From: Candidatus Latescibacterota bacterium | GTDB taxonomy: Bacteria; Latescibacterota; CBDEFO01 | Reading direction: 5' to 3' | DNA: 64,000 nt | NCBI GenBank assembly: GCA_965237525.1 | Contig: CBDEFO010000003.1 | Coordinates: 224,001-288,000, forward strand | Shown here: one piece after another, positions 1 to 64,000 of the stretch | Position numbering within the stretch: the stretch's first letter is position 1 | How the letters are laid out: each line of letters opens with the position of its first letter | The notes under the pieces: generated by a model | Databases searched by the model: none | What the model was told of the DNA's origin: nothing | Seen by the model: the letters and a program-made list of their open reading frames with translations, nothing else | Translations under genes and position numbers: made by a program

Positions 1-428
1 TCCAAACTGAATATTGAACGGGGATTGATTCCAACGGCATACTCCATAGCGTCTGCAAATGTCCCGTCTCCCTTATTCAACAATACAGACACGTTATCGC
101 TGAAGCCATTAGCTACAGCCAGATCGTTATCTTTATCTGCGTCCAAATCCACGCTGAAAACTGAAAGAGGTTCAAATCCAGCGGCATAGTCCACCCTGGC
201 TGAGAATGTCCCATCTCCGTTGTTCAACAGTACCGATATGCTATCACTGTTTGCATTAGTTATCGCTAAGTCACTATCGCCATCCCCATCCAAATCCGCA
301 CTGAATACAGAATGGGGACCATCCCCAGCATCGTAGTCGGTCTTGAGTCCGAAAAGGCCTTGCGAAGAAGCAGGCGCATTCAAGGCGACTAACAGGATCA
401 GAGCAGTATATAAGATATCTTGTCTCAT
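1..428 (-). CDS. Secreted FG-GAP (VCBS-like) repeat protein, N-terminal part (runs off window start)
   Basis: Manual translation from ATG at 428: MRQDILYTALILLVALNAPASSQGLFGLKTDYDAG...ADLDGDGDSDLAITN...VLLNNGDGTF; signal peptide nearly identical to the paralogue starting at 63794. Confidence 0.85.
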   Translation of the reverse strand, partial: MRQDILYTALILLVALNAPASSQGLFGLKTDYDAGDGPHSVFSADLDGDGDSDLAITNANSDSISVLLNNGDGTFSARVDYAAGFEPLSVFSVDLDADKDNDLAVANGFSDNVSVLLNKGDGTFADAMEYAVGINPRSIFSL

Positions 429-458
429 TTAATTATCTTAATTATCTCTGGAAGGAGT

Positions 459-1298
459 CTACTTCATTAAAACCATCTTTCTTGTCTTCACAAAGCCATC
501 TGCCAGCAACCGATAAACATAGACTCCGTTGGCAAGACGTTTCCCGTTGTCGTCTTTTCCATCCCAGACTAAGGAGTAACTACCGGCTGATCTGTGACCA
601 TCTACCAATGTCGCAACTATCTGTCCCGTAATATTATAGACAGATATGTTAATGTGGCTTTGGACAGGGAGATCGTAATAGATCACTGTCTGGGGGTTAA
701 ACGGATTAGGATAGTTCTGGGTGAGGGAATAAATCTCAGGAACATCTGATGATGGTTCTTCATACTCGGTTACAGCAGTGCTATCAGTAATGGGTATATC
801 AGACAGATTCAACAACACTGACACACCTCTACCACTAGCCACGGCTAAGTCACTATCTCCATCTCCATCTAAATCTGTAATAAATACTGATTTGGGAAAT
901 TGCCCAACGCTATAGTCCACCTTAGGTGCAAATGTTCCATCTCCATTGTTCAAGAACACTGATACAATATTACTGATATAATCAGTTGCAGCCAAGTCAT
1001 TATCTCCATCTCCATCTAAATCTGCACCGAATACTGAAAGGGCTTGAAACCCAGCATCATAACCCACTTTAGGTGCAAATGTACCATCTCCATTATTCAA
1101 CAACACTGATACAGTATTGCTGAGCATATTAGCCACAGCGAAGTCATTATCTGCATCCCCATCTAAATCTGCAATGAAAATTGAAGAGGGCGACTCCCCA
1201 ACACCATAGGCAGCAGGTCCGAACAGGACTTGTGCATAGGCAGGCGCATTCAAAGCCAGTAACAGAATCAAAGAAGCATAGAAGATTTCCCATTTCAT
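459..1298 (-). CDS. Secreted FG-GAP repeat protein with C-terminal FlgD-Ig/T9SS-like sorting domain
   Basis: Start MKWEIF at 1298 with GGAGGGG SD; three DLDGDxDxD repeats; tail LTQNYPNPFNP...RKMVLMK. Confidence 0.85.
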   Translation of the reverse strand: MKWEIFYASLILLLALNAPAYAQVLFGPAAYGVGESPSSIFIADLDGDADNDFAVANMLSNTVSVLLNNGDGTFAPKVGYDAGFQALSVFGADLDGDGDNDLAATDYISNIVSVFLNNGDGTFAPKVDYSVGQFPKSVFITDLDGDGDSDLAVASGRGVSVLLNLSDIPITDSTAVTEYEEPSSDVPEIYSLTQNYPNPFNPQTVIYYDLPVQSHINISVYNITGQIVATLVDGHRSAGSYSLVWDGKDDNGKRLANGVYVYRLLADGFVKTRKMVLMK

Positions 1299-1556
1299 TT
1301 TAATCCCCTCCTGTAAGATTCGGATACTATTAACCTCTTCTGGGGTCATGCACTCTCCCATAGAAAACACCCTCTCTAATGCCCTCTTTTCCGTGAAAAC
1401 TTCTCGATGATAAAGATAATAAATAAAAGGGAAAAATCAAAACGATTTAGTTATCGTATTTACTTGATTTAGGAGCGGAAAATCGATATATTGCTGAGGA
1501 TCAGGGATGCAAATGTCAGTTTTTCTTTTTGAGGGAGAGATAAAGGAGATTATAGC

Positions 1557-2162
1557 TTAAGCGTTACACTGGAAGAAGTTTAGAGCGTTACGGTAGTCTT
1601 CCGGGGTGTTGATGTTGGAGAGGAGGTTCCCGTGAAGGTCGAAGGGGTCTATCGCCTCTGAGCCAACGATGTCCACCTTAACCTTATTAAAGAACCTGAC
1701 GATCTTTAAATCTTCTGCTTCTATCTGTTCTTTTATGGGTTCGAGACATCTTTTGGAATAGACCGCACACAGGGGATGAAAGCCCTTGTCGTCCTCTGGG
1801 ATGATAACGTCTGAATCACCAGTGCGACCGCACAAGTAGCTCAAAAATTCCGGCGTTATGAACGGAGCATCGCAGGCCAGAAGGAGGCAGTATTCTGTGT
1901 TCGCCCTGAATAGGCCGGTGTATATCCCTCCCAGTGGTCCCCTATCGGGGAATATGTCCGGGTACATAGAGACGTTCAGGTGGCTCATCTTATCGGGAGT
2001 ATTTGTGATTACGAAGGCCTCTTGTGTGACCCTGGCTGCTATATCCAGTATGTGCTCTATGAAAGTGGCGTCCCCAAGAGGCAAGAGCGCCTTCTCCCTT
2101 CCCATCCTGGAACTTTTGCCTCCAGCAAGGATTACTGAGGTTATATTATCAAATATTTTCAT
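1557..2162 (-). CDS. mobA: Molybdenum cofactor guanylyltransferase
   Basis: ILAGGKSSRMGREKA, GPLGGIYTGL, ACDAP, HPLCAVY, NINTPED motifs; start re-placed at MKIFD. Confidence 0.92.
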   Translation of the reverse strand: MKIFDNITSVILAGGKSSRMGREKALLPLGDATFIEHILDIAARVTQEAFVITNTPDKMSHLNVSMYPDIFPDRGPLGGIYTGLFRANTEYCLLLACDAPFITPEFLSYLCGRTGDSDVIIPEDDKGFHPLCAVYSKRCLEPIKEQIEAEDLKIVRFFNKVKVDIVGSEAIDPFDLHGNLLSNINTPEDYRNALNFFQCNA

Positions 2163-2210
2163 AAGCTCAACTCCCAGCGGTATTACTGTAGAAGACACAA
2201 CGGAATACTT

Positions 2211-2281
2211 GGGCAGACACACAGCTTTGCCCTTACACATGATTGACAAAGACGGTAGGGGCAGACCCGTGTGTCTGCCCT
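2211..2281. repeat. Inverted pair of GTAG-type REP-like palindromes
   Basis: GGGCAGACACACAGCTTTGCCCTTAC followed by GTAGGGGCAGACCCGTGTGTCTGCCC, between divergent genes. Confidence 0.65.
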
Positions 2282-2329
2282 GAAAATCTACTGGATATTT
2301 GGAGTGAAAATCTTTATCTTTATGTTTAT

Positions 2330-2350
2330 TCCCGATTGAATCTATCGGGG
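2330..2350. repeat. 21-bp hairpin repeat (CCCCGAT-TGAATCT-ATCGGGG family), copy 1
   Basis: TCCCGATTGAATCTATCGGGG; related copies at 5983, 7878, 16186, 24441, 50784, 55409, 58333. Confidence 0.8.
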
Positions 2351-2401
2351 ATCAATATTGAATATAACAAGATAGATGATATAGAGTCAAGGGGATACTC
2401 A

Positions 2402-3877
2402 ATGTTGGAGATCTTCCAGTCGCTGTACGACATGGATAAGGAAACAGCAGTTCTTCTGGGCGTAGGGGTTTATATGTTGGGCATGCTTGGAGTGGGCTAT
2501 TACGCAAGCAGAAGGGTGGGAGATGCGGAGGACTTCATCGTGGCGGGCAGGAGACTCCCAACCTGGCTCTGCACGGCTACGCTCTTTGCAACCTGGTTTG
2601 GAGGTGGAACCGTCATGGGGGCGGCGGGGGCTGCGTACGAGAGGGGATTTTTGGGTGTGATAGCCGATCCTTTCGGTGCGGCCTTGTGTCTCTTTTTGGC
2701 GGGACTCTTCTTTGTAAAGACGATGAGGAGGATGAGAATCCTTACGGTGTCGGACTTCTTCGAGCAGAGGTTCGGCAGAGGGGCCAGCGTTATTTCGAGT
2801 CTATGTCTGGTAGCGGCTTACGTGGGATGGGTCGGGAGCCTCTTTGTGGCTATAGGGAAGATATCTGAAACTCTGATCGGTGTCTCGTCAGAGACGGGGA
2901 TAATAATAGGGACATTGATAGTACTTGTGTACACGACTGCTGGCGGGATGTGGGCTGTGTCGCTGACCGATCTTGTGCAGATAATCATAGTCCTTTTAGG
3001 ACTCTTTGCGGTATTTCCAATCGTAGTAAGCAAGGCGGGGGGATGGAGTGAGGCGTTCTCATCTGTCAGACCGGGGAGTTTTGATATGCTCCCACAGGGA
3101 GGTTTTAAAGAGTGGCTCTGGTACATCCAGGCCTGGATTGTGATAGGGTTCGGGAACATCCCTGGACAGGACCTCATGCAGCGGAGCCTTTCCGCAAGGG
3201 ATGAGAAAGTGGCTCAAAACAGCGCATATCTTTCGGGGGTATTGTATCTGACCGTAGGGATTATTCCCGTAGTCATAGGGATCATAAGCGTGAGTTTGAT
3301 ACCCCAGATAGATGACCCTGAGCATATAGTTCCAAGGATAGCTATGGAGTATCTTCCGACGTGGGCGATAGCCCTTTTCTTCGGAGCACTCATATCGGCC
3401 ATAATGAGCAGTGCGGACAGTGCGATTTTGGCTCCCTCAAGCATAATCGGCAAGAACGTACTGGGGTATTTCAAGCCGAATGCAGACGGCAGGGAAGTGC
3501 TTTTGTGGACGCGGGCTTCCATTCCGGTAATAGGCATTCTGTCCCTCTTTATAGCCCTGTATTTTGAGAATATATATCAACTCTTGATAGATTCCTTCTC
3601 TGTTCTATTAGTATCTCTTTTCGTGCCCATGGCTGCGGGAATATGGTGGAGAAAGGCAAATAGTACGGGAGCTCTAGCCAGCATGGGGGTCGGGTTGGTC
3701 TTCTGGATAGCCTTCAAATTCATAACTCCCCAACTGCCGTCGGACATATTCGGCGTAGCAGGTGCAGCTGTAGCTATGTTCGCAGTGGGGCTTCTGACTC
3801 AGAGGAGTTCTGTGCCCCTTCCTTTAGCAGACGCGGGAGGGAACGACATTGAAATGGAGGAGAGATTGGGGGTATGA
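2402..3877 (+). CDS. Sodium:solute symporter family (SLC5-like) transporter
   Basis: DFIVAGRRL, ATWFGGG, YTTAGGMWAVSLTD, SAIMSSADS motifs; many TM segments. Confidence 0.9.
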   Translation: MLEIFQSLYDMDKETAVLLGVGVYMLGMLGVGYYASRRVGDAEDFIVAGRRLPTWLCTATLFATWFGGGTVMGAAGAAYERGFLGVIADPFGAALCLFLAGLFFVKTMRRMRILTVSDFFEQRFGRGASVISSLCLVAAYVGWVGSLFVAIGKISETLIGVSSETGIIIGTLIVLVYTTAGGMWAVSLTDLVQIIIVLLGLFAVFPIVVSKAGGWSEAFSSVRPGSFDMLPQGGFKEWLWYIQAWIVIGFGNIPGQDLMQRSLSARDEKVAQNSAYLSGVLYLTVGIIPVVIGIISVSLIPQIDDPEHIVPRIAMEYLPTWAIALFFGALISAIMSSADSAILAPSSIIGKNVLGYFKPNADGREVLLWTRASIPVIGILSLFIALYFENIYQLLIDSFSVLLVSLFVPMAAGIWWRKANSTGALASMGVGLVFWIAFKFITPQLPSDIFGVAGAAVAMFAVGLLTQRSSVPLPLADAGGNDIEMEERLGV

Positions 3878-5046
3878 TAAAAGATATTACGCGCAGGGAT
3901 TTTTTCAAATCTGCTGCTCTCGGAACTGCATCCCTGACTCTGTACAGATTCGCCTGGGCACGTCCAGAGCAAGAGGCGATTTCGACTCCTGAGGGCTACG
4001 GACGAAAAAGGGCAAGGGAGCTGGGAATTGTGATCGGGACTATGCCCAGGGGAGAGTTCAATGCTATAACGGACGTGGAAGGAGTAAAGGTAGGACATTC
4101 TACCATACACGAAGGGGATGTCAGGACAGGAGTAACTGCTGTGATTCCCCACAGCGATGATATTTTCAGATACAATCTCTTTGCAGGCTGTCTGACATTG
4201 AACGGCAACGGTGAGATGACGGGGATGTCGAGGATAAGGAGGACGGGACTTTTGGGCTCTTTCGTCTTTACTACAAATACGTCCAGCGTGGGGATGGTTT
4301 ACGACGCCGCTTTGAAGTATTTTATGGAGAAATATCAGGGCACAAGGATTCCATCCCCAGTTGTAGCAGAGACATGGGACGGTTTTCTAAACGATATTGA
4401 GGGGAGGCACGTAGAGGAAGAACACGTCCTAGGGGCTATCAATAGTGCTCAATCGGGACGTGTGGGGGAGGGATGTGTGGGAGGTGGAACGGGGATGGTG
4501 TGCTACGGGTTCAAGGGGGGAATAGGGACTGCATCAAGGGTCATTAAGGAGGGATATACTGCAGGAGTATTAGTTCAGGCAAATCACGGCAGGAGACATC
4601 AATTGATTATAGACGGTGCTCCTGTAGGCAGGGAAATCACAGATCTTAAAGCGGAAAGGGGAGTGGGTCATAAGTCTATCATCGTAGTGGTTGCAACCGA
4701 CGCGCCGCTCTTGCCCGTTCAGCTGAATCGCCTGACAAAGAGGGCTGCACTGGGGCTCTCAAGGACGGGAGCGACCTCTATGCATTCAAGCGGGGACATA
4801 ATTTTAGCGTTTTCGACAGGGAATATAGTAGATGTTTATAATAGGTCTGAGGCATATGAATTTGAGGTATTGAATGATGAGGCGATAACTCCCCTTTATC
4901 AGGCGGTTGTGGAGGCGACCGAGGAGTCGGTAATCAACGCCCTTACGATGGCTCATACTACAGTGGGGAGACATGGGAATACTGTCTACGCTCTCCCTCT
5001 GGACAGGGTTGTGAAGATCATGAAGAGGCACGGGAAAATTAAGTAG
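3874..5046 (+). CDS. DmpA-like P1/S58 family aminopeptidase with twin-arginine signal
   Basis: TRRDFFK Tat motif; NAITDVEGVKVGH, TGVTAV, VGGGTGM, GFKGGIGTASR, SIIVVVATDAP, SGDIILAFST. Confidence 0.88.
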   Translation: MIKDITRRDFFKSAALGTASLTLYRFAWARPEQEAISTPEGYGRKRARELGIVIGTMPRGEFNAITDVEGVKVGHSTIHEGDVRTGVTAVIPHSDDIFRYNLFAGCLTLNGNGEMTGMSRIRRTGLLGSFVFTTNTSSVGMVYDAALKYFMEKYQGTRIPSPVVAETWDGFLNDIEGRHVEEEHVLGAINSAQSGRVGEGCVGGGTGMVCYGFKGGIGTASRVIKEGYTAGVLVQANHGRRHQLIIDGAPVGREITDLKAERGVGHKSIIVVVATDAPLLPVQLNRLTKRAALGLSRTGATSMHSSGDIILAFSTGNIVDVYNRSEAYEFEVLNDEAITPLYQAVVEATEESVINALTMAHTTVGRHGNTVYALPLDRVVKIMKRHGKIK

Positions 5047-5071
5047 ACAGTAGACAGCAAACAGTAGACAG
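5042..5071 (+). repeat. Heptamer tandem repeat (AGTAGAC)n
   Basis: AGTAGAC AGTAGAC AGCAAAC AGTAGAC; reverse-orientation copies at 6006-6024 and 9224-9253. Confidence 0.75.
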
Positions 5072-5225
5072 GGACTTCCCCTGCCCCTCCCTGACTACTG
5101 CCTTTTCGGGAGAACGTTAGCTGAAAATAGGAACGGCAGATAGCTTTGAGAGTCACAAGGATTAGGAGAAAATACCAAGGAACATTCCCAAGATGAACAT
5201 TCATAGACTATCGGAGACGTTCAGG

Positions 5226-5918
5226 ATGAAAACAGGTCTTGGTCAGATCCCCTTTTTATTCCTTATAGTATCTGCTCTGATCTTTGGAGGCTGTCTGGAG
5301 CTTATTAGAAAGAGACCGGATGATGACGAGGGGAAAAGGGAGGAGACAGTTAGGACAAAGGGACGTAAGGAGGAAAGTTCCGAAAAATCGACAGAGAGGA
5401 CAGAAGGAGATACAGGGGATAAAGAGTCCCACCGGACGCGATTCCCCTCTGCCGAGATAGTAAGTCCATCTGGAGATACGCTCGCTACAAAGATGGTCGA
5501 ACCAGAAGGGGAGATTCAACAAACGATCGCAGCACGGGTTGAAGCAGAAGATAAAAAGATGAACGCAGTATTATATTCCGTAGATCCCTCCAAAAAAAGG
5601 AGCGCTAAAGAGATAAATAAATACTCTTTTTGGTGCATAGACCAGGAGATGTGGAGCGAGGCAAAGGCACATCTGGAGAAGGCGGCAAAGTTGGACACGA
5701 CGTCGGCGAGTATCTATAACAATTTGGGCATAGTCTATGAGTACTTTCAGATGGAGCACGAGGCTCGCCGGGCCTATCAAACAGCCATGCGACTCGATTC
5801 CCGAAACGTTGTCTACAGGAGAAACTATATCCTCTTAAAAAGGAGTATAGGCTCAAAGGTAGCTGATGAACCTATGATTGAAGAAGAGAGTCTGGCTACC
5901 GAGCAGCCTGAGCAATAA
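5226..5918 (+). CDS. TPR-containing putative lipoprotein
   Basis: Hydrophobic N-terminus ending FGGC (lipobox-like); TPR-like AKAHLEKAAKLD..IYNNLGIVYE..AYQTAMRLD. Confidence 0.75.
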   Translation: MKTGLGQIPFLFLIVSALIFGGCLELIRKRPDDDEGKREETVRTKGRKEESSEKSTERTEGDTGDKESHRTRFPSAEIVSPSGDTLATKMVEPEGEIQQTIAARVEAEDKKMNAVLYSVDPSKKRSAKEINKYSFWCIDQEMWSEAKAHLEKAAKLDTTSASIYNNLGIVYEYFQMEHEARRAYQTAMRLDSRNVVYRRNYILLKRSIGSKVADEPMIEEESLATEQPEQ

Positions 5919-5923
5919 GACGC

Positions 5924-8900
5924 ATGACTTTGACGAGATACAGAAAGATGCCCTATACAGGGCGGAAGAGAATGCCCTGTCTCCCCCGATTGAATCTATC
6001 GGGGGCTACTGTCTACTGTCTACTTATGATAGCAGTTCTGGTTGTAGCGACTGCAGCGCCCGGGATCGTTAGGGCTCAGGACATTTTGTTATCACAGTTT
6101 TCTCAGAGCTTTGGAAAGAATAAGATTCAGTATAAGAATTTCCAGTGGTGGAAGTTGAAAACGGAGCATCTGGAAATCTACTACAATCCCGAGTATCTTG
6201 GCCTTGCCCTCTCAGCAGCAGAGATACTTGAGGATGGCTACGAGAAGATCAGCCGAAGCCTTCACCATGACCTTTCGACCGTTCCTCCGATCATTATCTT
6301 TCAGTCTCACTACGAGTTTGAACAGACGAATATAGTGCCCTATATCCTGCCTCCGGGCGTTGGCGGGTTCGCCGAGAGCCTGAAGTTTAGGGCCGTCATC
6401 CCGTTCAACGGAGACCTGGAGGATTTCAGGAGCGTTCTGGTCCATGAGTTGACTCATCTTTTTCAGTATGATATTCTGTACAAGGGGCCTGTAAAGTCCC
6501 TGACCAATAGAATCAATTCCCCGCCAACCTGGATCATGGAGGGGATGGCGCAGTACGAGGCGGGCGACATGAACGATGTGGATGAGATGGTGCTAAGAGA
6601 CGCTGTGCTGACGAATACTGTAATACCCATAAAGTCTTTGGACAATTTCCAGGCGGTAAGGAATGTGTTTTTAGCGTATAAACAGAGCCACTCTCTGATG
6701 CAGTATATATCGCAGGAGTACGGTGAGGATAAAGTTGGAAGAATCTTACGGGACTGGAAAGGGAGCACGGGAACAGGGCATACCATAAAAAGAGTCTTGG
6801 GTACGGACATTCAAACTTTAAGCGACAGTTGGTCTTCCCATGTGCGCAGAAAGTATTGGCCATTGCTCACCGAAAGGAAGTATAACTTCGAAATAGCAAA
6901 GGAAGTCCCGGCAGAAGAGGTTTCGTACTTAAGTCCAAGCGGGTCCCTTGGCGGGGAGATGTTGGCAGTCGTATCTACAGATGGTATTTCCTTCAATATT
7001 GACCTGATACGGGTAAAGGACGGAGAGCTGATGGAGCGAATAACAGAAGATATGAAGACTTCTGTCTATACAGATCTGAAGGTGGAAGAAGGTTGTGTGG
7101 CGTGGTCTCCTGACGGGCAGTACATAGCTTTCATAGCCAGAAAGGGACCTTCCGATTTGGTACTCGTGTGGAATGTCTATAGATCTGAGCTGATGGATGT
7201 GTTGAAGGTGGAAGGTGTTCAGGAAATATCCACCTTGGCCTGGGCGCCTGATAACAGGAAATTGGCATTTTCGGGTTCAAGCCGCGGCCAGACGGACATA
7301 TATATACTGGATATAAAGACAAAAGCTTCCACAAAGTTGATGCATACTGCCGATCGCGAGTCTCAGCCTTCGTGGTCTCCAGATGGGAGCAGACTTGCGT
7401 TCAGCTATAGGACCAACGGAAGTGTCGATCTTATGGTCTATGATTTTGAGCTGACAAAGGTGCAAAAGATAGTTTCTGGAAAGTCGGACGAGACCTGGCC
7501 CCGGTGGTTCCCTGACGGTGCAAGATTGCTTTTCGTATCGAACAGGGATGGCATAAATGATCTTTTTGTCTTGGACCTTGAAAGCAAAAAAGAAAGCAGA
7601 CTGACCAAGACTATAAGCGGACTCTCCAATCCGTCGATTTCTCCGGATGGAAAAAAGATAACGTTTGCCTCTTACTACAACGGTAGAAGGAAGATCTACG
7701 TGATGGATGTCCCATCACAAGAAGAGCTGGCCTTAACGGATGATGAAAAAGACGCGCAGAAATATGAGACACCTGCTGCAGACGGTGGTGAGATGATCTT
7801 ATCGCTGCACGTCAAGGAGGAAGAGAGCAATGGTGATTATGATAAGGTGAATGTAGATGATGATGGAGACCATGCATCCCCGATAGATTCAATCGGGGAT
7901 AGCCTGAAGGTAAGGACAAAGTACAAAAGGAGCAGATATAAACCGAGTCTTCAATTAGATGGAATCAGCGCTCAGCTGTCCTTATCTAACAACTTCTTCG
8001 GCACTGTAGCCCAGATTTCGTTCAGCGATCTTATGGGAAATCATAACCTGGGAATAACGACGGATTTCGTCTCAGGGTTTACAAGCTATGGAAGGCTTAA
8101 TGACCTCAACTTTGCGGTCATATATGGATATTACGGAAGGAGGACGAACTTAGACTTCGGGATCTTCAGCTGGACGCAATATTTCACAGATTCTAAGAGT
8201 CGCTTCTTGGATTTGAGGACCGGCAGGTTGATGCGTGCTCTGGGGTCCGACAGGCAGTCCGGGCTATTTGCAAGGATGACCTATCCGATAGATCTATATC
8301 GGAGAGTGGAATTTAAATATACGTTTGTGGATCAGAACAGGGAATTTGTGTTCCCGGAGAAGGAGAGGATTGAAAAGAAAACCACGCATCTTTTCCAGAC
8401 TGTCTATGTAAACGACTCCGTAGAGTACGGTTGGCTGGGGCCTTCAAGGGGCAAGAGGTTCTACCTCTCCGCCGGTCAGGCGGTAAAGTTCACAGAGGGC
8501 CACAGGCAATTTACCCATCTGGACGCGGACTTAAGGTTCTACGCCGGCAGGAACTCCGTCTTTGCTTTCAGACTCAAGGGACTCGCATCTTTAGCAAAGG
8601 ACGGTATAACGCACTTTCTGGGCGGTCCAAACATAGCCACGATTTTTGGATTCGGACACGAGGTGAACGTTGGGCCTCTGAGGGGCTTTGATTTCAGCGA
8701 GTTAGCAGGGACCAGGTTATTTCTTATGAACATGGAGTACAGAGTTCCCTTTGTGAGGAATCTGACGCTCGGATGGCCCGGGAATATCTCTCTTGGAGGT
8801 CTGATGGGCACAGTCTTTACAGATGTGGGGGTGGTCTGGAATGAGGGCGACGATGTAAAGCTATGGACGACGGACGGAGAATTCAGACTCAAGGACCTGA

Positions 8901-9028
8901 AGATGAGCATGGGCTTGGGTATTATAGTAAACTTCATCCTGCCCATAAATATCGAGTTTGCAAAGGAGACAGATCTAAGAAGATTCTTCGACAGAGAGAC
9001 ACACTTCAGCTTTGGATTGAGTTTTTAA
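5924..9028 (+). CDS. Omp85/BamA-TamA-family barrel protein with N-terminal gluzincin-like peptidase and PD40/TolB-like propeller
   Basis: HELTH...WIMEGMAQY; repeated WSPDG/PD40 motifs; PLRGF, EYRVP, FTDVG and C-terminal FSFGLSF; start uncertain. Confidence 0.8.
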   Translation: MTLTRYRKMPYTGRKRMPCLPRLNLSGATVYCLLMIAVLVVATAAPGIVRAQDILLSQFSQSFGKNKIQYKNFQWWKLKTEHLEIYYNPEYLGLALSAAEILEDGYEKISRSLHHDLSTVPPIIIFQSHYEFEQTNIVPYILPPGVGGFAESLKFRAVIPFNGDLEDFRSVLVHELTHLFQYDILYKGPVKSLTNRINSPPTWIMEGMAQYEAGDMNDVDEMVLRDAVLTNTVIPIKSLDNFQAVRNVFLAYKQSHSLMQYISQEYGEDKVGRILRDWKGSTGTGHTIKRVLGTDIQTLSDSWSSHVRRKYWPLLTERKYNFEIAKEVPAEEVSYLSPSGSLGGEMLAVVSTDGISFNIDLIRVKDGELMERITEDMKTSVYTDLKVEEGCVAWSPDGQYIAFIARKGPSDLVLVWNVYRSELMDVLKVEGVQEISTLAWAPDNRKLAFSGSSRGQTDIYILDIKTKASTKLMHTADRESQPSWSPDGSRLAFSYRTNGSVDLMVYDFELTKVQKIVSGKSDETWPRWFPDGARLLFVSNRDGINDLFVLDLESKKESRLTKTISGLSNPSISPDGKKITFASYYNGRRKIYVMDVPSQEELALTDDEKDAQKYETPAADGGEMILSLHVKEEESNGDYDKVNVDDDGDHASPIDSIGDSLKVRTKYKRSRYKPSLQLDGISAQLSLSNNFFGTVAQISFSDLMGNHNLGITTDFVSGFTSYGRLNDLNFAVIYGYYGRRTNLDFGIFSWTQYFTDSKSRFLDLRTGRLMRALGSDRQSGLFARMTYPIDLYRRVEFKYTFVDQNREFVFPEKERIEKKTTHLFQTVYVNDSVEYGWLGPSRGKRFYLSAGQAVKFTEGHRQFTHLDADLRFYAGRNSVFAFRLKGLASLAKDGITHFLGGPNIATIFGFGHEVNVGPLRGFDFSELAGTRLFLMNMEYRVPFVRNLTLGWPGNISLGGLMGTVFTDVGVVWNEGDDVKLWTTDGEFRLKDLKMSMGLGIIVNFILPINIEFAKETDLRRFFDRETHFSFGLSF

Positions 9029-9042
9029 GGTACATTGTCTTC

Positions 9043-9153
9043 GTAGAGGCTCGGGACCCCCTGATTTGGTAGAACAGACATTGTTGTCTGTTCTACAGTC
9101 AGACAGGAATGTCTGACCCACCATACATTTTGGGCAAAGGAACCTCGCCCCTG
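9043..9153. repeat. Cluster of GTAG-type REP-like palindromes
   Basis: GTAGAACAGACATTGTTGTCTGTTCTAC and GTCAGACAGGAATGTCTGAC palindromes in the intergenic region. Confidence 0.55.
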
Positions 9154-9187
9154 TATGTAGAGGTTACGACAAAGGGAATGATGAACT

Positions 9188-9919
9188 GTGAAACTTATGT
9201 TTAAGGGGAGGGGAGGATATGCCCTGTTTGCTGTCTACTGTCTACTGTCTACTATATTTTGGGGCTGTGCAGGCAGCAAGGAACCAAAAGGAGTCAAGCT
9301 GGTCACCTTCAACACAGGCTATTCCTCTGAGGTAAATCTGAGCAACATCCAGAGCCTTGGCGTGATATCTGTAGTAAATGTAAAGCCCAGAGGGCAGATA
9401 GACATAGACAAGATACGCAACAAGATATCTGACGAGGTAGCTTCCAGCTTGAGGCAGCTCGAGATCAAAACGATAATAGAGCACGATGAGATAGAATGGG
9501 TGTTCAGGGGCATGAAGGTAGATTCGTCGGCGGTCAGGAACGTTAGGAATTTGCGGAGGCTGCACGACGAACTGAAGATGGACGGTCTGGTTCTTGTGGA
9601 GATCGACCATATGGACGCTGCTCTTCGACAAAGGTTCGTTCCGGCAAGAGACAGATACGGAAGAGTATACCCCCAAGCAGTTCCGGGAATTGCTATGCAC
9701 GTAGTATTAAAGTTCGATATTTTAAACACACAGACGGGAGGGAGTATCTGGCAAAAGGAATTCAGACGTTCGAGGTTCCAGCCGATAGTGCTTCAGCTTT
9801 TCGGAGGCGGCGCGGAGAGCCAGATCGTTTCGACTATCAGACCCGCGGTAAGGGACTTCATATCCCGGCTGGCTCCGCTTCGGCAAGGCAAGATAAGGGG
9901 ATTTGTCATTCCGTATTAG
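9188..9919 (+). CDS. Putative lipoprotein (possible CsgG/LpoB-like fold)
   Basis: Lipobox-like FWGC; DGLVLVEI and LNTQTGGSIW resemble CsgG/LpoB-type strands; fold call is tentative. Confidence 0.6.
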   Translation: MKLMFKGRGGYALFAVYCLLSTIFWGCAGSKEPKGVKLVTFNTGYSSEVNLSNIQSLGVISVVNVKPRGQIDIDKIRNKISDEVASSLRQLEIKTIIEHDEIEWVFRGMKVDSSAVRNVRNLRRLHDELKMDGLVLVEIDHMDAALRQRFVPARDRYGRVYPQAVPGIAMHVVLKFDILNTQTGGSIWQKEFRRSRFQPIVLQLFGGGAESQIVSTIRPAVRDFISRLAPLRQGKIRGFVIPY

Positions 9920-10057
9920 AAATATCACGCCCTACAGCGCCTATTTTCTTACTAACACTATATGGAGTGATTGCCAAAACAATCGAGAATAGAGTTAATC
10001 CGAATTCCACTTCCAATCCAGGCCAATAACAGCGGCCACAAAACTCAGGATGGAGCC

Positions 10058-10819
10058 GTGAAGCTTAAGGAAAAAGTCGCAATCGTAACCGCGTCGGGTG
10101 AAGGTATAGGTCGTGCCATTGCAGCCGCTTTTGCCAGAGAAGGAGCATCGGTAGCCGTAATTGATATCGATAGGGAGGCCGCGCAATCAGCAGTTAGTGA
10201 GATAGCGTCATCCGGAGGCCACGCAATAAGCATCTACGCCGATGTGACTAAGAGTGAGGATGTAAACGGGATGGTTCAACAAGTCATAGGGGAATTTGAG
10301 AGAGTCGATATCCTCGTCAATAATGCGGGTGGGAGTGCCAGGGCGGAGGCATCACTATTCATCGACTCGAAAGAAGAGGTCTGGGACAAGATAATAGCCC
10401 TGAACCTCAAGAGTGCCCTACTATGCACCCACGCCGTCCTCAAGGATATGATGAAAAGGAAGAAGGGCAAGATTATCAACTTATCATCAGAAGCCGGCAT
10501 AGAAGGCAGCTGGGGGCTGGTGGACTACGCTGCTACGAAGGCCGCGATAATTGGTTTCACAAGGGCTCTGGCCAGAGAGGTTGGACCCCACGGCATCAAC
10601 GTAAACTGCATCGCCCCGGGAGTTATCGAAACGCCCGCTGTCATGGAAGTTGAGAATCCCCACTACAAATCGCATCGTAAACGCGGCCATGAAAGGAAGA
10701 TCATACGGCGATTAGGAAAGCCGGAAGAAGTCGCAGCCCCCGCAGTCTATCTAGCCTCAGACGAAAGCGACTACGTAATCGGAGAGACGATCAGGGTTGA
10801 TGGTGGAATAGGATATTAG
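10058..10819 (+). CDS. SDR family oxidoreductase (FabG-like)
   Basis: VTASGEGIG, DILVNNAG, YAATK, VNCIAPG, VDGG. Confidence 0.9.
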   Translation: MKLKEKVAIVTASGEGIGRAIAAAFAREGASVAVIDIDREAAQSAVSEIASSGGHAISIYADVTKSEDVNGMVQQVIGEFERVDILVNNAGGSARAEASLFIDSKEEVWDKIIALNLKSALLCTHAVLKDMMKRKKGKIINLSSEAGIEGSWGLVDYAATKAAIIGFTRALAREVGPHGINVNCIAPGVIETPAVMEVENPHYKSHRKRGHERKIIRRLGKPEEVAAPAVYLASDESDYVIGETIRVDGGIGY

Positions 10820-10835
10820 CCCGTGTATAAACTAA

Positions 10836-10991
10836 GCTTGACGCCGTGTGGCAGTGTTTGATCACATGCTTCTCTTGGCAGTGGGTCAGACAGGATTGTC
10901 ACTGGAAGGTTTCCTCACCATAGCGTTCACCTCCTGCCGCCTAAGATACTACAGAACTAATAATAGGGCAATACTAAGAGGAGTGACTACC
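10836..10991 (-). pseudogene. Possible degenerate IS1-like end with InsA zinc-ribbon fragment
   Basis: GGTAGTCACTC end on minus strand, AGGAGG SD, ATG at 10921 giving MVRKPSSDNPV then (with indel) CQEKHVIKH-HT; weak. Confidence 0.3.
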
Positions 10992-11085
10992 TAGCCGCAA
11001 ACTTTCCCCGCGAATCTTATAGTCAATTGAAGATAGGTGCAGTAAAGTCTTCCGTCAAAAATGTATCTGTTCTTGTAGTACATAG

Positions 11086-11114
11086 TTGACACTCTATCAC
11101 GAATTCCTTATATT
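11086..11114 (+). promoter_or_regulatory. Sigma70-like promoter
   Basis: TTGACA-17nt-TATATT upstream of the 11227 gene. Confidence 0.55.
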
Positions 11115-11226
11115 ACTTCATATCTGTCTCTCGCAACTCTACTTGAAATAATCGGCAAGGCTGCAGGCGAGGTTCCGTGCCATCCGTGTTACGATCGGTA
11201 AGAACACGACTGCTCAAGGCGAAAGA

Positions 11227-11631
11227 ATGTACAGACGCTTTCTGACTACTCTCGCGATAATATCTTTGATCCTTTACACTGGATGCTCTCAGACAAGGCC
11301 GATAAAGACGGTCGATTCGATTTTACCAGAAGATATAAAAGAGGGTGAGGAAGCCAAGATTATCCTCAAGGATCGGACCACAGCCGAGGGCACGATTATC
11401 TCCTCGAATGAAGATGAGATAACCCTCAAAATTGTGTATCAAGATTACGAAAAAGGCGGGAAAAGAGCAAAGTTCATATCTTACAGATGGGATGAGATCG
11501 CAAGAGTCGAATCCAATTCACAGGAGGAAAAGACCAGAAGCAGCCTTCGCGTGGCGGCGATAATGACCGGTATTGTAATAGGTACCGGTTTTCTGCTTTT
11601 GGGACTCATAACAGATGCCCTGTCCAATTGA
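11227..11631 (+). CDS. Hypothetical lipoprotein with C-terminal hydrophobic segment
   Basis: Lipobox-like YTGC; C-terminal hydrophobic helix. Confidence 0.7.
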   Translation: MYRRFLTTLAIISLILYTGCSQTRPIKTVDSILPEDIKEGEEAKIILKDRTTAEGTIISSNEDEITLKIVYQDYEKGGKRAKFISYRWDEIARVESNSQEEKTRSSLRVAAIMTGIVIGTGFLLLGLITDALSN

Positions 11632-11735
11632 TTGAGCTCTTTAAGTAAGAATCTCCAAAAGTGCGACAGCAAATAGTCCTGATGCCTGAAGAATCCTTTG
11701 TGCTGAATTAATACTGAAGAAGGACTACACCAAAC

Positions 11736-12356
11736 ATGAAGGTCAACAAAAAGGGAGTGGCTTTCTTGATTTCGGGGATGTGCAGCCCGTTTATCCTGCT
11801 CTTTCTGACCTCAATCCCTATAGTCTATCTGCATACATCTTCCCTCGGTCCCTTTCTGCTGTTCTTCTTTTTGACTCTTGTCTTTGTAATTATGGTTCCT
11901 CTGGCTTCTATTGTTATGCTGTTCGTAAAGGGGAAGATAACGAGCATACACATTATGGATAAAGGTGAACGCAAGCTCCCCTTTGTAGTGGCGATCTTAA
12001 GCGTGTGCCTCGGTCTGGGGTCTTTTTATCTTTTCGATGCTCCGCTTGAGCTTATCGTTTTGGCTATTACATTTATAGCTAATGGTATTGTTCTGGCGGC
12101 GATCACACCCTTTTGGAAAGTGAGCCTGCACGTAGCCGCGGCGACGTGCTGTTTTACAGCGGTGACCGTGTTCTGCGGATGGAAGATGTCTTTTTCGTTT
12201 CTTGCTCTTCCTCTCATATCGTGGGCGAGGATCTCGAGAGGGAGGCACAATCTTGCGCAGTCGCTGGGAGCAGTTTTGGCCTCACTGGTAGTGACGATTT
12301 TGATGTTCTATATATTCCTGCCCGATTATATACACAGGCTGTTGTCTTTCCAGTAG
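11736..12356 (+). CDS. PAP2-superfamily-like membrane protein
   Basis: Multiple TM helices; WKVSLH and WARISRGRH motifs. Confidence 0.7.
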   Translation: MKVNKKGVAFLISGMCSPFILLFLTSIPIVYLHTSSLGPFLLFFFLTLVFVIMVPLASIVMLFVKGKITSIHIMDKGERKLPFVVAILSVCLGLGSFYLFDAPLELIVLAITFIANGIVLAAITPFWKVSLHVAAATCCFTAVTVFCGWKMSFSFLALPLISWARISRGRHNLAQSLGAVLASLVVTILMFYIFLPDYIHRLLSFQ

Positions 12357-12539
12357 CAACGAATGATATACGGGGATGATCTGTTTGGACGATCTAAAAT
12401 CGTGGCTGACCCTATTGAACATTAAGGGTGTGATAAGACTAATAAATCTCTATTAAAATGTGTAAATATGGCTCATGCAGTTATGGATCCTGAGCTTTTA
12501 GTTCAAACTATCCATGGGGTAAAAAATAGATAAGAAAGA

Positions 12540-13874
12540 GTGTATAGAATGCCAATTCATAGAGAATCAACCAACATTAGTGGAAAGTTAGTTCCTAATA
12601 TTTTAATGGTAGGCTCAGGTCATTATACCACTGGTTGGGTTAAAGGACAACAAAACAAATCAGATAAGAAGATAGGTGTTATTGCTCCTGTTCTTTTTGA
12701 TCAAAGAAGATTAGGTAATGTAGGAAATTTATCTATGGTTGGAACGAATGGAACAAGATTCCCTGAGATAAGATCACATTTAGAAGAACATGTTGCACAG
12801 GTCTATAGAGACATGGATACTTCTTTTAGATCATTTCCAAATGATGACGTTAAAAGTAATCCTTTGGCATATTTGGAAGCTATGGAAACTTTGCATCCCG
12901 GAGATGCAGTTATAATTACCACACCAGATGATACCCACTTCAAAATCGCAAAAACTGCTATAGAAAAAAGTCTTCACTTTTTGATTACAAAACCTCCAGT
13001 AAAGACACTTAAAGAGCATCTTGAACTGATTAATATTGCAAAACAACATGATGTACTTGGTGCTGTTGATGTTCATAAAAGATATGATACAGTGTATGCT
13101 GATGCAAGGCAACAAATAAGGGGACAATTACAAAAACATGGACGTTTTACTAGCCTACAGGCACATATGACCATTGAAAAAAAACGACTGGATCATGTCC
13201 CTTGGGCTGGAAAGTCGAGCGATGTTAGTTATTATTTGAATTCACATCATATTGACTGGCATGTGTGGACTATGGAAGATATTGCTAGACCCGTTAAGGT
13301 TTATGCTACTGCTGCTCAAGGTATTGCTAATAACCCTCCGCATAATTTGCCGACAGAAGATATGATTATTTTAACTGTTGATTGGGAAAATTTCTCTGAT
13401 CCTAAAAATAATGGGATAGCTGTGTACATAGCAGGATGGGTAGATCCAACAAGTGATGTCTATACAGAACAAGGATTTAAAATCAATGTACCAGGGTACA
13501 AAATAGATGCTGACCAAAGTCGTAGAGGTTACATGACATCAGAAGATGGTCCAGGCATTAAGTCACTAAATCCCTTTTATATGAAGTACACACCCAATGA
13601 AGGAGGGTACTTTGATAGTAGCGGTTACGGGTGTTTATGCATTGCAGCTTTTATTGAAGCTATCGGTCAAATACTAAATAAACAAAAGACTGTAAAAGAT
13701 TATGATAAAACACTTCCCACAATTGCTAGGACAACCCAAATGACCGCAATTTTAGAAGCAGGAAGAGAAAGTTTAGATGCTGGAGGAGTTCCTGTGTCCA
13801 TTAAATATGATAAGAAAGATAAATCACTTCCGGTTGGACTGACTAAGTACAAATTATTAAGAACAAGAAAGTGA
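12540..13874 (+). CDS. Gfo/Idh/MocA family oxidoreductase
   Basis: LMVGSGHYTTG, IITTPDDTHF, ITKPPVKTL, VHKRYD, YYLNSHHID; visibly AT-rich relative to flanks. Confidence 0.8.
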   Translation: MYRMPIHRESTNISGKLVPNILMVGSGHYTTGWVKGQQNKSDKKIGVIAPVLFDQRRLGNVGNLSMVGTNGTRFPEIRSHLEEHVAQVYRDMDTSFRSFPNDDVKSNPLAYLEAMETLHPGDAVIITTPDDTHFKIAKTAIEKSLHFLITKPPVKTLKEHLELINIAKQHDVLGAVDVHKRYDTVYADARQQIRGQLQKHGRFTSLQAHMTIEKKRLDHVPWAGKSSDVSYYLNSHHIDWHVWTMEDIARPVKVYATAAQGIANNPPHNLPTEDMIILTVDWENFSDPKNNGIAVYIAGWVDPTSDVYTEQGFKINVPGYKIDADQSRRGYMTSEDGPGIKSLNPFYMKYTPNEGGYFDSSGYGCLCIAAFIEAIGQILNKQKTVKDYDKTLPTIARTTQMTAILEAGRESLDAGGVPVSIKYDKKDKSLPVGLTKYKLLRTRK

Positions 13875-14207
13875 CGAAAGAAAAATGTGTTTTTTGCAAG
13901 ACCTTGATTCATTATAGACAAGAAGAAAATTCGATTGGAGCAAGAAAGAAAATTTAAGTATAAACTTGCGTTCTTTGCCTCAGTCGTACATTTCCCATAC
14001 TAACTGATATAGTTGAAAATGAGGCTGACCCCCCTACTTAGCCGAAGGTTTATTCTAAAATTGGTTAAGGTTGCAGGAAACTTGTGCTCTCTCATTTTCT
14101 GATAACTTTCTCCTTCTCTTAATCCTAAGTCGCCTTACAAGATCTCTGTTAAGTGAACTATTAGATACGCACGCTGGCTTAATGTACAATAAGATTTGTA
14201 TCATTGA

Positions 14208-14696
14208 GTAATGGAGATGGGACATTTGCAGACAAGGTGTACTATACCGTTGGGCTGGATGCCACATCAGCATTCAGTGCAGATTTAGATGGAGATAATG
14301 ACTTGGCTGTGGCTAATGTTGAGAGCGGTAGTGTCTCAGTGTTTTTGAATCGCTCTGATATTCCCACTGCTGGCGTCACTGCTGTAATCAAGTATGAAGA
14401 ACCATTATCAGATATTCCCGAAGCTTATGCCATCTCGCAGAACTATCGAAATCCCTGTAACCCTGGGACGGTGCTCTATTATGATCTTCCTGTTTGAACC
14501 CGCGTTGAGCTATCTGGCTTCAACATGATGGGGCAGGAGGTGGCGACGTTGGTGGCTGGAGAGATCCGCGGGCAGGCTTTCAGTGGTCTGGGATGCTAAG
14601 GAGAGCGACGGACAGAGCCTCGCCAGCGGAGTCTATCTCTACCAGATCGAGGTAGATAGATTTCTGAAGACAAGGGAGCTGATATTAATGAGATAG
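14208..14696 (+). pseudogene. Decayed FG-GAP + FlgD-Ig tail gene fragment
   Basis: NGDGTFADKV...ADLDGDNDLAVAN...ISQNYRNPCNP then stop and frameshifts, ending ...LILMR*; no 5' end. Confidence 0.8.
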
Positions 14697-14721
14697 ACCT
14701 TCTTATTTTAAGTGATGCGAC

Positions 14722-14759
14722 AGAGCCGGAGCTCAGTTTATAAGGGCTTCGGTTTTTTG
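14722..14759 (+). terminator. Putative intrinsic terminator
   Basis: GAGCCGGAGC...GCTTCGGTT stem followed by a T run. Confidence 0.5.
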
Positions 14760-14789
14760 TCTAACTGAATCTGGCCGATGAAGTTATTG

Positions 14790-14818
14790 TTGACATCTGT
14801 TTCGTTTTTCCTTATCTT
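14790..14818 (+). promoter_or_regulatory. Sigma70-like promoter
   Basis: TTGACA-17nt-TATCTT upstream of 15024. Confidence 0.45.
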
Positions 14819-15023
14819 GTGATCCATATCACAGTACGGACGCTAAGGTTTGATTATCTTAACTGAGATAATTAAATGTAGGGGCGGGGTTATCCCGCCC
14901 CTATAGGATTGTAGTGGAACGTATATCCAAGAAGCCATCTTCAGCCCACGGATGAGGAGGTGAAACAAATTTTCCGGGCTTAAATAGAGTCGAAGTTTTG
15001 TCAATCTAAAGGAGGTTTTAACA

Positions 15024-16052
15024 ATGGCTGCCAAGACATTCTGCTTAGTCATTTTGGTCATAGCCATCTGCGCGCTTGCAACGTCTGCCACGGCGAAGAT
15101 TTGGCGGGTCGATAACAATCTTGGTAACGCGGCGGACTGGAGGACCATACAAGCGGCTCACGACGGCTCAGCAAGCGGCGATACGCTCTATGTTTCGGGT
15201 GCTGCAATTAGCTATGGTAGTTTGTTTGCTTCTAAAGAAACTCTTTATCTTCGGACCCGGTTATCTCCTGGGTGAAAATCCCAAAACCCAGGCAAATCTA
15301 TCCTCTGCCAAAACTGACAATATTAGATTCGACTCGGGTTCGGATAGTTCACTCGTCACGGGTTTAGATGTAAAGTTTACATTGGAAGTTAATGTTGGTG
15401 TGAGCAACGTTACTATCAAGAGAAATAGAATAGTCCACGGCAGTAATCCGGTTGTCTTGATAGACGACAATGCCACCAATATATTCGTTACACAGAATTA
15501 TATCCGTCAAACTGGTCTTTCTTCTAGCAACCACGCAATCCGAGTAGATCCTGGTGTCAGCTCTACTTTCATCAATAATAATTTCATAGAGGCTGTCACC
15601 ACAGGGCAAAACGCAATCAACGCAAGTAGCACCTCAGGTATCACCGTTGAGCAAATGTTATCCGCGGAGACGTGATAGTATATAATACGGGTTTTAACAA
15701 TAACGTATGGAGAGAGGGGACTTTTTCCGGTACTAATAATGCCATATTCAATAACATCACAAGTACGGCGCCTGCGGAGTTTGATACAACCAAGGGCAAT
15801 CAAACCAACGTAGATATGGCGACTGTTTTTGTGGGCACCGGCAGCACCGATGGCCAATGGCAATTGACAACAGGTTGTCCTGCAATCGGTGCGGGCTTAG
15901 GTGGTAATGATATTGGAATGTTCGGTGGACTTGATCCTTATATCCTTTCCGGGATGCCTGCCATTCCTGCAATTTACTTTTTCAGCGCCCCTGTACCCGG
16001 TTCAAACACCAGCGGCCTTCCGGCTCAAGTGAAAGTTAAATCGCATAACTGA
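15024..16052 (+). pseudogene. Secreted beta-helix-like protein, split by two frameshifts (~15237, ~15655)
   Basis: AAGGAGG SD, signal peptide, TIQAAHDGSASGDTLYV; continues KKLFIFGPGY in a second frame and DIGMFGG..PYILSGMPAIP in a third. Confidence 0.75.
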
Positions 16053-16174
16053 TAGTAAACAGCACACGTAAGTAGACAGCATATTTGTAGGGTCGAGCTT
16101 TTCTCCACCCAATGGTCGGGTAACCCAGCCTTTACACGATAGGTGATACGTAGAAGAGAAGGTGCCCTGCCTAC

Positions 16175-16222
16175 GAGATTGCTTCCCCCCGATAGATTCA
16201 ATCGGGGGTCGCTCGCAATGAC
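16175..16222. repeat. GAGATTGCTTC...TCGCAATGAC REP-like element containing the 21-bp hairpin
   Basis: GAGATTGCTTC CCCCCGATAGATTCAATCGGGGG TCGCTCGCAATGAC; related elements at 55394-55492. Confidence 0.65.
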
Positions 16223-16449
16223 ACGGTGTACTTTTGCCTTCGATCATTGAGAGGGGTGGAACCCCGACTCCGTCAGGAGTTACGACCCCGAGGAGACGCG
16301 AAGCGGAACCAGAACCAAGCTCAAAGACTTTTTTCTAATGAAAAGTAATCAGTAGGGGCGAGCTCATGTGTTCGCCCAGTAGGTAGGGGACACATCCTTC
16401 TCCCTATTTGCTAACAGAACAGGCCCCTCCCCATAACAGGAGTGTAGAG

Positions 16450-19400
16450 ATGAGTAGGGTGCAGTATGCACTCAGCGCGGTAATTCTTGCCATCTTGCTC
16501 GGTCCACAGGCGCCTTACGCACAGAACATTGTGCGGGTGGAGTACTACATCGACTCAGACCCCGGTTTTGGCAATGCAACACAAATGAGCATTACGCCTG
16601 CCCCCGAACTGGATCTGAACTTCAATGCAGATCTTTCAGGCATAAGCGCAGGTTTGCATTCTTTGTATGTTCGAGCCAAGGACGATAGTAGCAATTGGAG
16701 TCTGTCCTACGCAAAGCCCTTCATAACAGTTGCTTTGACTGTTGCGTCTGATATTACGCAGGTAGAATATTACGTAGACACAGATCCAGGTTTTGGAGCG
16801 GGTGTGGATGTGCCGATTACCCCGGGAAGTGACGTTACGCAGGATTTCACAGTTGACTTGAGCGGTCAAAGTAAAGGACTTCACGTTTTGTATGTTCGAG
16901 CCAGGGATCAAGGTGGCAATTGGAGTTTGTCCTATGCTAAGCCCTTCATAACAGTTGCTTTGACTGTTGCGTCTGACATTGCGCAGGTAGAATATTACAT
17001 AGACACAGATCCAGGTTTTGGAGCGGGTGTGGATGTGCCGATTACACCCGGAAGTGACGTTACGCAGGATTTCACAGTTGACTTGAGCAGTCAAAGTGCA
17101 GGCTTGCACGTTCTATATATTCGAGCCAAGGATCAAGGTGGCAATTGGAGTTTGTCCTATGCCAAGCCCTTCATAACACTTGCTTTGACTGTTGCGGCTG
17201 ATATTGCGCAGGTAGAATATTACATAGACACAGACCCAGGATATGGAGCGGGCGTGGATGTGCTGATTACGCCGGGAAGTGACGTTACGCAGGATTTCAC
17301 AGTTGACTTGACTGGCCAAAGCGAAGGACTTCACGTTTTGTATGTTCGAGCCAGGGATCAAGGTGGCAATTGGAGTTTGTCCTATGCTAAGCCCTTCATA
17401 ACAGTTGCTTTGACTGTTGCGCCTGATGTTGAGCAGGTAGAATATTACATAGACACAGATCCAGGCTATGGAGCGGGTGTGGATGTGCCGATTACACCGG
17501 GAAGTGACATTACGCAAAGTTTCGCAGTTGACTTGAGCAGTCAAAGTGCAGGCTTGCACGTTCTATATATTCGAGCCAGGGATCAAGGTGGCAGTTGAAG
17601 TTTGTCGTACGCCAAGCCCTTCATAACGGTCTCTCTCGCAGTTACTTCAAACATCACGAAGGCCGAATATTACATAGACACAGACCCTGGCCTTGGAAAT
17701 GGTGTAGAAATTCATATTACTACACTGGGGACTGACATTACACAGGATTTCACAGTTGACTTGAGCAGTCAGAGCGGAGGACTTCACGTTTTGTATGTTC
17801 GAGCGCAGGATGAAAGCGGCAATTGGAGTTTGTCCCTAGCCAAGAGCTTTACTGTCATTGTGGATGTTTCGCCTGAAGTTGTACAGATGGAATATTATAT
17901 CGACACAGACCCTGGCTTTGGAGCAGGTGTGGACGTGCCTATTTCTACACCTGGGAATGATGTCACGCGGGGTTTCATAGTAGACTTAAGCAGTCAATCC
18001 GAAGGACTTCATGTTCTATATGTTCGAGCCAAGGACCAAGGTGGTAACTGGAGCTTATCTCATGCCAAGGCTTTTTCGAGCGTAGTGTTGGCAGTTGCTT
18101 CAGATATTGTTAAGATGGAGTATTACATAGACACAGACCCTGGTTTTGGAGCAGGTGTGAATGTTCCTATTGCTACAGCGGGTGTTGACATTACACAAAG
18201 TCTCACAGTAGACTTGAGCGGTCAAGGAGATGGTCTGCACGTTCTATATATTCGAGCTAAGGATCAAAATGGCAGTTGGAGCTTATCTTATGCTAAGCCT
18301 TTTACGAAGGTTACTCTGGCAGTCGCTTCAGATATTGTTAAGATGGAGTATTACATAGACACAGACCCTGGGTTTGGAGCAGGTGTGAATGTGCCTATCG
18401 CTACACCGGGTGTTGACATTACACAAAGTCTCACAGTTGACTTGAGCGGTCAAGGAGATGGTCTGCACGTTCTATATATTCGAGCTAAGGATCAAAATGG
18501 CAGTTGGAGCTTATCTTATGCTAAGCCTTTTACGAAGGTTACTCTGGCAGTTGCTTCAGATATTGTTAAGATGGAGTATTACATAGACACAGACCCTGGG
18601 TTTGGAGCAGCTGTGAATGTTCCCATTGCTACAGCGGGTGTTGACATTACACAAAGTCTCACAGTAGACTTGAGCGGTCAAGGAGATGGTCCGCACGTTC
18701 TATATATTCGAGCTAAGGATCAAAATGGCAGTTGGAGCTTATCTTATGCTAAGCCTTTTACAAAGGTGACTTTAGCTGTGGCGTCTGATATTGTTAAGAT
18801 GGAGTATTACATAGACACAGACCCTGGCTTTGGAGCAGGGGCGAATGTTCCTATTGCTACAGCGGGTGTTGACGTTGAGCAAAGTTTTGTGGTTGACCTG
18901 AGCGTTCAGAGCGATGGTCTGCACGTTCTATATATTCGGGCCAAGGATCAAAATGGGAATTGGAGTTTATCTTATGCTAAGCCTTTTACGAAGGTGACTT
19001 TAGCTGTGGCGTCTGATATTGTTAAGATGGAGTATTACATAGACACAGACCCTGGCTTTGGAGCAGGGGCGAATGTGCCTATTGCTACACCGGGTGTTGA
19101 CATTACACAAAGTCTCACAGTAGACTTGAGCGGTCAAGGAGATGGTCTGCACGTTCTATATATTCGAGCTAAGGATCAAAATGGGAATTGGAGCTTATCT
19201 CATGCCAAGCCTTTTACAAAGGTGCGTCGTGACATTGCCCCAAATATCACTGCTGTTGAATACTATTTCATTAAGGACGGGGCAAAGACCCAGGTCAGTA
19301 CTTACACGAATTTCACATTCGCAACAGATGTTGGGGCCAATTTCGTAGCGGATATATCAGCCTTGGATAATAATAGTGCCTACAATTGGCATATCTACGG

Positions 19401-20934
19401 CATAGCTGAGAACGGCAGAAGGAGTTTGGAGTACGTTCACTCATTTACGGTCGGAAACGCCCCTCCGGTTGCCGTGGACGATACCGTAACCACGCCTGAG
19501 GACACGTCGATTGTAATCGCTGTGCTTTCCAACGATTTTGACGTGGCCGGAGACACGCTCAAAGTCCACTCGGTCGACACGACCGGCACTGAAGGAAGGG
19601 TCGTCGTCGATCCCGGCGATACTACGGTAGCCTATACGCCCAAGGCCGACTTCAACGGTATAGACACGTTCGAGTACGTGCTAACAGATGGCGCACTGAC
19701 TGACACAGCCACGGTCACGGTGACAGTGGAACCGGTGAACGACGCGCCGGGGGACTTTCTCCGGCTCTTGCCCGCAGACAGTAGCCTCGTCCAGCTCGAT
19801 TCTGTCCTTTTCCTCTGGACAGCAGCGTCCGATGCGGACAGGGATACGGTGGAATATACGATAAATATCTCCTTCGCTCAGATCGATACGAGCTTTGTCG
19901 TGGAAGACACGATGTTAGCGGTCTATTTCCGAACGTTTGAGCTGCCCAAGGCCCAGCTTCCTGTGACGTGGTTGGTAGTCGCCTCAGATGGCATCGTGAC
20001 CTCCGGTCCGACCAATGGAAACGGGAACTTTACTTTGAACACGCCACTCCTGTTCGGCGATGTATCGGGCAACGGGGAGATCACCTCCTTCGATGCGGTG
20101 CTGATCTTGCAGCATACGGTGGGGCTGATCACACTGACGGATCCCTTTGCCCGCGTTGCAGATGTCTCCGACAACGGCAGGATCAGTGCCTTTGACGCCG
20201 CTTTGGTGCTGCGCTTTGTCGTGTCGGCTATCCCGTGCCTCCCGGCTGACCCAGACTGTGGAGTATTAGCTAAGGGGAAAGCCGTTGCAGGCACACTTGC
20301 CTGGTCAGAGACTCGGTCAGGAGATGTGCCCGGACACGTCGATCTGCCGATCGTGTGGGACAGTGAGATGGGAGATGTGATCTCCGCACAGTTCACCGTG
20401 CAGATCGACACGAGTTTTGCAAAGGTAGTAGATGTGGTTTCGAACCTTCCGGAGGACTGGCATATGGTGCATAGTTTCTCCCACGGTGAGCTAAAAGTGG
20501 CGATGGCTGGTCTCACACGTATATCTGACGCACGCTTAGCTACGCTCCGGTTGCTGATGAGCGAACGGGAGGCAGAGGTGACGATTCGCGGTGTAGGGTC
20601 AGTGAACGAGGAGTTGGAGCAGGAGTTGGGAGCTGCAAGGGTCCGGTATGTCCCGAAGGAGTACGCGCTGGAGCAAAACTATCCCAATCCATTCAATCCC
20701 CAGACTGTGATCCGTTACGACCTTCCTGTTGGAAGTCACGTTACCTTATCTGTCTTTAACATAGTGGGACAGAAAGTTGCCACACTGGTGAATGAGGAGA
20801 TGGATGGAGGCAGTTACTCTATCGTCTGGGACGGTAAAGATCATAGTGGAAGGAGCCTTGGCAGCGGAGTCTATCTGTATCGGTTAGAGACAGATGGGTT
20901 TGTTCAGATAAAAAAGCTGGTGTTGATGAGATAG
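16450..20934 (+). CDS. Large secreted protein: 12 tandem 75-76 aa EYYIDTDPG repeats, Ig/cadherin-like domain, dockerin, cohesin-like domain, FlgD-Ig tail; interrupted by in-frame TGA at 17596
   Basis: ORFs 16408-17598 and 17602-20934 are in the same frame; TGA sits where sister repeats have TGG; dockerin GDVSGNGEITSFDA..ADVSDNGRISAFDA; LEQNYPNPFNP tail. Confidence 0.85.
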
Positions 20935-21112
20935 GATCCGTTCAAAAGAGATAATATCTTGTAGCTAAGGTAGACTATCCTCGGAGATAGGAGGCGATGC
21001 AAAAATATCTTGATTTTCGGATCAGTTTGGGGTATATTGTTACCTAAATGAGATCGTCACCTGATAGATAATCGTGTTTTTTTAATTTGCATCATAGTCA
21101 AGGAGATAGATT

Positions 21113-22939
21113 ATGTACGGATGGACAGGAAAGATTCTGCGCGTTGACCTTACGCGCGGCACGTGGCAGGTTGAGGATGTGCCGAAAGCGTGGATGCGCG
21201 ATTTTGTCGGCGGACGCGGGCTGGCGGCCAAGTACCTATACGAGGAGATGGACCCTATGGTGGACGCTTTAAGTCCCGAGAATAAATTGATTCTGGCTAC
21301 GGGTCCCCTTACTGGCACGCCCGTCTCCTGCGGTGCGCGCTATATGGTCGTGACCAAGGGGCCTTTGACAGGGGCTATTACCACATCCAACTCCGGCGGA
21401 CACTGGGGACCGGAGCTCAAGTTCGCAGGTTACGATATGGTCATCGTAGAGGGGAAGGCACAAAAGCCGTCCTACATCTTCATCTACGACGACCGCGTGG
21501 AAATACGCGATGCCAAGAACGTATGGGGCAAGACGGTCTCTGAGACTGAAGACCTTATCCGTGCGGAATTGGGCGTTCCGGGCACGCGTGTGACGGGCAT
21601 AGGCCCTGCAGGAGAAAATCTCGTTCGGTTCGCCTGCATTATCAACGACAAGCACCGTGCGGCGGGGCGCTCCGGTGTGGGCGCCGCTATGGGTTCCAAG
21701 AACCTGAAGGCTATCGCCGTGCGGGGCACAAAAGCTGTCAGGGTCGCGCGCCCTGAGGATTTTATGCGCTCTATGTGGGACTTTGCCCAAAAGCTTGCCA
21801 AAAGCCAGGAGCGAGCAGGCCTGACAGAATTAGGCACACCTCCGACTATCGATCTTGTCAACGCCTTCGGCGGCCTTCCGACGCGCAACTTTCAGGAGGG
21901 ACAGTTCGAGCAGGCGGACAACCTCAATGGCAACAGCATCAAAGACCAGCGGCTTGTAACAAATAAAGCCTGTTTTGCGTGCAATATCGCCTGCGGGCGA
22001 GTGACGCAGTTGGGGGACGGATCGGGCAAGTTCCTGGTCAACACTCACCCGCGCAACTGGGACGTAGCCGGCGAAGGCCCCGAATACGAGACGGTCTGGG
22101 CGCTCGGCGCAGATACGGGTGTGGGTGACCTGGACGCGGTGATCAAGGCTAACTTCCTTTGCAATGATCTGGGTATGGACCCCATCTCGATGGGTGCGAC
22201 ACTTGCCGCTGCGATGGAACTCTACGAGAAGGGCTTCATCAATGACTCGATGGTTGAAATTCCCCTGGAGTTCGGAAGCGGCGACGCCCTGGTGCGTATG
22301 ACAGAGGCGACGGGCTACCGAGAAGGCTTCGGAGACGAACTTGCCCAGGGTAGCAAACTCATGACGGAAAAATTCGAGCATCCCGAATTCTTTATGGGCG
22401 TCAAGGGCCAGGAATTTCCGGCTTATGACCCGCGGGGTTTCCAGGGCATGGGAGTCGCCTATGCCACCTGCAACCGCGGCGCATGCCACATTCGAGCCTG
22501 GACGCCCGCTGTAGAGGCGTTAGGGGATATGGACCCGCATACGACCGAGGGCAAATCCAAATGGGTAGTAGACGAGCAAGATAGGACGACGGTGCACGAT
22601 GCGACGGGTATCTGCCTGTTCATCACAGCGGGCTCTTCGCTTGAGGACCTCCTGCCCTGCCTTATAGGAGCTACAGGTATCGATTACACCTGGGACGACT
22701 TCGTCAAAGCCGGTGAGCGCATCTGGAACATCGAGCGCCTTTGGAACCTCAAAGCGGGGCTGACTTCCAAGGACGATACCCTGCCCAAGCGTCTGATGAC
22801 CGAGGCGCACAAATCGGGACCGTCGGAGGGCGTCACCGTCAAGTTAGACCAGATGTTGCCCGAGTACTACGAAGAGCGAGGCTGGACGCCCGACGGAGAG
22901 CCGAGGGAGGAGAAACTTGTGGAGCTGGGACTGATGTAA
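21113..22939 (+). CDS. aor: Aldehyde:ferredoxin oxidoreductase (tungsten AOR family)
   Basis: YGWTGKILRVDL, SNSGG, AAGRSGVGAAMGSKNLKAI, CxxCxxxC, EGPEYET, DDTLP-like KDDTLPKR; SD AAGGAG. Confidence 0.93.
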   Translation: MYGWTGKILRVDLTRGTWQVEDVPKAWMRDFVGGRGLAAKYLYEEMDPMVDALSPENKLILATGPLTGTPVSCGARYMVVTKGPLTGAITTSNSGGHWGPELKFAGYDMVIVEGKAQKPSYIFIYDDRVEIRDAKNVWGKTVSETEDLIRAELGVPGTRVTGIGPAGENLVRFACIINDKHRAAGRSGVGAAMGSKNLKAIAVRGTKAVRVARPEDFMRSMWDFAQKLAKSQERAGLTELGTPPTIDLVNAFGGLPTRNFQEGQFEQADNLNGNSIKDQRLVTNKACFACNIACGRVTQLGDGSGKFLVNTHPRNWDVAGEGPEYETVWALGADTGVGDLDAVIKANFLCNDLGMDPISMGATLAAAMELYEKGFINDSMVEIPLEFGSGDALVRMTEATGYREGFGDELAQGSKLMTEKFEHPEFFMGVKGQEFPAYDPRGFQGMGVAYATCNRGACHIRAWTPAVEALGDMDPHTTEGKSKWVVDEQDRTTVHDATGICLFITAGSSLEDLLPCLIGATGIDYTWDDFVKAGERIWNIERLWNLKAGLTSKDDTLPKRLMTEAHKSGPSEGVTVKLDQMLPEYYEERGWTPDGEPREEKLVELGLM

Positions 22940-22983
22940 GAACGAACAGAAAAGTTGCGGCGTTCTGCCTCAGTATACTGTAG

Positions 22984-24287
22984 CGGTTATTTATCAAATG
23001 AAATCGGTGCACTTCTCTTTCGATCTTTGATTGATCTTGAATGATAGGTTTTCGACAATCTTTGGTTTCTGTTCTTTTTCAAAATGGATGTATAATTGTT
23101 CTTCTTTTAGGTTCCATTCAGCCAGGACAAAGTAGTTGGTGTAAGAGGAGGGAAGAGATACTTTCTCATTTAGGACATCGATAAAGGCTTTATCTGTCTG
23201 TTCTGTGTCCTGTTTGACTTGTCTGATAAAATAGGTCTTGGGAATGAAATCTTTCTCGTTTGACTTCTCTTGCTTAGGTGGACGGTAGCCGGTGTATCTC
23301 TGTGATGAAAGATTAAACCATTCTAACTTCTGATCAACTTCTTGTAAGCTTTTGAACTGAATTCTGTTCCAGAACTTCCTTGAAAATACAGAATTGTTGC
23401 CTTCTATAGATGCTTGAGAAAAGGGCCTTCTGGGAACGGCAAATATCGGAATCACTTGATTTTTCAAGAGAAACTGCATTGCTTTGCTGACATTCCTTTT
23501 ACCTGAAACACTGCCAATAGTCGCCGAGCAATTGTCCACCTTAACGAAATCTGGTTTTTCAAACCTGTCAAAGAAAGACTGACACTTCTCGATAAAGTTA
23601 GTTGCTGTTTGACCGTCAACCCGCCGAAAATACCTTAACTTAGGCTCTTTCTTAAAGGAAAATCCAACGAAGTTGACCGGCTCAGTTCTGCCGGTAAGAT
23701 ACTTTTTACCAATAAAGTCTGATTCTAGGACTCTGCCTCCTGAAAGATAGTAAATGGTATACTCTGGATAACAAAGATAACGAGATGCACCCTTGTTTTT
23801 ACCTTTCTTCCTTCTCTGGGAAAGTCCTAAATCTGAAAGCATTCTGCCGATAGTCGGCAACGACGGAGGAGGGGTGCTAGAATATCGATTCCTCCATTCT
23901 TGTTCAATAACAGTGGCTCCTGAATAGAACTGATAAGGATCGTCCTCTAAGCTATGGTAAATCTCTTTGATTCTCTGTTCGTCAACTTTAGCCAATTTTC
24001 GCCTTTTTCCTTTTGGCCAACCCCGATTATCCATGGCAAAATCCTGATCCAGAGATTTAGTCCAAGCCGTAACGAAATCATTGGAAACTCTCGCTTGTTT
24101 GATAACTTCTCGCTTTGACATTTCTTTCTTAAAATACATCTCGTTGACTTCTTGTCTTAATACGGCCAATCTCTCTTTGTCCATAGGACTCCGTAGATTA
24201 AAGTTAAGACAATCAACTCAACTTAATCTACTAATACTCTAAACAAAGATCAAATTAGGTGCACCGATTTCATTTGATATTCAACCG
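22984..24287 (-). mobile_element. Intact IS with ~29-bp imperfect TIRs and 4-bp GTAG target duplication
   Basis: Left CGGTTATTTATCAAATGAAATCGGTGCAC, right (rc) CGGTTGAATATCAAATGAAATCGGTGCAC; GTAG at 22980-22983 and 24288-24291. Confidence 0.9.
22994..24184 (-). CDS. DDE transposase, integrase-core type (IS481/ISNCY-like)
   Basis: N-terminal HTH; ESDF, KVDN, QASIEG putative D-D-E; fills the TIR-bounded element. Confidence 0.8.
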   Translation of the reverse strand: MDKERLAVLRQEVNEMYFKKEMSKREVIKQARVSNDFVTAWTKSLDQDFAMDNRGWPKGKRRKLAKVDEQRIKEIYHSLEDDPYQFYSGATVIEQEWRNRYSSTPPPSLPTIGRMLSDLGLSQRRKKGKNKGASRYLCYPEYTIYYLSGGRVLESDFIGKKYLTGRTEPVNFVGFSFKKEPKLRYFRRVDGQTATNFIEKCQSFFDRFEKPDFVKVDNCSATIGSVSGKRNVSKAMQFLLKNQVIPIFAVPRRPFSQASIEGNNSVFSRKFWNRIQFKSLQEVDQKLEWFNLSSQRYTGYRPPKQEKSNEKDFIPKTYFIRQVKQDTEQTDKAFIDVLNEKVSLPSSYTNYFVLAEWNLKEEQLYIHFEKEQKPKIVENLSFKINQRSKEKCTDFI

Positions 24288-24461
24288 GTAGCCACTGGGC
24301 GACTGTCAAAGAGATGGTCGCCCTTTTTCCTATGCTCAACCATTATCCTCGCACTACAGAGTCGTTGCAGTTTGATACATACTTGCCAAGGAGGCTTGAA
24401 ATGCGAGGGACAATTTTACACATTTCCCTGGCGCTGTTGTCCCCGATTGAATCTATCAGGG

Positions 24462-24683
24462 ATCAACCTCCTGCTCCTTCGGATCCTTGCGACCACGCCG
24501 AGACTTCAGGCTCTCCTGGCCTCCTTCTAAGAAACTATCACGCCAAGCATACGCCTGCTACTGGCTGATTCCATTCTTCCGACATACTTCCGATACATCC
24601 ACTCCTTTCAAAAGAGTCAGCACCACCTCTGCCTTTCGGGTCACCGTCCAGCGCTTACTATCTTTCACTTCGGGGCTTGACAC
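24462..24683 (-). pseudogene. IS3-family OrfA-like transposase remnant
   Basis: Manual translation from GTG 24683 (SD AGGAGG): MSSPEVKDSKRWTVTRKAEVVLTLLKGVDVSEVCRKNGISQ*QAYAWRDSFLEGGQESLKSR. Confidence 0.65.
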
Positions 24684-25345
24684 TTTGACCTCCTTTCCCC
24701 GATAGTATCACTCGGGGACAAGCCTCAAACCCCAATTTGCAAAATATTTGTCGCTCTGTCAAGGGGAGCGGTATGCCGCAGCGTCTTCTACTGTAAGAAG
24801 ATACGATGCCGATGGCAGCAAAAAGACGACTTTCGGCAGAGTTTCGGCACCTTCGCCAAAAACAAGAGGATCAAAATGAAGTCCCACTTCGCGATCGAAG
24901 TAAAGAGCGTCCTCATTCATGCCCCTAACTTTTGCTTCGGTACATCCATGAGCAAATTGGAAGTATTGTTTAACTTCCTCAGTTCCTGGCATGTATCAGA
25001 AAGTTTTCCTGGGCTGATGTGAAAAACTTACTACAAAAGTTATGATCCAGCGGAGGAAGACACTCTTTGTTAATGTTGAAAGACCGGTTAAGTTCTCTGG
25101 GTGGGACATATGGAAAGGATTTAATCTTGTTAGAAACAGAAGACTTTTCCTTGTTATCTGCTCAAGGATTTAGTATATTAGTACGTATCACCTATGAGCA
25201 AGGTAGAAATATCTGGAGGAGGATTTACGTGAAAAAGTTTGTGGTATTCCCTCTTAGTGGACATGGAACCCTGCCGGCCTCATTTACTATTCATGAAGAG
25301 CAGTTAATTCTACTTGCTGAAGAAGAAAAGAAAACAGTCGAATCC

Positions 25346-25504
25346 GTTGATCTTCCTACAGTTCAGAAACTTATGGGACACAAGACCATCGAGATGACAT
25401 TACACTATGCCCATCTTACCCCAGATCATCTAAAAGATTCTATCAATAAACTGAATCTTGGTGGACACTATTTGGACACCGAGCAAAAACTGGAGGGCAG
25501 GTAG
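25346..25504 (+). pseudogene. Tyrosine recombinase/integrase C-terminal remnant
   Basis: VDLPTVQKLMGHKTIEMTLHYAHL carries the box II H and catalytic Y; upstream part of the ORF is unrelated. Confidence 0.85.
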
Positions 25505-25550
25505 AAACAGGATACTATTGCGTATGCTGTTGATAAACCATAACATACAT

Positions 25551-26648
25551 ATGAATGATCTAAAATCGTGGCTGACCCTATTTAACATTAAGGGTGTGGG
25601 ACCGAACCGCTTTCGGGCTCTTGTAGGGAAGTTCGGATCTCCCGCGGCGGCTCTTGAGGCGAGCACTTCTGATCTGATGTCCGTGCCTACTATAGACGAA
25701 AAGATATCAGCCGCTATAAAGGGATACGAAAACGAGGTGGAGATAGAAAGACAGATGGCGGCCATAGAAAAAAAGGGAGTTCGTCCTATCACGTGTTTCG
25801 ATACAGATTATCCCGAGTTGCTGAAGAACATATACGATCCTCCGCCTATGCTGTTTGTGAAGGGAACTATAAAGGAGGAGGATTCCTCGGCAGTGGCTGT
25901 GGTGGGTACGCGCAACCCTAAGCGCTACGGGAAGATGATGGCTGAAAAGCTGTCCAGGGACCTAGCTGATGGGGGAATTACCGTAGTAAGCGGGCTTGCA
26001 CGGGGAATAGACTCACTAGCGCATAAGGGCGCGCTGTCAAGAGGAGGACGGACAATAGGCGTGTTGGGCTGCGGCGTTGACGTGGTCTATCCCCCTGAAC
26101 ATAAGAAACTCTTTGAGGCCGTTATCGCTAATGGTGCCCTCATCTCCGAGTTTCCGATGGGGACAAGACCGGAAGCACCGAACTTCCCCCGCAGAAACAG
26201 AGTCATAAGCGGCATGAGTTTAGGTGTTGTGATAGTTCAGGCGCCGGCCAAAAGTGGCGCTCTTTTGACGGCTCGATACGCTCTGGATCAAAACAGGGAG
26301 GTATTTTCCGTACCAGGGAACGTGGACGATATGCAGAGCCGCGGGACAAATGGCCTCATCAAACAGGGGGCAAAGTTAGTAGAAGACGTAGAGGATATAC
26401 TTGTGGAGATAAAGAGCTCCCTAAGGATACCGATAGAGCCGAAGCCGCCTGTGCCTGATGACGTTGAGGAATTGGAACCTAATGAAAGGTCGGTGCTCCA
26501 GGCTCTGACGGACGAGCCAAAGCATATAGACGCCATATGCAATCAGACGAGCTTAGAACCGTCTATTACCTTGGCTGCACTCTTATCATTAGAACTTTCG
26601 GGACTGGTAAGACAGCTTTCGGGGAAGATGTTTTTAAGACAAGTATAG
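25551..26648 (+). CDS. dprA: DNA-processing protein DprA
   Basis: YPELLKNIYDPPPMLF, AVVGTR, VVSGLARGID, FPRRNRVISG, SGALLTA, C-terminal winged helix. Confidence 0.96.
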   Translation: MNDLKSWLTLFNIKGVGPNRFRALVGKFGSPAAALEASTSDLMSVPTIDEKISAAIKGYENEVEIERQMAAIEKKGVRPITCFDTDYPELLKNIYDPPPMLFVKGTIKEEDSSAVAVVGTRNPKRYGKMMAEKLSRDLADGGITVVSGLARGIDSLAHKGALSRGGRTIGVLGCGVDVVYPPEHKKLFEAVIANGALISEFPMGTRPEAPNFPRRNRVISGMSLGVVIVQAPAKSGALLTARYALDQNREVFSVPGNVDDMQSRGTNGLIKQGAKLVEDVEDILVEIKSSLRIPIEPKPPVPDDVEELEPNERSVLQALTDEPKHIDAICNQTSLEPSITLAALLSLELSGLVRQLSGKMFLRQV

Positions 26649-26665
26649 AAAGGAGAGCATAGGGG

Positions 26666-26776
26666 ATGGCTAAGACGCCGAGGAAATTGAGGATAAAAAA
26701 GAGAGCAAAGCAAAACGCCGCCGACAGGAGGGCTACAAGAAAGGCAAGCAGAAAAAAGGTCAAAAGACAGTTGTGA
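26666..26776 (+). CDS. Small highly basic protein (36 aa), not in ORF track
   Basis: MAKTPRKLRIKKRAKQNAADRRATRKASRKKVKRQL*; purine-rich SD-like sequence upstream, directly after dprA. Confidence 0.5.
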   Translation: MAKTPRKLRIKKRAKQNAADRRATRKASRKKVKRQL

Positions 26777-26823
26777 TTCCAAAGCCCTGCCGAAGTTGGC
26801 AACGCTCTCCGTTCTCTTCGGGC

Positions 26824-27357
26824 TTATTTCCACTTTATAGTGCAGCCAACAGCCTCCGTCTCAGTTACCGCAACTTCTGCTCCTGAAAGCACAGCGTCGA
26901 TGGCGTTTCTGAGATCCGGGGATTTGACGTTGTCGGGGTCCTCCCAGTTGTCGTCAATTCTGCCGTGATAGCGCAGTGTGCGTTGGGAATCGAACAGGAA
27001 CATCTCAGGAGTCCTCTCAGCTCCGTAGGCGGAGGCGGCACTCTGAGCTTCGTCTCTCAAATATGGAAAGTTGAAGCCCCTTTCCTCTGCCCGTATAACC
27101 ATATTGTCGAAGCCGTCTTCCGGGTGGTTCATATGCTCGTTGGGGTTGATAGCTACCAGAGCCACACCCTTGTCCTGGTAGTCTTTTTGTATGGCAATAA
27201 TTCTCTCTTCGTATGCCTGCGCATAGGGACAGTGGTTGCAAGTGAATGCCACGATTAACACTTCTTCATCCTTGAAATCGTCCATACTGTGATTCACCCC
27301 GTCCACGCCGGGAAGATCAAAAGGAGGTGCTTTGTCGCCTATCTGCAGATCTGCCAT
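26824..27357 (-). CDS. AhpC/TSA-type thioredoxin family protein
   Basis: GDKAPPFDL, FTCNHCPY, FPYLRDE, YHGRIDD, GCTIKWK. Confidence 0.9.
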   Translation of the reverse strand: MADLQIGDKAPPFDLPGVDGVNHSMDDFKDEEVLIVAFTCNHCPYAQAYEERIIAIQKDYQDKGVALVAINPNEHMNHPEDGFDNMVIRAEERGFNFPYLRDEAQSAASAYGAERTPEMFLFDSQRTLRYHGRIDDNWEDPDNVKSPDLRNAIDAVLSGAEVAVTETEAVGCTIKWK

Positions 27358-27439
27358 GCTATTTCCCTTCCTTTATATGATTAAGCTCCACTCGTGGCAT
27401 CACTTAGGAAGAATCAGTATTAATGCTTCCGTTGCGATC

Positions 27440-28288
27440 TTATCTTAGCAGAACCATCTTCCTTGTAGCGGTAAAGTCCCCCGCTTTCAAGATGTAGAAA
27501 TAGACTCCGCTCGCCACGCTCCTACCCTCTTCATCCAGACCGTTCCAGACTAAAGAATAGCTTCCGGCGTCCGTCTGGCCCTCCATAAGCTTCCTTACAG
27601 CCTGTCCGTTGATGTTGTAAATGACAAGCTTTGCCCTTGAGTCTTCGGGCACATCGTAAGCTATGGTGGTCTCAGGGTTGAAGGGATTTGGATAGTTCTG
27701 GGAGAGAGAATAGGAGGTCGGGATGTCCTTTGTGTCCTTGAAGCCTGAGAAGGTCCGTCTGACGACGATCTGAACTGGATCCAGGGATTCTATCAGGTCA
27801 ATGTCGTCTTTAGCGATCCCTTTGAGCTCAATTCTGGAGAGGGTGAAAGTGACTTCAGATCCTACGGGGAGTTCACCTGAAGGTATAAATGAGATTACCC
27901 CCAAGAGTCCGTCTCCAGAGGGGGTTGTACTCTGATCGGGCTTCACAATGGCGTTGGCTACGATGACCCTGTTCTCCCTTTGCGTCTTCAAAAAGATGGG
28001 TGTTGCACCTCCCCTGGAGGATAGTATGTTGCGCTTCCCTTCACAAGATGCCAGCGTGGAAGGCTCGTTCCAGGAGAAAAGCTCGCTGTCATATAGGAGG
28101 TCTATGCGGTAAGCCGTCAGGTCGGTTACGCCTTCTGCATAGACAGCCACATCTACAGTCTGCTGATTGGACTGATACAGGTCGAGTCTCAGTGAGGCTG
28201 CACTGTTGGTTCCTGCCATTGTCTCTGATAGAGGCATCAGCGTGACAGTCAGAAGGATAGCTCCAATGACGATGATTCTGGATATCAT
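27440..28288 (-). CDS. Secreted protein with cohesin-like domain and FlgD-Ig/T9SS-like tail
   Basis: Signal peptide with GGAGG SD; VDVAVYAEGVTDLTAYRIDLLYD and SGDGLLGVISF cohesin-like motifs; LSQNYPNPFNP tail. Confidence 0.75.
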   Translation of the reverse strand: MISRIIVIGAILLTVTLMPLSETMAGTNSAASLRLDLYQSNQQTVDVAVYAEGVTDLTAYRIDLLYDSELFSWNEPSTLASCEGKRNILSSRGGATPIFLKTQRENRVIVANAIVKPDQSTTPSGDGLLGVISFIPSGELPVGSEVTFTLSRIELKGIAKDDIDLIESLDPVQIVVRRTFSGFKDTKDIPTSYSLSQNYPNPFNPETTIAYDVPEDSRAKLVIYNINGQAVRKLMEGQTDAGSYSLVWNGLDEEGRSVASGVYFYILKAGDFTATRKMVLLR

Positions 28289-28447
28289 GATTTCCTCCTC
28301 CATTTAGGGTTTGAGATTATGTTCGATCTTGTGATCATGTTTACTGAGTATGTTTACGATTCTTATGCGTACAATATACAATATAATCGCTCAAAAGCCA
28401 AATCTTTTTTTCATCAGAGAATATTTAGTCAATATACAACCGTAAAA

Positions 28448-29139
28448 CTATCCTGTTTTGCCGAAGTTATCCAGAAAAAGGACAAAGTCGGAAAGGCCTA
28501 CCTTTTCATCATTATCCAAATCAAATGTAGAATCCCAATTGGTAGAACTGGACGTCGCCCCGAACACATCTAGAAACAGGACAAAGTCGGAAAGATCAAC
28601 TTCATTGTCCCCGTCGAAGTCTCCTGCCAGTCCGGTATCAGTGCCGTCCGGGCTGAGGAACTCTATTTCATAAATGACAGCGCCACCGACAACCTGGAGG
28701 CTGATGTTATCAATGGCAAATTCTGGCGAACCAGGGATATCGTACCAACCGGTGACTCCAGCGGGTACAATAGCCTCATGTCCGTAGAGCGACGTCAGCC
28801 CACCTACACGAAAGCCCTCCTCAGTGAAGCCCCCTCCTAAATAGCCGAATACTCTGTATTGGTACATCTTTCCAAGATAGACCCGGATAGTCTGAAGCCG
28901 TACAGTGTCAGGCCACGATACAGCCAACAAGCCGATCCAGTCCCATTCAATAGCGGGAGCGTCCGGGTCAATGTCGGGCGTGCCCCATCGGTGAGTGAGG
29001 CCACATCGCCTGTCCAGGTGTTGTGCGTGGTGGCCATGGTAACTGCATCGGGGGTGATGTCTCTGGCAGAAAAGCTTCCTATGGTCGCGAGGATGATAGG
29101 AACTCCCACGATCAGTAATATAACGATAATCTTATACAA
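28448..29139 (-). pseudogene. Secreted protein with discoidin-like region and C-terminal dockerin-like EF-hand pair; frameshift near 28980
   Basis: Signal-peptide ORF 28837-29139 joins ORF ending GDFDGDNEVDLSDFVLFLDVFG..FDLDNDEKVGLSDF. Confidence 0.7.
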
Positions 29140-29224
29140 GGGGTTCTTATCCTATTCCCACTGACACATTTGAGGAGGACTTTCCTGGTGCACTCAAAGA
29201 GAAAACCCTGAAGGTGAGAAAAGC

Positions 29225-30350
29225 TTATGCCTTCCACTCTTCAAGCCACTTATACTTCTCCGGCAAGTAGTCTCCCTGGCTCTGCTCGGCTGCTTGAGCA
29301 TAGATCTGCAAAAGTCGGATGTCCATCTCAGATAAGCCATCGCCCTGCGTCGCTCCGACGTTCTCCACAACTTCCTCTATAGAATTCATCGCTGGGATTG
29401 TGCTGGAAATCTCCTTGGCTTCCAAGATAAACCTCAATGCCGCCTGCGGGAGACTTGCCTCGACACCCTTCAGCTCCGCTCGAAGGGGATCTGAGGGTTC
29501 CAGGTTAAGCAAAGCTCCTCCGGCAAAGGGCTTGATCCCTATGAGCCCCAAGCCGGCTTCGCTGATCCGGGAGGCAAAGTCGGGCTCATCACAAGGCTCG
29601 AAGAAGCAGTCGACAGTTTGTTGAACGGCTTTCGGTGCTCGGGCAGGAGTCACTCCTGCCTTGATTTGTCCCCAGGAAGAGGCCTGAGCTGAGGTAACAG
29701 GACTTAATCTCTGATGCCGAAAGTTATACGGAAGGAACAGGTAGTCCAATCCCGGATTGGCGCTAAGTATCTCCAGCAATCTTTTCTGATCGTGATTCGT
29801 TACCCCAATGGCCCTTATCTTGCCCTGCTCCTTGGCCTGCTGCAAAATTTTGAAACGCTCGGTCTCGCCGCGCGCGTCGCGATAGAGATCGATGTAATCG
29901 GTGTTGAAGGTGTTCAAGGCAAATTCGATCTCCGCCATGAGGTCGTTCTGCACGGCGACCAGAGATATTACGACATCTTGGCGCACCGCTCCCAACACCT
30001 CGCTCATCAGATCAAACTGATGATAATTGTGCTCATAGATGTCGAATGAGGTTAATACCTAACTCTAAGCCTTTTCTGATTACCGCTCCTCTCGCCTGGG
30101 GATCACCCCTTTTGTCTTCATTGAGATGAGATCCAAAGCCCATCTCTGAGACGCGGATTCCTGTTTTACCCAGTGTTCTATATTTCATGTCCCCTGGAGC
30201 AGTAGTAGAGCCGGAACTTGCAACAGCAGGGGTTAACAATGCTCCAGCCCCTAAAGCAGCAGCACTCATTTTATGGATAAATTCACGCCGGGTGAGTTCT
30301 GTGGCCTTCGTTGACTGCGATCTATGATTGGAAGATCGAATAGACTTCAT
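29225..30350 (-). pseudogene. Tat-signal aldo/keto reductase, one frameshift near 30046
   Basis: TRREFIH Tat motif, MKYRTLGKTGIRVSEMGFG, TDYIDLY, GKIRAIGVTNH, IKPFAGG; removing one base restores GINLFDIYEH. Confidence 0.82.
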
Positions 30351-30460
30351 TTCAGTACCCTTTCATTTGGTGGTTTATATGCTGAGAGACTGATTGGACT
30401 TCAAGATATGGGGCTTATATACTTGAGTGCCAATGGGGGAGGTAAGTGTCATGACTGATT

Positions 30461-30781
30461 CTACTGTTCGGACAGAAGACGTGCAAGCTGATTCAGAGTT
30501 GTGTCAGAAAGATGTTGAAAAATTTGTTGCACAAGGTGTGTTAGATCTTGCTCATTACATAGAAAGACAAGGCCAGCATTTTCCGGTAGAGGAATCTCGG
30601 AACCTGTCAAAGTTGTTTCCCCACCTACCCCCTTGGACTCTTCCTCGCACTGCGTCAGGGGACGTATTATCATAGCAATATAATGAGGCTTATCATGCAC
30701 TTGACGAACTTCACAATATTTTGTCTGGTACACGCATCCAAACTCTTTATACAGTTCTTCGATGGTATCTGGTGAAGACAT
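30461..30781 (-). CDS. Hypothetical passenger protein
   Basis: 106-aa ORF with AAGGAG SD, divergent from the transposase. Confidence 0.45.
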   Translation of the reverse strand: MSSPDTIEELYKEFGCVYQTKYCEVRQVHDKPHYIAMIIRPLTQCEEESKGVGGETTLTGSEIPLPENAGLVFLCNEQDLTHLVQQIFQHLSDTTLNQLARLLSEQ

Positions 30782-30896
30782 CGCAAATCTCCTTGTTGAA
30801 GCGTGAGAAAGTTTAGTGCGGAATTTTTATTGTTTTGTCAAGTAAAAATGCTATATGGAGGACAGAAAAAGCCATACTTAAGTGCCACAATTATGC

Positions 30897-30925
30897 TTGA
30901 CATGGTGGTTCATATTGGGTATATT
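30897..30925 (+). promoter_or_regulatory. Sigma70-like promoter of the transposase
   Basis: TTGACA-17nt-TATATT upstream of 30972. Confidence 0.55.
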
Positions 30926-30971
30926 TAATTGTTAAACAATACGTTATCTCGGTTTTGAATCTCCACAAAAG

Positions 30972-31929
30972 GTGAGTAAGATGGCACATAAAGCACCTGG
31001 TAAGTACTTCCGTAAGGGCATGTCTTTCATTGATCTTTTTCGCTTATTCCCTGATGATGGTGTTGCTGATGCGTTTTTCGCTGAGGTACGCTGGCCTGAT
31101 GGTCCCCAGTGTCCCTACTGCGGTTATGCCAATGTCCAGGAAGGTGCGGCGCATAAGACTATGCCTTACCGGTGCCGCAAGGATGGTTGCCGCAAGCGTT
31201 TCAGCGTCCGCATTGGCAGTATCATGGAAGCGTCACCTATCGGTTATCAGAAATGGGCTATTGCCATATACTTGTTGACAACCAATCTTAAGGGCGTGTC
31301 CAGCATGAAACTGCATAGGGATTTGGAAATCACTCAGAAGAGCGCATGGTTTCTTGCCCATCGCATCCGCAAGACCTTTGACGAGGGTGGTGACTTCTTT
31401 GCTGGCCCTGTCGAGGTGGATGAGACTTACGTGGGCGGCCTGGAAAAAAACAAGCATGCGAGCAAGAAGTTGCATGCGGGTCGTGGTACGGTGGGCAAGA
31501 CGGCGGTCGTCGGGGCGCGTGATCGGGAGACGAACCGTATTGACGCTGAGGTGGTAGAATCCACTGATGGGGGTTACCTTACGGGGTTTTGTGTACCGGC
31601 GTACGGAGCCGGGGGCTACTGTTTATACGGATGAGGCTACGGCGTATAAGAGTTTAGAAGGTGTGAATCATGAGTCCGTCAAGCACTCTGTTGGTGAGTA
31701 TGTGGATGGGCAGGCCCACACCAACGGTTTAGAATCGTTCTGGTCTATGCTTAAAAGAGGGTATATCACGGCACCTATCACCGTGATGAGTGTGAAGCAC
31801 CTTGGCAGGTATGTTAATGAGTTTTCGGGGCGTCACAACGTGCGGGATGCTGATACGTTAGTACAAATGGCGTGGATTGCCCAGAGGATGATGGGCAAGC
31901 GCCTTAAATACAAGGAGTTGACAGCATGA
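30972..31929 (+). CDS. IS1595-family transposase (frameshift near 31570; compensating indels near 31765-31785)
   Basis: RWPDGPQCPYC zinc ribbon, GVSSMKLHRDL, VEVDETYVGG, VYTDE, HTNGLESFWSMLKRG. Confidence 0.9.
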
Positions 31930-32044
31930 GTAGACCTAAGAGGGAAGTATCGAAGGACATTCCTCGGTTTCCACACGCTTTACTCTTTATACCTGAGAAA
32001 TTATGTAAGTGATGAAGCTTATCTCAAGGCGAGGGAGGAGTTTC

Positions 32045-32359
32045 TTAAGTTGGAGGCTGAGTCGAAGGCCCGTGTGGAGAGAGAAGGGTATCCATGTTTG
32101 ATTTTACCTGGTTAAGACGGTTATATAGATACACTCTGGCATCTGCAATTCCAGAAGGCCAGGGGTCGCCGGTGCTGAGGTTAAACTGATTCATTATATG
32201 GTGAGCATCATTTATGAGTCCCACAACTTCGGTTTTCGGGTCTTTGGAAAGCGCAAGTGCTTGGCGCAAACATAGTGATATAACCATACATTCAACAGCA
32301 TATACGCGAGCACCGAGAGTTGTAAACCATCTGGTGATTTCTTCATCGTCTTGTTTCAT
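32045..32359 (-). CDS. Hypothetical passenger protein
   Basis: 104-aa ORF, no recognisable motif. Confidence 0.4.
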   Translation of the reverse strand: MKQDDEEITRWFTTLGARVYAVECMVISLCLRQALALSKDPKTEVVGLINDAHHIMNQFNLSTGDPWPSGIADARVYLYNRLNQVKSNMDTLLSPHGPSTQPPT

Positions 32360-32440
32360 CGTCTTGTTTCATCGGAAGTTCCTTTCTTTTGGTATGGGAG
32401 TGAGAGGCGGAATTTACAGGACAGATGCTTACTGAGGTAT

Positions 32441-32977
32441 TTACTTCCAGTAGTCGGGTTTTAGCCATGGTACATACCAGTGGACTTCCACCTTGTTATT
32501 GTAATTTCTTTCAACGTATAGGAATTTCAGGAATGTGCGTTCATCGTAGAGCATAGTTTCCCAGTTTACATTTAGGTTGCTTGGCAGACGTACTTGAGCA
32601 ACCATGGTTGTATCTGTGAAGCCTTTGTAGTCCTGTGTTTCGGCGCTCAGGTTGAACCAGTGGTTTCCATTGGTGTTTTTCAATGTGTCACTTTCGGCAA
32701 TGCGTTTCATAAAAGAGGAAATATTATTGATAAAGAGTATTCTCAGGGTGCCTGCTGTTAAATAGTTCTTTTGAAAGTTATCAATGATGAGGGTATATTG
32801 GAATGGATTTTCATTGCGTAAGAGAAAGTCAACATCAGTGTCTGATCCAAAGCAGTGTTTGGCATGCCAGGCCAGGATGTCTTTGCGGGAAGCATCTGGC
32901 GGTGGTTTTGCTTCTGAGCAGGATATAGAGAATATGGCAAGCAGGCCAATGAGTGTGTTTTTGACAAAGAAATCCAT
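32441..32977 (-). CDS. Hypothetical passenger lipoprotein
   Basis: Lipobox-like ISC after a hydrophobic stretch; AAGGA SD. Confidence 0.6.
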   Translation of the reverse strand: MDFFVKNTLIGLLAIFSISCSEAKPPPDASRKDILAWHAKHCFGSDTDVDFLLRNENPFQYTLIIDNFQKNYLTAGTLRILFINNISSFMKRIAESDTLKNTNGNHWFNLSAETQDYKGFTDTTMVAQVRLPSNLNVNWETMLYDERTFLKFLYVERNYNNKVEVHWYVPWLKPDYWK

Positions 32978-33170
32978 TTTATTCTTCCTTGTCCTGGGTT
33001 GCGTATCCTGGGCTTATGGTTATGGCTGTTGTATTAGGCAGGCTACCCGACCTACGGGTTCCGTCTGATTGGTGACTGGCAATATAAGTTGTTTTGTGTG
33101 GTATGCAAGCGTTTTTTAATATTCTTTGCTTGACAGGGTAGAATTTTTCTCTCTTTAAGGAGGTTATACT

Positions 33171-33353
33171 ATGGGCAAGTCAATTAAGACAATGGAGATG
33201 ATAGAGCGTGTTAGGGGTGGTGAGGATGCTGGGGATGTGATAGCGGGCAAAGAGGTGAAGAAAGAGGAGGGTAAGGAAGATGGTAAGGAGGAAGGTGTTA
33301 GCCTGAGAGAGCGTACGGAGCGTTTTCTTGGTGCTCGGCGGGCTAAGAGGTAG
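33171..33353 (+). CDS. Small charged hypothetical protein
   Basis: Strong AAGGAGG SD; upstream of the MTase gene. Confidence 0.5.
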   Translation: MGKSIKTMEMIERVRGGEDAGDVIAGKEVKKEEGKEDGKEEGVSLRERTERFLGARRAKR

Positions 33354-33397
33354 TAGAATGTAGTAGAGTAGGGAAGTTATAGAAGGAGGTAGATGAC

Positions 33398-34641
33398 GTG
33401 GAGCCGAATTGGAAGGGCAAGACGGTTTTTACGGGTGACAACTTGTATGTTATGCGGGGTATGAATAGCGAGTCTGTTGACTTGATATATCTCGATCCGC
33501 CGTTTAACAGCAACCGGGCGTATGCTGCCCCCATAGGTAGTGAGGCTGCGGGTGCTGCTTTTAAGGATACGTGGACTCTTTCGGATGTTGATCTTGTGGA
33601 GCATAACCGGTTGAAAGAAGAAAATGTCGGTTTGTATACCCTTATGGAGTCTGCGAAACACCTCCATTCTAAGGGTATGTTTTCTTATCTGGTCATGATG
33701 GCGGTTAGGTTGCAAGAGATGCGGCGTATTTTGAAGCCTACGGGTAGTATTTATCTGCATTGCGATCCTACGGCAGATAGCTACTTGCGGTTGGTTATGG
33801 ATGGAATTTTCGGGCATGGGAATTTTCGGAATGAGGTTGTTTGGTGTTATCGTGGTGGTGGTGTTGCTAAATATGATTTTGCCCGAAAACACGACGTAAT
33901 TTTTCGTTATTCCAAGACCAAAAAAGTTGTTTTCAATGTGGATGATGTTAGAATTTCATACTCAAAATCTGTTCTTGAATCATCTACCAGTCGTTACGAC
34001 AAATCTTATAGAGCCAGCAAGGTGTACTCGGGATACAGACCAAACGAGAAAGGCAAACATCCTGAAGATTGGTGGGAAATTCAACCGATTATGCCGTCAT
34101 CAAAGGAGCGTATTGGATACCCGACACAAAAACCGTTAAAAACTGTTGGAGCGTATTATCAAAGCCAGTAGCAACCGGGGCGATGTTGTGTTGGACCCTT
34201 TTTGTGGTTGTGCTATGACTATGGTTGCGGCGGAAGACCTTGGTAGAAATTGGATGGGTATAGATATATCTCCGAAGGCTGTTGAGTTGGTTGTGTCTCG
34301 GATACGGGACCGTCAGGGTCTTTTTAGGGATATAACGCACAGGGACGATATACCGCGTCGGACGGACCTTGGCGAAGAAGTTGAGGGGTAAGGGCAAAGA
34401 CGAATGCAAGAAGACTCTGTATGGTCTCCAGGAAGGATATTGTAACGGTTGTCATGAGCATTTCCAAATCCGTAATTTTCACATGGATCATATTACTCCG
34501 AGGGCTAAGGGTGGTACGGACCATGCCGAGAATTATCAACTGTTATGTGGAGACTGCAACCATAGAAAGGGCACCAAGAGCCAGGCCGAGTTCAAGGCAT
34601 TATTGGCGAAGGAAAAAGGAATCAGTACGTCATGGATATAA
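33398..34641 (+). CDS. DNA methyltransferase (N6/N4, beta-type motif order) fused to C-terminal HNH endonuclease; frameshifts near 34140 and 34373
   Basis: DLIYLDPPFNS, GSIYLHCD, GYPTQKP, VLDPFCG; then CNGC..HMDHITPRAKGG..QLLCGDCNHRKG. Confidence 0.82.
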
Positions 34642-34651
34642 GGAGGGTGTT

Positions 34652-34864
34652 ATGGGCATCGGGGATGGTAATAAGAAGGGCAGGGTAGGCAAGGCATGTG
34701 GAGGCAAGGAGATAGACAGCCGTTATCAGCCTACGAAGGTGGAGTTGGAGGCGGACCTGAGTTTGCCGGAGGGTGTAACGCCGGAGGAAGTAGTGCGGGC
34801 GATGTTTTCGGGTGATCCGCCGAGGGTAGAGTCGGGCAAGGGGAAACCGTCTACGGAGAAGTGA
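34652..34864 (+). CDS. Small hypothetical protein at the element's right end
   Basis: AAGGAGG SD; MGIGDGNKK...YQPTKVELEADLSLPEGVTPEEVVRAMF. Confidence 0.5.
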   Translation: MGIGDGNKKGRVGKACGGKEIDSRYQPTKVELEADLSLPEGVTPEEVVRAMFSGDPPRVESGKGKPSTEK

Positions 34865-35091
34865 CAGGAGTATGGGGGGAACTACGTTGGTGGTGCTATG
34901 GACTTTTGGCACTCAAGTATATAAGCCCCCAAGATATTAACAAACAGGTCAAAGTCAATTCCTTTTTCACGGCGAATGACGACCATTAACGAGCGAACTG
35001 CGATTATTCCTATAACTTCATAATGCAAAGGATGCTATCTGATTAAGATCAATTTCCTTGTCTGTACGAATCCATCTGCTTTCGATCCATC

Positions 35092-35984
35092 TTAGTTGGA
35101 GAAAGTTGCTTCATGCGGCCCCAGGTGTCAGCTTCGACCGATGTTGCAGGTACCCAGATGCTGGAATCAAAGGGGGCCAGGAGATAGTCGACGAAGTTGT
35201 CGGCATGATTGTCCAATCTTGTGGCCCCGCTGTTCGTCCAGAATCCGTTGTAGCCCCCAACTTCGAGGTCGTCATCGTCCATAACAGCAAAGCCTATTCC
35301 GATGATAGCGCCCTCTTCATAGGTATGTATTATGCTATCATCTACACTATTAAAATCTATATCGTTAAATCCCATGAAGTATGTCTCCACATTCAGCGTG
35401 CCCGGTCCACCCACTTTACCATCAAAGGTTCAGGCAAGGTCGGCATAAGGAGGTAATCCTGCCCATGCGGCCGCTCCCCAAAACCAGATGGGATTCTCTC
35501 TGTTCAGAAAATAGTGATAGTTTTGCGCCTGAGCTGAGTTGTACCTGTCGGGATCCACATCGAGATCTTGCATGAGCTGGTACTGTCCTCCGCTGTGGTC
35601 AGCATCGACGACCCACTCGAGCATCTCCCGAACGTCTACCCCTGCAAAGGAAAGAGAGACGTCGTCGTACCTATCCTCCATCGTATGTATCAGGTTAGTC
35701 ACCGGACTCCATCCCACGATTATCCTTTCGGAAAGGTTGGACGAATCTGGGTCCCCCAGGCCTCTGACAGTCTCTATCAGATCGTCATGCGTCACCCAGA
35801 ACTCTGAGGGAACGTTAGCCCACTCGCTGAGATCACCGTCTAATTCAATGTTCTGGAACTCATTGGTACCAATCGGCACCTGGACAGCAACGAAGTTCCT
35901 ATCCGACCTCAAATGAGCAGAACCCGTACTTATAGCAAAAAGAACAAATCCCAGAGCTGTAAATATCCCCAATATCGTCTTCAT
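35092..35984 (-). pseudogene. Secreted protein with CBM9/DOMON-like region and C-terminal TWGxxK motif; frameshifts near 35430 and 35110
   Basis: Signal peptide, IELDGDLSEW, IGIGFAVMDDD, ATSVEADTWGRMK. Confidence 0.65.
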
Positions 35985-36021
35985 GGCGCTATCCTTTCGT
36001 TGCAATGATTAAAGTGCAAAA

Positions 36022-39000
36022 CTATTCTATCCTACCGAAGTTATCAAGAAAGATCACAAAGTCGGACAGACCGACCTCTCCGTTGCCGTCTAAATCAAAT
36101 ATAGAATTGGCTGAAGTGGTCGTCGTCCCGAACGCATCTAGAAACAGGACAAAGTCGGCAAGGCCTACTTCATTGTTCCCGTCGAAATCTCCTACAAGGC
36201 CAGGGATGCTAACAAAACTGAATCCGTCAGAGAGCGTACCTGAAAGACCATCAGGATTTGTGACTATCACGTCCACAGTGCCAGCAGGATAAGTAGGAGT
36301 CACAGCGGTAATGGTACCCAGAGACACTACGACTACATTCGTGGCTGTGCTATCACCAAAAGTAACAGTCGCTCCGCTTAGGAAATTGCTCCCTGTTATC
36401 GTCACAGACGTACCTCCCAATTTTACGCCAGAATCAGGATCAGTAGATGTCACAATAGGAGGATATGGACCAGAGAGATTCAACAACACTGACACATTAT
36501 CGCTGCCATTGTTAGCTACAACTAAGTCATTATCTCCATCTCCATCTAAATCTGCAATGAATACTGAACGGGGACTAGTACCAGCAACATAGTCCACCTT
36601 GTCTGCGAATGTCCCATTCCCATTATTCAACAACACTGACACATTATCGCTGCCATTGTTAGCTACAGCTAAGTCATAATCTCCATCTCCATCTAAATCT
36701 GCGCTGAATACTGAAAAGGGATTAGTACCAGCAACATAGTCCACAGTTGATGCTGCGAATGTCCCATTCCCATTATTCAACAACACTGACACATTATCGC
36801 TGCCATTGTTAGCCACAGCTAAGTCATTATCTCCATCTCCATCCAAATCTGCGCTGAATACTGAATAGGGACCATCCCCCTCATAGTCCACCCTGTCTGC
36901 AAATGTCCCATTCCCATTATTCAACAACACTGACACATTATCGCTAAACCAATTAGCTGTGATTAAGTCATTATCTCCATCTCCGTCTACATCTGCGCTG
37001 AATACTGAATAGGGACCATACCCCACGTCATAGTCCACCTTGTCTGCAAATGTCCCATCGCCATTATTCAACAATACTGATACATTACCACTGCCATTGT
37101 TAGCTACAGCTAAGTCATTATCTCCATCTCCATCTAAATCTGCGCTGAATACTGAAAAGGGATTAGTACCAGCAACATAGTCCATTTTACCTGCGAATGT
37201 CCCATTCCCATTATTCAACAACACTGATACATTATCGCTAAACCAATTAGCTGTGATTAAGTCATTATCTCCATCTCCGTCTACATCTGCACTGAAGATT
37301 GAGAAGGGCTGATTCCCAATGTTATAGTCCACCTTGCCTGCGAATTTACCATCGCCATTATTCAACAAAATCGATACCTCAAAGCTGAGCCCATTAGCCA
37401 CAGCTAAGTCATTATCTCCATCTCCATCTAAATCTGCAGTGAATACTGAAAAGGGTTCGTTCCCAACGGTATAGTCAGTTGGGAGTCCAAAAAGGGCAGG
37501 AACAAAAGTAAATCCGTTCTCAAGTGTGTCTGCCTGACCGTCGGGATTTGTGACTATCACATCTACAGTACCGGCAGGATGAGTGGGAGTCACAGCGGTA
37601 ATGATAGAGGTAAATACGACTATATCTGTGGCTGCGATATCGCTGAAAGTAACAGTCGTTCCTATCTTGAAATTGCCCCCTGCTATCGTCACAGGCGTAC
37701 CACCCAATTCCGGGCCAGAAGCGGGATTAACAGATGTCACGACAGGATGAGAAAGAAAAGTAAATCCACCAGAGAGTGTGCCTGTCATACCGTCAGGATT
37801 TGTAACTATCATATCCACAGTGCCAGCAGGATGAGCGGGAGTTTTTGCGGTAATGGTATTGGTAGCCACTACGACTACATTTATGGCTCGGCTATCTCCG
37901 AAAGTAACAGTTGCTCCACGCTGGAAATTGCTCCCTGTAATCTTCACAGGTGTAAGGACTAATTCCACGCCAGAATCAGGATCAGTAGATGTCACAATAG
38001 GAGGATATGGACGAGAGAAATGCAACAACACTGACACATTATCGCTGCCATAGTTAGCCACAGCTAAGTCATTATCTCCATCTCCATCTAAATCTGCAAT
38101 GAATACTGATGCGGGACCATCCCACACGCCATAGTCCACCTTGTCTGCAAATGTCCCATTCCCATTATTCAACAACACTGACACATTATCGCTGCCACTG
38201 TTAGCCACAGCTAAGTCATTATCTCCATCTCCATCCAAATCTGCGCTGAATACTGAAAAGGGATTAGTACCAGCAACATAGTCCATTTTACCTGCGAATG
38301 TCCCATTCCCATTATTCAACAACACTGACACATTACCGCTAAACCAATTAGCTGTGATTAAGTCATTATCTCCATCTCCGTCTACATCTGCGCTGAATAC
38401 TGAATAGGGACCATACCCCACGTCATAGTCCACCTTGTCTGCAAATGTCCCATCGCCATTATTTAACAACACTGATACATTATCGCTAAACCAATTAGCT
38501 GTGATTAAGTCATTATCTCCATCTCCGTCTACATCTGCGCTGAATACTGATCCGGGACGATACCCCACGTCATAGTCCACCTTGTCTGCAAATGTCCCAT
38601 CGCCATTATTCAACAATACTGATACATTACGACTGCCATTGTTAGCCACAGCTAAGTCATTATCTCCATCTCCGTCTACATCTGCGCTGAATACTGAATA
38701 GGGACCATACCCCACGTCATAGTCCACCTTGTCTGCAAATGTCCCATCGCCATTATTCAACAATACTGATACATTACGATTGCCATTGTTAGCTACAGCT
38801 AAGTCATTATCTCCATCTCCGTCTAAATCTGTGCTGAATACTGAAAAGGGACGATACCCCACGTCATAGTCCACCTTGTCTGCAAATGTCCCATCGCCAT
38901 TATTCAACAATACTGATACATTACGACTGCCATAGTTAGCTACAGCTAAGTCATTATCTCCATCTCCGTCTAAATCTGTGCTGAATACTGAAAAGGGGCC

Positions 39001-40222
39001 GATACCCCACGTCATAGTCAGTCTTGAGTCTGAATCCGAAGCCGTAGGCATTCAGGATGATGTCAACGCCTGTGACGGGGCTCCCCGCTGTAACTACAAT
39101 CGGAGTGGACGCCGCGGGATCATCCATAGCTGATTCGGCTACATCCCAGAACTCCGGCGGACCAGGCAAGGCCGGCGGCGGATCGACAGACCCCACAAGG
39201 GAGCGCCCAGTAAACGCAGGATCGATCTGTTCCACTTCAACCGTGTAGCTGGCCCCGGGGGTCAATCCAAAAAGTTGAAAGCGGCCCTCTAGTTCAGTCA
39301 GCGTTGTAGTTTCAAAAAACCCAGGAGATAAACCGCGCCCCTGACACGTAAGAGACCGCATCCGCGTGGGGATTATCAATGTTTCTGGAGATGACATTGG
39401 CACCCGCGAAGGGAGTAATCCTATCTGCCAACAGGATATCTCCAATGATTGCACCCGTGCTGCTGAAGAAGGTCGAGGTCGGATAGAGCGTGGAGACTGC
39501 CACCACATCGTCCGTATGTAGGGTGGCCTGTTCCCCTCCAAGCAAGATGGGGAACATGGTCGCCGTCATGCTGGTCGGCAAAGGTCCGCCGTAAGACGTG
39601 GTAGAAAGACCGTTCACCTGCGTGTGACTCAGCCCGATAAAGTGCCCGAACTCATGCACGAAGTTCCCCAAAAGTTTCTCAGTGGAGATCTCGATCCCAT
39701 CGTCGGAATCCCCGTTGACAGCTCTCCCATTGAAGATCGCACTTTCCCCTCCAGTGATGAAGAACGGGGCTTCTAAAGTGAGGAACTCTTCTCCAGCGAA
39801 CCCCAATATGGAGGTGGAAGAGCCAGGGCCGAATACCGCATCGATCAGACTGCCATCTGTATCAAAGATGATGGGACTCAGGCTATCTCGTTGGTCCATA
39901 GACATGAATAGCTCCTCCGGAGTATCCACATCTAATGGCAGGGGGCCCGCCGTTAGCAAAGGTAATAGTGGCTGTAGGCACGCTCTTCCAGACCTCAAAG
40001 GCCTGTTGAACGAGATCCAGCACAGTCGCGTTATCGAGTACGCCGAGGGGCCCCTGGTCAGCGTTGAACAGAACCGGCTGGGAAGGGTCCCACCCATACG
40101 GCTCTCCTGTATCGCTAACGATTCAGTGGGCCTCCCGCCCACACAGGGCTATCAAATCCTCCGATGACCAGTGCCAAAAGTAAGAAGCTCCTTTTCAGGA
40201 TGTTACAGGTATCCATTCCCAT
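36022..40222 (-). CDS. Large secreted protein: matrixin-like metallopeptidase + FG-GAP repeats + IPT/TIG + dockerin-like tail; at least four frameshifts in the 5' part
   Basis: Signal peptide from ATG 40222, HEFGHFIGLSH..ATMFP metzincin motif, 14 DxDGDGD repeats, three VTNPDG IPT domains, GDFDGNNEVGLADF tail. Confidence 0.8.
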
Positions 40223-40245
40223 ACGCTCCTTTCTTCATACACAGG

Positions 40246-40839
40246 TCAGCGTGCCAGTTTCTTCACCAACGACATCAACCAGATATAATCAACAGGACCT
40301 TTCTTCAAGTTGAGCGTCCCAACCTTTTTCTGGCTCAACGTCGCTGCCCTATCCTCCACGCCTGCAAAGAGTCCTGCGTTCTGAATCCCGTTGACAGCGA
40401 CTTTACGCTCGGTGGCCGGATCAATCACAATCCGGAATGCACCCTGGAACAACCCCACCGGGCTGGTCAAACCTAACTGACTGTCAGACCTCAAAAAGAG
40501 TGTCACTTCCTCTCCCATCCGAAATATCGGCAATCCCGGGATTCGCGCAATAGCGCCCGTTTCAGGATCAGGATGGATGCGTCCGTACTGCCGGATGTTG
40601 AGTGTTTGACCAATGGACCCCTTGACCACATCAGACACGTCAAACGTGATGCTGGTGGCCGGGATCGTGGTTCCCCCCGGTACAGATAGGGTTACGTCCT
40701 CCACAGCGCTAACTGTACCTGTGAAGATGCGATCGGCATCAGTGACCATCCGGACCAAATTGAGCTTTAACACCACGGTGGCAGGTGAAGTGCTGGCGAC
40801 CAGCAGCATTAAAGAAGCGTAGAAAATTATTCTTTTCAT
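40246..40839 (-). CDS. Secreted hypothetical protein upstream of the metallopeptidase gene
   Basis: Signal peptide related to FG-GAP paralogues; ADRIFTGTV, PGLPIFRMGEEVTLFL, PVGLFQGAF; AAGGAGG SD. Confidence 0.75.
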   Translation of the reverse strand: MKRIIFYASLMLLVASTSPATVVLKLNLVRMVTDADRIFTGTVSAVEDVTLSVPGGTTIPATSITFDVSDVVKGSIGQTLNIRQYGRIHPDPETGAIARIPGLPIFRMGEEVTLFLRSDSQLGLTSPVGLFQGAFRIVIDPATERKVAVNGIQNAGLFAGVEDRAATLSQKKVGTLNLKKGPVDYIWLMSLVKKLAR

Positions 40840-40891
40840 TTTAGTCCTCCTTCTTCTAGGGTCGATAGGGTATAACTGCTCAGAAGCGGCT

Positions 40892-41083
40892 TCATAGAAA
40901 AGAAATTATAATATATGCAAGCAACGCCAACACCAAAAATCCGATCACGATTCTTATGACGAACGCTCCGATTTTCATCGCTATCCACACAAGGACAAGG
41001 ACTACTATCGCGGCTATTATGGCTTCTACTTGCGTGAGTTCGCCTGTGGAGAATCTTTCGGCTATCGTATCGAGAAGACCCAC
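40892..41083 (-). CDS. Small two-TM membrane protein
   Basis: AAGGAGG SD; two hydrophobic helices. Confidence 0.6.
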   Translation of the reverse strand: MGLLDTIAERFSTGELTQVEAIIAAIVVLVLVWIAMKIGAFVIRIVIGFLVLALLAYIIISFL

Positions 41084-41228
41084 TTAGAAGGATCCTCCTT
41101 ACTTTCTTATTGACTTTGTCCCAAGTTATACCTAATATTACTCCTTCGTTTCAGCAAAATATAATGAAGGTTTTCTTCAAAGTCAAGCGGGTTTAGTCAA
41201 CGCAAAACAGTCGGGGGATTTTGATAAA

Positions 41229-41640
41229 TGAAGCATCATCAACAGCAAAAACGTTAAGCTCCTCATCACAGACGTGGATCGAGTCCCGACCGACGCAGCT
41301 TTGTACTACGTCCTTGTAGACCATGTACAGACGAGATTCAACTCCAAGGACGGAATTGGGATTTCATTTCTGAGAGAACTCGCAAAGCTCGAGGCTATGC
41401 TTTTCTCCCAGGATGGCAGGCAAGTTATCTCAAAAAAAAGCAGAATGGCTAAATATACGAGGGCTTCATCAGGGAGTTAAGGACAAGGCCTCTTATGACG
41501 GAGGTCGGATTCTCGGTCGCAGTCCATGACGTTGTTACCGCCGTAAGACAGATCGTCCGCTATGTGACCTCGTGCTCGTGTGCAGATGGAGCCTTCTGCG
41601 AGGTCTGTAGATAATACTCAAAGCCAGAGGCGTAGGCCTA
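41229..41640 (+). pseudogene. KdsC-like (KDO 8-phosphate phosphatase) remnant
   Basis: KNVKLLITDVDRVPTDAALYY...FNSKDGIGI resembles KdsC DVDGVLTD/FNxKDG; stops and deletions downstream. Confidence 0.6.
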
Positions 41641-41690
41641 CGTGAGCGTTGCTGGTATTTGATGGTGTGCCACAGGAATCAGATTTAGAG

Positions 41691-42458
41691 ATGACAATTG
41701 GTTATGTAATAAAAGGTGCGCTTAAGAATCTAAGACATCACAAGCTCGGAAAATGTAATATATGTGGTAAGTTCACAGTCTTTATCTGCACAGACTGGAT
41801 GACAGCGACCAGCAACATGTATTGCCTGTTCTGCGTCAGCTCATCACGGAAAAGACATGTTGCAAAAATGATCGTTGAAGAGGTTACAAAGGGTATTTCC
41901 TCTATCTCCAAGATTCTGAAGGCACTGGACATCAAAATTTACAATACAGATGTAGGTGACGCATTTTATAGAGTGTTACATAATCATGAGTCATTTATTT
42001 GCTCCGGCCTTTTCCCCGATGTTGAACCGGGGACTCAGATTCGAGAGAGGGTATTTTGCCAAAACATAGAAAATTTGACATTTCAGGATAAAACTTTTGA
42101 TGTGGTAATAACCGAAGAGGTCTTTGAACATGTAAGAGATCACGAAAAAGGATTTCGAGAGATTTTTCGTGTATTGAAAGTCGGCGGTTATCATATTTTT
42201 ACTGTTCCTTGCTATTTTGATAGACCGACCATCATTCGTGTCGATACCTCTGGTGACGAGGATATCCATATTCTCCCACCGGAATACCACCGTGACAAGA
42301 TCAGGGGCAAGATTTTGGCGTATAGGATGTTTGGGATCGATATTTACGATCTTCTCAAATCTATCGGCTTCGAAACGAAAGTGAATTTTTCTAAATATGT
42401 GGATCGAAAGTACGGGATTTTTGATAGTCATGTATTCATCTCTAAGAAATTGGGTTAG
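41691..42458 (+). CDS. Class I SAM-dependent methyltransferase
   Basis: N-terminal CxxC pairs; LTFQDKTFDVVITEEVFEHV, RVLKVGGYHIFTVP. Confidence 0.82.
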   Translation: MTIGYVIKGALKNLRHHKLGKCNICGKFTVFICTDWMTATSNMYCLFCVSSSRKRHVAKMIVEEVTKGISSISKILKALDIKIYNTDVGDAFYRVLHNHESFICSGLFPDVEPGTQIRERVFCQNIENLTFQDKTFDVVITEEVFEHVRDHEKGFREIFRVLKVGGYHIFTVPCYFDRPTIIRVDTSGDEDIHILPPEYHRDKIRGKILAYRMFGIDIYDLLKSIGFETKVNFSKYVDRKYGIFDSHVFISKKLG

Positions 42459-42560
42459 CATCGCGTTCTAGCGATCTCTCTTGGAGTTGACTCAAATGAC
42501 TTCGGGATTTTAGATAAACATGAACTGTAATTAAGCGGTTGTGATTTCAAGAGTGAACTT

Positions 42561-43430
42561 GTGATACTTCAGATACTGATATCCATGCGCCCCAAGCAGT
42601 GGATTAAGAACTTCTTCGTGCTGGCGGCCCTGGTCTTTTCAAAGAATCTCCTCGATACCGATTCCCTGTACAAGAGCCTTGAAGCCTTTGGACTTTTCTG
42701 TCTCATTTCAAGTTCTGTATATATAATCAACGACATCCTGGATCTGGAAAAAGATAAAAGACATCCTGAAAAAAGAAAAAGGCCCTTGGCCGCCGGGAAG
42801 ATGAGCGTCCCGACAGCTTGGGCCGCGGCTGTCACAATGTTGTCCCTTTCCCTATTACTTTCCTTTTGGCTTAAAACATCTTTCGGAGCCGTAAGCTCTG
42901 CATACTTGGTGCTCAACCTTGCGTATTCTATCTACCTTAAGCATGTAGTTATCATAGATGTTATGATGGTAGCCTTCGGATTTCTGCTGAGAGCTGTTGC
43001 AGGAGCTGTTGTCATAAATGTTGATATATCATCCTGGTTTATGCTGTGCACCGTGCTTTTGGCGCTCTTTTTAGGGTTCGTCAAGAGGAGACACGAACTT
43101 GCTATCCTCGAGGAAGGCGCATCAGATCACAGAAAGTCGCTCGAAGAATATAGCTCCCTGTTCCTCGATCAGATGATAGCCGTCGTCACCTCTGCCACTT
43201 TAATTTGCTACGCCCTCTACACGATGTCGCCTGAGGTCGTACGCAAACTCGGAACGGAGCGTCTGGACCTGACCGTTCCCTTTGTCCTCTACGGAATCTT
43301 GAGATACCTATATCTGGCCTACGAAAAGGGCGAAGGTGGTAATCCCACTACGACCATCTTAAACGATGGTCCGCTTCTGATAGACCTAGGACTCTGGCTC
43401 TTGACTTTGGTGCTTATCCTCTACACTTAG
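42561..43430 (+). CDS. UbiA-family decaprenyl-phosphate phosphoribosyltransferase-like protein
   Basis: MRPKQWIKN, YIINDILDLEKDKRHPEKRKRPLAAG, KRRHEL. Confidence 0.9.
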   Translation: MILQILISMRPKQWIKNFFVLAALVFSKNLLDTDSLYKSLEAFGLFCLISSSVYIINDILDLEKDKRHPEKRKRPLAAGKMSVPTAWAAAVTMLSLSLLLSFWLKTSFGAVSSAYLVLNLAYSIYLKHVVIIDVMMVAFGFLLRAVAGAVVINVDISSWFMLCTVLLALFLGFVKRRHELAILEEGASDHRKSLEEYSSLFLDQMIAVVTSATLICYALYTMSPEVVRKLGTERLDLTVPFVLYGILRYLYLAYEKGEGGNPTTTILNDGPLLIDLGLWLLTLVLILYT

Positions 43431-43573
43431 CAACTCCAGCATCTCTTCCCGAAAAGAAGTCAGATTACTCTGTGTGTTTCGCGCCTTGATGCTACATCCT
43501 TTCCAACCTGGCGCGGTAGCAATGCCCACAGCGCCCTTAAGACCTGCATGACTTAGATACGTTTCGGATAGCC

Positions 43574-43833
43574 TCAGTATAACCGATAGCCGATCAAAAG
43601 CCTCCAGACCTGATCCGTATTGTCCTCTTTGGGCCCTGCTCCCTTTTCAAATCTGCGAGAGTATTTGTACACTTTCCCCTGAAGATGGAGGTAAAACCTG
43701 TCGCCTGCCTTGCGGCGTTCTATGTCAACTCCTATGTAATCTAATCTCTCCTCCATCCTGTCTATGCCCTCGTCTCCCGAAAAAGGCACAAGTGCCTCTG
43801 CCCTTTCACGGTCGTATTCAAAACTCACCCTAA
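43574..43833 (-). pseudogene. Probable 3' remnant of an unidentified gene truncated by IS1182
   Basis: Open frame begins at the IS boundary; no recognisable motif. Confidence 0.35.
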
Positions 43834-45352
43834 AAGCCTTGTGAAATAGTTATGTCCCAGGCAGCGTCTGAAGCGCCGATTATGGGTCAAAGAGTAGCAT
43901 ATCGTATCGTTTTGCTGTGGAATAAGCAAAATAGTCTTATCAGAGTTCTGGTCAGCAAGGAATAGGAGCTGTTTGAAGAACAGGATGCACTGTCTTTGAC
44001 AGACAGGGCACACATAGACGCTTTCCCCCTTCTTATGAAAGATACAAGCCTCTTGAGATTCTGTACTGTTGCAACAAGATTCAACTGTTCATTCAGTGAG
44101 GCTAGTCCTCTGTAACGGGCTCGTCCCATACCGTGTTGTTGCCTGGCTTCAGCAAAGATATGTTCACTGCGTTTACGGAGTCTCCGGGAGAGTTTGTAGT
44201 CAGCTGTTAATGAGATAGACCGTGCATGATTTCTGGCTTTCGCCTCTCGCACTTTTCTATCCCGTTCGGCCTGAATATGTGCTGAATTTGTCTTGTTTTT
44301 CCATGTAGGAATCGGTTCAATCTTCTCATCGGCTCGCAGAGGAATATGGGGTATGATTCCCCGGTCAAGTACATCAGCGATAAAATTACCAGAACCGTAA
44401 CCGGTATCGGCACTAAGTGTCTGAATGTCTTTGGGCATGGTGTATGTTTCAAGGTCATCTACCATCTTAAGGGCACTTTCGGGCTCTGCTGTCCCTGTCG
44501 CCTGCGTGCCCTGAGTCTCAAGGATTACTCTGCTTTTTGTGTCGATCAGATCATGGCCCATAAACGAGAGAAAAGCCCCTTTGCCCTTCGATTTGCTGTA
44601 TAAGCGCGCGTCGGGGTCTGTAGTCGAACGGTGTGTTTGGTTCGTCCACTTTTCACCATGAAAGTCTTTATCCTGAGGATGCCCGGACCTACCCTTTGTC
44701 TTATCACCTTCAAAACCGATTCCCTTGAGATAATCATCAAGAGAAACAGGGGGTTCTATCGGCTCAATACTTTTCACTGAAGCATCAGCTTGTATCTGAG
44801 TGCCGTCGACACTAAGGTGTTTACCGCTCACAAGACCGACATCTATGCAACACTGGACTACCTGACGCATTATCCGTTCAAACAACCCACTGGATGCCCA
44901 CTTGTGATTGCGAAGCTTGTTGATCGTGCTCCTATCCGGAACCGCATCATCAAATGTCTGATGACAAAACAACCGATATGCCGCATGCATCCCCACTTCC
45001 TGACAGAGCCGATTCTCACTCAAATTATACAGATAGCCAATAAGGATCATTCGAACAACTAATTCAGGATCAATACCGGGTCTGCCATTGTCAGGGCAAT
45101 AACAATCTGATACAACGTCTCGTACAAATGAAAAATCAACTGCCTCATCAATCTGACGAAGGATATGATCCTCGGGAACTAAATCCTCCATCTGAAAATA
45201 GTGAAACATCGGATTTGTCTGTTCCTGCTCTTGTGGGGTCATTGTTTCCTCCATGTATAATATTATCAATAACATAATATAATACATCGGAGCTGCTTTA
45301 TCAATGCTTGTTCTATACTACTTTCTGAATCTAAGGGTTTTTCACAAGGCTT
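43834..45352 (-). mobile_element. IS1182-family insertion sequence
   Basis: 13-bp IR AAGCCTTGTGAAA at 43834-43846 and 45340-45352; no target duplication seen. Confidence 0.85.
43887..45242 (-). CDS. IS1182-family transposase
   Basis: LVPEDHILRQID, GRPGIDP, SVDGTQIQADAS, TTDPDARL, ADTGYG, RSEHIFAE, RYRGL. Confidence 0.92.
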   Translation of the reverse strand: MTPQEQEQTNPMFHYFQMEDLVPEDHILRQIDEAVDFSFVRDVVSDCYCPDNGRPGIDPELVVRMILIGYLYNLSENRLCQEVGMHAAYRLFCHQTFDDAVPDRSTINKLRNHKWASSGLFERIMRQVVQCCIDVGLVSGKHLSVDGTQIQADASVKSIEPIEPPVSLDDYLKGIGFEGDKTKGRSGHPQDKDFHGEKWTNQTHRSTTDPDARLYSKSKGKGAFLSFMGHDLIDTKSRVILETQGTQATGTAEPESALKMVDDLETYTMPKDIQTLSADTGYGSGNFIADVLDRGIIPHIPLRADEKIEPIPTWKNKTNSAHIQAERDRKVREAKARNHARSISLTADYKLSRRLRKRSEHIFAEARQQHGMGRARYRGLASLNEQLNLVATVQNLKRLVSFIRRGKASMCALSVKDSASCSSNSSYSLLTRTLIRLFCLFHSKTIRYATL

Positions 45353-46019
45353 CTCAGCCATGTAAGAAAGTAGCGCAAAGAACCCGAAGGCAATAGCAGA
45401 CACCCCCCCCTGCAAGTCCATCTATCCCATCCAGGAGATTCATAGCGTTGGAACTCCCCACTACATAGAGCACTACAAGAAAAACTCCCAAAAGTCCCAA
45501 AGGGATACCTTTTGTCATTCCGATCAACACAATTACAGCTGTTATCTGTCCCAAAAGCTTAGTAAAAGGTGAAATTCTCTTCATATCGTCAATAAGTCCT
45601 ACTATAAAGATAACTCCTGACGACAAAATTGCTGTGATATAAATCACCAGAAAGTCCGAATTTAAATAATTAAATCGATATGCACCATATCCGACAACCG
45701 CAAATGTCAAAAACATAGCGATCCCTCCTGTTCTGGGGATCGGATAAGAGTGAACGTCCAACCTTCCCGGAGTATATACGATGTTCAATCTCTTTGCTGT
45801 CTCCTTTGCCAAAAAAGTTAAAGCTATAGATAGAGCAAGGCAGATCCAAAATAGAGCCGCATTGACCTTGATTCCTGTCAACTCAAAGCTGGCCCCGACA
45901 AGCAGAGCAGCCCATAGTGGGAGACGAAGAAAACGCCTGGAAGATAAATTTTCCGTCCTTTGTGTAAGACTTTTGCTCATAACTGTAGAATCCAGACAAG
46001 ACTGACGAAGATACCGCAA
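45353..46019 (-). pseudogene. MraY/WecA-family glycosyltransferase truncated by IS1182
   Basis: HSYPIPRTGGIA, GLIDD, NAMNLLDGIDGLA; G8 run shifts frame, corrected frame runs into the IS end. Confidence 0.85.
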
Positions 46020-46055
46020 AGCCCAGCAGAAACGAGAATTAAGATATACGTTATT

Positions 46056-46523
46056 CTACGTCAAAACACAAGCATTATCCACATAAAAAAATGTGGAGAG
46101 GGAGGGATGTTTGATTGCCCATGCGATCACTGGCCCGCAGCACCAGAGAGTTAAGGGTCTGTCGAGATTTTCGGCGACCTCCAAAGGTTCTGGGGCAGAG
46201 GGAATCTTGAAGAGTTGGCAATACTCCTTGAGGAGGTCCACAACAATAACATCAAGGGCTGTCGCTAATCTTCTCAGGGTCCTAATGGATCTGCTCAGTG
46301 TCCTAATGGAAAAACTGCTGTCGGATTTCTCCCACTTCGTGATAACAGTCCTGTGAACGCCGACCTTCGCCGCTAACTGATACTGTTTCAGCCCGCGCTC
46401 CTTGCGAATGTTTCTGAGGTTTTCTCCTACCGTCAAACTTGTCTTCTTTGCTAACGTATGGCTGTTCTGACAGGATGTCGGATACGTAAATAAACATAAC
46501 ATATTTCTAGTGACAATTGGCAA
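46056..46523 (-). CDS. XRE-family HTH regulator (start uncertain)
   Basis: VGENLRNIRKERGLKQYQLAAKVGVHRTVITKWE..LATALDV. Confidence 0.75.
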   Translation of the reverse strand: MPIVTRNMLCLFTYPTSCQNSHTLAKKTSLTVGENLRNIRKERGLKQYQLAAKVGVHRTVITKWEKSDSSFSIRTLSRSIRTLRRLATALDVIVVDLLKEYCQLFKIPSAPEPLEVAENLDRPLTLWCCGPVIAWAIKHPSLSTFFYVDNACVLT

Positions 46524-46658
46524 CTATTTTCTTGCACATGTAGAGACAATTTGTCATCTTGAGTGCCCAATATAGATTTTTTATTGCTTTTAACTCTAAA
46601 AAAGCTTATATTTTGACGTTGATTATCATCTGCCGATTTAACCTTAAAAGAGGCGTCC

Positions 46659-47969
46659 GTGATGTTTGACCAGCTCACAGATAGATTAGAGCAAGTGTTC
46701 AAGAAGCTAAGAGGACGCGGCAAGCTTTCGGAAAAGAATATAGAGGAAACGCTGCGCGAGGTAAGACGCGCCCTTTTGGAGTCAGATGTCAATTACAAGG
46801 TAACCAAAGACTTCATCGAGAAGGTGAAGCAAAAGGCCACAGGTCGGGAGGTCTTAAAGAGCCTTACTCCAGGTCAACAGGTCATAAAGGTAGTCCATCA
46901 GGAACTTGTACACCTTATGGGCGGGGATGAGAGAGCTGACATAAAGTTCGCTGGTTCTCCTCCCACTGCGATAATGCTCGTCGGGCTTCAGGGATCAGGC
47001 AAGACCACAGCCGCTGCCAAATTGGCAAGACACTTCAAATCTAAGGGCAGCTATCCCTTACTGGTAGCTGCTGATGTGTATCGCCCCGCAGCTATAGATC
47101 AGTTAGAAACACTAGGCAGGTCCATAGACGTTCCCGTCTATAGAGCCTCGGAGGGGACTGACCCTGTGGACATCTGCCAGGACTCCCTGCGAAAGGCGAA
47201 GGCTACAAACCGAGACCTTATCATTCTGGACACCGCCGGTAGACTCCACATAGACGACGAGATGATGCGCCAACTTGAGAGGATAAAAGCGGAGACTGTT
47301 CCGGATGAGATCCTCTTTGTAGCTGATAGCATGACAGGTCAAGACGCAGTGGGCGCCGCCACCGAATTTAGAGAGCGTCTCAACTTTGACGGTGTCTTTT
47401 TGACCAAGCTCGACGGAGACGCAAGGGGTGGAGCCGCTCTTTCTATAAGAGCTGTCACAGGTGCACCCATCAAATTCGTCGGAGTCGGAGAAAAAACAGA
47501 TGCCATAGAACCTTTTTATCCCGACAGAATGGCGTCCAGAATTCTCGGTATGGGGGATATTCTGTCTCTTGTTGAGAAAGCGGAAAGATCTATAGATAGA
47601 GATAAGGCGCAGGAGCTTGAAGAAAAGCTCAAAAAGGATGCCTTCTCACTCGAGGACTTTATGGATCAACTCAAACAGATAAAGAATATGGGCCCTTTAG
47701 AGGAACTTCTGGGCTTAATCCCCGGAGCGGGTAAGGCTATGAAAGGGCTAAAGGTGGATGAAAAGGCCTTCATAACTATAGAAGCAGTAATAAACTCGAT
47801 GACCCCACAAGAGCGCAGAAAGCCAAATATAATAGATGGTAGAAGAAAAAAACGCATAGCAAGGGGGAGTGGGACCACAGTCCAGGATGTCAACAGGCTC
47901 CTCAAACAGTTCGGGATGGTGCAAAAGATGGCTAAGAATATGAATAAGGCCAATCTGTCGTGGATTTAA
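46659..47969 (+). CDS. ffh: Signal recognition particle protein
   Basis: [32 protein letters not shown] domain. Confidence 0.98.
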
Positions 47970-48019
47970 GAAAACTATTTGGATATTGACAAGAGAATCG
48001 ATCCAAAAAGGAGGACAAT

Positions 48020-48412
48020 TTGTCAGTAAAACTAAGATTGATGAGGCTCGGAGTCAAAAAGAGGCCCTTTTACAGAGTCGTCGCAATGGACATCAGAAGT
48101 CCCAGAGATGGCAGATCAATAGATACGCTGGGATACTACAATCCAATTCCGGAAGAGTCTGAAACAAAGATAGACGAGGAGAAGGTCTTCCTCTGGCTTG
48201 AGCGCGGAGCTACGCTCAGCCAGACGGTCAAGAGCCTACTTAAAAGACAGGGGATCCTTCAAAAGTGGAATCGGATGAAGTTCAGCTCTGGAGAAGTCGA
48301 AACACCGCCTGAGAAGCCTTTCGAGGAAGTAACGCTCAAGGGGAAGGACTCCACAGAAGAATCGTCGGGATCCGAAGAGACTACCGAAGACGAATCTGAC
48401 TCTTCCGAGTAG
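48020..48412 (+). CDS. rpsP: 30S ribosomal protein S16 with acidic C-terminal extension
   Basis: VKLRLMRLG.KKRPFYRVVA, RDGR, LGYYNP. Confidence 0.97.
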   Translation: MSVKLRLMRLGVKKRPFYRVVAMDIRSPRDGRSIDTLGYYNPIPEESETKIDEEKVFLWLERGATLSQTVKSLLKRQGILQKWNRMKFSSGEVETPPEKPFEEVTLKGKDSTEESSGSEETTEDESDSSE

Positions 48413-48430
48413 TAAATTCAACAGTAATAT

Positions 48431-48967
48431 ATGACAGATACAGACAACGAAGTTCCTAGATCCGCGTTCGTCACGATAGGGGAAATAACAAAGACACGGG
48501 GCGTAAAAGGCGAAGTTAAAGTGGTTCCGGTTACGGATTGCCCGGAGAGGCTCTGCGATCTAGATTCTGTCTATGTCGAAACGAAAGACGGGACGGTGCA
48601 GATTGCCCAGTTAGAACGCGTGCGTCTTCATTCGGGCTTTGCATCGTTCAAGTTCAGGGGTATAGAATCTCCTGAAGGCGCGGAGAAACTGCGCGGATCT
48701 TTCATAATGGTCAAAAGAGAAGACGTATTCCCGCTTAAAGAGGGGAAATTCTACGTATTTCAGCTTTTGGGCCTAGATGTTCAGACTGAGGACGGTACAT
48801 CTGTTGGCACAGTGCATGACGTCATAAACTCCCCCGCTAACGATGTTTATGTCGTAAGAAACGGACAAAGGGAATACTTAATTCCCGCTGTTCGGAAGAT
48901 TGTAAAAGACATAGACCTCCAAAGGGGGAAGATAACTATAGATGCCATAGATGGACTTTTGGATTAG
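48431..48967 (+). CDS. rimM: Ribosome maturation factor RimM
   Basis: GVKGEVKV, FYVFQLLGLDV, ANDVYVV, LIPAV; synteny. Confidence 0.95.
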   Translation: MTDTDNEVPRSAFVTIGEITKTRGVKGEVKVVPVTDCPERLCDLDSVYVETKDGTVQIAQLERVRLHSGFASFKFRGIESPEGAEKLRGSFIMVKREDVFPLKEGKFYVFQLLGLDVQTEDGTSVGTVHDVINSPANDVYVVRNGQREYLIPAVRKIVKDIDLQRGKITIDAIDGLLD

Positions 48968-48975
48968 ATTAGAAG

Positions 48976-49725
48976 ATGCGTATAGATATACTCACTATAT
49001 TCCCAGGAATGTTCGACGGCCCCTTCGGTTGTGGCATAGTCAATAGGGCTCGGGAAAAAGGCCTGGTGGAGATAAATATAAACAATCTCAGGGACTTCTC
49101 ACAGGACAAGCACAAAAGGGTGGACGATTACCCTTATGGCGGTGGAGCGGGAATGGTCTTCAGACCCGAACCCATAGTTGGGGCTTTGAATTCCCTGAAC
49201 TCCGATCAGGAAGGCTCAAGATCAAGAGTCATCTTCCTATCCGCCCAGGGGCGCACACTCAATCAGGCGCTTTTAAATGAGCTGTCCCTGGAAAATCACC
49301 TTGTTCTTTTGTGTGGACACTACAAGGGTGTGGACGAAAGGGTCATAGAAAAGTACGTCACAGATGAGATTTCAATAGGAGACTACGTCCTTTCGGGGGG
49401 GGAGCCGGCGGCCGTAGTCATAACTGATGCTGTAGTCAGACTCATCCCGGAAGCGATAAGCGACTTTGAGTCTGCAATGGAAGACTCATTTCAAGATGGC
49501 CTGCTGGACTGTCCCTGGTACACCAGACCGGCCGAATTTGAGGGTATGAAAGTTCCCCGGGTGGTCCTTTCCGGCGACCACAAAAAGATAAAAGAGTGGA
49601 GGAGACGGGAGTCCATCAGAAGGACGCTTCAACGGAGACCCGATCTCCTTAAACGGGCGCGCCTTTCGGATGAAGACAGAGAAATTCTGCAATCTCTAAC
49701 TGAACAAGAGGACTTGAAAGTATAA
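48976..49725 (+). CDS. trmD: tRNA (guanine37-N1)-methyltransferase
   Basis: VDDYPYGGGAGMV, SIGDYVLSGGE, YTRP. Confidence 0.98.
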   Translation: MRIDILTIFPGMFDGPFGCGIVNRAREKGLVEININNLRDFSQDKHKRVDDYPYGGGAGMVFRPEPIVGALNSLNSDQEGSRSRVIFLSAQGRTLNQALLNELSLENHLVLLCGHYKGVDERVIEKYVTDEISIGDYVLSGGEPAAVVITDAVVRLIPEAISDFESAMEDSFQDGLLDCPWYTRPAEFEGMKVPRVVLSGDHKKIKEWRRRESIRRTLQRRPDLLKRARLSDEDREILQSLTEQEDLKV

Positions 49726-49743
49726 GGATATTAAGGAGGGAAA

Positions 49744-50085
49744 ATGGACGTCCTGCAAACCGTAGCGTCTCAACACCTGAAAGACAATGTTCCTGACTTT
49801 GGCCCCGGAGATACGGTCAGAGTACATGTCAGAGTCATAGAAGGTGAAAAGGAGAGAACACAGATCTTTGAAGGGACAGTACTGCAAAGGAGAGGTGGAG
49901 GCATATCAGAGACATTCACAGTCCGAAAGGTATCCGCAGGTTTCGGCACCGAAAGGATCTTCCCGCTCCACTCTCCTGGAGTAGCCAAGATCGAACGCAT
50001 CCGAAGAGGGAAAAGCAGACGAGCGAAACTCTTTTACCTCAGAAAGCTCAAAGGCAAAGCCGCCAGAGTTGCAGCAAGAAGATAG
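49744..50085 (+). CDS. rplS: 50S ribosomal protein L19
   Basis: [36 protein letters not shown]. Confidence 0.98.
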
Positions 50086-50129
50086 GCGGCGCGACCTCAG
50101 CTAACCGATCTTTCTTGTTCTTTTCCCTT

Positions 50130-50160
50130 GCCCCATCACAGCTGTCCGATGGGGCGTTTT
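50130..50160 (+). terminator. Intrinsic terminator after rplS
   Basis: GCCCCATC...GATGGGGC stem followed by TTTT. Confidence 0.65.
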
Positions 50161-50195
50161 ATTTATCCCTCAAAGTGGTGCGACCGCTCCGTGAT

Positions 50196-51827
50196 ATGAA
50201 GAAGATCACAGCTTTCCATATATTCGCGATCGTTCTTACAGTATTCTTCTGCGCCGTAAGATACATCAGATTTCAGGAGCCTATGGGACTTGACCAGGGT
50301 CTCTTTGCCTACTTCGGAAGACATATCCTCACCGGCAGTGTCCCCTACTTAGACATCTGGGACAGCAAACCTCCCGGTATATTCTATATATACTCCATCA
50401 GCTTTGCGCTCCTCGGCGACTCCTTCTTCAGCGTGTATCTTATCGAGACCCTCTTTTTGGCCCTCACGGCCCTTTTGATCTACCTTCTGTGCGCAGAAGT
50501 TTTCGATAAGAAAGTCGCCCTATTTGCCGCGGCCATCTACGTTCTCTTTTCCAACGCTCCTATATTCGACGGATTCTGGTCCACAGCACAGGCTGAGGTC
50601 TTCATGAACTTGCCCATAGTCGCAAGCCTCTACATCCTCACCAAGAACTTAAGGAGATGGCACTTTTTCGCCTCTGGGGTTCTTCTCGGACTGTCAGTGA
50701 TGTTCAAACTTACCGCCCTATTCCTGCTACCCTCTTTTATCCTGTATCTCTACCTGTCCTTCAAAGACAAATCCCCGATTGAACCCCCAATAGATTCAAT
50801 TGGGGGTCGGGATAGGATTCACAGGTACACATATTTCGGCATCGGACTTATCATCCCTCTACCCATCTGTGCCTTCTACTTCTGGATGCAGGGAGCCCTC
50901 GACGATATGATTTACACACTTGTCTCTTACAGCTACCGCTACTCGCAAGCCATAACCCAGGGACAGCCTTTTCTCAAGACTTCCCTTGGACAGTTCATAA
51001 GGTTTGTCATTTTCAACCCCACAGTATCCATTTTATCCCTCGTCGGACTTATATATCTCCTTGTAAAAAGACGTTCTAAAGAAACGTATCTTTTAATATC
51101 CTATCTTGTGCTATCCTTTATTTCGGTCTGGGCGCAAAGACAGTTTGCAGGGTACCACTTCATCGTGCTCTCGCCTCCGCTTGCCGTCATCTGCGGCAGT
51201 GCATGCCCCTTTATATTCAACTGGATAGTCCGAAGCACAAGCTCTATCATCCGCAAAAGATCCTTAGAGACTCTGCTCAGGTCATCTGCAGCTATTATAA
51301 CAGTAGTATTACTAGCCTTTTTTCTTTACACGGAGATGTCCCGTTATTATCGGTACTACAGACCGGACATCTCCTACGCTCGTGGAAGGATATCCCCAAG
51401 GGAATATCTAAAGACTTTCGACACGGGAGCAATATCCTTTCTGAATAACAGCTCTGTCGCTGACTATATAAGAGATAGGACCGATAGTGACGACTATGTC
51501 CTGGTATGGGGATTAGCCCCCGCTATCTATTATCTGTCAGACAGAAAATCTCCCACAAAATACGTCTTCCACCACGTTCTGTTGACCGACGCTCCGCTGT
51601 CCCGGCAACTTGGGGGTCTTGAGGGAAGGAGAAAAGAATTTTTGGAAAAGGTAACCGACAGCAAGCCCCGTTACATCGTCATAGGCATCAACGACAGGAA
51701 CGGCTTTGAGCCGCAGGACTCCGACACTCAGCTTCTCAATTTCAAAGAGTTCAAGGACTATGTCTTTACAAACTACGATAGAGAGAAGAGAATCGGGAAT
51801 TTCATCCTTGTGAGGAGAAAGGAGTAA
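50196..51827 (+). CDS. ArnT/GT39-like integral membrane glycosyltransferase
   Basis: DQGLFAY, PYLDIWDSKPPG, AQAEVF; many TM helices. Confidence 0.82.
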   Translation: MKKITAFHIFAIVLTVFFCAVRYIRFQEPMGLDQGLFAYFGRHILTGSVPYLDIWDSKPPGIFYIYSISFALLGDSFFSVYLIETLFLALTALLIYLLCAEVFDKKVALFAAAIYVLFSNAPIFDGFWSTAQAEVFMNLPIVASLYILTKNLRRWHFFASGVLLGLSVMFKLTALFLLPSFILYLYLSFKDKSPIEPPIDSIGGRDRIHRYTYFGIGLIIPLPICAFYFWMQGALDDMIYTLVSYSYRYSQAITQGQPFLKTSLGQFIRFVIFNPTVSILSLVGLIYLLVKRRSKETYLLISYLVLSFISVWAQRQFAGYHFIVLSPPLAVICGSACPFIFNWIVRSTSSIIRKRSLETLLRSSAAIITVVLLAFFLYTEMSRYYRYYRPDISYARGRISPREYLKTFDTGAISFLNNSSVADYIRDRTDSDDYVLVWGLAPAIYYLSDRKSPTKYVFHHVLLTDAPLSRQLGGLEGRRKEFLEKVTDSKPRYIVIGINDRNGFEPQDSDTQLLNFKEFKDYVFTNYDREKRIGNFILVRRKE

Positions 51828-51998
51828 AGAATCTCTACAGCAACACTTACTTATTATATCTATCGATTTTAATCCTTGCGCTCTAAGATGAAAATATCTA
51901 TCTTTAGTATCGGATTTTGCAATTAAGTACGATTATGCTAACCTGTATCCAACAATTGAGTCTACATCGAACAAATGTGTTACATCTGGAGGTAGTCT

Positions 51999-52538
51999 AT
52001 GCAGTGGAAGGAGCTTGGAATTACGTTGAAGAAGCAGTTGTCCTCGTACATGATGTGGATGTTTGCTAACTTAGGAGGGTTGGCTGTTGCCTATTTGGCT
52101 AATTTCACTATATGGACACTCCACCGTGACTCCGGAAGCTATGCGTATATGCCGAGACCTGATACGTTTTTAATTTCAGGTACTATCTCTTTGGCAGTAG
52201 CTGGAATTCCCTATTTGAGTCTTCCTCGATCCCGTTCAGTTTCGCTCTCCCCTGTACTTTCCCTCTTATGGGTTCCTCTGGTGGCAGCAGTTTACGGGAT
52301 ACTCATCGCTATGGGTGTTAAGCAACCTGTCATCAGCAAAAACGAGATATGGTTTATTGCAATTCTAATAGCGATAGGTTGCTGGTCTTGGTCAACCGTG
52401 ACATGGCTTCATGAACAGGGAATTCGAATGGAAATAGAGGAAGAGCCACAGCCCCCACCGGAACCATCTCAATCACTCAAGGATACGGCTGAAGATCTCC
52501 GTAAAACAAGTGGGACTGGCGATCTGGAGGATATCTAA
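51999..52538 (+). CDS. Hypothetical membrane protein (~4 TM) with acidic/proline-rich tail
   Basis: GGAGG SD; four hydrophobic segments; stop abuts the next ATG. Confidence 0.75.
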   Translation: MQWKELGITLKKQLSSYMMWMFANLGGLAVAYLANFTIWTLHRDSGSYAYMPRPDTFLISGTISLAVAGIPYLSLPRSRSVSLSPVLSLLWVPLVAAVYGILIAMGVKQPVISKNEIWFIAILIAIGCWSWSTVTWLHEQGIRMEIEEEPQPPPEPSQSLKDTAEDLRKTSGTGDLEDI

Positions 52539-53642
52539 ATGGACACAATCCAAATACCGGTGATCGAGGTGCGCCAGAATATTGGAGAACTATATGTCGG
52601 TGCTATGAAAGCCCATGATCTATATGCTATAGCTAAGGTGGATCGCATTAGATTGGAATCCATGAAGATACCGAAGTATGCAGGATTCCAACGCCCTCTT
52701 GTTCAAGATCGGATAAGCGCCATCCGAGATTACCTGGACACACCACGATGTACCTTCCCAAACGCGATTATCCTATCTTTGGATTCGGAGTACATTGAGA
52801 ATTGGGAAGATGTTCAGGGCGGCTCGAATGTGAGTACGTTGAATGTTCGGCGAGAAGAGGGAGCAGCGAAAATCATCGATGGCCAGCACCGTTCTGCAGC
52901 GCTTGATGCTTCTCAACAAGGATTTGAGGTGATCGTATCGATCTTTGTAGATCTTGAAATGGGACGAAGTGCTGAAATCTTTTCTAAAATTAACAGTACG
53001 CAAAAGGCCGTAAATCCCTCTATTGCCTTCCAATTGTTTGGATATGCAGAAGATCGCAGTCCGCAACGCACTGCGCATGAAATAGCAGAGATATTCAATA
53101 CCACCGAAGGATCACCTTTCTATAAGCGTCTTAGGATGCTAGGAACCAAGGATAATTGGTCGATGGGAGGAACTCTTAGTCAATCGACTTTCTGCAAGGA
53201 ACTGATGAGGTTGTACACAAGAGATCCAACACGAGATGAGAACCGTCTTTTACGTAAAGAGAAATTAGACACCTATTCAGATTATCCCTTCCGAGACTGG
53301 TTTATAGAAAGTAATGATCAGAAAATCCTGGAAACAGTATGGAGGTTTTTCGTCCGCATCGCTAATACGTGGCCAGAGCAGTGGTGGGATAAAGGAGGTG
53401 AATCAAACCTTACAAAAACAACAGGGTATGCAGCATTCATACAGATTCTAAGAATATGGCTTTTGAATGGTTCACAAGCTAATCAAGTTCTAGAAGATAA
53501 CGGAGTTGAAGAACTATTTAAGAGAATTAAGGAAAAGTACGAGAGTCCTCAACATCGGTTTGTTAGTAAGAATTACCGTGCCGGTAACGAAGGTGTAGTG
53601 AATCTACGCGACGCCCTTGTTAAAGACCTTAAAGTGAAATAG
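52539..53642 (+). CDS. DGQHR domain protein (DndB/DpdB-related)
   Basis: GFQRPL, FPNAIIL, IIDGQHR, IFSKINSTQKAV. Confidence 0.9.
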   Translation: MDTIQIPVIEVRQNIGELYVGAMKAHDLYAIAKVDRIRLESMKIPKYAGFQRPLVQDRISAIRDYLDTPRCTFPNAIILSLDSEYIENWEDVQGGSNVSTLNVRREEGAAKIIDGQHRSAALDASQQGFEVIVSIFVDLEMGRSAEIFSKINSTQKAVNPSIAFQLFGYAEDRSPQRTAHEIAEIFNTTEGSPFYKRLRMLGTKDNWSMGGTLSQSTFCKELMRLYTRDPTRDENRLLRKEKLDTYSDYPFRDWFIESNDQKILETVWRFFVRIANTWPEQWWDKGGESNLTKTTGYAAFIQILRIWLLNGSQANQVLEDNGVEELFKRIKEKYESPQHRFVSKNYRAGNEGVVNLRDALVKDLKVK

Positions 53643-53648
53643 ATTATA

Positions 53649-54500
53649 ATGTTAAAGCCTTTACTAAAGTGGCCAGGAGGAAAACGCTGGCTTGCTGCGA
53701 AAATTGTGCCTCACCTAGAAGGTACCTTTAAAAGATACATTGAACCTTTTTTTGGAGGGGGTGCGGTTTTGTTTGCACTTGAACCGCCCCGAGGATTGGC
53801 ATCGGATACAAATGGTGATTTAATCGACTGTTACCAGGCGATTAGGAAAGAAGGACACCGCGTACTGTGTGAACTCAACAAACTGCAGTGCATAAAGAGC
53901 GAGTATTACCGCATCCGTGATAGTTGGAACCCCCAGTGTGAGTTCCAACGTGCGTCTCGTCTTATTTACCTTTTGCGACACTCTTGGAATGGACTGTACC
54001 GCGTCAATAAAAAGGGTCGTTTCAATGTGCCATATTGCCCACGTGAGCGAAAGGATAGGCTTACAAGAGAGATGATGACCGGTGTCCAATCAATATTGCA
54101 GCGGGTTAGCTTAGAGTGTCAGGATTTCGAACAAGCTATTGCAAAAGCAGAAAAAGGTGACTTGATATTTGCAGACCCACCTTACTTCGAGAATGGTAAC
54201 ACAAAATTTGGAAATTATAGTTCAATTTCTTTTCAAGAAGAAGATCAAGAGCGTCTTGCAAAAGCCCTTACCACAGCAGAACGTAGAGGCGCCGCTTGGA
54301 TCCTTACCGATGGATGTTTTGAGCAGGTTCGGACCCATTTCTTAGGGCATGATATATTCGTTGTACCTCGTCAGTCTGTCATCGCTGCAGATCCAAAGTA
54401 TCGGAAGAGGATTTCTGAATATGTTGTGCTCTCCAGAGGAAGTGAACTCGGAAAGCTACGCCAATTTCTTGCCGAGAACTATAAACTGGTTTCCAACTGA
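53649..54500 (+). CDS. Dam-family (D12 class) DNA adenine methyltransferase
   Basis: KWPGGK, YIEPFFGGGA, YRVNKKGRFNVP, FADPPY. Confidence 0.92.
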   Translation: MLKPLLKWPGGKRWLAAKIVPHLEGTFKRYIEPFFGGGAVLFALEPPRGLASDTNGDLIDCYQAIRKEGHRVLCELNKLQCIKSEYYRIRDSWNPQCEFQRASRLIYLLRHSWNGLYRVNKKGRFNVPYCPRERKDRLTREMMTGVQSILQRVSLECQDFEQAIAKAEKGDLIFADPPYFENGNTKFGNYSSISFQEEDQERLAKALTTAERRGAAWILTDGCFEQVRTHFLGHDIFVVPRQSVIAADPKYRKRISEYVVLSRGSELGKLRQFLAENYKLVSN

Positions 54501-54642
54501 CCTTTTAGTTGGATAGTGCGTGAGGAGTCAACGAATTTACAATGTTACAAAAGAAGCACGAAAATCCAATCAAAATATTTAAGTTCTGTTATACTTAACT
54601 CAATATCACATTAATTTTATATCGAGAAGGGGGGTATCAAAG

Positions 54643-55326
54643 ATGCAAAAACATCTCATAATCTTGTTGACAGGATGTGTGCTCATACTTTACGGCTGCG
54701 GCGAAGATGGAGGTCCCACCTCCGGAACAAGGAGCGGACAGGTTCTATACCAGGAAAACTTCGATTCATACATAGACGGAACTCTGCCCGATTCCTGGGT
54801 GTGGACCGGCGACCCAACAGGTGGAGGCGCTTTCACTGTTAAAGATAAAGTCTTTAAACATACAGTAGAAGGAGACGTTTACTACTTCTATCAACGGCAG
54901 ACGTTCGGCGACGGGACATATGAGTTCGACGTGGACAGCGATGACACCTCGTGGATCTTTGCCTGGAGGATTACGTCTACAGATCCTTCGGAAGGGCAGG
55001 CGCTCCACCTCCAGTATAATATTCCGGTCGGTAGCAACAACCTGATTTTCTCCGTATCGGATTGGTCCACACTGGAGCAACATCCGCACGGTCAATTTAT
55101 GTGGCACAACGCATCTTCCGATACCCTGCTGGCAGCTGAATTGTCCCTGTCCTCAGGCCCGCATTACATAAAAATCGAGGACGATGGAAAAGCGGCTACT
55201 TTCCGCGTTGACGATGTGACCGTATTGGGGCACCCTCACGAACTGGATTCTGAGGGATTTATCGGACTCGGGAGTCAAAAAGCCTTAGGCATCGAATATG
55301 ACAATATTTCTGTAAAGGCCCTCTGA
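54643..55326 (+). CDS. Putative lipoprotein with beta-sandwich (ConA-like) domain
   Basis: Lipobox LYGC; YQENFD, GFIGL, YDNISV. Confidence 0.65.
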   Translation: MQKHLIILLTGCVLILYGCGEDGGPTSGTRSGQVLYQENFDSYIDGTLPDSWVWTGDPTGGGAFTVKDKVFKHTVEGDVYYFYQRQTFGDGTYEFDVDSDDTSWIFAWRITSTDPSEGQALHLQYNIPVGSNNLIFSVSDWSTLEQHPHGQFMWHNASSDTLLAAELSLSSGPHYIKIEDDGKAATFRVDDVTVLGHPHELDSEGFIGLGSQKALGIEYDNISVKAL

Positions 55327-55393
55327 TTCTCAAGTAAATTCGAGCACACTATTATCGCTAACTAAGTAGACAGGTTACCGCCTCTCCCCCCTT

Positions 55394-55492
55394 GAGATTG
55401 CTTGGCTGCCCCCGATTAAATCGGGGGTCGCAACGACAGTATCCGTCTTTGGCTTTCAGTCATTGCGAGGGGAAAAGCCCCGAAGCAATCTC
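55394..55492. repeat. Inverted pair of GAGATTGCTT...GCAAYGAC REP-like elements
   Basis: GAGATTGCTT..CCCCCGATTAAATCGGGGG..TCGCAACGAC and GTCATTGCGA..GAAGCAATCTC. Confidence 0.7.
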
Positions 55493-55575
55493 CGTTAGAC
55501 TGCCTCTCCCTCTATGTTGTCTACTATTTTGGATCTCTATAATTCATCTCCAGATTATTTTGACCTCATACTTAG

Positions 55576-55738
55576 CCTGGATTATTCATAAATTCTGATG
55601 GACCTGTGATAAGCTACTGTCAATACTGGGCTTTTAATTTTCGGTCTCATTTGAAAAACCAGCGGATTCTCCAGTCAACAACCTGTTGTATAACAGCGAC
55701 TTATGTAACATTCGAGGCAAGTTTGTGAATAATCCGGG
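55576..55738. mobile_element. MITE-like element (163 bp) with IS1380-like ends
   Basis: TIR CCYGGATTATTCAYAAA; TTAG duplicated at 55572-55575 and 55739-55742; no ORF. Confidence 0.7.
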
Positions 55739-55783
55739 TTAGCAAACCGATAAAGAGTCCTCACATATCGGAAATATACGAAG

Positions 55784-57277
55784 ATGAACTACACAACGAA
55801 CATCGGTCTTGAGATACATTGTCAACTCGACACGGAAAGCAAGTTGTTCTGCGAGTGCAGTGCCAGATATTTCCAGAAATACCAAAGGACAGGGACTTCC
55901 AAGATAAAACCAAATATGGAGATATGTCCCATCTGTCTCGGGCTTCCGGGGATACTCCCTGTACCTAACCTTGAGGCGATAAGGCTCTGCGTTAAATTGT
56001 CTTTAGCCCTCAACTGCGAAATCTTAGAAGAAGTGATCTTCCACCGCAAGAGCTATACGTATCCAGATCTTCCCAAAAACTATCAGATCTCGCAGTTTAA
56101 AAACGCAATAGGCAGTAACGGATACATGGACCTGGACCTGAATGGAGAGAATAAGAAAGTAACAATAACCGAAGTCCATCTGGAAGAGGATCCCGGAAAG
56201 CTCGAACATGAAAAAAGCGACACGGGGATAGACTTCAACAGATGCGGCATACCGCTTGCGGAAATCGTTACTGACTACAGAGATATAGCCACGTCCAGGG
56301 AGGCCCAGGCGTTCGTTCTAAAGCTCAGAGATATAGTCAGAGACACGGAAGTATCCAACGGCGATATGGAGAAAGGATCCTTACGGGTGGACATAAATAT
56401 CTCTGTCCGCCCCCAAGACGAAGGAAATTACGGCACCAAGACCGAGATCAAAAACCTCAACTCTATAAGAGCCGCAGGAGATGCTATTGACGCCGAATCT
56501 GAAAGACAGAGAAATCTCCTTGAATCAGGGGATAGAGTCAGACCGGCCACTTTAAGATGGGATGGTCACGGATTAAGCCTCCTCAGAGTTAAAGAAGAGG
56601 CCTCAGACTACAGATATTTTCCTGATCCTGACTTAGCCCCTATCAAATTAGACCCGGAACTTATAGAAGAAATAAAAAGCCAACTGCCGGAGGAAAGGGA
56701 CGAACTTTTCAGGCGACTTGTGGAAGAAAATGCCTTGACGGAAGATCAGGCGGAAATCCTGATCTTCGAGAGGACGCTTGCACGCTTCTTTGAACTTGGG
56801 GTCGCTGGGACAAAAGATGCGGAGCTTACTTACAACTTCCTTACATCCACGCTTCTTCCGAACCTTCAGAAGCGCAATTTGGAGCTTAAAGACGTTTCTT
56901 CTGAAAAGATAGCTCAATTCTTAAGGTACGTCAAAGATCACAACACTGATAAGACCCTTGTCCACCAGGCACTCAATCAGTCTATAGACCAAAAGACAGA
57001 TCTTGTCGAGACTATAAAAGGCCTATCCTCCAAAAGAATAGGAACAGATGAGACCGAACGCATAGTGGATGAGACCATACAGAGGCTCAAGAAGGATGCC
57101 TCCGACGACAAGGGAAACGTAGTTGACAATGCCGTTGCGGAGTTTAAGGATATAGGGCAGTCCAAAGCCGTAAACGTTATAATAGGCGCCATAATGAGAG
57201 AATACGGCAGGAAGGTCGATCCCAAAGACGTAGGGAAATTGGTCAACCGGAAGATACAAGAGATGGCCGAAGCATGA
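55784..57277 (+). CDS. gatB: Asp/Glu-tRNA amidotransferase subunit B
   Basis: IGLEIHCQL, CLGLPG, YPDLPKNYQISQ, HLEEDPGK, GSLRVDINIS, EIKNLNS, DYRYFPDPDL. Confidence 0.95.
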   Translation: MNYTTNIGLEIHCQLDTESKLFCECSARYFQKYQRTGTSKIKPNMEICPICLGLPGILPVPNLEAIRLCVKLSLALNCEILEEVIFHRKSYTYPDLPKNYQISQFKNAIGSNGYMDLDLNGENKKVTITEVHLEEDPGKLEHEKSDTGIDFNRCGIPLAEIVTDYRDIATSREAQAFVLKLRDIVRDTEVSNGDMEKGSLRVDINISVRPQDEGNYGTKTEIKNLNSIRAAGDAIDAESERQRNLLESGDRVRPATLRWDGHGLSLLRVKEEASDYRYFPDPDLAPIKLDPELIEEIKSQLPEERDELFRRLVEENALTEDQAEILIFERTLARFFELGVAGTKDAELTYNFLTSTLLPNLQKRNLELKDVSSEKIAQFLRYVKDHNTDKTLVHQALNQSIDQKTDLVETIKGLSSKRIGTDETERIVDETIQRLKKDASDDKGNVVDNAVAEFKDIGQSKAVNVIIGAIMREYGRKVDPKDVGKLVNRKIQEMAEA

Positions 57278-57283
57278 AGATCG

Positions 57284-58243
57284 TTATGCTCGCTGGTCAG
57301 CCGTGTACACATCTACCGTCTCCACAGGGCGGAATTTTCTCTTAAACTGTTTTAAGCCAGCACTCCCCAAATCGCTCGCATCGTTTATAAGCTCGAACTT
57401 TCTCATTTCACTAAAGAAACAATATCTCGTATATTCTGAAAGTCCTTTTATGTCCAGATCGCACTTCGAGACAAAGAAATTAGCCATCCCAGCCCACATC
57501 CTTCCCCCCATCCAGAATCCCCTTATCTTCCCATCTATCTCGGCAACCCACCCGGAAAGATCTGGAACTTTTGCATAATACTCTAAAGCGGATCTCGTGT
57601 AAGCCCAGTCCAAGAGCCTCAGTGAACGTCCCTCTCTCCCATGTCTTTTAGCCTTTCTCCATGCACGCATAATTTCCATGCACCCGTCCACATCTTCTTT
57701 CCTCATCTTTCTACATAGGACTTTATATTCCTTTTCAGTGCGACGTATTCGCTTCCTCAGGTCCCTGTAAGGGCTCCCTTCCATCCCCACAATCTTCTTT
57801 GGGTCATATATATACTCCGCCTCCTTCCACCTGAGATAGCAGACGCCCATCTTATCCATCGCCACTTTGTCACACCTGTCCACCCACAAGATTCTCCCCT
57901 CTTTATCTCCGTTAAAAGAGTTCATCAACTCTGTGCACTGCACAAGAGCACTATCTGAAAAGGGCAGGGGAGGGAAAAACATATTCATCCTGACGCCCTC
58001 AGGTCTGTGATTTACCACAAAGACACAGAGACACCCGCTTATCTTCATCCAGAATATGTCTCTTGAGGGGGAGGCCCCGTAACAGAAGATAAACGGAAAG
58101 TAGTAACACCAGGTCTTCTTCCGATTCTCGCTAAATGCCTCTATGAACAGATCCGCATCCTCAAGCGTCAGGCGCTTTAGCCGTGTCTCAAAGCGGACTA
58201 TTTTACTATCTGCAGTAAGAAGGGGACTATCCGCGCTCTGCAT
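57284..58243 (-). CDS. DUF2156 / phosphatidylglycerol lysyltransferase-like GNAT-fold protein
   Basis: EYIYD..GSPYRDLRKRIR, KCDLDIKGL, INDASDLGSAGLKQFKRKFRP. Confidence 0.8.
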   Translation of the reverse strand: MQSADSPLLTADSKIVRFETRLKRLTLEDADLFIEAFSENRKKTWCYYFPFIFCYGASPSRDIFWMKISGCLCVFVVNHRPEGVRMNMFFPPLPFSDSALVQCTELMNSFNGDKEGRILWVDRCDKVAMDKMGVCYLRWKEAEYIYDPKKIVGMEGSPYRDLRKRIRRTEKEYKVLCRKMRKEDVDGCMEIMRAWRKAKRHGREGRSLRLLDWAYTRSALEYYAKVPDLSGWVAEIDGKIRGFWMGGRMWAGMANFFVSKCDLDIKGLSEYTRYCFFSEMRKFELINDASDLGSAGLKQFKRKFRPVETVDVYTADQRA

Positions 58244-58616
58244 CGAACAACCTCGTCCTTGAAGGCTTCAGCTCCTTCTTCAGATGATCTACAATTACCG
58301 AACTGTCCATCCCACCTGGTGGCTTGCTGCCGCCCCTGAAAGAATCATTCGGGGACTGCTCGTCCCTCCCGTCACAGGACAGAATGTCCACAGCCATAAA
58401 TCCCTCCTCAGCCCAGGTGTGGACGCTCACGTGCGACTCGGAGATCATGACATATCCGCTGAATCCGTAAGGCTCAAACTGATGAAAGTGATAGTGCACG
58501 ATCTTGGCCCCTGAAAGCTTCACAGCCTCTATCAGCACGCTCTTTACAGGCTCTACCTGCTTCAAGAGTTCTATGTTATCAAACCACATATCCAAAAGGA
58601 TGTGGCTCCTTGTCAT
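58227..58616 (-). CDS. speD: S-adenosylmethionine decarboxylase proenzyme
   Basis: FHQFEPYGFSG, ISESHVSVHTW (E|S cleavage site), DILSC. Confidence 0.9.
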   Translation of the reverse strand: MTRSHILLDMWFDNIELLKQVEPVKSVLIEAVKLSGAKIVHYHFHQFEPYGFSGYVMISESHVSVHTWAEEGFMAVDILSCDGRDEQSPNDSFRGGSKPPGGMDSSVIVDHLKKELKPSRTRLFDAERG

Positions 58617-59656
58617 CTTTTCCTTTTCTCCTTCTTTTTCACCTGTGATGTGTACAGTTGTCCTTCATAGACGCTCCTTACAGAAGAGCGAGCTGAAGGC
58701 GTAGTCAGGGCGTGGATCAACTGACTCGATCCCGCCAGAATTTGAGCCCCTTCATATCTATTGAACCCGGGGATAATCTCCCTTATAAGTAGACCCATAG
58801 AAATAGCGCTTTTGTGTATCCTTATCATCTCATTCCACCCTTTATGAGCGAATGAAATGAACATCTGCTGTCCTTGATCATCTTTTAGTCCCTCAAGTCC
58901 TCGCGATACGAAAAGCTCAAACCCTTCCAGGGTATAAGGGGGATCTGTCGCAAGGACATCGAACCTCTTTTGGAATCTTTCGGGAAGAGGCGTCCTCAAG
59001 TCGTGCTGCACAGCCTCGATCATCAGATCCTCTTCTTTTGAAATGTTGGATATATAATCCACTATCCTTCCATCTACTTCCAGGACGCATATACTCCCCT
59101 TCATATTCTCACTTTTGCAATATAGCTCCCTTTTCAAGAGTCCCAGAGCCAAAGACGCCAGATCGTCATCTCCCAGGATCAGAACATCCCTGCCCTCTAC
59201 AGCGTCGTTTTCGTACATATACAGAGCCCTGTTCAAGGCCGTCTGTGGAGTGTCGTGTGACTGATCCACGGACCTGTCCACAGATGGCCTTTCCCTGCAA
59301 TAGTGGATCAAGGTCTCCAACAGCGGCTCTAATTCAGAAGACGATAAAATTCCTCTCCCTCGGCAATGTGGGCAGTTAAAACTCTCTCTGCTCCATATGC
59401 CCATATCCTCCTTCAAAATATCATTTCCCTTGTCCGAAAGACATAATCCGCTTTTTCTTACTAATATGCCCCTCTTTTCTAATTCTCTCCTCACAGCCGA
59501 CACCACGGGCAAAGGGAGATGGACCGACTGAGAGAGTTCCCAAAGACTTACGTTTCCCCTCCTGTAGACCTCCCTTAGAATACGCCTTACCGCCTCATGG
59601 CCCTCGTAAATTTGGGTCGCCGATGAAACCTCCGAAAGGAGATCGTCTCCTGTCAC
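58613..59656 (-). CDS. bpsA: Branched-chain polyamine synthase BpsA-like aminopropyltransferase with N-terminal HTH
   Basis: CPHCRGRG, DQSH, VLILGDDDLAS, DLRTPLP, ATDPPYT, PGFNRY; adjacent to speD. Confidence 0.78.
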   Translation of the reverse strand: MTGDDLLSEVSSATQIYEGHEAVRRILREVYRRGNVSLWELSQSVHLPLPVVSAVRRELEKRGILVRKSGLCLSDKGNDILKEDMGIWSRESFNCPHCRGRGILSSSELEPLLETLIHYCRERPSVDRSVDQSHDTPQTALNRALYMYENDAVEGRDVLILGDDDLASLALGLLKRELYCKSENMKGSICVLEVDGRIVDYISNISKEEDLMIEAVQHDLRTPLPERFQKRFDVLATDPPYTLEGFELFVSRGLEGLKDDQGQQMFISFAHKGWNEMIRIHKSAISMGLLIREIIPGFNRYEGAQILAGSSQLIHALTTPSARSSVRSVYEGQLYTSQVKKKEKRKR

Positions 59657-59769
59657 TATTTTCTCACTTTCTTGCTTATTGGTATCCCTCGTATCCTGCT
59701 TTGGAATAAGCCTACCGCATCAAGACCAGCTTCCTGTCTGCACAAATCCATCTGTCTCTAACTGTAAAG

Positions 59770-62700
59770 CTATCCTGTCCTGCCAAAGTTATCCAGAAAG
59801 ATCACAAAGTCGGATAGACCGATCTCTTCATCATTATCCAAATCAAATGTGGTATCCCAATCCGGTGAACTGGTCGTTGCCCCAAATGCATCCAGAAAAA
59901 GAACAAAATCGGAGAGACCTACTTCATTATCCCCGTTGAAATCTCCTACAAGGCTAGGGACGACAACAGGGATATCAGAGAGATTCAACAACACTGATAC
60001 AGTAGTGCCTCTGATGAACTCGCCCGGATTAGCCACAGCCAGGTCATTATCTCCATCCCCATCTAAATCGGCACTGAAAACTGATGAGGCAGCATCCCCA
60101 GCGTCATAGTCCAACTTGTCTGCAAATGTCCCATCTCCATTATTCAACAACACTGATACATTATCGCTGCCAAAATTAGCCACAGCTAAGTCATTATCTC
60201 CATCCCTATCCAAATCTGCACTGAAGACTGAACGTGGCCTACTCCCAGCACCATAGTCCACCTTAGGTGCAAATGTACCATCTCCATTATTCAGCAACAC
60301 TGATACAGTAGTGCCTCTGATGAACTCGCCCGGATTAGCCACAGCCAGGTCATTATCTCCATCTCCATCTAAATCGGCAATGAATACTGATGAGGCAGCA
60401 TCCCCAGCGTCATAGTCCAACTTGTCTGCAAATGTCCCATCTCCATTATTCAACAACACTGATACATTATCGCTGCCAAAATTAGCCACAGCTAAGTCAT
60501 TATCTCCATCCCTATCCAAATCTGCACTGAAGACTGAACGTGGCCTACTCCCAGCACCATAGTCCACCTTAGGTGCAAATGGTACCATCCCCCTTGTTCA
60601 ACAACACTGACATACCATTCCGATTAGCCACAACTAAGTCATTATCTCCATCTTCATCTAAATCCACACTGAAGACTGAACGTGGCCTACTCCCAGCACC
60701 ATGGTCCACCTTAGGTGCAAATGTCCCATCTCCATTATTCAACAATACTGACACAGTACCGTTGAATACAGTATTAGCCACAGCCAAGTCATTATCTCCA
60801 TCCCCATCTAAATCGGCACTGAAAACTGATGTGGCACTAATCCCAGCGTCATAGTCCACCTGAGGTGCAAATGTTCCGTCTCCATTATTTAACAACACTG
60901 ACACAGTACCAAGAAAGCCACTTGAATTAGCCACAGCCAAATCATTATCTCCATCCCCATCTAAATCTGCACTGAATACTGAACCGGGGGAATCCCCAGT
61001 GGCATAGTCAGTCTTAGGTCCGAAAAGGGCAGGAACGAAAGTAAATCCGTTCTCAAGTGTGCCTGCCAGACCATCTGGATTTGTGACTGTCACATCCAAA
61101 GTACCAGCAGGATGAGCAGGAATCACAGCAGCAATGATATTGGTGGCAACTACGACTACATCTGTGGCTGCAATATTGCCGAAAGTAACAGTTGCTCCTC
61201 TCTGGAAAACGCTCCCTTTTATTGTCACAGGCGTACCGATCAATTCCAAGCCTGAAGTGGGATTAATAGATGTCACAGCAGGAGGACCAGGAGGAGGCGT
61301 CACAGACAGATTCAACAACACTGATACAGTACCGTTGGCCACAAAATTAGCCACAGCCAGGTCATTATCACCATCCCCATCTAAATCTGCACTGAAAACT
61401 GACCAGGGAGCATTCCCAGTGGCATAGCCCACCTTGTCTGTAAATGTACCATCTCCATTATTCATCAACACTGATACATTAGCGCCTCCAGCAGTAGCCG
61501 CTACTATGTCATTATCTGCATCCCCATCTAAATCTGCAATGAATACTGACAGGGGAATCTCTCCAACACGATAGTCGACTTTAGGTGCAAATGGTCCCAT
61601 CTCCATTATTCAACAACACTGACACAGTATTACTGTTCAAATTAGCCGTAGCTAAGTCATTATCACCATCACCATCCAAATCTTCAATAAATACTGAACG
61701 GGGAAACTCCCCAACACTATAGTCCATCTTAGTTGCGAATGTACCATCTCCATTATTCAACAACACTGACACATTGTCACCGTTCTGATTAGCCACAGCT
61801 AGGTGATTATCTCCATCTCCATCTAAATCCGCACTGAATACTGAAATGGCAGCACTCCCAGCTTGATAGTGCACTTTAGGTGCAAATGTCCCATCTCCAT
61901 TATTCAAGAGTACTGACACTTGAGACGTAACTAGGTCATTGTCTCCATCCCCATCTAAATCCGCACTGAATACAGAAAAACCCCCAGCGGGATAGTCCAT
62001 CTTAGGTGCAAATGTACCATCCCCATTATTCATCAACACTGATACACTGAAATCGCAACACGATCCACTATTAGTCACAGCCATATCATTATCTCCATCT
62101 CCATCTAAATCTGCAATGAAGACTGATGAGGGTTCATTCTCAACACTGTAGTCCACCTTAGGTGCAAATGTTCCATCTCCTTTATTTAGCAACACTGACA
62201 CATTATCGCTTTCATAATTTGCCACAGCTAGGTCATAATCTCCATCCCCATCTACATCTGCACCGAAAACTGATCCGGGACGATTCCCAGCGGCATAGTC
62301 AGCTCTGAGTCCGAAAAGGGCAGGAACGAAAGTAAACCCGTTCTCACGTATGCCTGCCTGACCGTCGGGATTTGTAACTGTCACGTCCACAATACCAACA
62401 GGATGAGCAGGAGTCACCGCGGTAATGGTAGTGGAGTTCACTACGGCTATATTTGTGGCTACGCTACTGCCAAAAGTAACAGTCGCTCCTCTCTGGAAAT
62501 TGCTCCCTTTTATTGTCACACTCACAGGAGTACCGACTAATTCCGCGTCGGAAGTGGGATTAACAGATGTCACAACTGGAGGAGGAGGAACAATAACCTC
62601 AAATCCGTTCTCAAGTGTGTCTGCCTGACCGTCAGGATTTGTAACTATCACGTCCACAGTACCGACAGGATGGGTAGGAGTACCAAGGGTAATGGTACCC

Positions 62701-63794
62701 AGAAGCCCTACAGCTACATTTGTGACTGAGCTATCTCCGAAAGTAACAGTCGCTCCACTTTGGAAATTGCTCCCTTTTATCGTCACAGGTGTACCGCCTA
62801 ATTCTGAGCCAAAAGTGGGACTAATAGATGTGACAATCAAAGGAGGTGTCACATTAGAGAGATTCAACAACACTGATACATTGCGCCCAGCCACAGCTAA
62901 GTCATTATCCCCATCCCCATCTAAATCTGCACTGAAGAGTGAACTACCCCGAGGGCTATAGTCCACCTTAGGTGCGAATGTCCCATCTCCATTATTCAAT
63001 AGTACTGACACTCCAGACGTAACTAAGTCATTATCTCCATCCCCATCTAAATCCACACTGAAGAGTGAACTACCCCCAGCGGGATAGTCCACCTTAGGTG
63101 CAAATGTACCATCCCCATTATTCATCAACACTGATACGTTACCGCCTGCAACCACAGCTAAGCCATTATCTCCATCCCCATCTAAATCTGCACTATCTAA
63201 ATCTGGACTGAACAATGAACCGGGACCACTCCCAGCAGCATAGTCCACCTTAGGTGCAAATGTACCATCCCCATTGTTCAACAACACTGTTACAGTAAGA
63301 GTACCTGAGAAGCCCTCATTAGCCACAGCCAAGTCATTATCTCCATCACCATCCAAATCTGCAATAAATACTGAATAGGGTCTACTCCCAGCGGCATATT
63401 CCACCTTGGGTGCAAATGTCCCATCTCCATTATTTAACAGCACTGATACAGTAGTGCCGCTCTCGAAGTACCAATTAGCCACAGTCAGGTCATTATCTGC
63501 ATCTCCATCTAAATCTGCAATGAATACTGATTGGGGACCATTCCCAGCAGCATAGTCCACCTTAGCTGCAAATGTACCATCTCCATTATTCAATAACACT
63601 GATACATTATCACTCTCTGCGTTAGCCACAGCTAAGTCATTATCTCCATCTCCATCTAAATCTGCACTGAAAACTGAACGGGGACTAAACCCAACGGCAT
63701 AGTGAGTTGGGAGTCCGAAAAGGTCCTGTGCATAGGCAGGCGCGTTCAAAGCGACTAACAGGATCAGAGCAGTATATAAGATCGCACATCTCAT
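59770..63794 (-). CDS. Large secreted FG-GAP repeat + IPT/TIG protein with dockerin-like tail; two frameshifts (~61593, ~60581)
   Basis: ORFs 61581-63794, 60569-61606 and 59770-60588 join into one repeat protein; tail GDFNGDNEVGLSDFVLFLDAFG. Confidence 0.85.
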
Positions 63795-63825
63795 TTTATT
63801 ATCTCTTAACGGAGAGATCCGAATG

Positions 63826-64000
63826 CTAAGCGACGCGCCTCAAAACGCGTTCGAAAGCCTCTATAGCCTCGTCTATATCTTCTCTACCGGTTGGGATGGA
63901 GATACTGTGCATTGTCAGACCAGGGCTTGTGTGAATGCCCTCCTCAAGGAGTCCGAGATATACCCTCTGTGACAGCGCCCTATCGCTCGCAGAGCCCGCG
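63826..64000 (-). CDS. C-terminus of a probable class-III aminotransferase (partial, apparent frameshift)
   Basis: Manual translation ..VYLGLLEEGIH..HSIS / PTGREDIDEAIEAFERVLRRVA*. Confidence 0.5.
   Translation of the reverse strand, partial: AGSASDRALSQRVYLGLLEEGIHTSPGLTMHSISIPTGREDIDEAIEAFERVLRRVA

What the first reader, a model, noticed from the sequence alone, without database searches (positions are those of the whole stretch)
2330..58354. Dispersed ~21-bp hairpin repeat with compensatory changes, found inside coding sequences
Seen: consensus CCCCGAT-TGAATCT-ATCGGGG in both orientations at 2330, 5983, 7878, 16186, 24441, 50784, 55409 (short loop) and 58333 (variant). Stem covariation: CCCCCAAT..ATTGGGGG at 50784 and CCCCGAA..TTC(A)GGGG at 58333 (minus strand). 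Copies lie inside intact ORFs: the Omp85 linker (SPIDSIGD), the GT39 loop (PPIDSIGG), speD, and the 5' region of the Omp85 gene. Inference: a minimal structure-selected mobile palindrome adding short peptides to proteins, reminiscent of but much shorter than Rickettsia palindromic elements; no mobilising enzyme is evident here.
Basis: partly seen in the sequence, partly recalled or inferred. Interest (0 to 1): 0.7.

Follow-up and report, generated by a model that had tools for sequence, protein, structure and literature searches.

The report
23-base hairpin that overwrites target DNA
A 23-base DNA hairpin sits at about 600 places in this bacterial genome, mostly between genes, and at most sites where an empty version exists it has taken the place of about four bases; it is likely a mobile piece freed from a known repeat family, likely moved by borrowed nucleases and DNA repair rather than by an enzyme of its own.

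Summary
All 8 listed copies are real, and a ninth lies at 24697. The genome holds 603 copies against 2 in a Markov control. Mobility is supported: 30 of 216 unique sites are empty in the same-genus genome G001, and 42 of 231 in the reverse test.

The unit is 23 nt and usually replaces about 4 target bases (net +18 to +21 in 45 of 70 site families). Another 17 of 70 are +27, partly a 5'-tailed subfamily. It nests in its own loop and in other repeats.

The coding emphasis is wrong: 489 of 603 copies are intergenic and 47 are deep in genes. In-gene copies are frame-preserving survivors (9 of 9).

The same stem-loop, TGTCAT-tagged, brackets an Ssn-type GIY-YIG gene in G075, which points to an origin in CGTC/SRM repeats. 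G000 has one Ssn and one RAYT, G001 neither, so no mobiliser is shown. It works like cyanobacterial SDRs: a new variant. The scan noted this family before on other DNA of this genome (e1-4952480, e1-781605, e1-781607).

The parts
2329..2351 (+). 23-nt unit (21-nt core 2330-2350, one C>T change), upstream of the likely start of the SSF symporter gene; shared with G001, which has the consensus base
5983..6005 (+). 23-nt unit, perfect core 5984-6004, next to CTACTGT heptamers; in frame with the Omp85-domain ORF N-terminus (PRLNLSG) if an upstream ATG is used; shared with G001
7877..7899 (-). 23-nt unit, perfect core 7878-7898, in the poorly conserved linker of the Omp85-domain protein (SPIDSIGD); G001 has a nested version 15 nt longer, in frame
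16186..16208 (-). 23-nt unit, perfect core 16187-16207, inside a CGTC-type repeat (GTCATTGCGAG...GAAGCAATCTC), intergenic; shared with G001
24440..24462 (+). 23-nt unit, core 24441-24461 with one stem-breaking change, intergenic; G001 has the consensus
50773..50812 (.). 40-nt nested composite in the GT39-like gene: outer copy split by an inner compensatory A5/T17 copy (core 50785-50805, - strand); G001 has only a decayed single copy (18 nt shorter); the protein loop is about 13-16 aa longer than in non-carrier homologues
55409..55427 (.). short-loop variant (17-nt core 55410-55426; 17 exact copies genome-wide), intergenic
58333..58355 (-). decayed copy (core 58334-58354) in speD, inside a stretch about 17 aa longer than in solved AdoMetDC homologues; shared with G001

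Best explanation
It is a very small non-autonomous mobile hairpin, likely descended from the stem-loop of a CGTC/Ssn-related repeat, that is likely copied into nicks or breaks made by nucleases acting in trans and sealed by host repair, usually taking the place of about four target bases.

Shown: the unit is 23 nt, Y-[21-nt core]-R, with a covarying outer base pair. It is present or absent at orthologous sites. The empty site usually holds 2-5 bases that the filled site lacks, often centred on CG, which are also the core's first and last bases. It re-inserts at one fixed place in its own loop in either orientation. A subfamily with a 5' G-C(C/T)-TG tail, in the same register as the TGTCA tag of the tagged form, tends to insert cleanly as 27 nt.

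Inferred: a nick or break in or near an existing hairpin repeat gives a 3' end. That end anneals by 1-3 nt of microhomology (or longer homology, in repeats and in the element itself) to a donor copy, copies through the hairpin and rejoins a few bases further on. Ssn-type GIY-YIG nucleases are the favoured cutters; RAYT is the alternative. Copies then multiply passively inside larger repeats and IS elements. They survive in genes only when the net change is a multiple of three and falls in a loop or linker.
For: Polymorphism: 30 of 216 and 42 of 231 unique orthologous sites are empty in the other genome. 70 independent filled/empty families: +18 (8), +19 (21), +20 (10), +21 (6), +24 to +26 (5), +27 (17), other (3). 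In the +19 class, mismatch to the empty site is 38% at -1, 48% at +1 and 14% at +/-2, against 0-8% for shared copies, which fixes the unit at 23 nt. CG is the target centre in 10 of 20 non-nested +19/+20 events (counted by hand; p 2e-8). 10 of the 21 +19 events are nested and replace the same 4 loop bases, 7 in opposite and 3 in the same orientation. 71 of 517 flank clusters are nested. 309 of 499 intergenic copies lie within 30 nt of another repeat motif, against 11% of 5000 random intergenic points. There is no orientation bias to transcription (192 vs 176) and no excess between convergent genes (58 of 496). In-gene polymorphic events are multiples of 3 in 9 of 9, against 25 of 63 elsewhere (p 6e-4). 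Tail linkage: 33 of 54 left-tailed copies have a non-T at position 7, against 40 of 526 untailed. Origin: the tagged form has 46 matches in G075, 11 in G050 and 9 in G047, and two tagged doublets bracket a GIY-YIG gene in G075. Ssn cuts single-stranded DNA a few nt upstream of such motifs (PMC11893778).
Against: No enzyme is tied to the free form. 0 of 603 copies match the published SRM pattern. G000's Ssn gene is flanked by ordinary NTS-like motifs. G001 has neither an Ssn nor a RAYT hit yet shows 42 private copies. Ssn hits occur in 8 of 16 carrier and 10 of 45 non-carrier genomes near G041; G041, the richest carrier, has none. The G075 gene is frameshifted in that assembly. In the sections I read, Ssn is shown only to cut, not to move DNA. 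Direction of descent (tagged to free, or free into tagged) is not fixed. G069 and G079 carry the tailed form with no tagged match. Repair copying does not by itself explain the sharp 27-nt class. Nested and repeat-borne events may be gene conversions from one earlier insertion: 4 of 7 opposite-orientation nests share the rare A5/T17 inner copy.
Confidence: 0.5

Rival explanations
1. It is a REP-like substrate of a Y1/HUH transposase (RAYT). The 5' tail is a guide tetranucleotide, the 27-nt form moves by peel-and-paste without target duplication, and the 23-nt form arises by two strand transfers a few bases apart.
For: Clean +27 insertions with a tetranucleotide 5' of the stem resemble IS200/IS605 and REP anatomy (PMC6006769). 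The self-target centre is CT/AG, and TnpA_REP cuts at C|T (PMC8266576). G000 has an open RAYT frame at C8:1476118-1476648 with a copy 69 nt downstream. RAYT hits occur in 5 of 16 carriers vs 1 of 45 non-carriers near G041 (kin are not independent). GTAG REPs also differ between G000 and G001 (8 of 26 and 13 of 26 absent), so a missing RAYT in G001 is not decisive.
Against: That RAYT is flanked by GTAG-type REPs and the hairpin sits inside one as a passenger. Only 1 of 11 RAYT loci holds the hairpin. 17 of 39 same-phylum genomes without the element have this RAYT type. There is no systematic GTAG tag (61 of 603). I saw no strand asymmetry. The same 4 bases are replaced in both orientations.
Confidence: 0.25
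2. No dedicated cutter is involved. The hairpin spreads only by template switching and gene conversion among pre-existing repeats, plus hitch-hiking in IS elements and MITE-like repeats.
For: 62% of intergenic copies lie beside other repeat motifs. The largest flank clusters hold 37, 10 and 10 copies. Composites appear to convert single copies. No nuclease or transposase family recurred among 375 ORFs near copies in other genomes (judged by clustering and by eye).
Against: 517 independent flank clusters exist among 603 copies. There are clean insertions into unique genes and spacers with at most 1-3 nt of homology. The boundaries are sharp and the 21-mer is identical in distant lineages. Other hairpins in the genome are far less abundant.
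Confidence: 0.17
3. It is a host-selected functional motif (terminator, protein-binding site, uptake sequence or peptide module) that is gained and lost by ordinary mutation.
For: High copy number; stable fold (z -3.5 to -5 for intact copies); stem and loop diverge slightly less than flanks (4.2% and 3.2% vs 5.3%).
Against: Whole-unit presence/absence; no strand or context preference; single stem-breaking changes outnumber double ones 63 to 2; absent from 39 of 39 other same-phylum genomes searched; four different reading frames are used in genes.
Confidence: 0.05

Closest known systems
Small dispersed repeats (SDR) of Nostocaceae (Elhai et al. 2008, PMC2527708; not held; features recalled, plus passages in PMC4390886, PMC5861425, PMC2884548, PMC3116915)
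   Same: About 20-27 nt; dispersed; hairpin with compensatory changes; nests in itself; sits in heptamer arrays and larger repeats; found at indel sites; no known mobiliser.
   Different: Different hosts (SDR-like repeats were reported only in Nostocaceae among HIP1-rich cyanobacteria). The main form replaces about 4 target bases, whereas SDR5 inserts precisely into HIP1. It has a traceable link to an Ssn-flanking motif. Sequence homology to SDRs could not be tested.
CGTC-tagged REPs and NTS/SRM motifs with Ssn GIY-YIG nucleases (PMC3733652; PMC11893778)
   Same: The same stem-loop occurs with a TGTCAT tag as head-to-head doublets in Deltaproteobacteria-titled genomes and brackets a GIY-YIG gene in G075.
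   Different: In G000 the tag and CCA tail are missing (0 of 603 SRM matches). Copies are single rather than doublets. The loop is 7-9 nt rather than 4-5. It inserts into CGTC repeats instead of forming them.
GTAG REPs / REPINs with RAYT (TnpA_REP) (PMC3116915, PMC6006769, PMC8266576)
   Same: Short, mainly intergenic, high-copy palindrome; some in-frame copies; the tailed form has a 5' tetranucleotide at the stem foot.
   Different: No GTAG guide; the single hairpin, not a doublet, is what comes and goes; it targets REP loops; it is not the end motif of the resident RAYT.
Rickettsia palindromic elements (RPE)
   Same: In-frame copies add residues to loops of working-looking proteins.
   Different: Much shorter than RPE-1 (about 150 nt, recalled). 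The commonest insertion sizes shift the frame, and only 47 of 603 copies are deep inside genes.

Membership tests
SDR (Nostocaceae) | Length about 21-27 nt, many dispersed copies (range recalled; 'some 20 bp' in PMC2884548) | tested here: met
   23- and 27-nt forms, 603 copies in 517 flank clusters
SDR (Nostocaceae) | Hairpin supported by compensatory changes (recalled) | tested here: met
   pairs -1/+1 and 5/17 covary; 0 of 500 shuffles reach the score on the 8 aligned window copies
SDR (Nostocaceae) | Nesting in itself and in heptamer arrays or mini-transposons (recalled) | tested here: met
   71 of 517 nested; 69 of 499 intergenic copies beside heptamers vs 1.5% of random points
SDR (Nostocaceae) | Precise insertion without target loss (SDR5 in HIP1, PMC4390886) | tested here: inconclusive
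   true of many +27 events (17 of 70 families); not of the 45 of 70 that replace target bases; other SDR families' junctions not seen
SDR (Nostocaceae) | Sequence relationship to SDR1-8 | not testable with these tools
   source paper not held; no paper giving the sequences found
CGTC REP / SRM | YGTC tag, AT at the stem foot, CCA-type tail; published SRM pattern | tested here: not met
   0 of 603 G000 copies match the SRM pattern and 1 of 603 has the tag; tagged relatives exist in G075, G050, G047
CGTC REP / SRM | Motif flanks an Ssn gene on both sides | tested here: inconclusive
   met for the tagged form in G075 (frameshifted gene); not met for the free form in G000
CGTC REP / SRM | Cut by Ssn as single-stranded DNA | not testable with these tools
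   needs a nuclease assay
GTAG REP / REPIN | GT(A/G)G tetranucleotide at the stem foot | tested here: not met
   61 of 603 have it within 1-3 nt of either end; the commonest 5' flanks are other motifs
GTAG REP / REPIN | Inverted doublet as the moving unit | tested here: not met
   median spacing 3,650 nt, lower quartile 1,225 nt; single hairpins are what is polymorphic
GTAG REP / REPIN | Flanks its cognate RAYT gene | tested here: not met
   1 of 11 RAYT loci holds it, inside a GTAG REP
RPE | Insertion typically in frame inside ORFs | tested here: not met
   47 of 603 deep in genes; +19/+20 in 31 of 70 families
MITE | 70-300 bp with terminal inverted repeats and target duplication (PMC3733652 for size and TIRs) | tested here: not met
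   23-27 nt; duplication-like junctions in only a handful of the 17 +27 families, target loss in 45 of 70

The most novel reading that the evidence does not exclude
The stem-loop of an Ssn-cognate (CGTC/SRM) repeat has broken free as a 23-nt replicon that spreads with no transposase at all: an Ssn-type single-strand nuclease cuts and host repair pastes the hairpin over about four target bases. This would give CGTC repeats and SDR-like elements their missing route of spread and explain a letter-identical 21-mer in distant bacterial lineages.
Probability: 0.3. Interest if true: 0.85.

Novelty: new variant of a known kind. Interest (0 to 1): 0.6.

Why it matters
How repeats of 20-30 nt spread is an open question: CGTC REPs were described as lacking a dedicated transposase (PMC3733652), and the origin of SDRs is left open in PMC3116915. 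This family supplies what a test needs: a defined 23-nt unit, a junction rule (about 4 bases replaced, often at CG), a fixed self-target, 70 filled/empty pairs and two named candidate enzymes in the same genome. It also shows how frameshifting micro-insertions, filtered by selection, leave short foreign peptides in protein loops. For annotation, these peptides and false gene starts can mislead gene calling in carrier genomes.

Tried and rejected
1. Pfam Y1_Tnp search of G000 and G001 found nothing, and my note says 'no RAYT'. That was a false negative: a six-frame motif scan found an open RAYT frame (Pfam 21.3 bits, under the cut-off of 23; NCBIfam hit under its cut-off).
2. Reverse transcriptase: none in G000, G041 or G045; two pieces in G001 and one in G042. 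An RNA route is unsupported but not excluded.
3. Genes flanked on both sides by the hairpin in G000: the listed genes looked like ordinary host genes by eye, with no small nuclease among them (not family-scanned).
4. 375 ORFs within 500 nt of copies in other genomes: no recurring nuclease; a few transposase-like ORFs.
5. Viral contigs: 0 matches. Rfam: 0 matches in the window.
6. Orientation against GC skew or transcription: no pattern.
7. Local hopping: nearby copies share non-consensus loops a little more often (9 of 80 within 300 nt; 42 of 650 at 2-10 kb; 2.9% background). This is confounded by local duplication and was not used.
8. Sequencing runs: no RNA holder listed. Contigs of four runs laid on window 1500-17500 showed no new empty site in the rows displayed.
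9. Taxon of the high-GC metagenome contigs: not obtained.
10. Literature: no paper held has the 21-mer, its reverse complement or four related strings (0 hits). One search was swamped by an unrelated word; two searches gave 0 hits; two searches gave nothing relevant and new.
11. Assembly artefact rejected: most window copies are shared with the single-contig G001.
12. Precise deletion as the source of empty sites rejected: empty alleles hold bases absent from filled ones and restore intact repeats or reading frames.
Full report
1. Observation. All eight listed places hold the motif, within one base of the stated start, and a ninth copy lies at 24697. In the whole assembly G000 (4.58 Mb, 8 contigs) there are 117 exact copies and 603 within four mismatches; an order-5 Markov copy of the genome gives 2. 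Clustering by flanks leaves 517 independent contexts; the largest clusters (37, 10, 10) are copies riding in larger repeats. Intact copies fold as an 8-9 bp stem with a 7-nt loop (z -3.5 to -5); the copies at 2330, 24441 and 58334 are decayed. Rfam has no match in the window.

2. Covariation. The next pair out shows no pairing signal. Pair 5/17 has two compensatory variants (A-T 32, T-A 9 of 603). The 7/15 change cited for 58333 is a singleton. Between G000 and G001, 115 shared copies diverge 4.2% in the stem, 3.2% in the loop and 5.3% in the flanks, with 63 single and 2 double changes at stem pairs. Settled copies therefore decay, and compensatory variants are best read as inherited from donors that could still move (inference).

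3. Coding or not. With my own gene caller (3,946 genes, 80% coding; not a standard annotator), 489 of 603 copies are intergenic, 26 overlap a gene end and 88 are in called genes, 47 of them more than 40 codons from either end. Internal copies use the four frames without a stop (PIESIG, PRLNLSG, PIDSIG, PDRFNRG) and never the two with one. In the window three copies are clearly coding. In the GT39-like protein a 40-nt nest lengthens a loop by about 13-16 residues against 10 non-carrier homologues; I aligned the 12 best of 50 hits, two of them from carriers. In SpeD the copy lies in a stretch of 23 residues where the best solved homologues have 6. In the Omp85-domain protein it lies in a linker that is unalignable among 8 homologues from other genera, so no insertion size can be read there. 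The copy at 5984 is in frame but its translation depends on the start; 2330 is likely upstream of its gene.

4. Mobility. G001 (same genus, one contig, mostly 88-95% identical over the window's syntenic blocks) has 360 copies at up to one mismatch. None of 39 other same-phylum genomes searched has any. I compared 2.8 of G001's 4.54 Mb. Of 216 G000 copies with unique flanks and an orthologous site, 30 are empty in G001; of 231 G001 copies, 42 are empty in G000. A few of these are decayed copies or larger deletions (one search lists net changes from -83 to +91). Adding paralogue pairs, and keeping only events with both flanks anchored (at least 18 of 21 matches) and net change 10-32, gives 70 site families: +18 (8), +19 (21), +20 (10), +21 (6), +24 to +26 (5), +27 (17), other (3). 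Empty alleles hold bases the filled ones lack and restore intact repeats or frames, so they are ancestral.

5. Junction rule. In the +19 class the filled site differs from the empty one at -1 (38%) and +1 (48%), little at +/-2 (14%), against 0-8% around shared copies: a 23-nt unit replaces 4 nt. The +20 class fits 24 nt replacing 4, or 23 replacing 3. Of 20 non-nested +19/+20 events, 10 are centred on CG (counted by hand; expected about 5%), the core's own first and last bases. Ten +19 events are nests, and all take out the same four loop positions, seven in opposite and three in the same orientation. 71 of 517 clusters are nested, and 309 of 499 intergenic copies lie within 30 nt of itself, a GTAG REP, a CGTC-type repeat or a heptamer array, against 11% of random intergenic points. 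Part of the +27 class carries a 5' C(C/T)TG tail, which goes with A, G or C at stem position 7 (33 of 54 tailed vs 40 of 526 untailed); a handful of others look like 23 nt plus a 4-nt duplication. In genes the polymorphic events are +18, +21, +27 or +33 (9 of 9 multiples of three, against 25 of 63 elsewhere). Orientation is random to transcription and copies are not enriched between convergent genes.

6. Elsewhere. Among 61 genomes around G041, 16 carry a degenerate form. A metagenome scan gave 96 loci, some at 59-65% GC. In 30 loci picked for the A/G variant, 17 of 35 copies have a GCCTG(C/T) tail and 5 a YGTCAT tag. The tagged form is a regular CGTC-type repeat in head-to-head doublets (46 matches in G075, 11 in G050, 9 in G047, 0 in G069 and G079). 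In G075 two such doublets bracket a small GIY-YIG gene, the layout described for NTS-ssnA-NTS (PMC11893778); that gene is frameshifted in the assembly. The tail and the tag occupy the same five positions before the Y-core.

7. Enzymes. G000 has one Ssn-type gene flanked by ordinary NTS-like motifs and one RAYT flanked by GTAG REPs, with a hairpin copy inside the downstream REP. My first family search missed that RAYT. G001 gave no hit for either. Both gene types are common in non-carriers: RAYT in 17 of 39 and Ssn in 15 of 39 same-phylum genomes. Around G041, Ssn hits are in 8 of 16 carriers and 10 of 45 non-carriers, RAYT hits in 5 of 16 and 1 of 45; these genomes are incomplete and related. 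Only 1 of 11 RAYT loci holds the hairpin, and 0 of 603 copies fit the SRM pattern. GTAG REPs also differ between G000 and G001 (8 of 26, 13 of 26), so absence of an enzyme today says little about the past. No reverse transcriptase was found in G000.

8. Mechanism. Shown: unit size, outer-pair covariation, target loss, CG and self-loop preference, the tailed subfamily, the frame filter and the tagged relative beside a GIY-YIG gene. Inferred: descent from the tagged repeat (about 0.7), and spread by a nick or break plus microhomology-primed copying with nucleases supplied in trans (0.5 overall). RAYT strand transfer (0.25) and purely passive conversion (0.17) remain open. Imprecise junctions and symmetric use of both orientations favour repair over a dedicated transposase; the clean 27-nt class favours the opposite.

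9. Known systems. It works like the SDRs of Nostocaceae, but membership is not claimed: the source paper was not held, so its features are recalled apart from citing passages. It fails the defining tests for GTAG REPs, CGTC/SRM (in its free form), RPE and MITE. What I saw of each paper: PMC3733652, parts 1-2 of 8 and passages; PMC11893778, parts 1-3 of 11 and passages; PMC4390886, PMC5861425, PMC2884548, PMC3116915, PMC6006769 and PMC8266576, passages only; PMC3333891, search listing only. No figures or supplements were seen; the CGTC consensus figure and SRM tables could list this motif. A full-text search for the 21-mer, its reverse complement and four related strings found 0 papers. The names RPE-1 length, TIRYT-like termini and BpsA thermophile link are recalled.

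10. Verdict. A real, recently active micro-element family. New variant of a known kind, interest 0.6. The scan had described this family on other DNA of the same genome and similar hairpins in other genomes; those notes are not counted as evidence.

Noticed in passing
G000:C8:1476118-1476648: Single RAYT with an open frame, flanked by GTAG-type REPs with one REP inside the gene (subclass 2.4-like by that feature). It falls under the Pfam cut-off and is missing from the syntenic region of G001.
   Followed up: yes
G000:C4:479893-480114 (L177): Small Ssn-type GIY-YIG gene between two NTS-like motifs; no hit in G001.
   Followed up: yes
window 43887-45287: IS1182/IS5-like transposase. A family of 451-aa transposase-like ORFs with a near-identical N-terminus has 165 members at 80% identity or more in G000 (median length 451 aa); an IS481-like family (window 22985-24290) appears to have 53.
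   Followed up: no
window 58227-59656: speD lies next to a BpsA-domain (branched-chain polyamine synthase) gene, a pathway I recall mainly from thermophiles.
   Followed up: no
window 52539-54500: DndB-like gene followed by a D12-class adenine methyltransferase.
   Followed up: no
G000 whole genome: CTAG is strongly depleted (observed/expected 0.27), and many 6-bp palindromes are under-represented.
   Followed up: no
G000 whole genome: The compensatory A5/T17 variant is mostly the inner copy of nests (roughly 20 of 32 by eye); it may survive better because it breaks the direct repeat with the outer copy.
   Followed up: partly
L351 (G075:C12:17600-18400): A second tailed micro-hairpin with a different core sits inside the right-hand tagged repeat beside the GIY-YIG gene, and the gene is frameshifted near its GIY motif in this assembly.
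   Followed up: partly
L281, L283, L286: The exact 21-mer lies just outside Ribosomal_S2 and NusG/L11 genes on contigs of 63-65% GC, far from the 37-49% GC of most other carriers; taxon not determined.
   Followed up: partly
L171: One copy on a 3.5-kb contig titled as a Nanoarchaeia MAG, beside transposase-like fragments; mis-binning not excluded.
   Followed up: no
window 24466-24776: Unnamed repeat of about 310 bp with about 14 copies, ending in TGTCAAG-like termini, carrying the tailed hairpin in most copies.
   Followed up: partly

Follow-up and report, generated by a model that had tools for sequence, protein, structure and literature searches.

A decayed island probably integrated by a tyrosine integrase into the first codons of dprA in a Latescibacterota bacterium

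In the studied genome of Candidatus Latescibacterota bacterium (G000) the beginning of dprA occurs twice, in direct repeats lying 13,166 bp apart, and the locus raises the question of how the block between the copies came to stand there and what has become of the gene. The window, i.e. the whole stretch of DNA analysed, comprises 64,000 nucleotides. The reading that we prefer, with a probability of roughly three in four, is that the 13.2-kb block is a decayed tyrosine-integrase element that inserted within the first 16 codons of dprA and at whose right end the gene was left whole. The repeat, the integrase tail, the intact ORF, the state common to two genomes and the purifying selection on dprA were observed, whereas the integration itself, the position of the crossover and the route of dprA expression are what we infer. 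The features of the locus are collected in Table 1.

Table 1. Features of the dprA locus and of the block between the repeat copies, with positions in the window.
Feature	Position	Strand	Remarks
206-aa membrane protein gene, left host flank	11736..12356	+	same position in G001
Stranded native ribosome-binding site and probable native TTG start (12385) of dprA	12371..12387	+	anti-SD duplex
Left copy of dprA 5' end, putative attL identity block	12386..12432	+	42-bp core at 12391-12432
Gfo/Idh/MocA oxidoreductase, low-GC block (36%)	12540..13874	+	dN/dS 0.23 vs G001
FG-GAP / FlgD-tail protein gene remnant	14204..14696	+	family abundant in G000
Secreted-type protein	15076..16052	+	two ORFs here, one 343-aa ORF in G001
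Large Ig-repeat / cadherin / dockerin / FlgD-tail surface protein	16408..20934	+	
Aldehyde ferredoxin oxidoreductase, GC 57%	21113..22939	+	dN/dS 0.11
IS with IS481-like transposase, later insertion	22981..24290	-	absent here in G001
Broken multicopy repeat of about 300 nt	24465..24776	-	24 genome matches
91-aa fusion ORF: 36 unrelated residues and integrase tail	25229..25504	+	strong ribosome-binding site; evolving about neutrally
Tyrosine-integrase C-terminal remnant, 55 aa	25337..25504	+	catalytic Tyr codon 25406; GGACAC at 25463 and 25474
Right copy, putative attR identity block with element-supplied ATG	25551..25598	+	
dprA, intact, 365 aa, purifying selection	25551..26648	+	Pfam DprA_N, DNA_processg_A, DprA_WH; TIGR00732 over cut-off

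The direct repeat at 12391-12432 and 25557-25598, first noticed in the initial annotation, was confirmed with 41 of the 42 positions identical, and no third copy was present in the 4.58-Mb genome (blastn; E 2e-11). In the complete congeneric genome, G001, the copies are identical at 44 of 47 bp. The limits that the repeat gives to the block coincide precisely with dprA codons 1-16, and the right copy, as had been stated, encodes DprA residues 3-16 within the intact ORF. When the 42-bp core was compared among the four copies of the two genomes, all three differences were private to one copy, which indicates that around the time when G000 and G001 diverged the copies did not yet differ. The left copy had been described as in frame with an ATG at 12376, 19 nt past the membrane protein gene; this was correct but the accompanying translation was too short, seven more residues preceding the stop. 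The frame from this ATG reads MICLDDLKSWLTLLNIKGVIRLINLY, with the stop at 12454-12456.

The native start of dprA was probably the TTG at 12385, with its own ribosome-binding site, rather than the ATG at 12376. The predicted anti-SD duplex is -8.2 kcal/mol for the TTG (-9.8 in G001) versus -1.8 for the ATG, and the right copy of G001 begins MDDLK, matching the TTG reading. According to the initial annotation, dprA had been cut off both from its SD sequence and from a native operon. The loss of the SD sequence held, but a conserved operon with the membrane protein gene did not: homologues of that gene adjoin dprA in none of 11 other genomes, obgE often precedes dprA instead, and the arrangement is conserved no further than the genus. 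The membrane protein itself had been labelled PAP2-like, for which no Pfam or NCBIfam match was found; the label is no more than a lead from a language model, with a cosine of 0.96 and with PF01569 assigned to 11% of one cluster.

The integrase tail corresponds to positions 143-170 of PF00589 (E 3e-5, below the cut-off). It stops 52 nt before the right copy of the core and 46 nt before the ATG of dprA, in agreement with the distance of about 50 bp given earlier. The same truncation and the same fusion ORF were present in G000 and G001, relatives being 342-368 aa long, and between the two genomes the tail has accumulated no synonymous and four non-synonymous changes. The earlier proposal that the integrase is truncated and the island fixed is supported. 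A cognate intact integrase was not found in G000, which holds 15 PF00589 matches; the best matches to the tail were broken remnants. Two more remnants of the same integrase kind in this genome abut tRNA-Thr genes.

Among the relatives of the tail in the phylum, 21 of 28 had a tRNA within 520 nt, and in 14 of 19 antisense cases the tRNA end lay 131-163 nt from the Tyr codon; the repeat here lies at 147 nt. The cluster representatives included 1,565 relatives, with at most 69% identity among the best 150 when the tail itself was excepted. Judged by its relatives, the integrase kind is best read as mostly tRNA-targeting. The integrase of the island looks as if it had moved from a tRNA to a protein-coding target, with the spacing kept.

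The block might also be a recombination scar formed without site-specific integration, i.e. a homology-facilitated or IS-driven insertion that carried the stray tail of a tRNA-island integrase and duplicated the 5' end of dprA. The abundance of IS copies (49) and integrase fragments (the 15 PF00589 matches) in the genome, the occurrence of cargo paralogues elsewhere in it, and the lack of recurrence of dprA targeting in any sample would all suit such an origin. The repeat, however, lies at a distance from the Tyr codon that falls within the range of the relatives' tRNA ends, the block begins at the start codon, no tRNA is present in the window, and the IS is younger than the island; we regard a scar of this kind as unlikely. 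Integration into the 5' end of dprA with a replacement start, as proposed at the outset, is supported by the repeat, the spacing of the tail and the stranded ribosome-binding site.

A candidate crossover is an imperfect 7-7-7 inverted repeat at 25575-25595, which scored 5/7 and was tied with another placement. Its centre is 180 nt from the Tyr codon, just under the range of 182-211 nt of the anticodons of the relatives, and the left copy in G000 carries a T>G change within the candidate overlap. An IHF-like match of 8/9 to the consensus has a frequency of 3.2% in shuffled sequences; its distance from the block exceeds that seen in relatives, of which only 6 of 19 have an equally high score. 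Taken alone, the att-site signals, both the inverted repeat and the IHF-like match, are weak.

The same junctions were compared with what would be expected if the host XerCD had integrated the element at a dif-like site in the start of dprA, in the manner of IMEX. The right copy matches one Xer arm at 10 of 11 positions and its identity with the left copy stops 2 nt past the 6-nt spacer, yet the second arm is matched at only 4 of 11, the match is lost in the left copy of G000, and the motif was spotted after the fact. Xer-arm-like matches of that grade number 54 in the genome. Furthermore, some 400 kb separate the site in G001 from the position diametrically opposite dnaA, and the element's own integrase adjoins the site. 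Integration by XerCD is very improbable. An IMEX has a pair of Xer arms flanking a 6-nt spacer; with matches of 10/11 and 4/11 to these arms, the island was not assigned to that class.

The class is represented by two genomes only, G000 and G001, both of which are occupied by the island; in G001 it shows 89-95% nucleotide identity, with 13,496 bp between the copies. An empty site was not found in these class genomes nor, at the left junction, in 4 of 23 runs, the latter as contigs, which drop rare variants. The left junction was bridged in the island form by contigs in two of the four runs (X4 and X6), and contigs of the right junction were present in the same two, while X8 did not cover the left junction and X5 extended no further than 14 nt beyond the 42-bp core on its left side. 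The metagenome search with DprA yielded five loci with 42-52% identity. As G000 consists of 8 contigs and is rich in repeats, an assembly artefact could be suspected, but the complete genome G001 shows both junctions with substitutions of its own, and the left junction is bridged by contigs of two runs. The misassembly envisaged in the initial annotation is excluded by the same island and the same truncation in G001, and an artefact is to be considered extremely improbable.

In the cargo, the surface-protein gene is broken in G000 by a stop at 17596-17598 and forms one 2040-aa ORF in G001. The secreted-type protein has paralogues at about 919-922 kb of C8 in G000, and a paralogue 66% identical to the aldehyde ferredoxin oxidoreductase is located at about 1.145 Mb of C8. 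The IS481-like IS has 49 near-full copies in the genome, and the repeat of about 300 nt looks like a remnant of a transposase helix-turn-helix, a label that does not come from a family match. No replication, excision or transfer genes were present in the cargo annotation, and no phage match was obtained. The GC content of the cargo (46.8%) is close overall to that of the host (49.1%). The gene content and GC of the cargo weigh against the preferred reading, as do the failure to find an empty site, a full-length cognate integrase or a second example beside dprA in the samples covered, the weak att-site signals and the chance-level promoter matches upstream of dprA.

Between G000 and G001, dprA differs by 16 synonymous and 8 non-synonymous substitutions, giving a dN/dS of 0.15 (Fisher p 9e-6). 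As both genomes bear the island, this value makes it most likely that dprA went on being expressed in the presence of the island. The rebuilt ATG start has an anti-SD duplex of -1.7 kcal/mol against -8.2 at the native TTG, and an equally weak site precedes the first ATG in 23% of 1,391 long ORFs, a rough background. The sites are also weak at other in-frame starts upstream of 25551, with values of -0.4 to -4.1; one of these alternatives, ATG 25524, is not kept in G001. The promoter-like matches upstream of dprA showed no excess over chance (3 versus 1.6 +/- 1.2 expected), and the terminator scan was near chance as well.

The initial annotation had proposed that integration and excision could switch transformation on and off. 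This would be a reversible competence switch like SpyCIM1, dprA being silent with the island and restored by excision, either at present or until not long ago, possibly through an integrase supplied in trans. Excision would reunite dprA with the good ribosome-binding site (-8.2 versus -1.7 kcal/mol), the genome contains comEC, comM and a comEA-like gene, and SpyCIM1, as described in PMC4689407, offers a precedent. Against this stand the identical truncation of the integrase in both genomes and the broken state of the best tail matches in G000, the T>G change inside the candidate overlap, the conservation of dprA with the island in place, and the frequency of equally weak first-ATG sites (the 23% above). 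Such reversible control has a low probability. The switch found no support, no cognate intact integrase having been found in G000 and the dN/dS of dprA being 0.15, and the purifying selection argues against a lasting silencing of the gene. With a broken integrase and a whole dprA that continues to be conserved, a working on/off switch is unlikely.

Neither an integrase match nor a 5' duplication was found at any of 49 other dprA loci, both controls being positive; at least 10 kb upstream was available in 40 of these, and the stretch may miss the true 5' end in five. Seven upstream matches to the N-terminal profile were inspected, of which six were ComEA-type proteins and one the dprA ORF itself, and three further matches were weak (E 0.17-0.89). 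Matches to the tail occurred in 48 of 168 genomes of the phylum, but by eye none was near dprA except those of G000 and G001, the nearest other being at 69 kb. Correspondingly, dprA was absent from the flanks of all 79 genome loci of integrase relatives (the best 80 of 517, minus the congener's own site, L194) and of all 83 viral integrase loci (four and the best 79 of 546). The expectation that homologues of the integrase would be met beside dprA 5' duplications was thus not borne out at 49 dprA and 162 integrase loci.

A wider suggestion, which we put forward as doubtful, is that a lineage of tyrosine integrases exchanged tRNA 3' ends for the dprA 5' end as its target and acts as a dimmer on transformation, its intact members residing in unsampled deep-branching bacteria. 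If so, the attachment site would return a start codon and 16 codons without a ribosome-binding site, by which DprA would be lowered and not lost, and the dimmer would shield the element from curing at little cost to the host.

For the island itself, the sequence of events may be outlined as follows. The attachment site of the element would have held an ATG and about 16 dprA codons 147 nt behind the catalytic Tyr, at the place where a tRNA gene ends (3') in relatives. The crossover would have occurred near the far end of this codon block. The left end would thereby have kept the native ribosome-binding site, the TTG start and a dead 5' fragment, and the right end would have received the ATG-started dprA. 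The integrase was probably cut to 55 residues before G000 and G001 split, which would have fixed the island, while the IS insertion and the nonsense changes in the cargo genes would have come later, in G000. The use of dprA appears to have continued, probably from a promoter inside the right end of the island and with a weak ribosome-binding site.

A cis-mobilisable element (CIME) is one that has kept attL, attR and its cargo and lost its integrase. The island resembles a CIME in retaining att sites and cargo with its own recombinase lost, and no cognate helper was found; in contrast to active tyrosine-integrase islands, its integrase is a 55-aa remnant, and it was classified as a remnant accordingly. 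With the Islander/TIGER islands, as far as they are described in PMC12884075, it has in common that the target gene is reconstituted, that both att sites are hybrids containing an identity block, and that an integrase gene stands next to one of the two. It differs from them in having entered a protein-coding gene at its 5' end instead of a tRNA gene at its 3' end, so that a start codon has been replaced. SpyCIM1 of Streptococcus pyogenes likewise has its insertion in the 5' part of the gene under its control, and the island here is placed in the same way in dprA. According to the account in PMC4689407, SpyCIM1 excises, replicates and silences mutL, whereas the present island lacks genes for replication and excision and has a broken integrase, and its target dprA is under purifying selection.

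Elements that interrupt comYC, comGA, comFA, comEC, ssbB, comM and comK have been reviewed, and dprA is not listed in section 13 of that review (PMC12378983). The island resembles the comM- and comK-type elements treated there in lying within a transformation gene, but those inactivate the gene while the ORF of dprA is uninterrupted here. Large serine recombinases have dprA among their targets, PF02481 having been recorded in 9 of 1,069 target clusters versus 0 of 908 background genes (FDR 0.032; PMC10083194); in those cases, as presented by Durrant et al. 2022, the gene is disrupted, whereas here a tyrosine integrase is concerned and the ORF is whole. In the literature covered, no tyrosine-integrase island was reported from the dprA 5' end. 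The case consists of one fixed, decayed island in one genus, where dprA appears to work, and control of transformation is not demonstrated by it. As a target of serine recombinases dprA was already published; what appears to be new is that a tyrosine integrase occurs together with replacement of the dprA 5' end. To the routes by which mobile elements enter transformation genes this adds one, in an uncultured phylum, in which a tyrosine integrase rebuilds the start of the gene.

The initial annotation had claimed a duplicated dprA 5' end preceded by a tyrosine-integrase C-terminus, and both were recovered. The 42-bp direct repeat has two copies (41/42 identical) spaced 13,166 bp apart, and a search of the whole 4.58-Mb genome (G000) found no third copy. 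The right copy encodes codons 3–16 of an intact DprA of 365 aa, and a stop codon closes the frame of the left copy. Only the last 55 residues (the tail) of the 91-aa ORF before the right copy are tyrosine integrase, full-length relatives having 342–368 aa; the preceding 36 residues are unrelated and fused in frame. The block between the copies is best read as a genuine integrative element, now decayed and fixed, in an unusual target, and site-specific integration with replacement of the dprA 5' end is given a probability of roughly three in four.

The class has a single further genome, the complete congeneric G001, which carries the same island (89–95% identical at the nucleotide level, repeat copies 13,496 bp apart) with the identical truncated fusion ORF. 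Misassembly, raised as a concern in the initial annotation, is therefore excluded, and the proposed integrase truncation and fixation hold in both genomes. The alignment with G001 does not set in before 10876 and is interrupted at 30408–34931, the surroundings thus differing on both sides of the island. When the left junction was compared in four sequencing runs, contigs of two (X4 and X6) spanned it in island form, and both runs also had right-junction contigs. No empty site was seen there in the contigs of the four runs, in which rare variants are lost, nor among relatives, G001 being occupied. The right-junction contig of X4 is unlike both G000 and G001, which suggests a third island-bearing lineage.

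For the tail's best matches within the phylum, 21 of 28 loci have a tRNA ≤520 nt downstream; of the 19 tRNAs in antisense orientation, 14 have their 3' end 131–163 nt from the catalytic Tyr codon. The repeat at dprA starts 147 nt from this codon, and this likeness in spacing is the main support for a putative integrase site. Three further G000 remnants of this integrase kind were located, two adjoining tRNA-Thr genes and the third without a neighbouring tRNA. Two other signals carry less weight: the imperfect inverted repeat scores 5/7, tied by another placement, with its centre 180 nt from Tyr (anticodons at 182–211 in the 14 relatives), and an IHF-like match scores 8/9, which 3.2% of shuffled sequences and 6 of 19 relatives attain. 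A T>G change falls within the candidate overlap in the left copy of G000. A recombination scar formed without site-specific integration is an unlikely alternative.

The native start is probably TTG 12385 rather than ATG 12376, the start assumed in the initial annotation: anti-SD pairing with the genome's own 16S tail is −8.2 kcal/mol upstream of the TTG (−9.8 in G001) and −1.8 at the ATG, and the right copy in G001 starts MDDLK, the reading predicted from TTG. Together with the likeness of the two G001 copies over 47 bp, this indicates that the element copied dprA from its start codon onward and left the ribosome-binding site stranded. The suspected lack of a clear SD before the present start agrees with a pairing of just −1.7 kcal/mol. 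Such weakness is nothing unusual: among 1,391 long ORFs, 23% pair no better ahead of their first ATG, a rough background as the first ATG may differ from the true start.

Features of the island and related loci (window positions unless a genome or contig is named; C3, C7 and C8 are G000 contigs)
Feature	Position	Remark
Membrane gene	11736-12356	206 aa
Left repeat copy	12391-12432
Stop in left-copy frame	12454-12456
Oxidoreductase		island cargo; block of 36% GC
FG-GAP/FlgD remnant		island cargo
Secreted-type protein		island cargo
Large Ig-repeat surface protein		island cargo
Aldehyde ferredoxin oxidoreductase		island cargo
Palindromic repeat	16187-16207, 24441-24461	CCCCGATAGATTCAATCGGGG and variants
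IS, IS481-like	22981-24290	no Pfam match, under NCBIfam cut-off
Fusion ORF	25229-25504	integrase C-terminus ends at 25504
Present dprA	25551-26648
Right repeat copy	25557-25598
Imperfect inverted repeat	25575-25595
Further integrase remnants	C3:397100-397800, C8:386300-386545, C7:415308-415785
Short fragments	C7:372765, C7:460361, C7:547852
Second DprA-like frame	C7:728873-729736	300 aa
dprA matches with internal stops	G151:C55:16045-16938, G051:C24:44557-45612, G027:C1:3367597-3368685	other phylum genomes

Annotation of the cargo found no replication, excision or transfer gene. Several cargo genes have paralogues elsewhere in G000, two that are intact in G001 are split in G000, and island GC is 46.8% vs 49.1% for the genome. 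The IS481-like element, absent from the G001 island, has 49 near-identical, near-full copies in G000; these are a recent burst, and the element entered the island later than the island's own insertion. The palindromic repeat recurs many times genome-wide and is REP-like. The three short C7 fragments, two of which have a common 152-nt downstream region (94% identity), resemble integron-integrase tails.

Neither an integrase nor a 5' duplication was found at 49 other phylum dprA loci (both controls positive; nine loci with <10 kb upstream, five weakly tested at the 5' end). The suggestion that tail homologues would lie beside dprA 5' duplications found no match: dprA adjoined related integrases in 0/79 genome loci (from the best 80 of 517) and 0/83 viral loci (4 plus the best 79 of 546), and lay near no other tail match among 168 genomes; beyond these capped integrase sets a dedicated dprA-targeting clade may exist. 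The proposed native operon of the membrane gene with dprA is confined to this genus: elsewhere the membrane gene does not adjoin dprA, and obgE often does. Compared with G001, this gene has 3 synonymous and 9 non-synonymous changes, small counts giving a dN/dS of about 1, and a dS of 0.02, far under its neighbours; relaxed selection or recent exchange is possible. Six other genomes of the phylum have a ComEA-type gene 3–7 kb upstream of their dprA (loci L286, L297, L303, L305, L310 and L317). Near the second, shorter DprA-like frame (40% identical), which G001 shares, lies a transposase-like ORF ~0.25 kb away.

The integration had further been proposed to switch transformation. Since the truncation is common to G000 and G001, the island was already immobile before their split and selection on dprA acted on the rebuilt gene. 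Comparison of dprA in the two genomes gives 16 differences at 262 synonymous sites and 8 at 833 non-synonymous sites (dN/dS 0.15; Fisher p 9e-6), that is, purifying selection with the island in place, and every match to the tail in G000 is broken, both of which make a working switch unlikely. The tail itself has 0 synonymous and 4 non-synonymous changes. Genes comEC, comM and a comEA-like gene are present. A lower DprA level with the island in place is possible; promoter-like matches upstream of dprA are close to the chance number, and the fusion-ORF transcript may carry dprA transcription. The fusion ORF, with the tail at its end, has a very strong ribosome-binding site (−12.0 kcal/mol), is open in both genomes and evolves about neutrally.

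Outside the TIGER paper and its supplements, the literature searched gave no report of an island with a tyrosine integrase within the 5' end of dprA. The section on interrupted competence genes in a 2025 review names many genes, dprA not among them (PMC12378983), and the available part of PMC11472951 mentions DprA once, regarding function. Target-restoring islands are standard for tyrosine integrases (PMC12884075), and large serine recombinases target dprA (9/1,069 target clusters vs 0/908, FDR 0.032; PMC10083194). SpyCIM1 inserts within the first 16 bases of mutL, works as a switch, and both excises and replicates (PMC4689407); the dprA island, in contrast, can do neither, and a comparable switch of dprA is highly improbable.

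Follow-up and report, generated by a model that had tools for sequence, protein, structure and literature searches.

An accessory and apparently unnamed cassette linking a membrane protein, a DGQHR protein and a Dam-family methylase in Candidatus Latescibacterota

The genome of a Candidatus Latescibacterota bacterium (GCA_965237525.1) carries three adjoining genes, encoding a small membrane protein, a DGQHR protein and an adenine methylase, that together make up a real, mobile, recurring, modification-linked and apparently unnamed cassette. A role in defence is probable. Our preferred reading, to which we assign a probability of roughly 0.45, is nuclease-free, methylation-keyed immunity, in which, by analogy, a ParB-like NTPase clamp would read adenine methylation and would trigger the membrane protein on unmarked DNA. 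The stretch of DNA analyzed, referred to as the window, comprises 64,000 nt (CBDEFO010000003.1:224001-288000) and contains the following features of the cassette.

51914..54620, + strand: accessory cassette of three genes, delimited by alignment of its flanks to the same-genus genome G001
51999..52538, + strand: gene 1, unclassified 179-aa membrane protein, proposed effector (hydropathy, model, alignment)
52539..53642, + strand: gene 2, 367-aa DGQHR protein, proposed DNA-sliding sensor (TIGR03187 above cut-off, model)
52878..52892, + strand: DGQHR motif, D114-R118, invariant in 47/47 close homologues
53649..54500, + strand: gene 3, 283-aa D12/Dam-family N6-adenine DNA methyltransferase (TIGR00571 above cut-off)
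54174..54185, + strand: DPPY catalytic motif of the methylase, D176-Y179 (motif in sequence)

Cassette layout and accessory status

A preceding sequence-only reading of the locus had proposed three co-oriented and tightly coupled genes between unrelated neighbors, and this description holds. Three intact open reading frames (179, 367 and 283 aa) lie on the + strand, the first two meeting in a TAA/ATG junction (52538/52539) and the third following after a 6-nt gap (53643-53648). Upstream lies a PMT_2-type glycosyltransferase gene and downstream an unclassified 227-aa gene. The gene labels were equally sound: gene 1 is a membrane protein with three to four hydrophobic segments, and genes 2 and 3 passed the DGQHR and Dam models, respectively. 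The same reading had recognized no nuclease and no dnd or dpd genes, and searches of the neighbors and of the genome agree with this. PADLOC and Pfam matched no nuclease, and hence no cognate restriction endonuclease beside the methylase, in either cassette neighbor, the cassette stopping directly after the methylase. Searches of the genome (96.6% complete) by tblastn at E 1e-5 gave no match for the DpnII, BglII and AlwI nucleases of related loci or for DndB, DndC, DndD, DndE and DndH, and DpdA was likewise without a match.

In G001, 35 unrelated bases stand in place of window positions 51914-54620, and the flanks of this 2.7-kb block align up to position 51913 and from position 54621 at 89-95%. 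Because the block missing from G001 is exactly the three cassette genes, these constitute one accessory unit that is gained or lost jointly, more than would be expected by chance. The cassette is accessory, as this joint absence shows, and it is modification-linked, as the methylase and phosphorothioation genes that recur beside the membrane-DGQHR pair show. The GC3 of the cassette genes (0.40-0.46 vs. 0.52-0.58 in the neighbors) favors gain rather than loss as judged from composition, bearing in mind that a single relative cannot polarize the event. Among 40 relatives searched, none yielded a close homologue, and three have weak DGQHR matches. In an independent run, a single contig spans positions 51788-54717 at a depth of 6.6, compared with 11.9 upstream; the lower depth over the block fits a mixture of strains with and without it, short of proof. 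The cassette has no terminal repeats, and promoter and terminator matches within it are no commoner than in shuffled sequences.

Several other features of the window were recorded. The upstream glycosyltransferase gene (50115-51827) contains, in frame, a 41-nt palindromic repeat (50771-50811) that has 82 blastn matches in the genome and copies in G001, and that resembles a REP-type element tolerated in coding sequence. An intergenic repeat mosaic before gatB (55385-55580) has 104 blastn matches in the genome, and G001 has about 40 bp at the site corresponding to 55342-55745. A weak N6_N4 methyltransferase-like match lies 18 kb upstream of the cassette (about 34025-34330). On the - strand, three tandem ORFs at 59770-63794 are rich in short repeated motifs and share a segment at their ends; they may be fragments of a single long gene or reflect a repeat in the assembly.

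The encoded proteins

Gene 2 is the only DGQHR gene of the genome. Its product scores 180 bits against the TIGR03187 DGQHR model (cut-off 58.85). The best full-length family match is TIGR04172 (score 186, cut-off 450, E 9e-55). The score against the DpdB equivalog is 105 (cut-off 300; PADLOC DpdB E 9e-31), and the DndB equivalog gave no match. Residues Q51-R52, D114-R118 and F148-N152 (FxxxN) are invariant in 47/47 close homologues. The structural model (pLDDT 90) has an N-terminal ParB/Srx NTPase fold at residues about 11-158, and a structure search against 48,161 chains returned ParB/Srx-fold proteins in all top five rows; superposition with PadC gave a Z score of 8.4 (rmsd 2.9, 101 aligned). 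On the strength of the model, the N-terminal domain has a ParB-type nucleotide-binding fold. The C-terminal half is modeled as helical. It retrieved nothing above Z 4.7 in the whole-model search and contains no nuclease motif conserved over 22 aligned homologues, and the protein has no HNH/DUF1524 Pfam match.

Two assignments for gene 2 were rejected: identity with DndI, which is a DUF262 plus HNH protein, and a HEPN motif at R173..H180, because the histidine is not kept in distant homologues. The residue preceding the QR pair is aromatic (Y/F) in 14/15 close-clade proteins and isoleucine in 9/9 proteins of a methylase-first clade; by motif position, the aromatic residue matches the sensing tyrosine of DndI. 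An enrichment of GATC inside DGQHR genes (126 observed vs. 92 expected from base composition, unevenly spread over 24 genes) was set aside and left unused because codon composition was uncontrolled.

The membrane protein shows three hydrophobic segments at a strict hydropathy threshold and four at a looser one. Its model (pLDDT 87, from 21 sequences) consists of four long helices flanked by a short N-terminal and a C-terminal helix, and the alignment reveals a conserved C-terminal tail, WLHEQG..P..P..L...LP. Pfam, PADLOC and NCBIfam returned no match, no known pore or effector was matched by sequence, and an Atlas feature search yielded unnamed clusters only. At the level of fold, Foldseek found nothing at E 0.001. 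A profile run against PDB sequences gave 0 matches. KwaA has four helices; the Foldseek-ranked chains, which cover the comparison with a KwaA-like fold, comprise generic helical bundles only (best Z 7.8).

Gene 3 scores 207 bits against the TIGR00571 Dam model (cut-off 114.85), and its closest solved relative is M.DpnII (DpnM, 2dpm; E 9e-41). Motif I, DPPY (motif IV) and the hairpin GLYRVN..FNVP are all kept relative to M.DpnII, and from its sequence gene 3 is an intact D12/Dam-family N6-adenine methyltransferase. A hairpin of this type presumably reads GATC, and gene 3 is accordingly predicted to mark GATC-type sites. The genome encodes one other strong D12 methylase, which differs in its hairpin and is accompanied by a partner gene of its own. 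Genome-wide, CTAG falls far below expectation (observed/expected 0.27), GATC stands at 0.85 and many 6-bp palindromes are low.

Recurrence in genomes, plasmids and viral contigs

The three genes also occur together elsewhere, namely in close-clade loci, in an even draw of genomes and in viral contigs. The close clade comprises about 50 proteins at 43-67% identity. Scans yielded 6 genome and 27 metagenome loci, of which 19 fall in the close clade and 17 are distinct (L004 = L017, L014 = L015). The DGQHR gene is immediately preceded by a match to the membrane-protein profile in 16/16 distinct close-clade loci with upstream DNA, a set that includes partial matches at contig edges (L011, L018) and one split over two frames (L013), and that leaves out L010, where the contig edge is too near. 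A D12 methylase adjoins the pair in eight of the 17 loci (L002, L005, L010, L011, L012, L018, L019, L020) and is next but one in two (L006, L008); four further loci have another amino-methylase at most three genes away (L003, L004, L009, L014), so that 14/17 carry some amino-methylase within three genes. These counts rest on scans of 40 and 64 selected neighbor proteins. No methylase was found on the short contig of L013, nor in L007 and L016, where the contig stops within the DGQHR gene.

The scans identified many close-clade loci as defense islands with DpnII, BglII-like, AlwI, HNH, type IIG or helicase genes. At two loci (L006:2099-5308 and L008:2013-5115), a D12 methylase and a 760-aa protein converge on the membrane-DGQHR pair. 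This protein appears to have a central DGQHR domain and, by eye, an N-terminal nuclease-like motif.

A broader profile was applied to even draws of 301, 401, 401 and 401 genomes (1,504) from the phyla to which four of the hit genomes belong. It yielded 22 matches, 5 of them already known and 17 new, and a membrane gene lies directly upstream in 13 of the 17; the other four proteins are shorter and branch outside in the tree. Stand-alone Dam-membrane-DGQHR trios with no adjoining nuclease account for five of the 13, and the neighbors identified for such trios include frr, adenosine deaminase, thioesterase, aldehyde dehydrogenase and integrase genes. A further five reside in dnd-type loci. Of the remaining three, one is preceded by a different gene with a weak methylase-like match, and two lack both a methylase and a dnd-type setting.

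On plasmids, the four best-ranked matches opened (7/70 records) all have the membrane-DGQHR pair, which occurs with Dam in Roseateles, with a BglII-type system in Acinetobacter and pRiA4, and alone in B. thuringiensis. The window methylase matched 2,593 plasmid records, headed by the methylase of the Roseateles Dam-membrane-DGQHR cassette; rank two belongs to an ordinary AlwI system and rank three to another kind of DGQHR trio. In viral contigs, the close-clade search found no match, whereas the broader profile gave 33, of which 10 were examined. The membrane gene is present in 7/7 of the strongest, and five of these seven, several of the set being near-duplicates, have an adjoining Dam-type gene, either upstream or convergent. 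The trio thus exists in three arrangements, with the methylase upstream, downstream or convergent, and from gene order it has therefore likely re-formed more than once in evolution.

Other DGQHR contexts were also encountered. Four distant DGQHR proteins (L028, L030, L031, L097) follow a membrane gene with one to two helices near radical-SAM-like genes, an arrangement that from its gene content may be a further uncharacterized module. Two loci are devoid of a membrane gene: in Pseudomonas phage PfAC19 (L059:3959-5938), a DGQHR gene and a gene for an unclassified 324-aa protein lie by the Pf phage repressor, and on a Zymomonas plasmid (L135:1139-4801), a DGQHR gene is grouped with an unclassified 440-aa protein and Dam.

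Phylogeny and exchange of partners

Trees were built with FastTree, the DGQHR tree from 47 proteins. It resolves two neighboring groups, one phosphorothioate-linked with 8 rows and a support of 99, the other methylase-linked with 24 rows and a support of 92. The latter divides into the clade of the window (15 rows, support 100) and the methylase-first clade (9 rows, support 100). The sister clade, TIGR04172, is located in phosphorothioate loci and likewise has a four-helix partner. Across the three clades, the membrane partners are alike in size and four-helix layout; homology among them is statistically unsupported (hhalign E about 0.02, probability about 2%).

The methylases of the window, L002, L005 and L011 cluster with a support of 100, the gene order being common to all. 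Unlike these methylases, their DGQHR partners (window, L002, L005, L011) show no common grouping. Elsewhere, the sub-clades (L086, L087) and (L055, (L088, L096)) are common to the methylase and DGQHR trees. The partner enzymes include D12, N6_N4, MT-A70, EcoRI-like and phosphorothioation types. Since the membrane gene is constant while partner enzymes and gene orders vary, including in the sister clade, these comparisons indicate that the membrane-DGQHR pair is the fixed unit and that the modification enzyme is exchangeable. The initial proposal of a three-gene unit stands in part: the trio does recur, yet its invariant portion is the pair, to which a methylase is a usual but exchangeable addition.

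Proposed mechanism and alternative explanations

In the preferred, methylation-keyed reading, the methylase would mark host GATC-type sites, and the DGQHR protein, through its ParB fold, would act as a sliding reader of the methyl mark on DNA. By analogy with DpdB and ParB, the clamp may cycle in an NTP-driven manner, and by analogy with DndI, its NTPase activity could be tuned by the modification, which would also release it from self DNA. On unmarked DNA, the DGQHR protein would switch on the four-helix membrane protein, presumably through direct contact, and this putatively toxic protein would damage the membrane or arrest the cell. The trigger would be unmethylated invader DNA, or host methylation lost during infection. 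We regard the DGQHR protein as the sensor and the membrane protein as the output because the DGQHR protein is nuclease-free and always follows the membrane gene. Some observations speak against this reading. Copies of the pair with no adjoining methylase exist, and the candidate sensing aromatic residue is limited to the close clade. The membrane protein resembles no known pore or effector in sequence, the window-type methylases group together whereas their DGQHR partners do not, and the membrane proteins of the three clades lack statistically supported homology. Methylases are common anyway in defense islands, where many close-clade loci sit. The reading of one fixed mark is also strained because the partner enzymes differ chemically.

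Among the alternatives, a Kiwa-like, non-lethal defense is unlikely. In this scheme, the membrane protein would anchor the DGQHR clamp, which would trap incoming unmethylated DNA and stall its replication, and the membrane protein may also sense injection. The gene logic is alike, since Kiwa in the source passages combines a membrane protein with a DNA-binding partner that stalls phage DNA (10.1101/2023.02.26.530102). The scheme is consistent with a C-terminal half of the DGQHR protein without a nuclease motif, and the membrane protein could offer a docking site in its conserved tail. However, PADLOC matches neither KwaA nor KwaB at the cassette, and Kiwa as described in those passages involves no modification enzyme (10.1101/2023.02.26.530102).

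We also consider it unlikely that membrane protein and DGQHR protein are a self-sufficient two-gene defense, acting for example by nucleotide sensing or depletion, with methylases as mere defense-island neighbors. The pair does occur with no adjoining methylase in four loci (L057, L094, L102, L103), partners vary, and DndB-like ParB proteins have been suggested, in the source passages, to degrade nucleotides (PMC10853773). On the other hand, stand-alone trios with no other defense gene adjoining recur (window, L055, L086, L087, L088, L095, L096), a methylase persists in all three orientations, and its tree agrees in part with that of the DGQHR proteins.

Selfish addiction is improbable as the sole explanation. 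The methylase would then be the antidote, and loss of the cassette would leave unmethylated DNA that triggers the membrane toxin, with no benefit against phage. The patchy distribution, with no close homologue in the 40 relatives, and carriage on plasmids and viral contigs are compatible with such a role; frequent placement in larger defense islands and dnd loci fits an anti-invader role, and addiction and defense are not mutually exclusive.

Least plausible, and very unlikely, is a DGQHR protein that helps or regulates the methylase while the membrane protein localizes or modulates that enzyme, given that Dam-type methylases work alone and that the constant partner of the DGQHR gene is the membrane gene rather than the methylase. 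Its model would be DpdB, which assists DpdA, and DndB, which represses the dnd operon; both share the domain according to the source passages (PMC10164549; 10.1101/2025.10.10.680097), but the DGQHR protein is far under the DpdB cut-off and has no DndB-equivalog match.

Returning to methylation-keyed immunity, we tentatively propose a generalization that we hold with less confidence: the membrane protein and ParB-fold clamp may be a widespread plug-in that reads the self-mark of the host and has been re-paired with different marks. If true, the mark would be adenine methylation here and phosphorothioate in the TIGR04172 clade, and the Dam version would represent a nuclease-free, restriction-modification-like system acting through the membrane. 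The cassette would discriminate self from non-self with no nuclease and would give a role to a class of apparently orphan Dam methylases.

Comparison with known systems

The sequence-only reading could not match the cassette to a named system, and neither PADLOC 2.0 models nor a full-text literature search supplied one. The literature search, which covered full texts, found no description of a membrane plus DGQHR module with or without a methylase.

The nearest relative is TIGR04172, defined as a dnd satellite, ‘DNA phosphorothioation-associated DGQHR protein 1’, of uncharacterized function (PMC3226654, in the part available). It constitutes the neighboring clade, and the gene directly upstream of its members is a 3-4-helix membrane gene. 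Gene 2 differs in reaching 186 of the required 450. The family is defined by adjoining dnd genes, which are absent from this genome, where the partner is an adenine methylase; a membrane partner goes without mention in the available source text (PMC3226654). The cassette would also give a role to this satellite gene, flagged in 2011 and still uncharacterized in the literature found.

With DndI and SspE the cassette has in common a ParB-fold NTPase, a DGQ(Q/H)R motif and the pairing with a modification module, as far as the source passages go (PMC11662687). There, the ATPase of DndI is stimulated by the host mark, which frees DndI from self DNA (PMC11662687). DndI and SspE are phosphorothioate-sensing and combine a DUF262 ParB-fold NTPase with an HNH nickase, whereas gene 2 is much shorter (367 aa) and has no HNH/DUF1524 domain as in GmrSD/SspE/DndI-type fusions. 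The mark of the cassette is predicted to be m6A rather than phosphorothioate, and its proposed effector is a separate membrane protein. While SspE and DndI nick DNA, the cassette would thus join this sensor fold to a membrane protein, with methylation taking the place of sulfur.

DpdB and DndB resemble gene 2 in having a DGQHR domain and a helical C-terminal half. DpdB is described as a dimeric, DNA-stimulated ATPase modeled with a DNA-sized tunnel (PMC10164549, in part), and a DndB-like protein as binding ATP and GTP (10.1101/2025.10.10.680097, in part). Gene 2 differs in falling below the DpdB cut-off and in belonging to a genome devoid of dpdA and dndCDE, and the available source text for these proteins gives them no membrane partner. 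The passages of three other papers that discuss DndB and DGQHR do so likewise with no membrane partner (PMC10853773, PMC4619093, PMC3632139).

Kiwa, as far as its source passages describe it, is similar in that a small membrane protein is followed by a soluble DNA-associated partner (10.1101/2023.02.26.530102). In the cassette, this partner is ParB-fold rather than DUF4868 and a methylase is attached, and neither gene gave a PADLOC or Pfam match to KwaA or KwaB (DUF4868). The resemblance to DpnII-type restriction-modification or an orphan Dam lies in gene 3, which is nearest to M.DpnII among solved structures; here, by contrast, the cassette contains no cognate endonuclease, tblastn found none in the genome, and the methylase is coupled to the membrane-DGQHR pair. 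Overall, the cassette resembles modification-sensing ParB-fold defense while lying outside Dnd, Dpd, SspE/DndI, type II restriction-modification and Kiwa.
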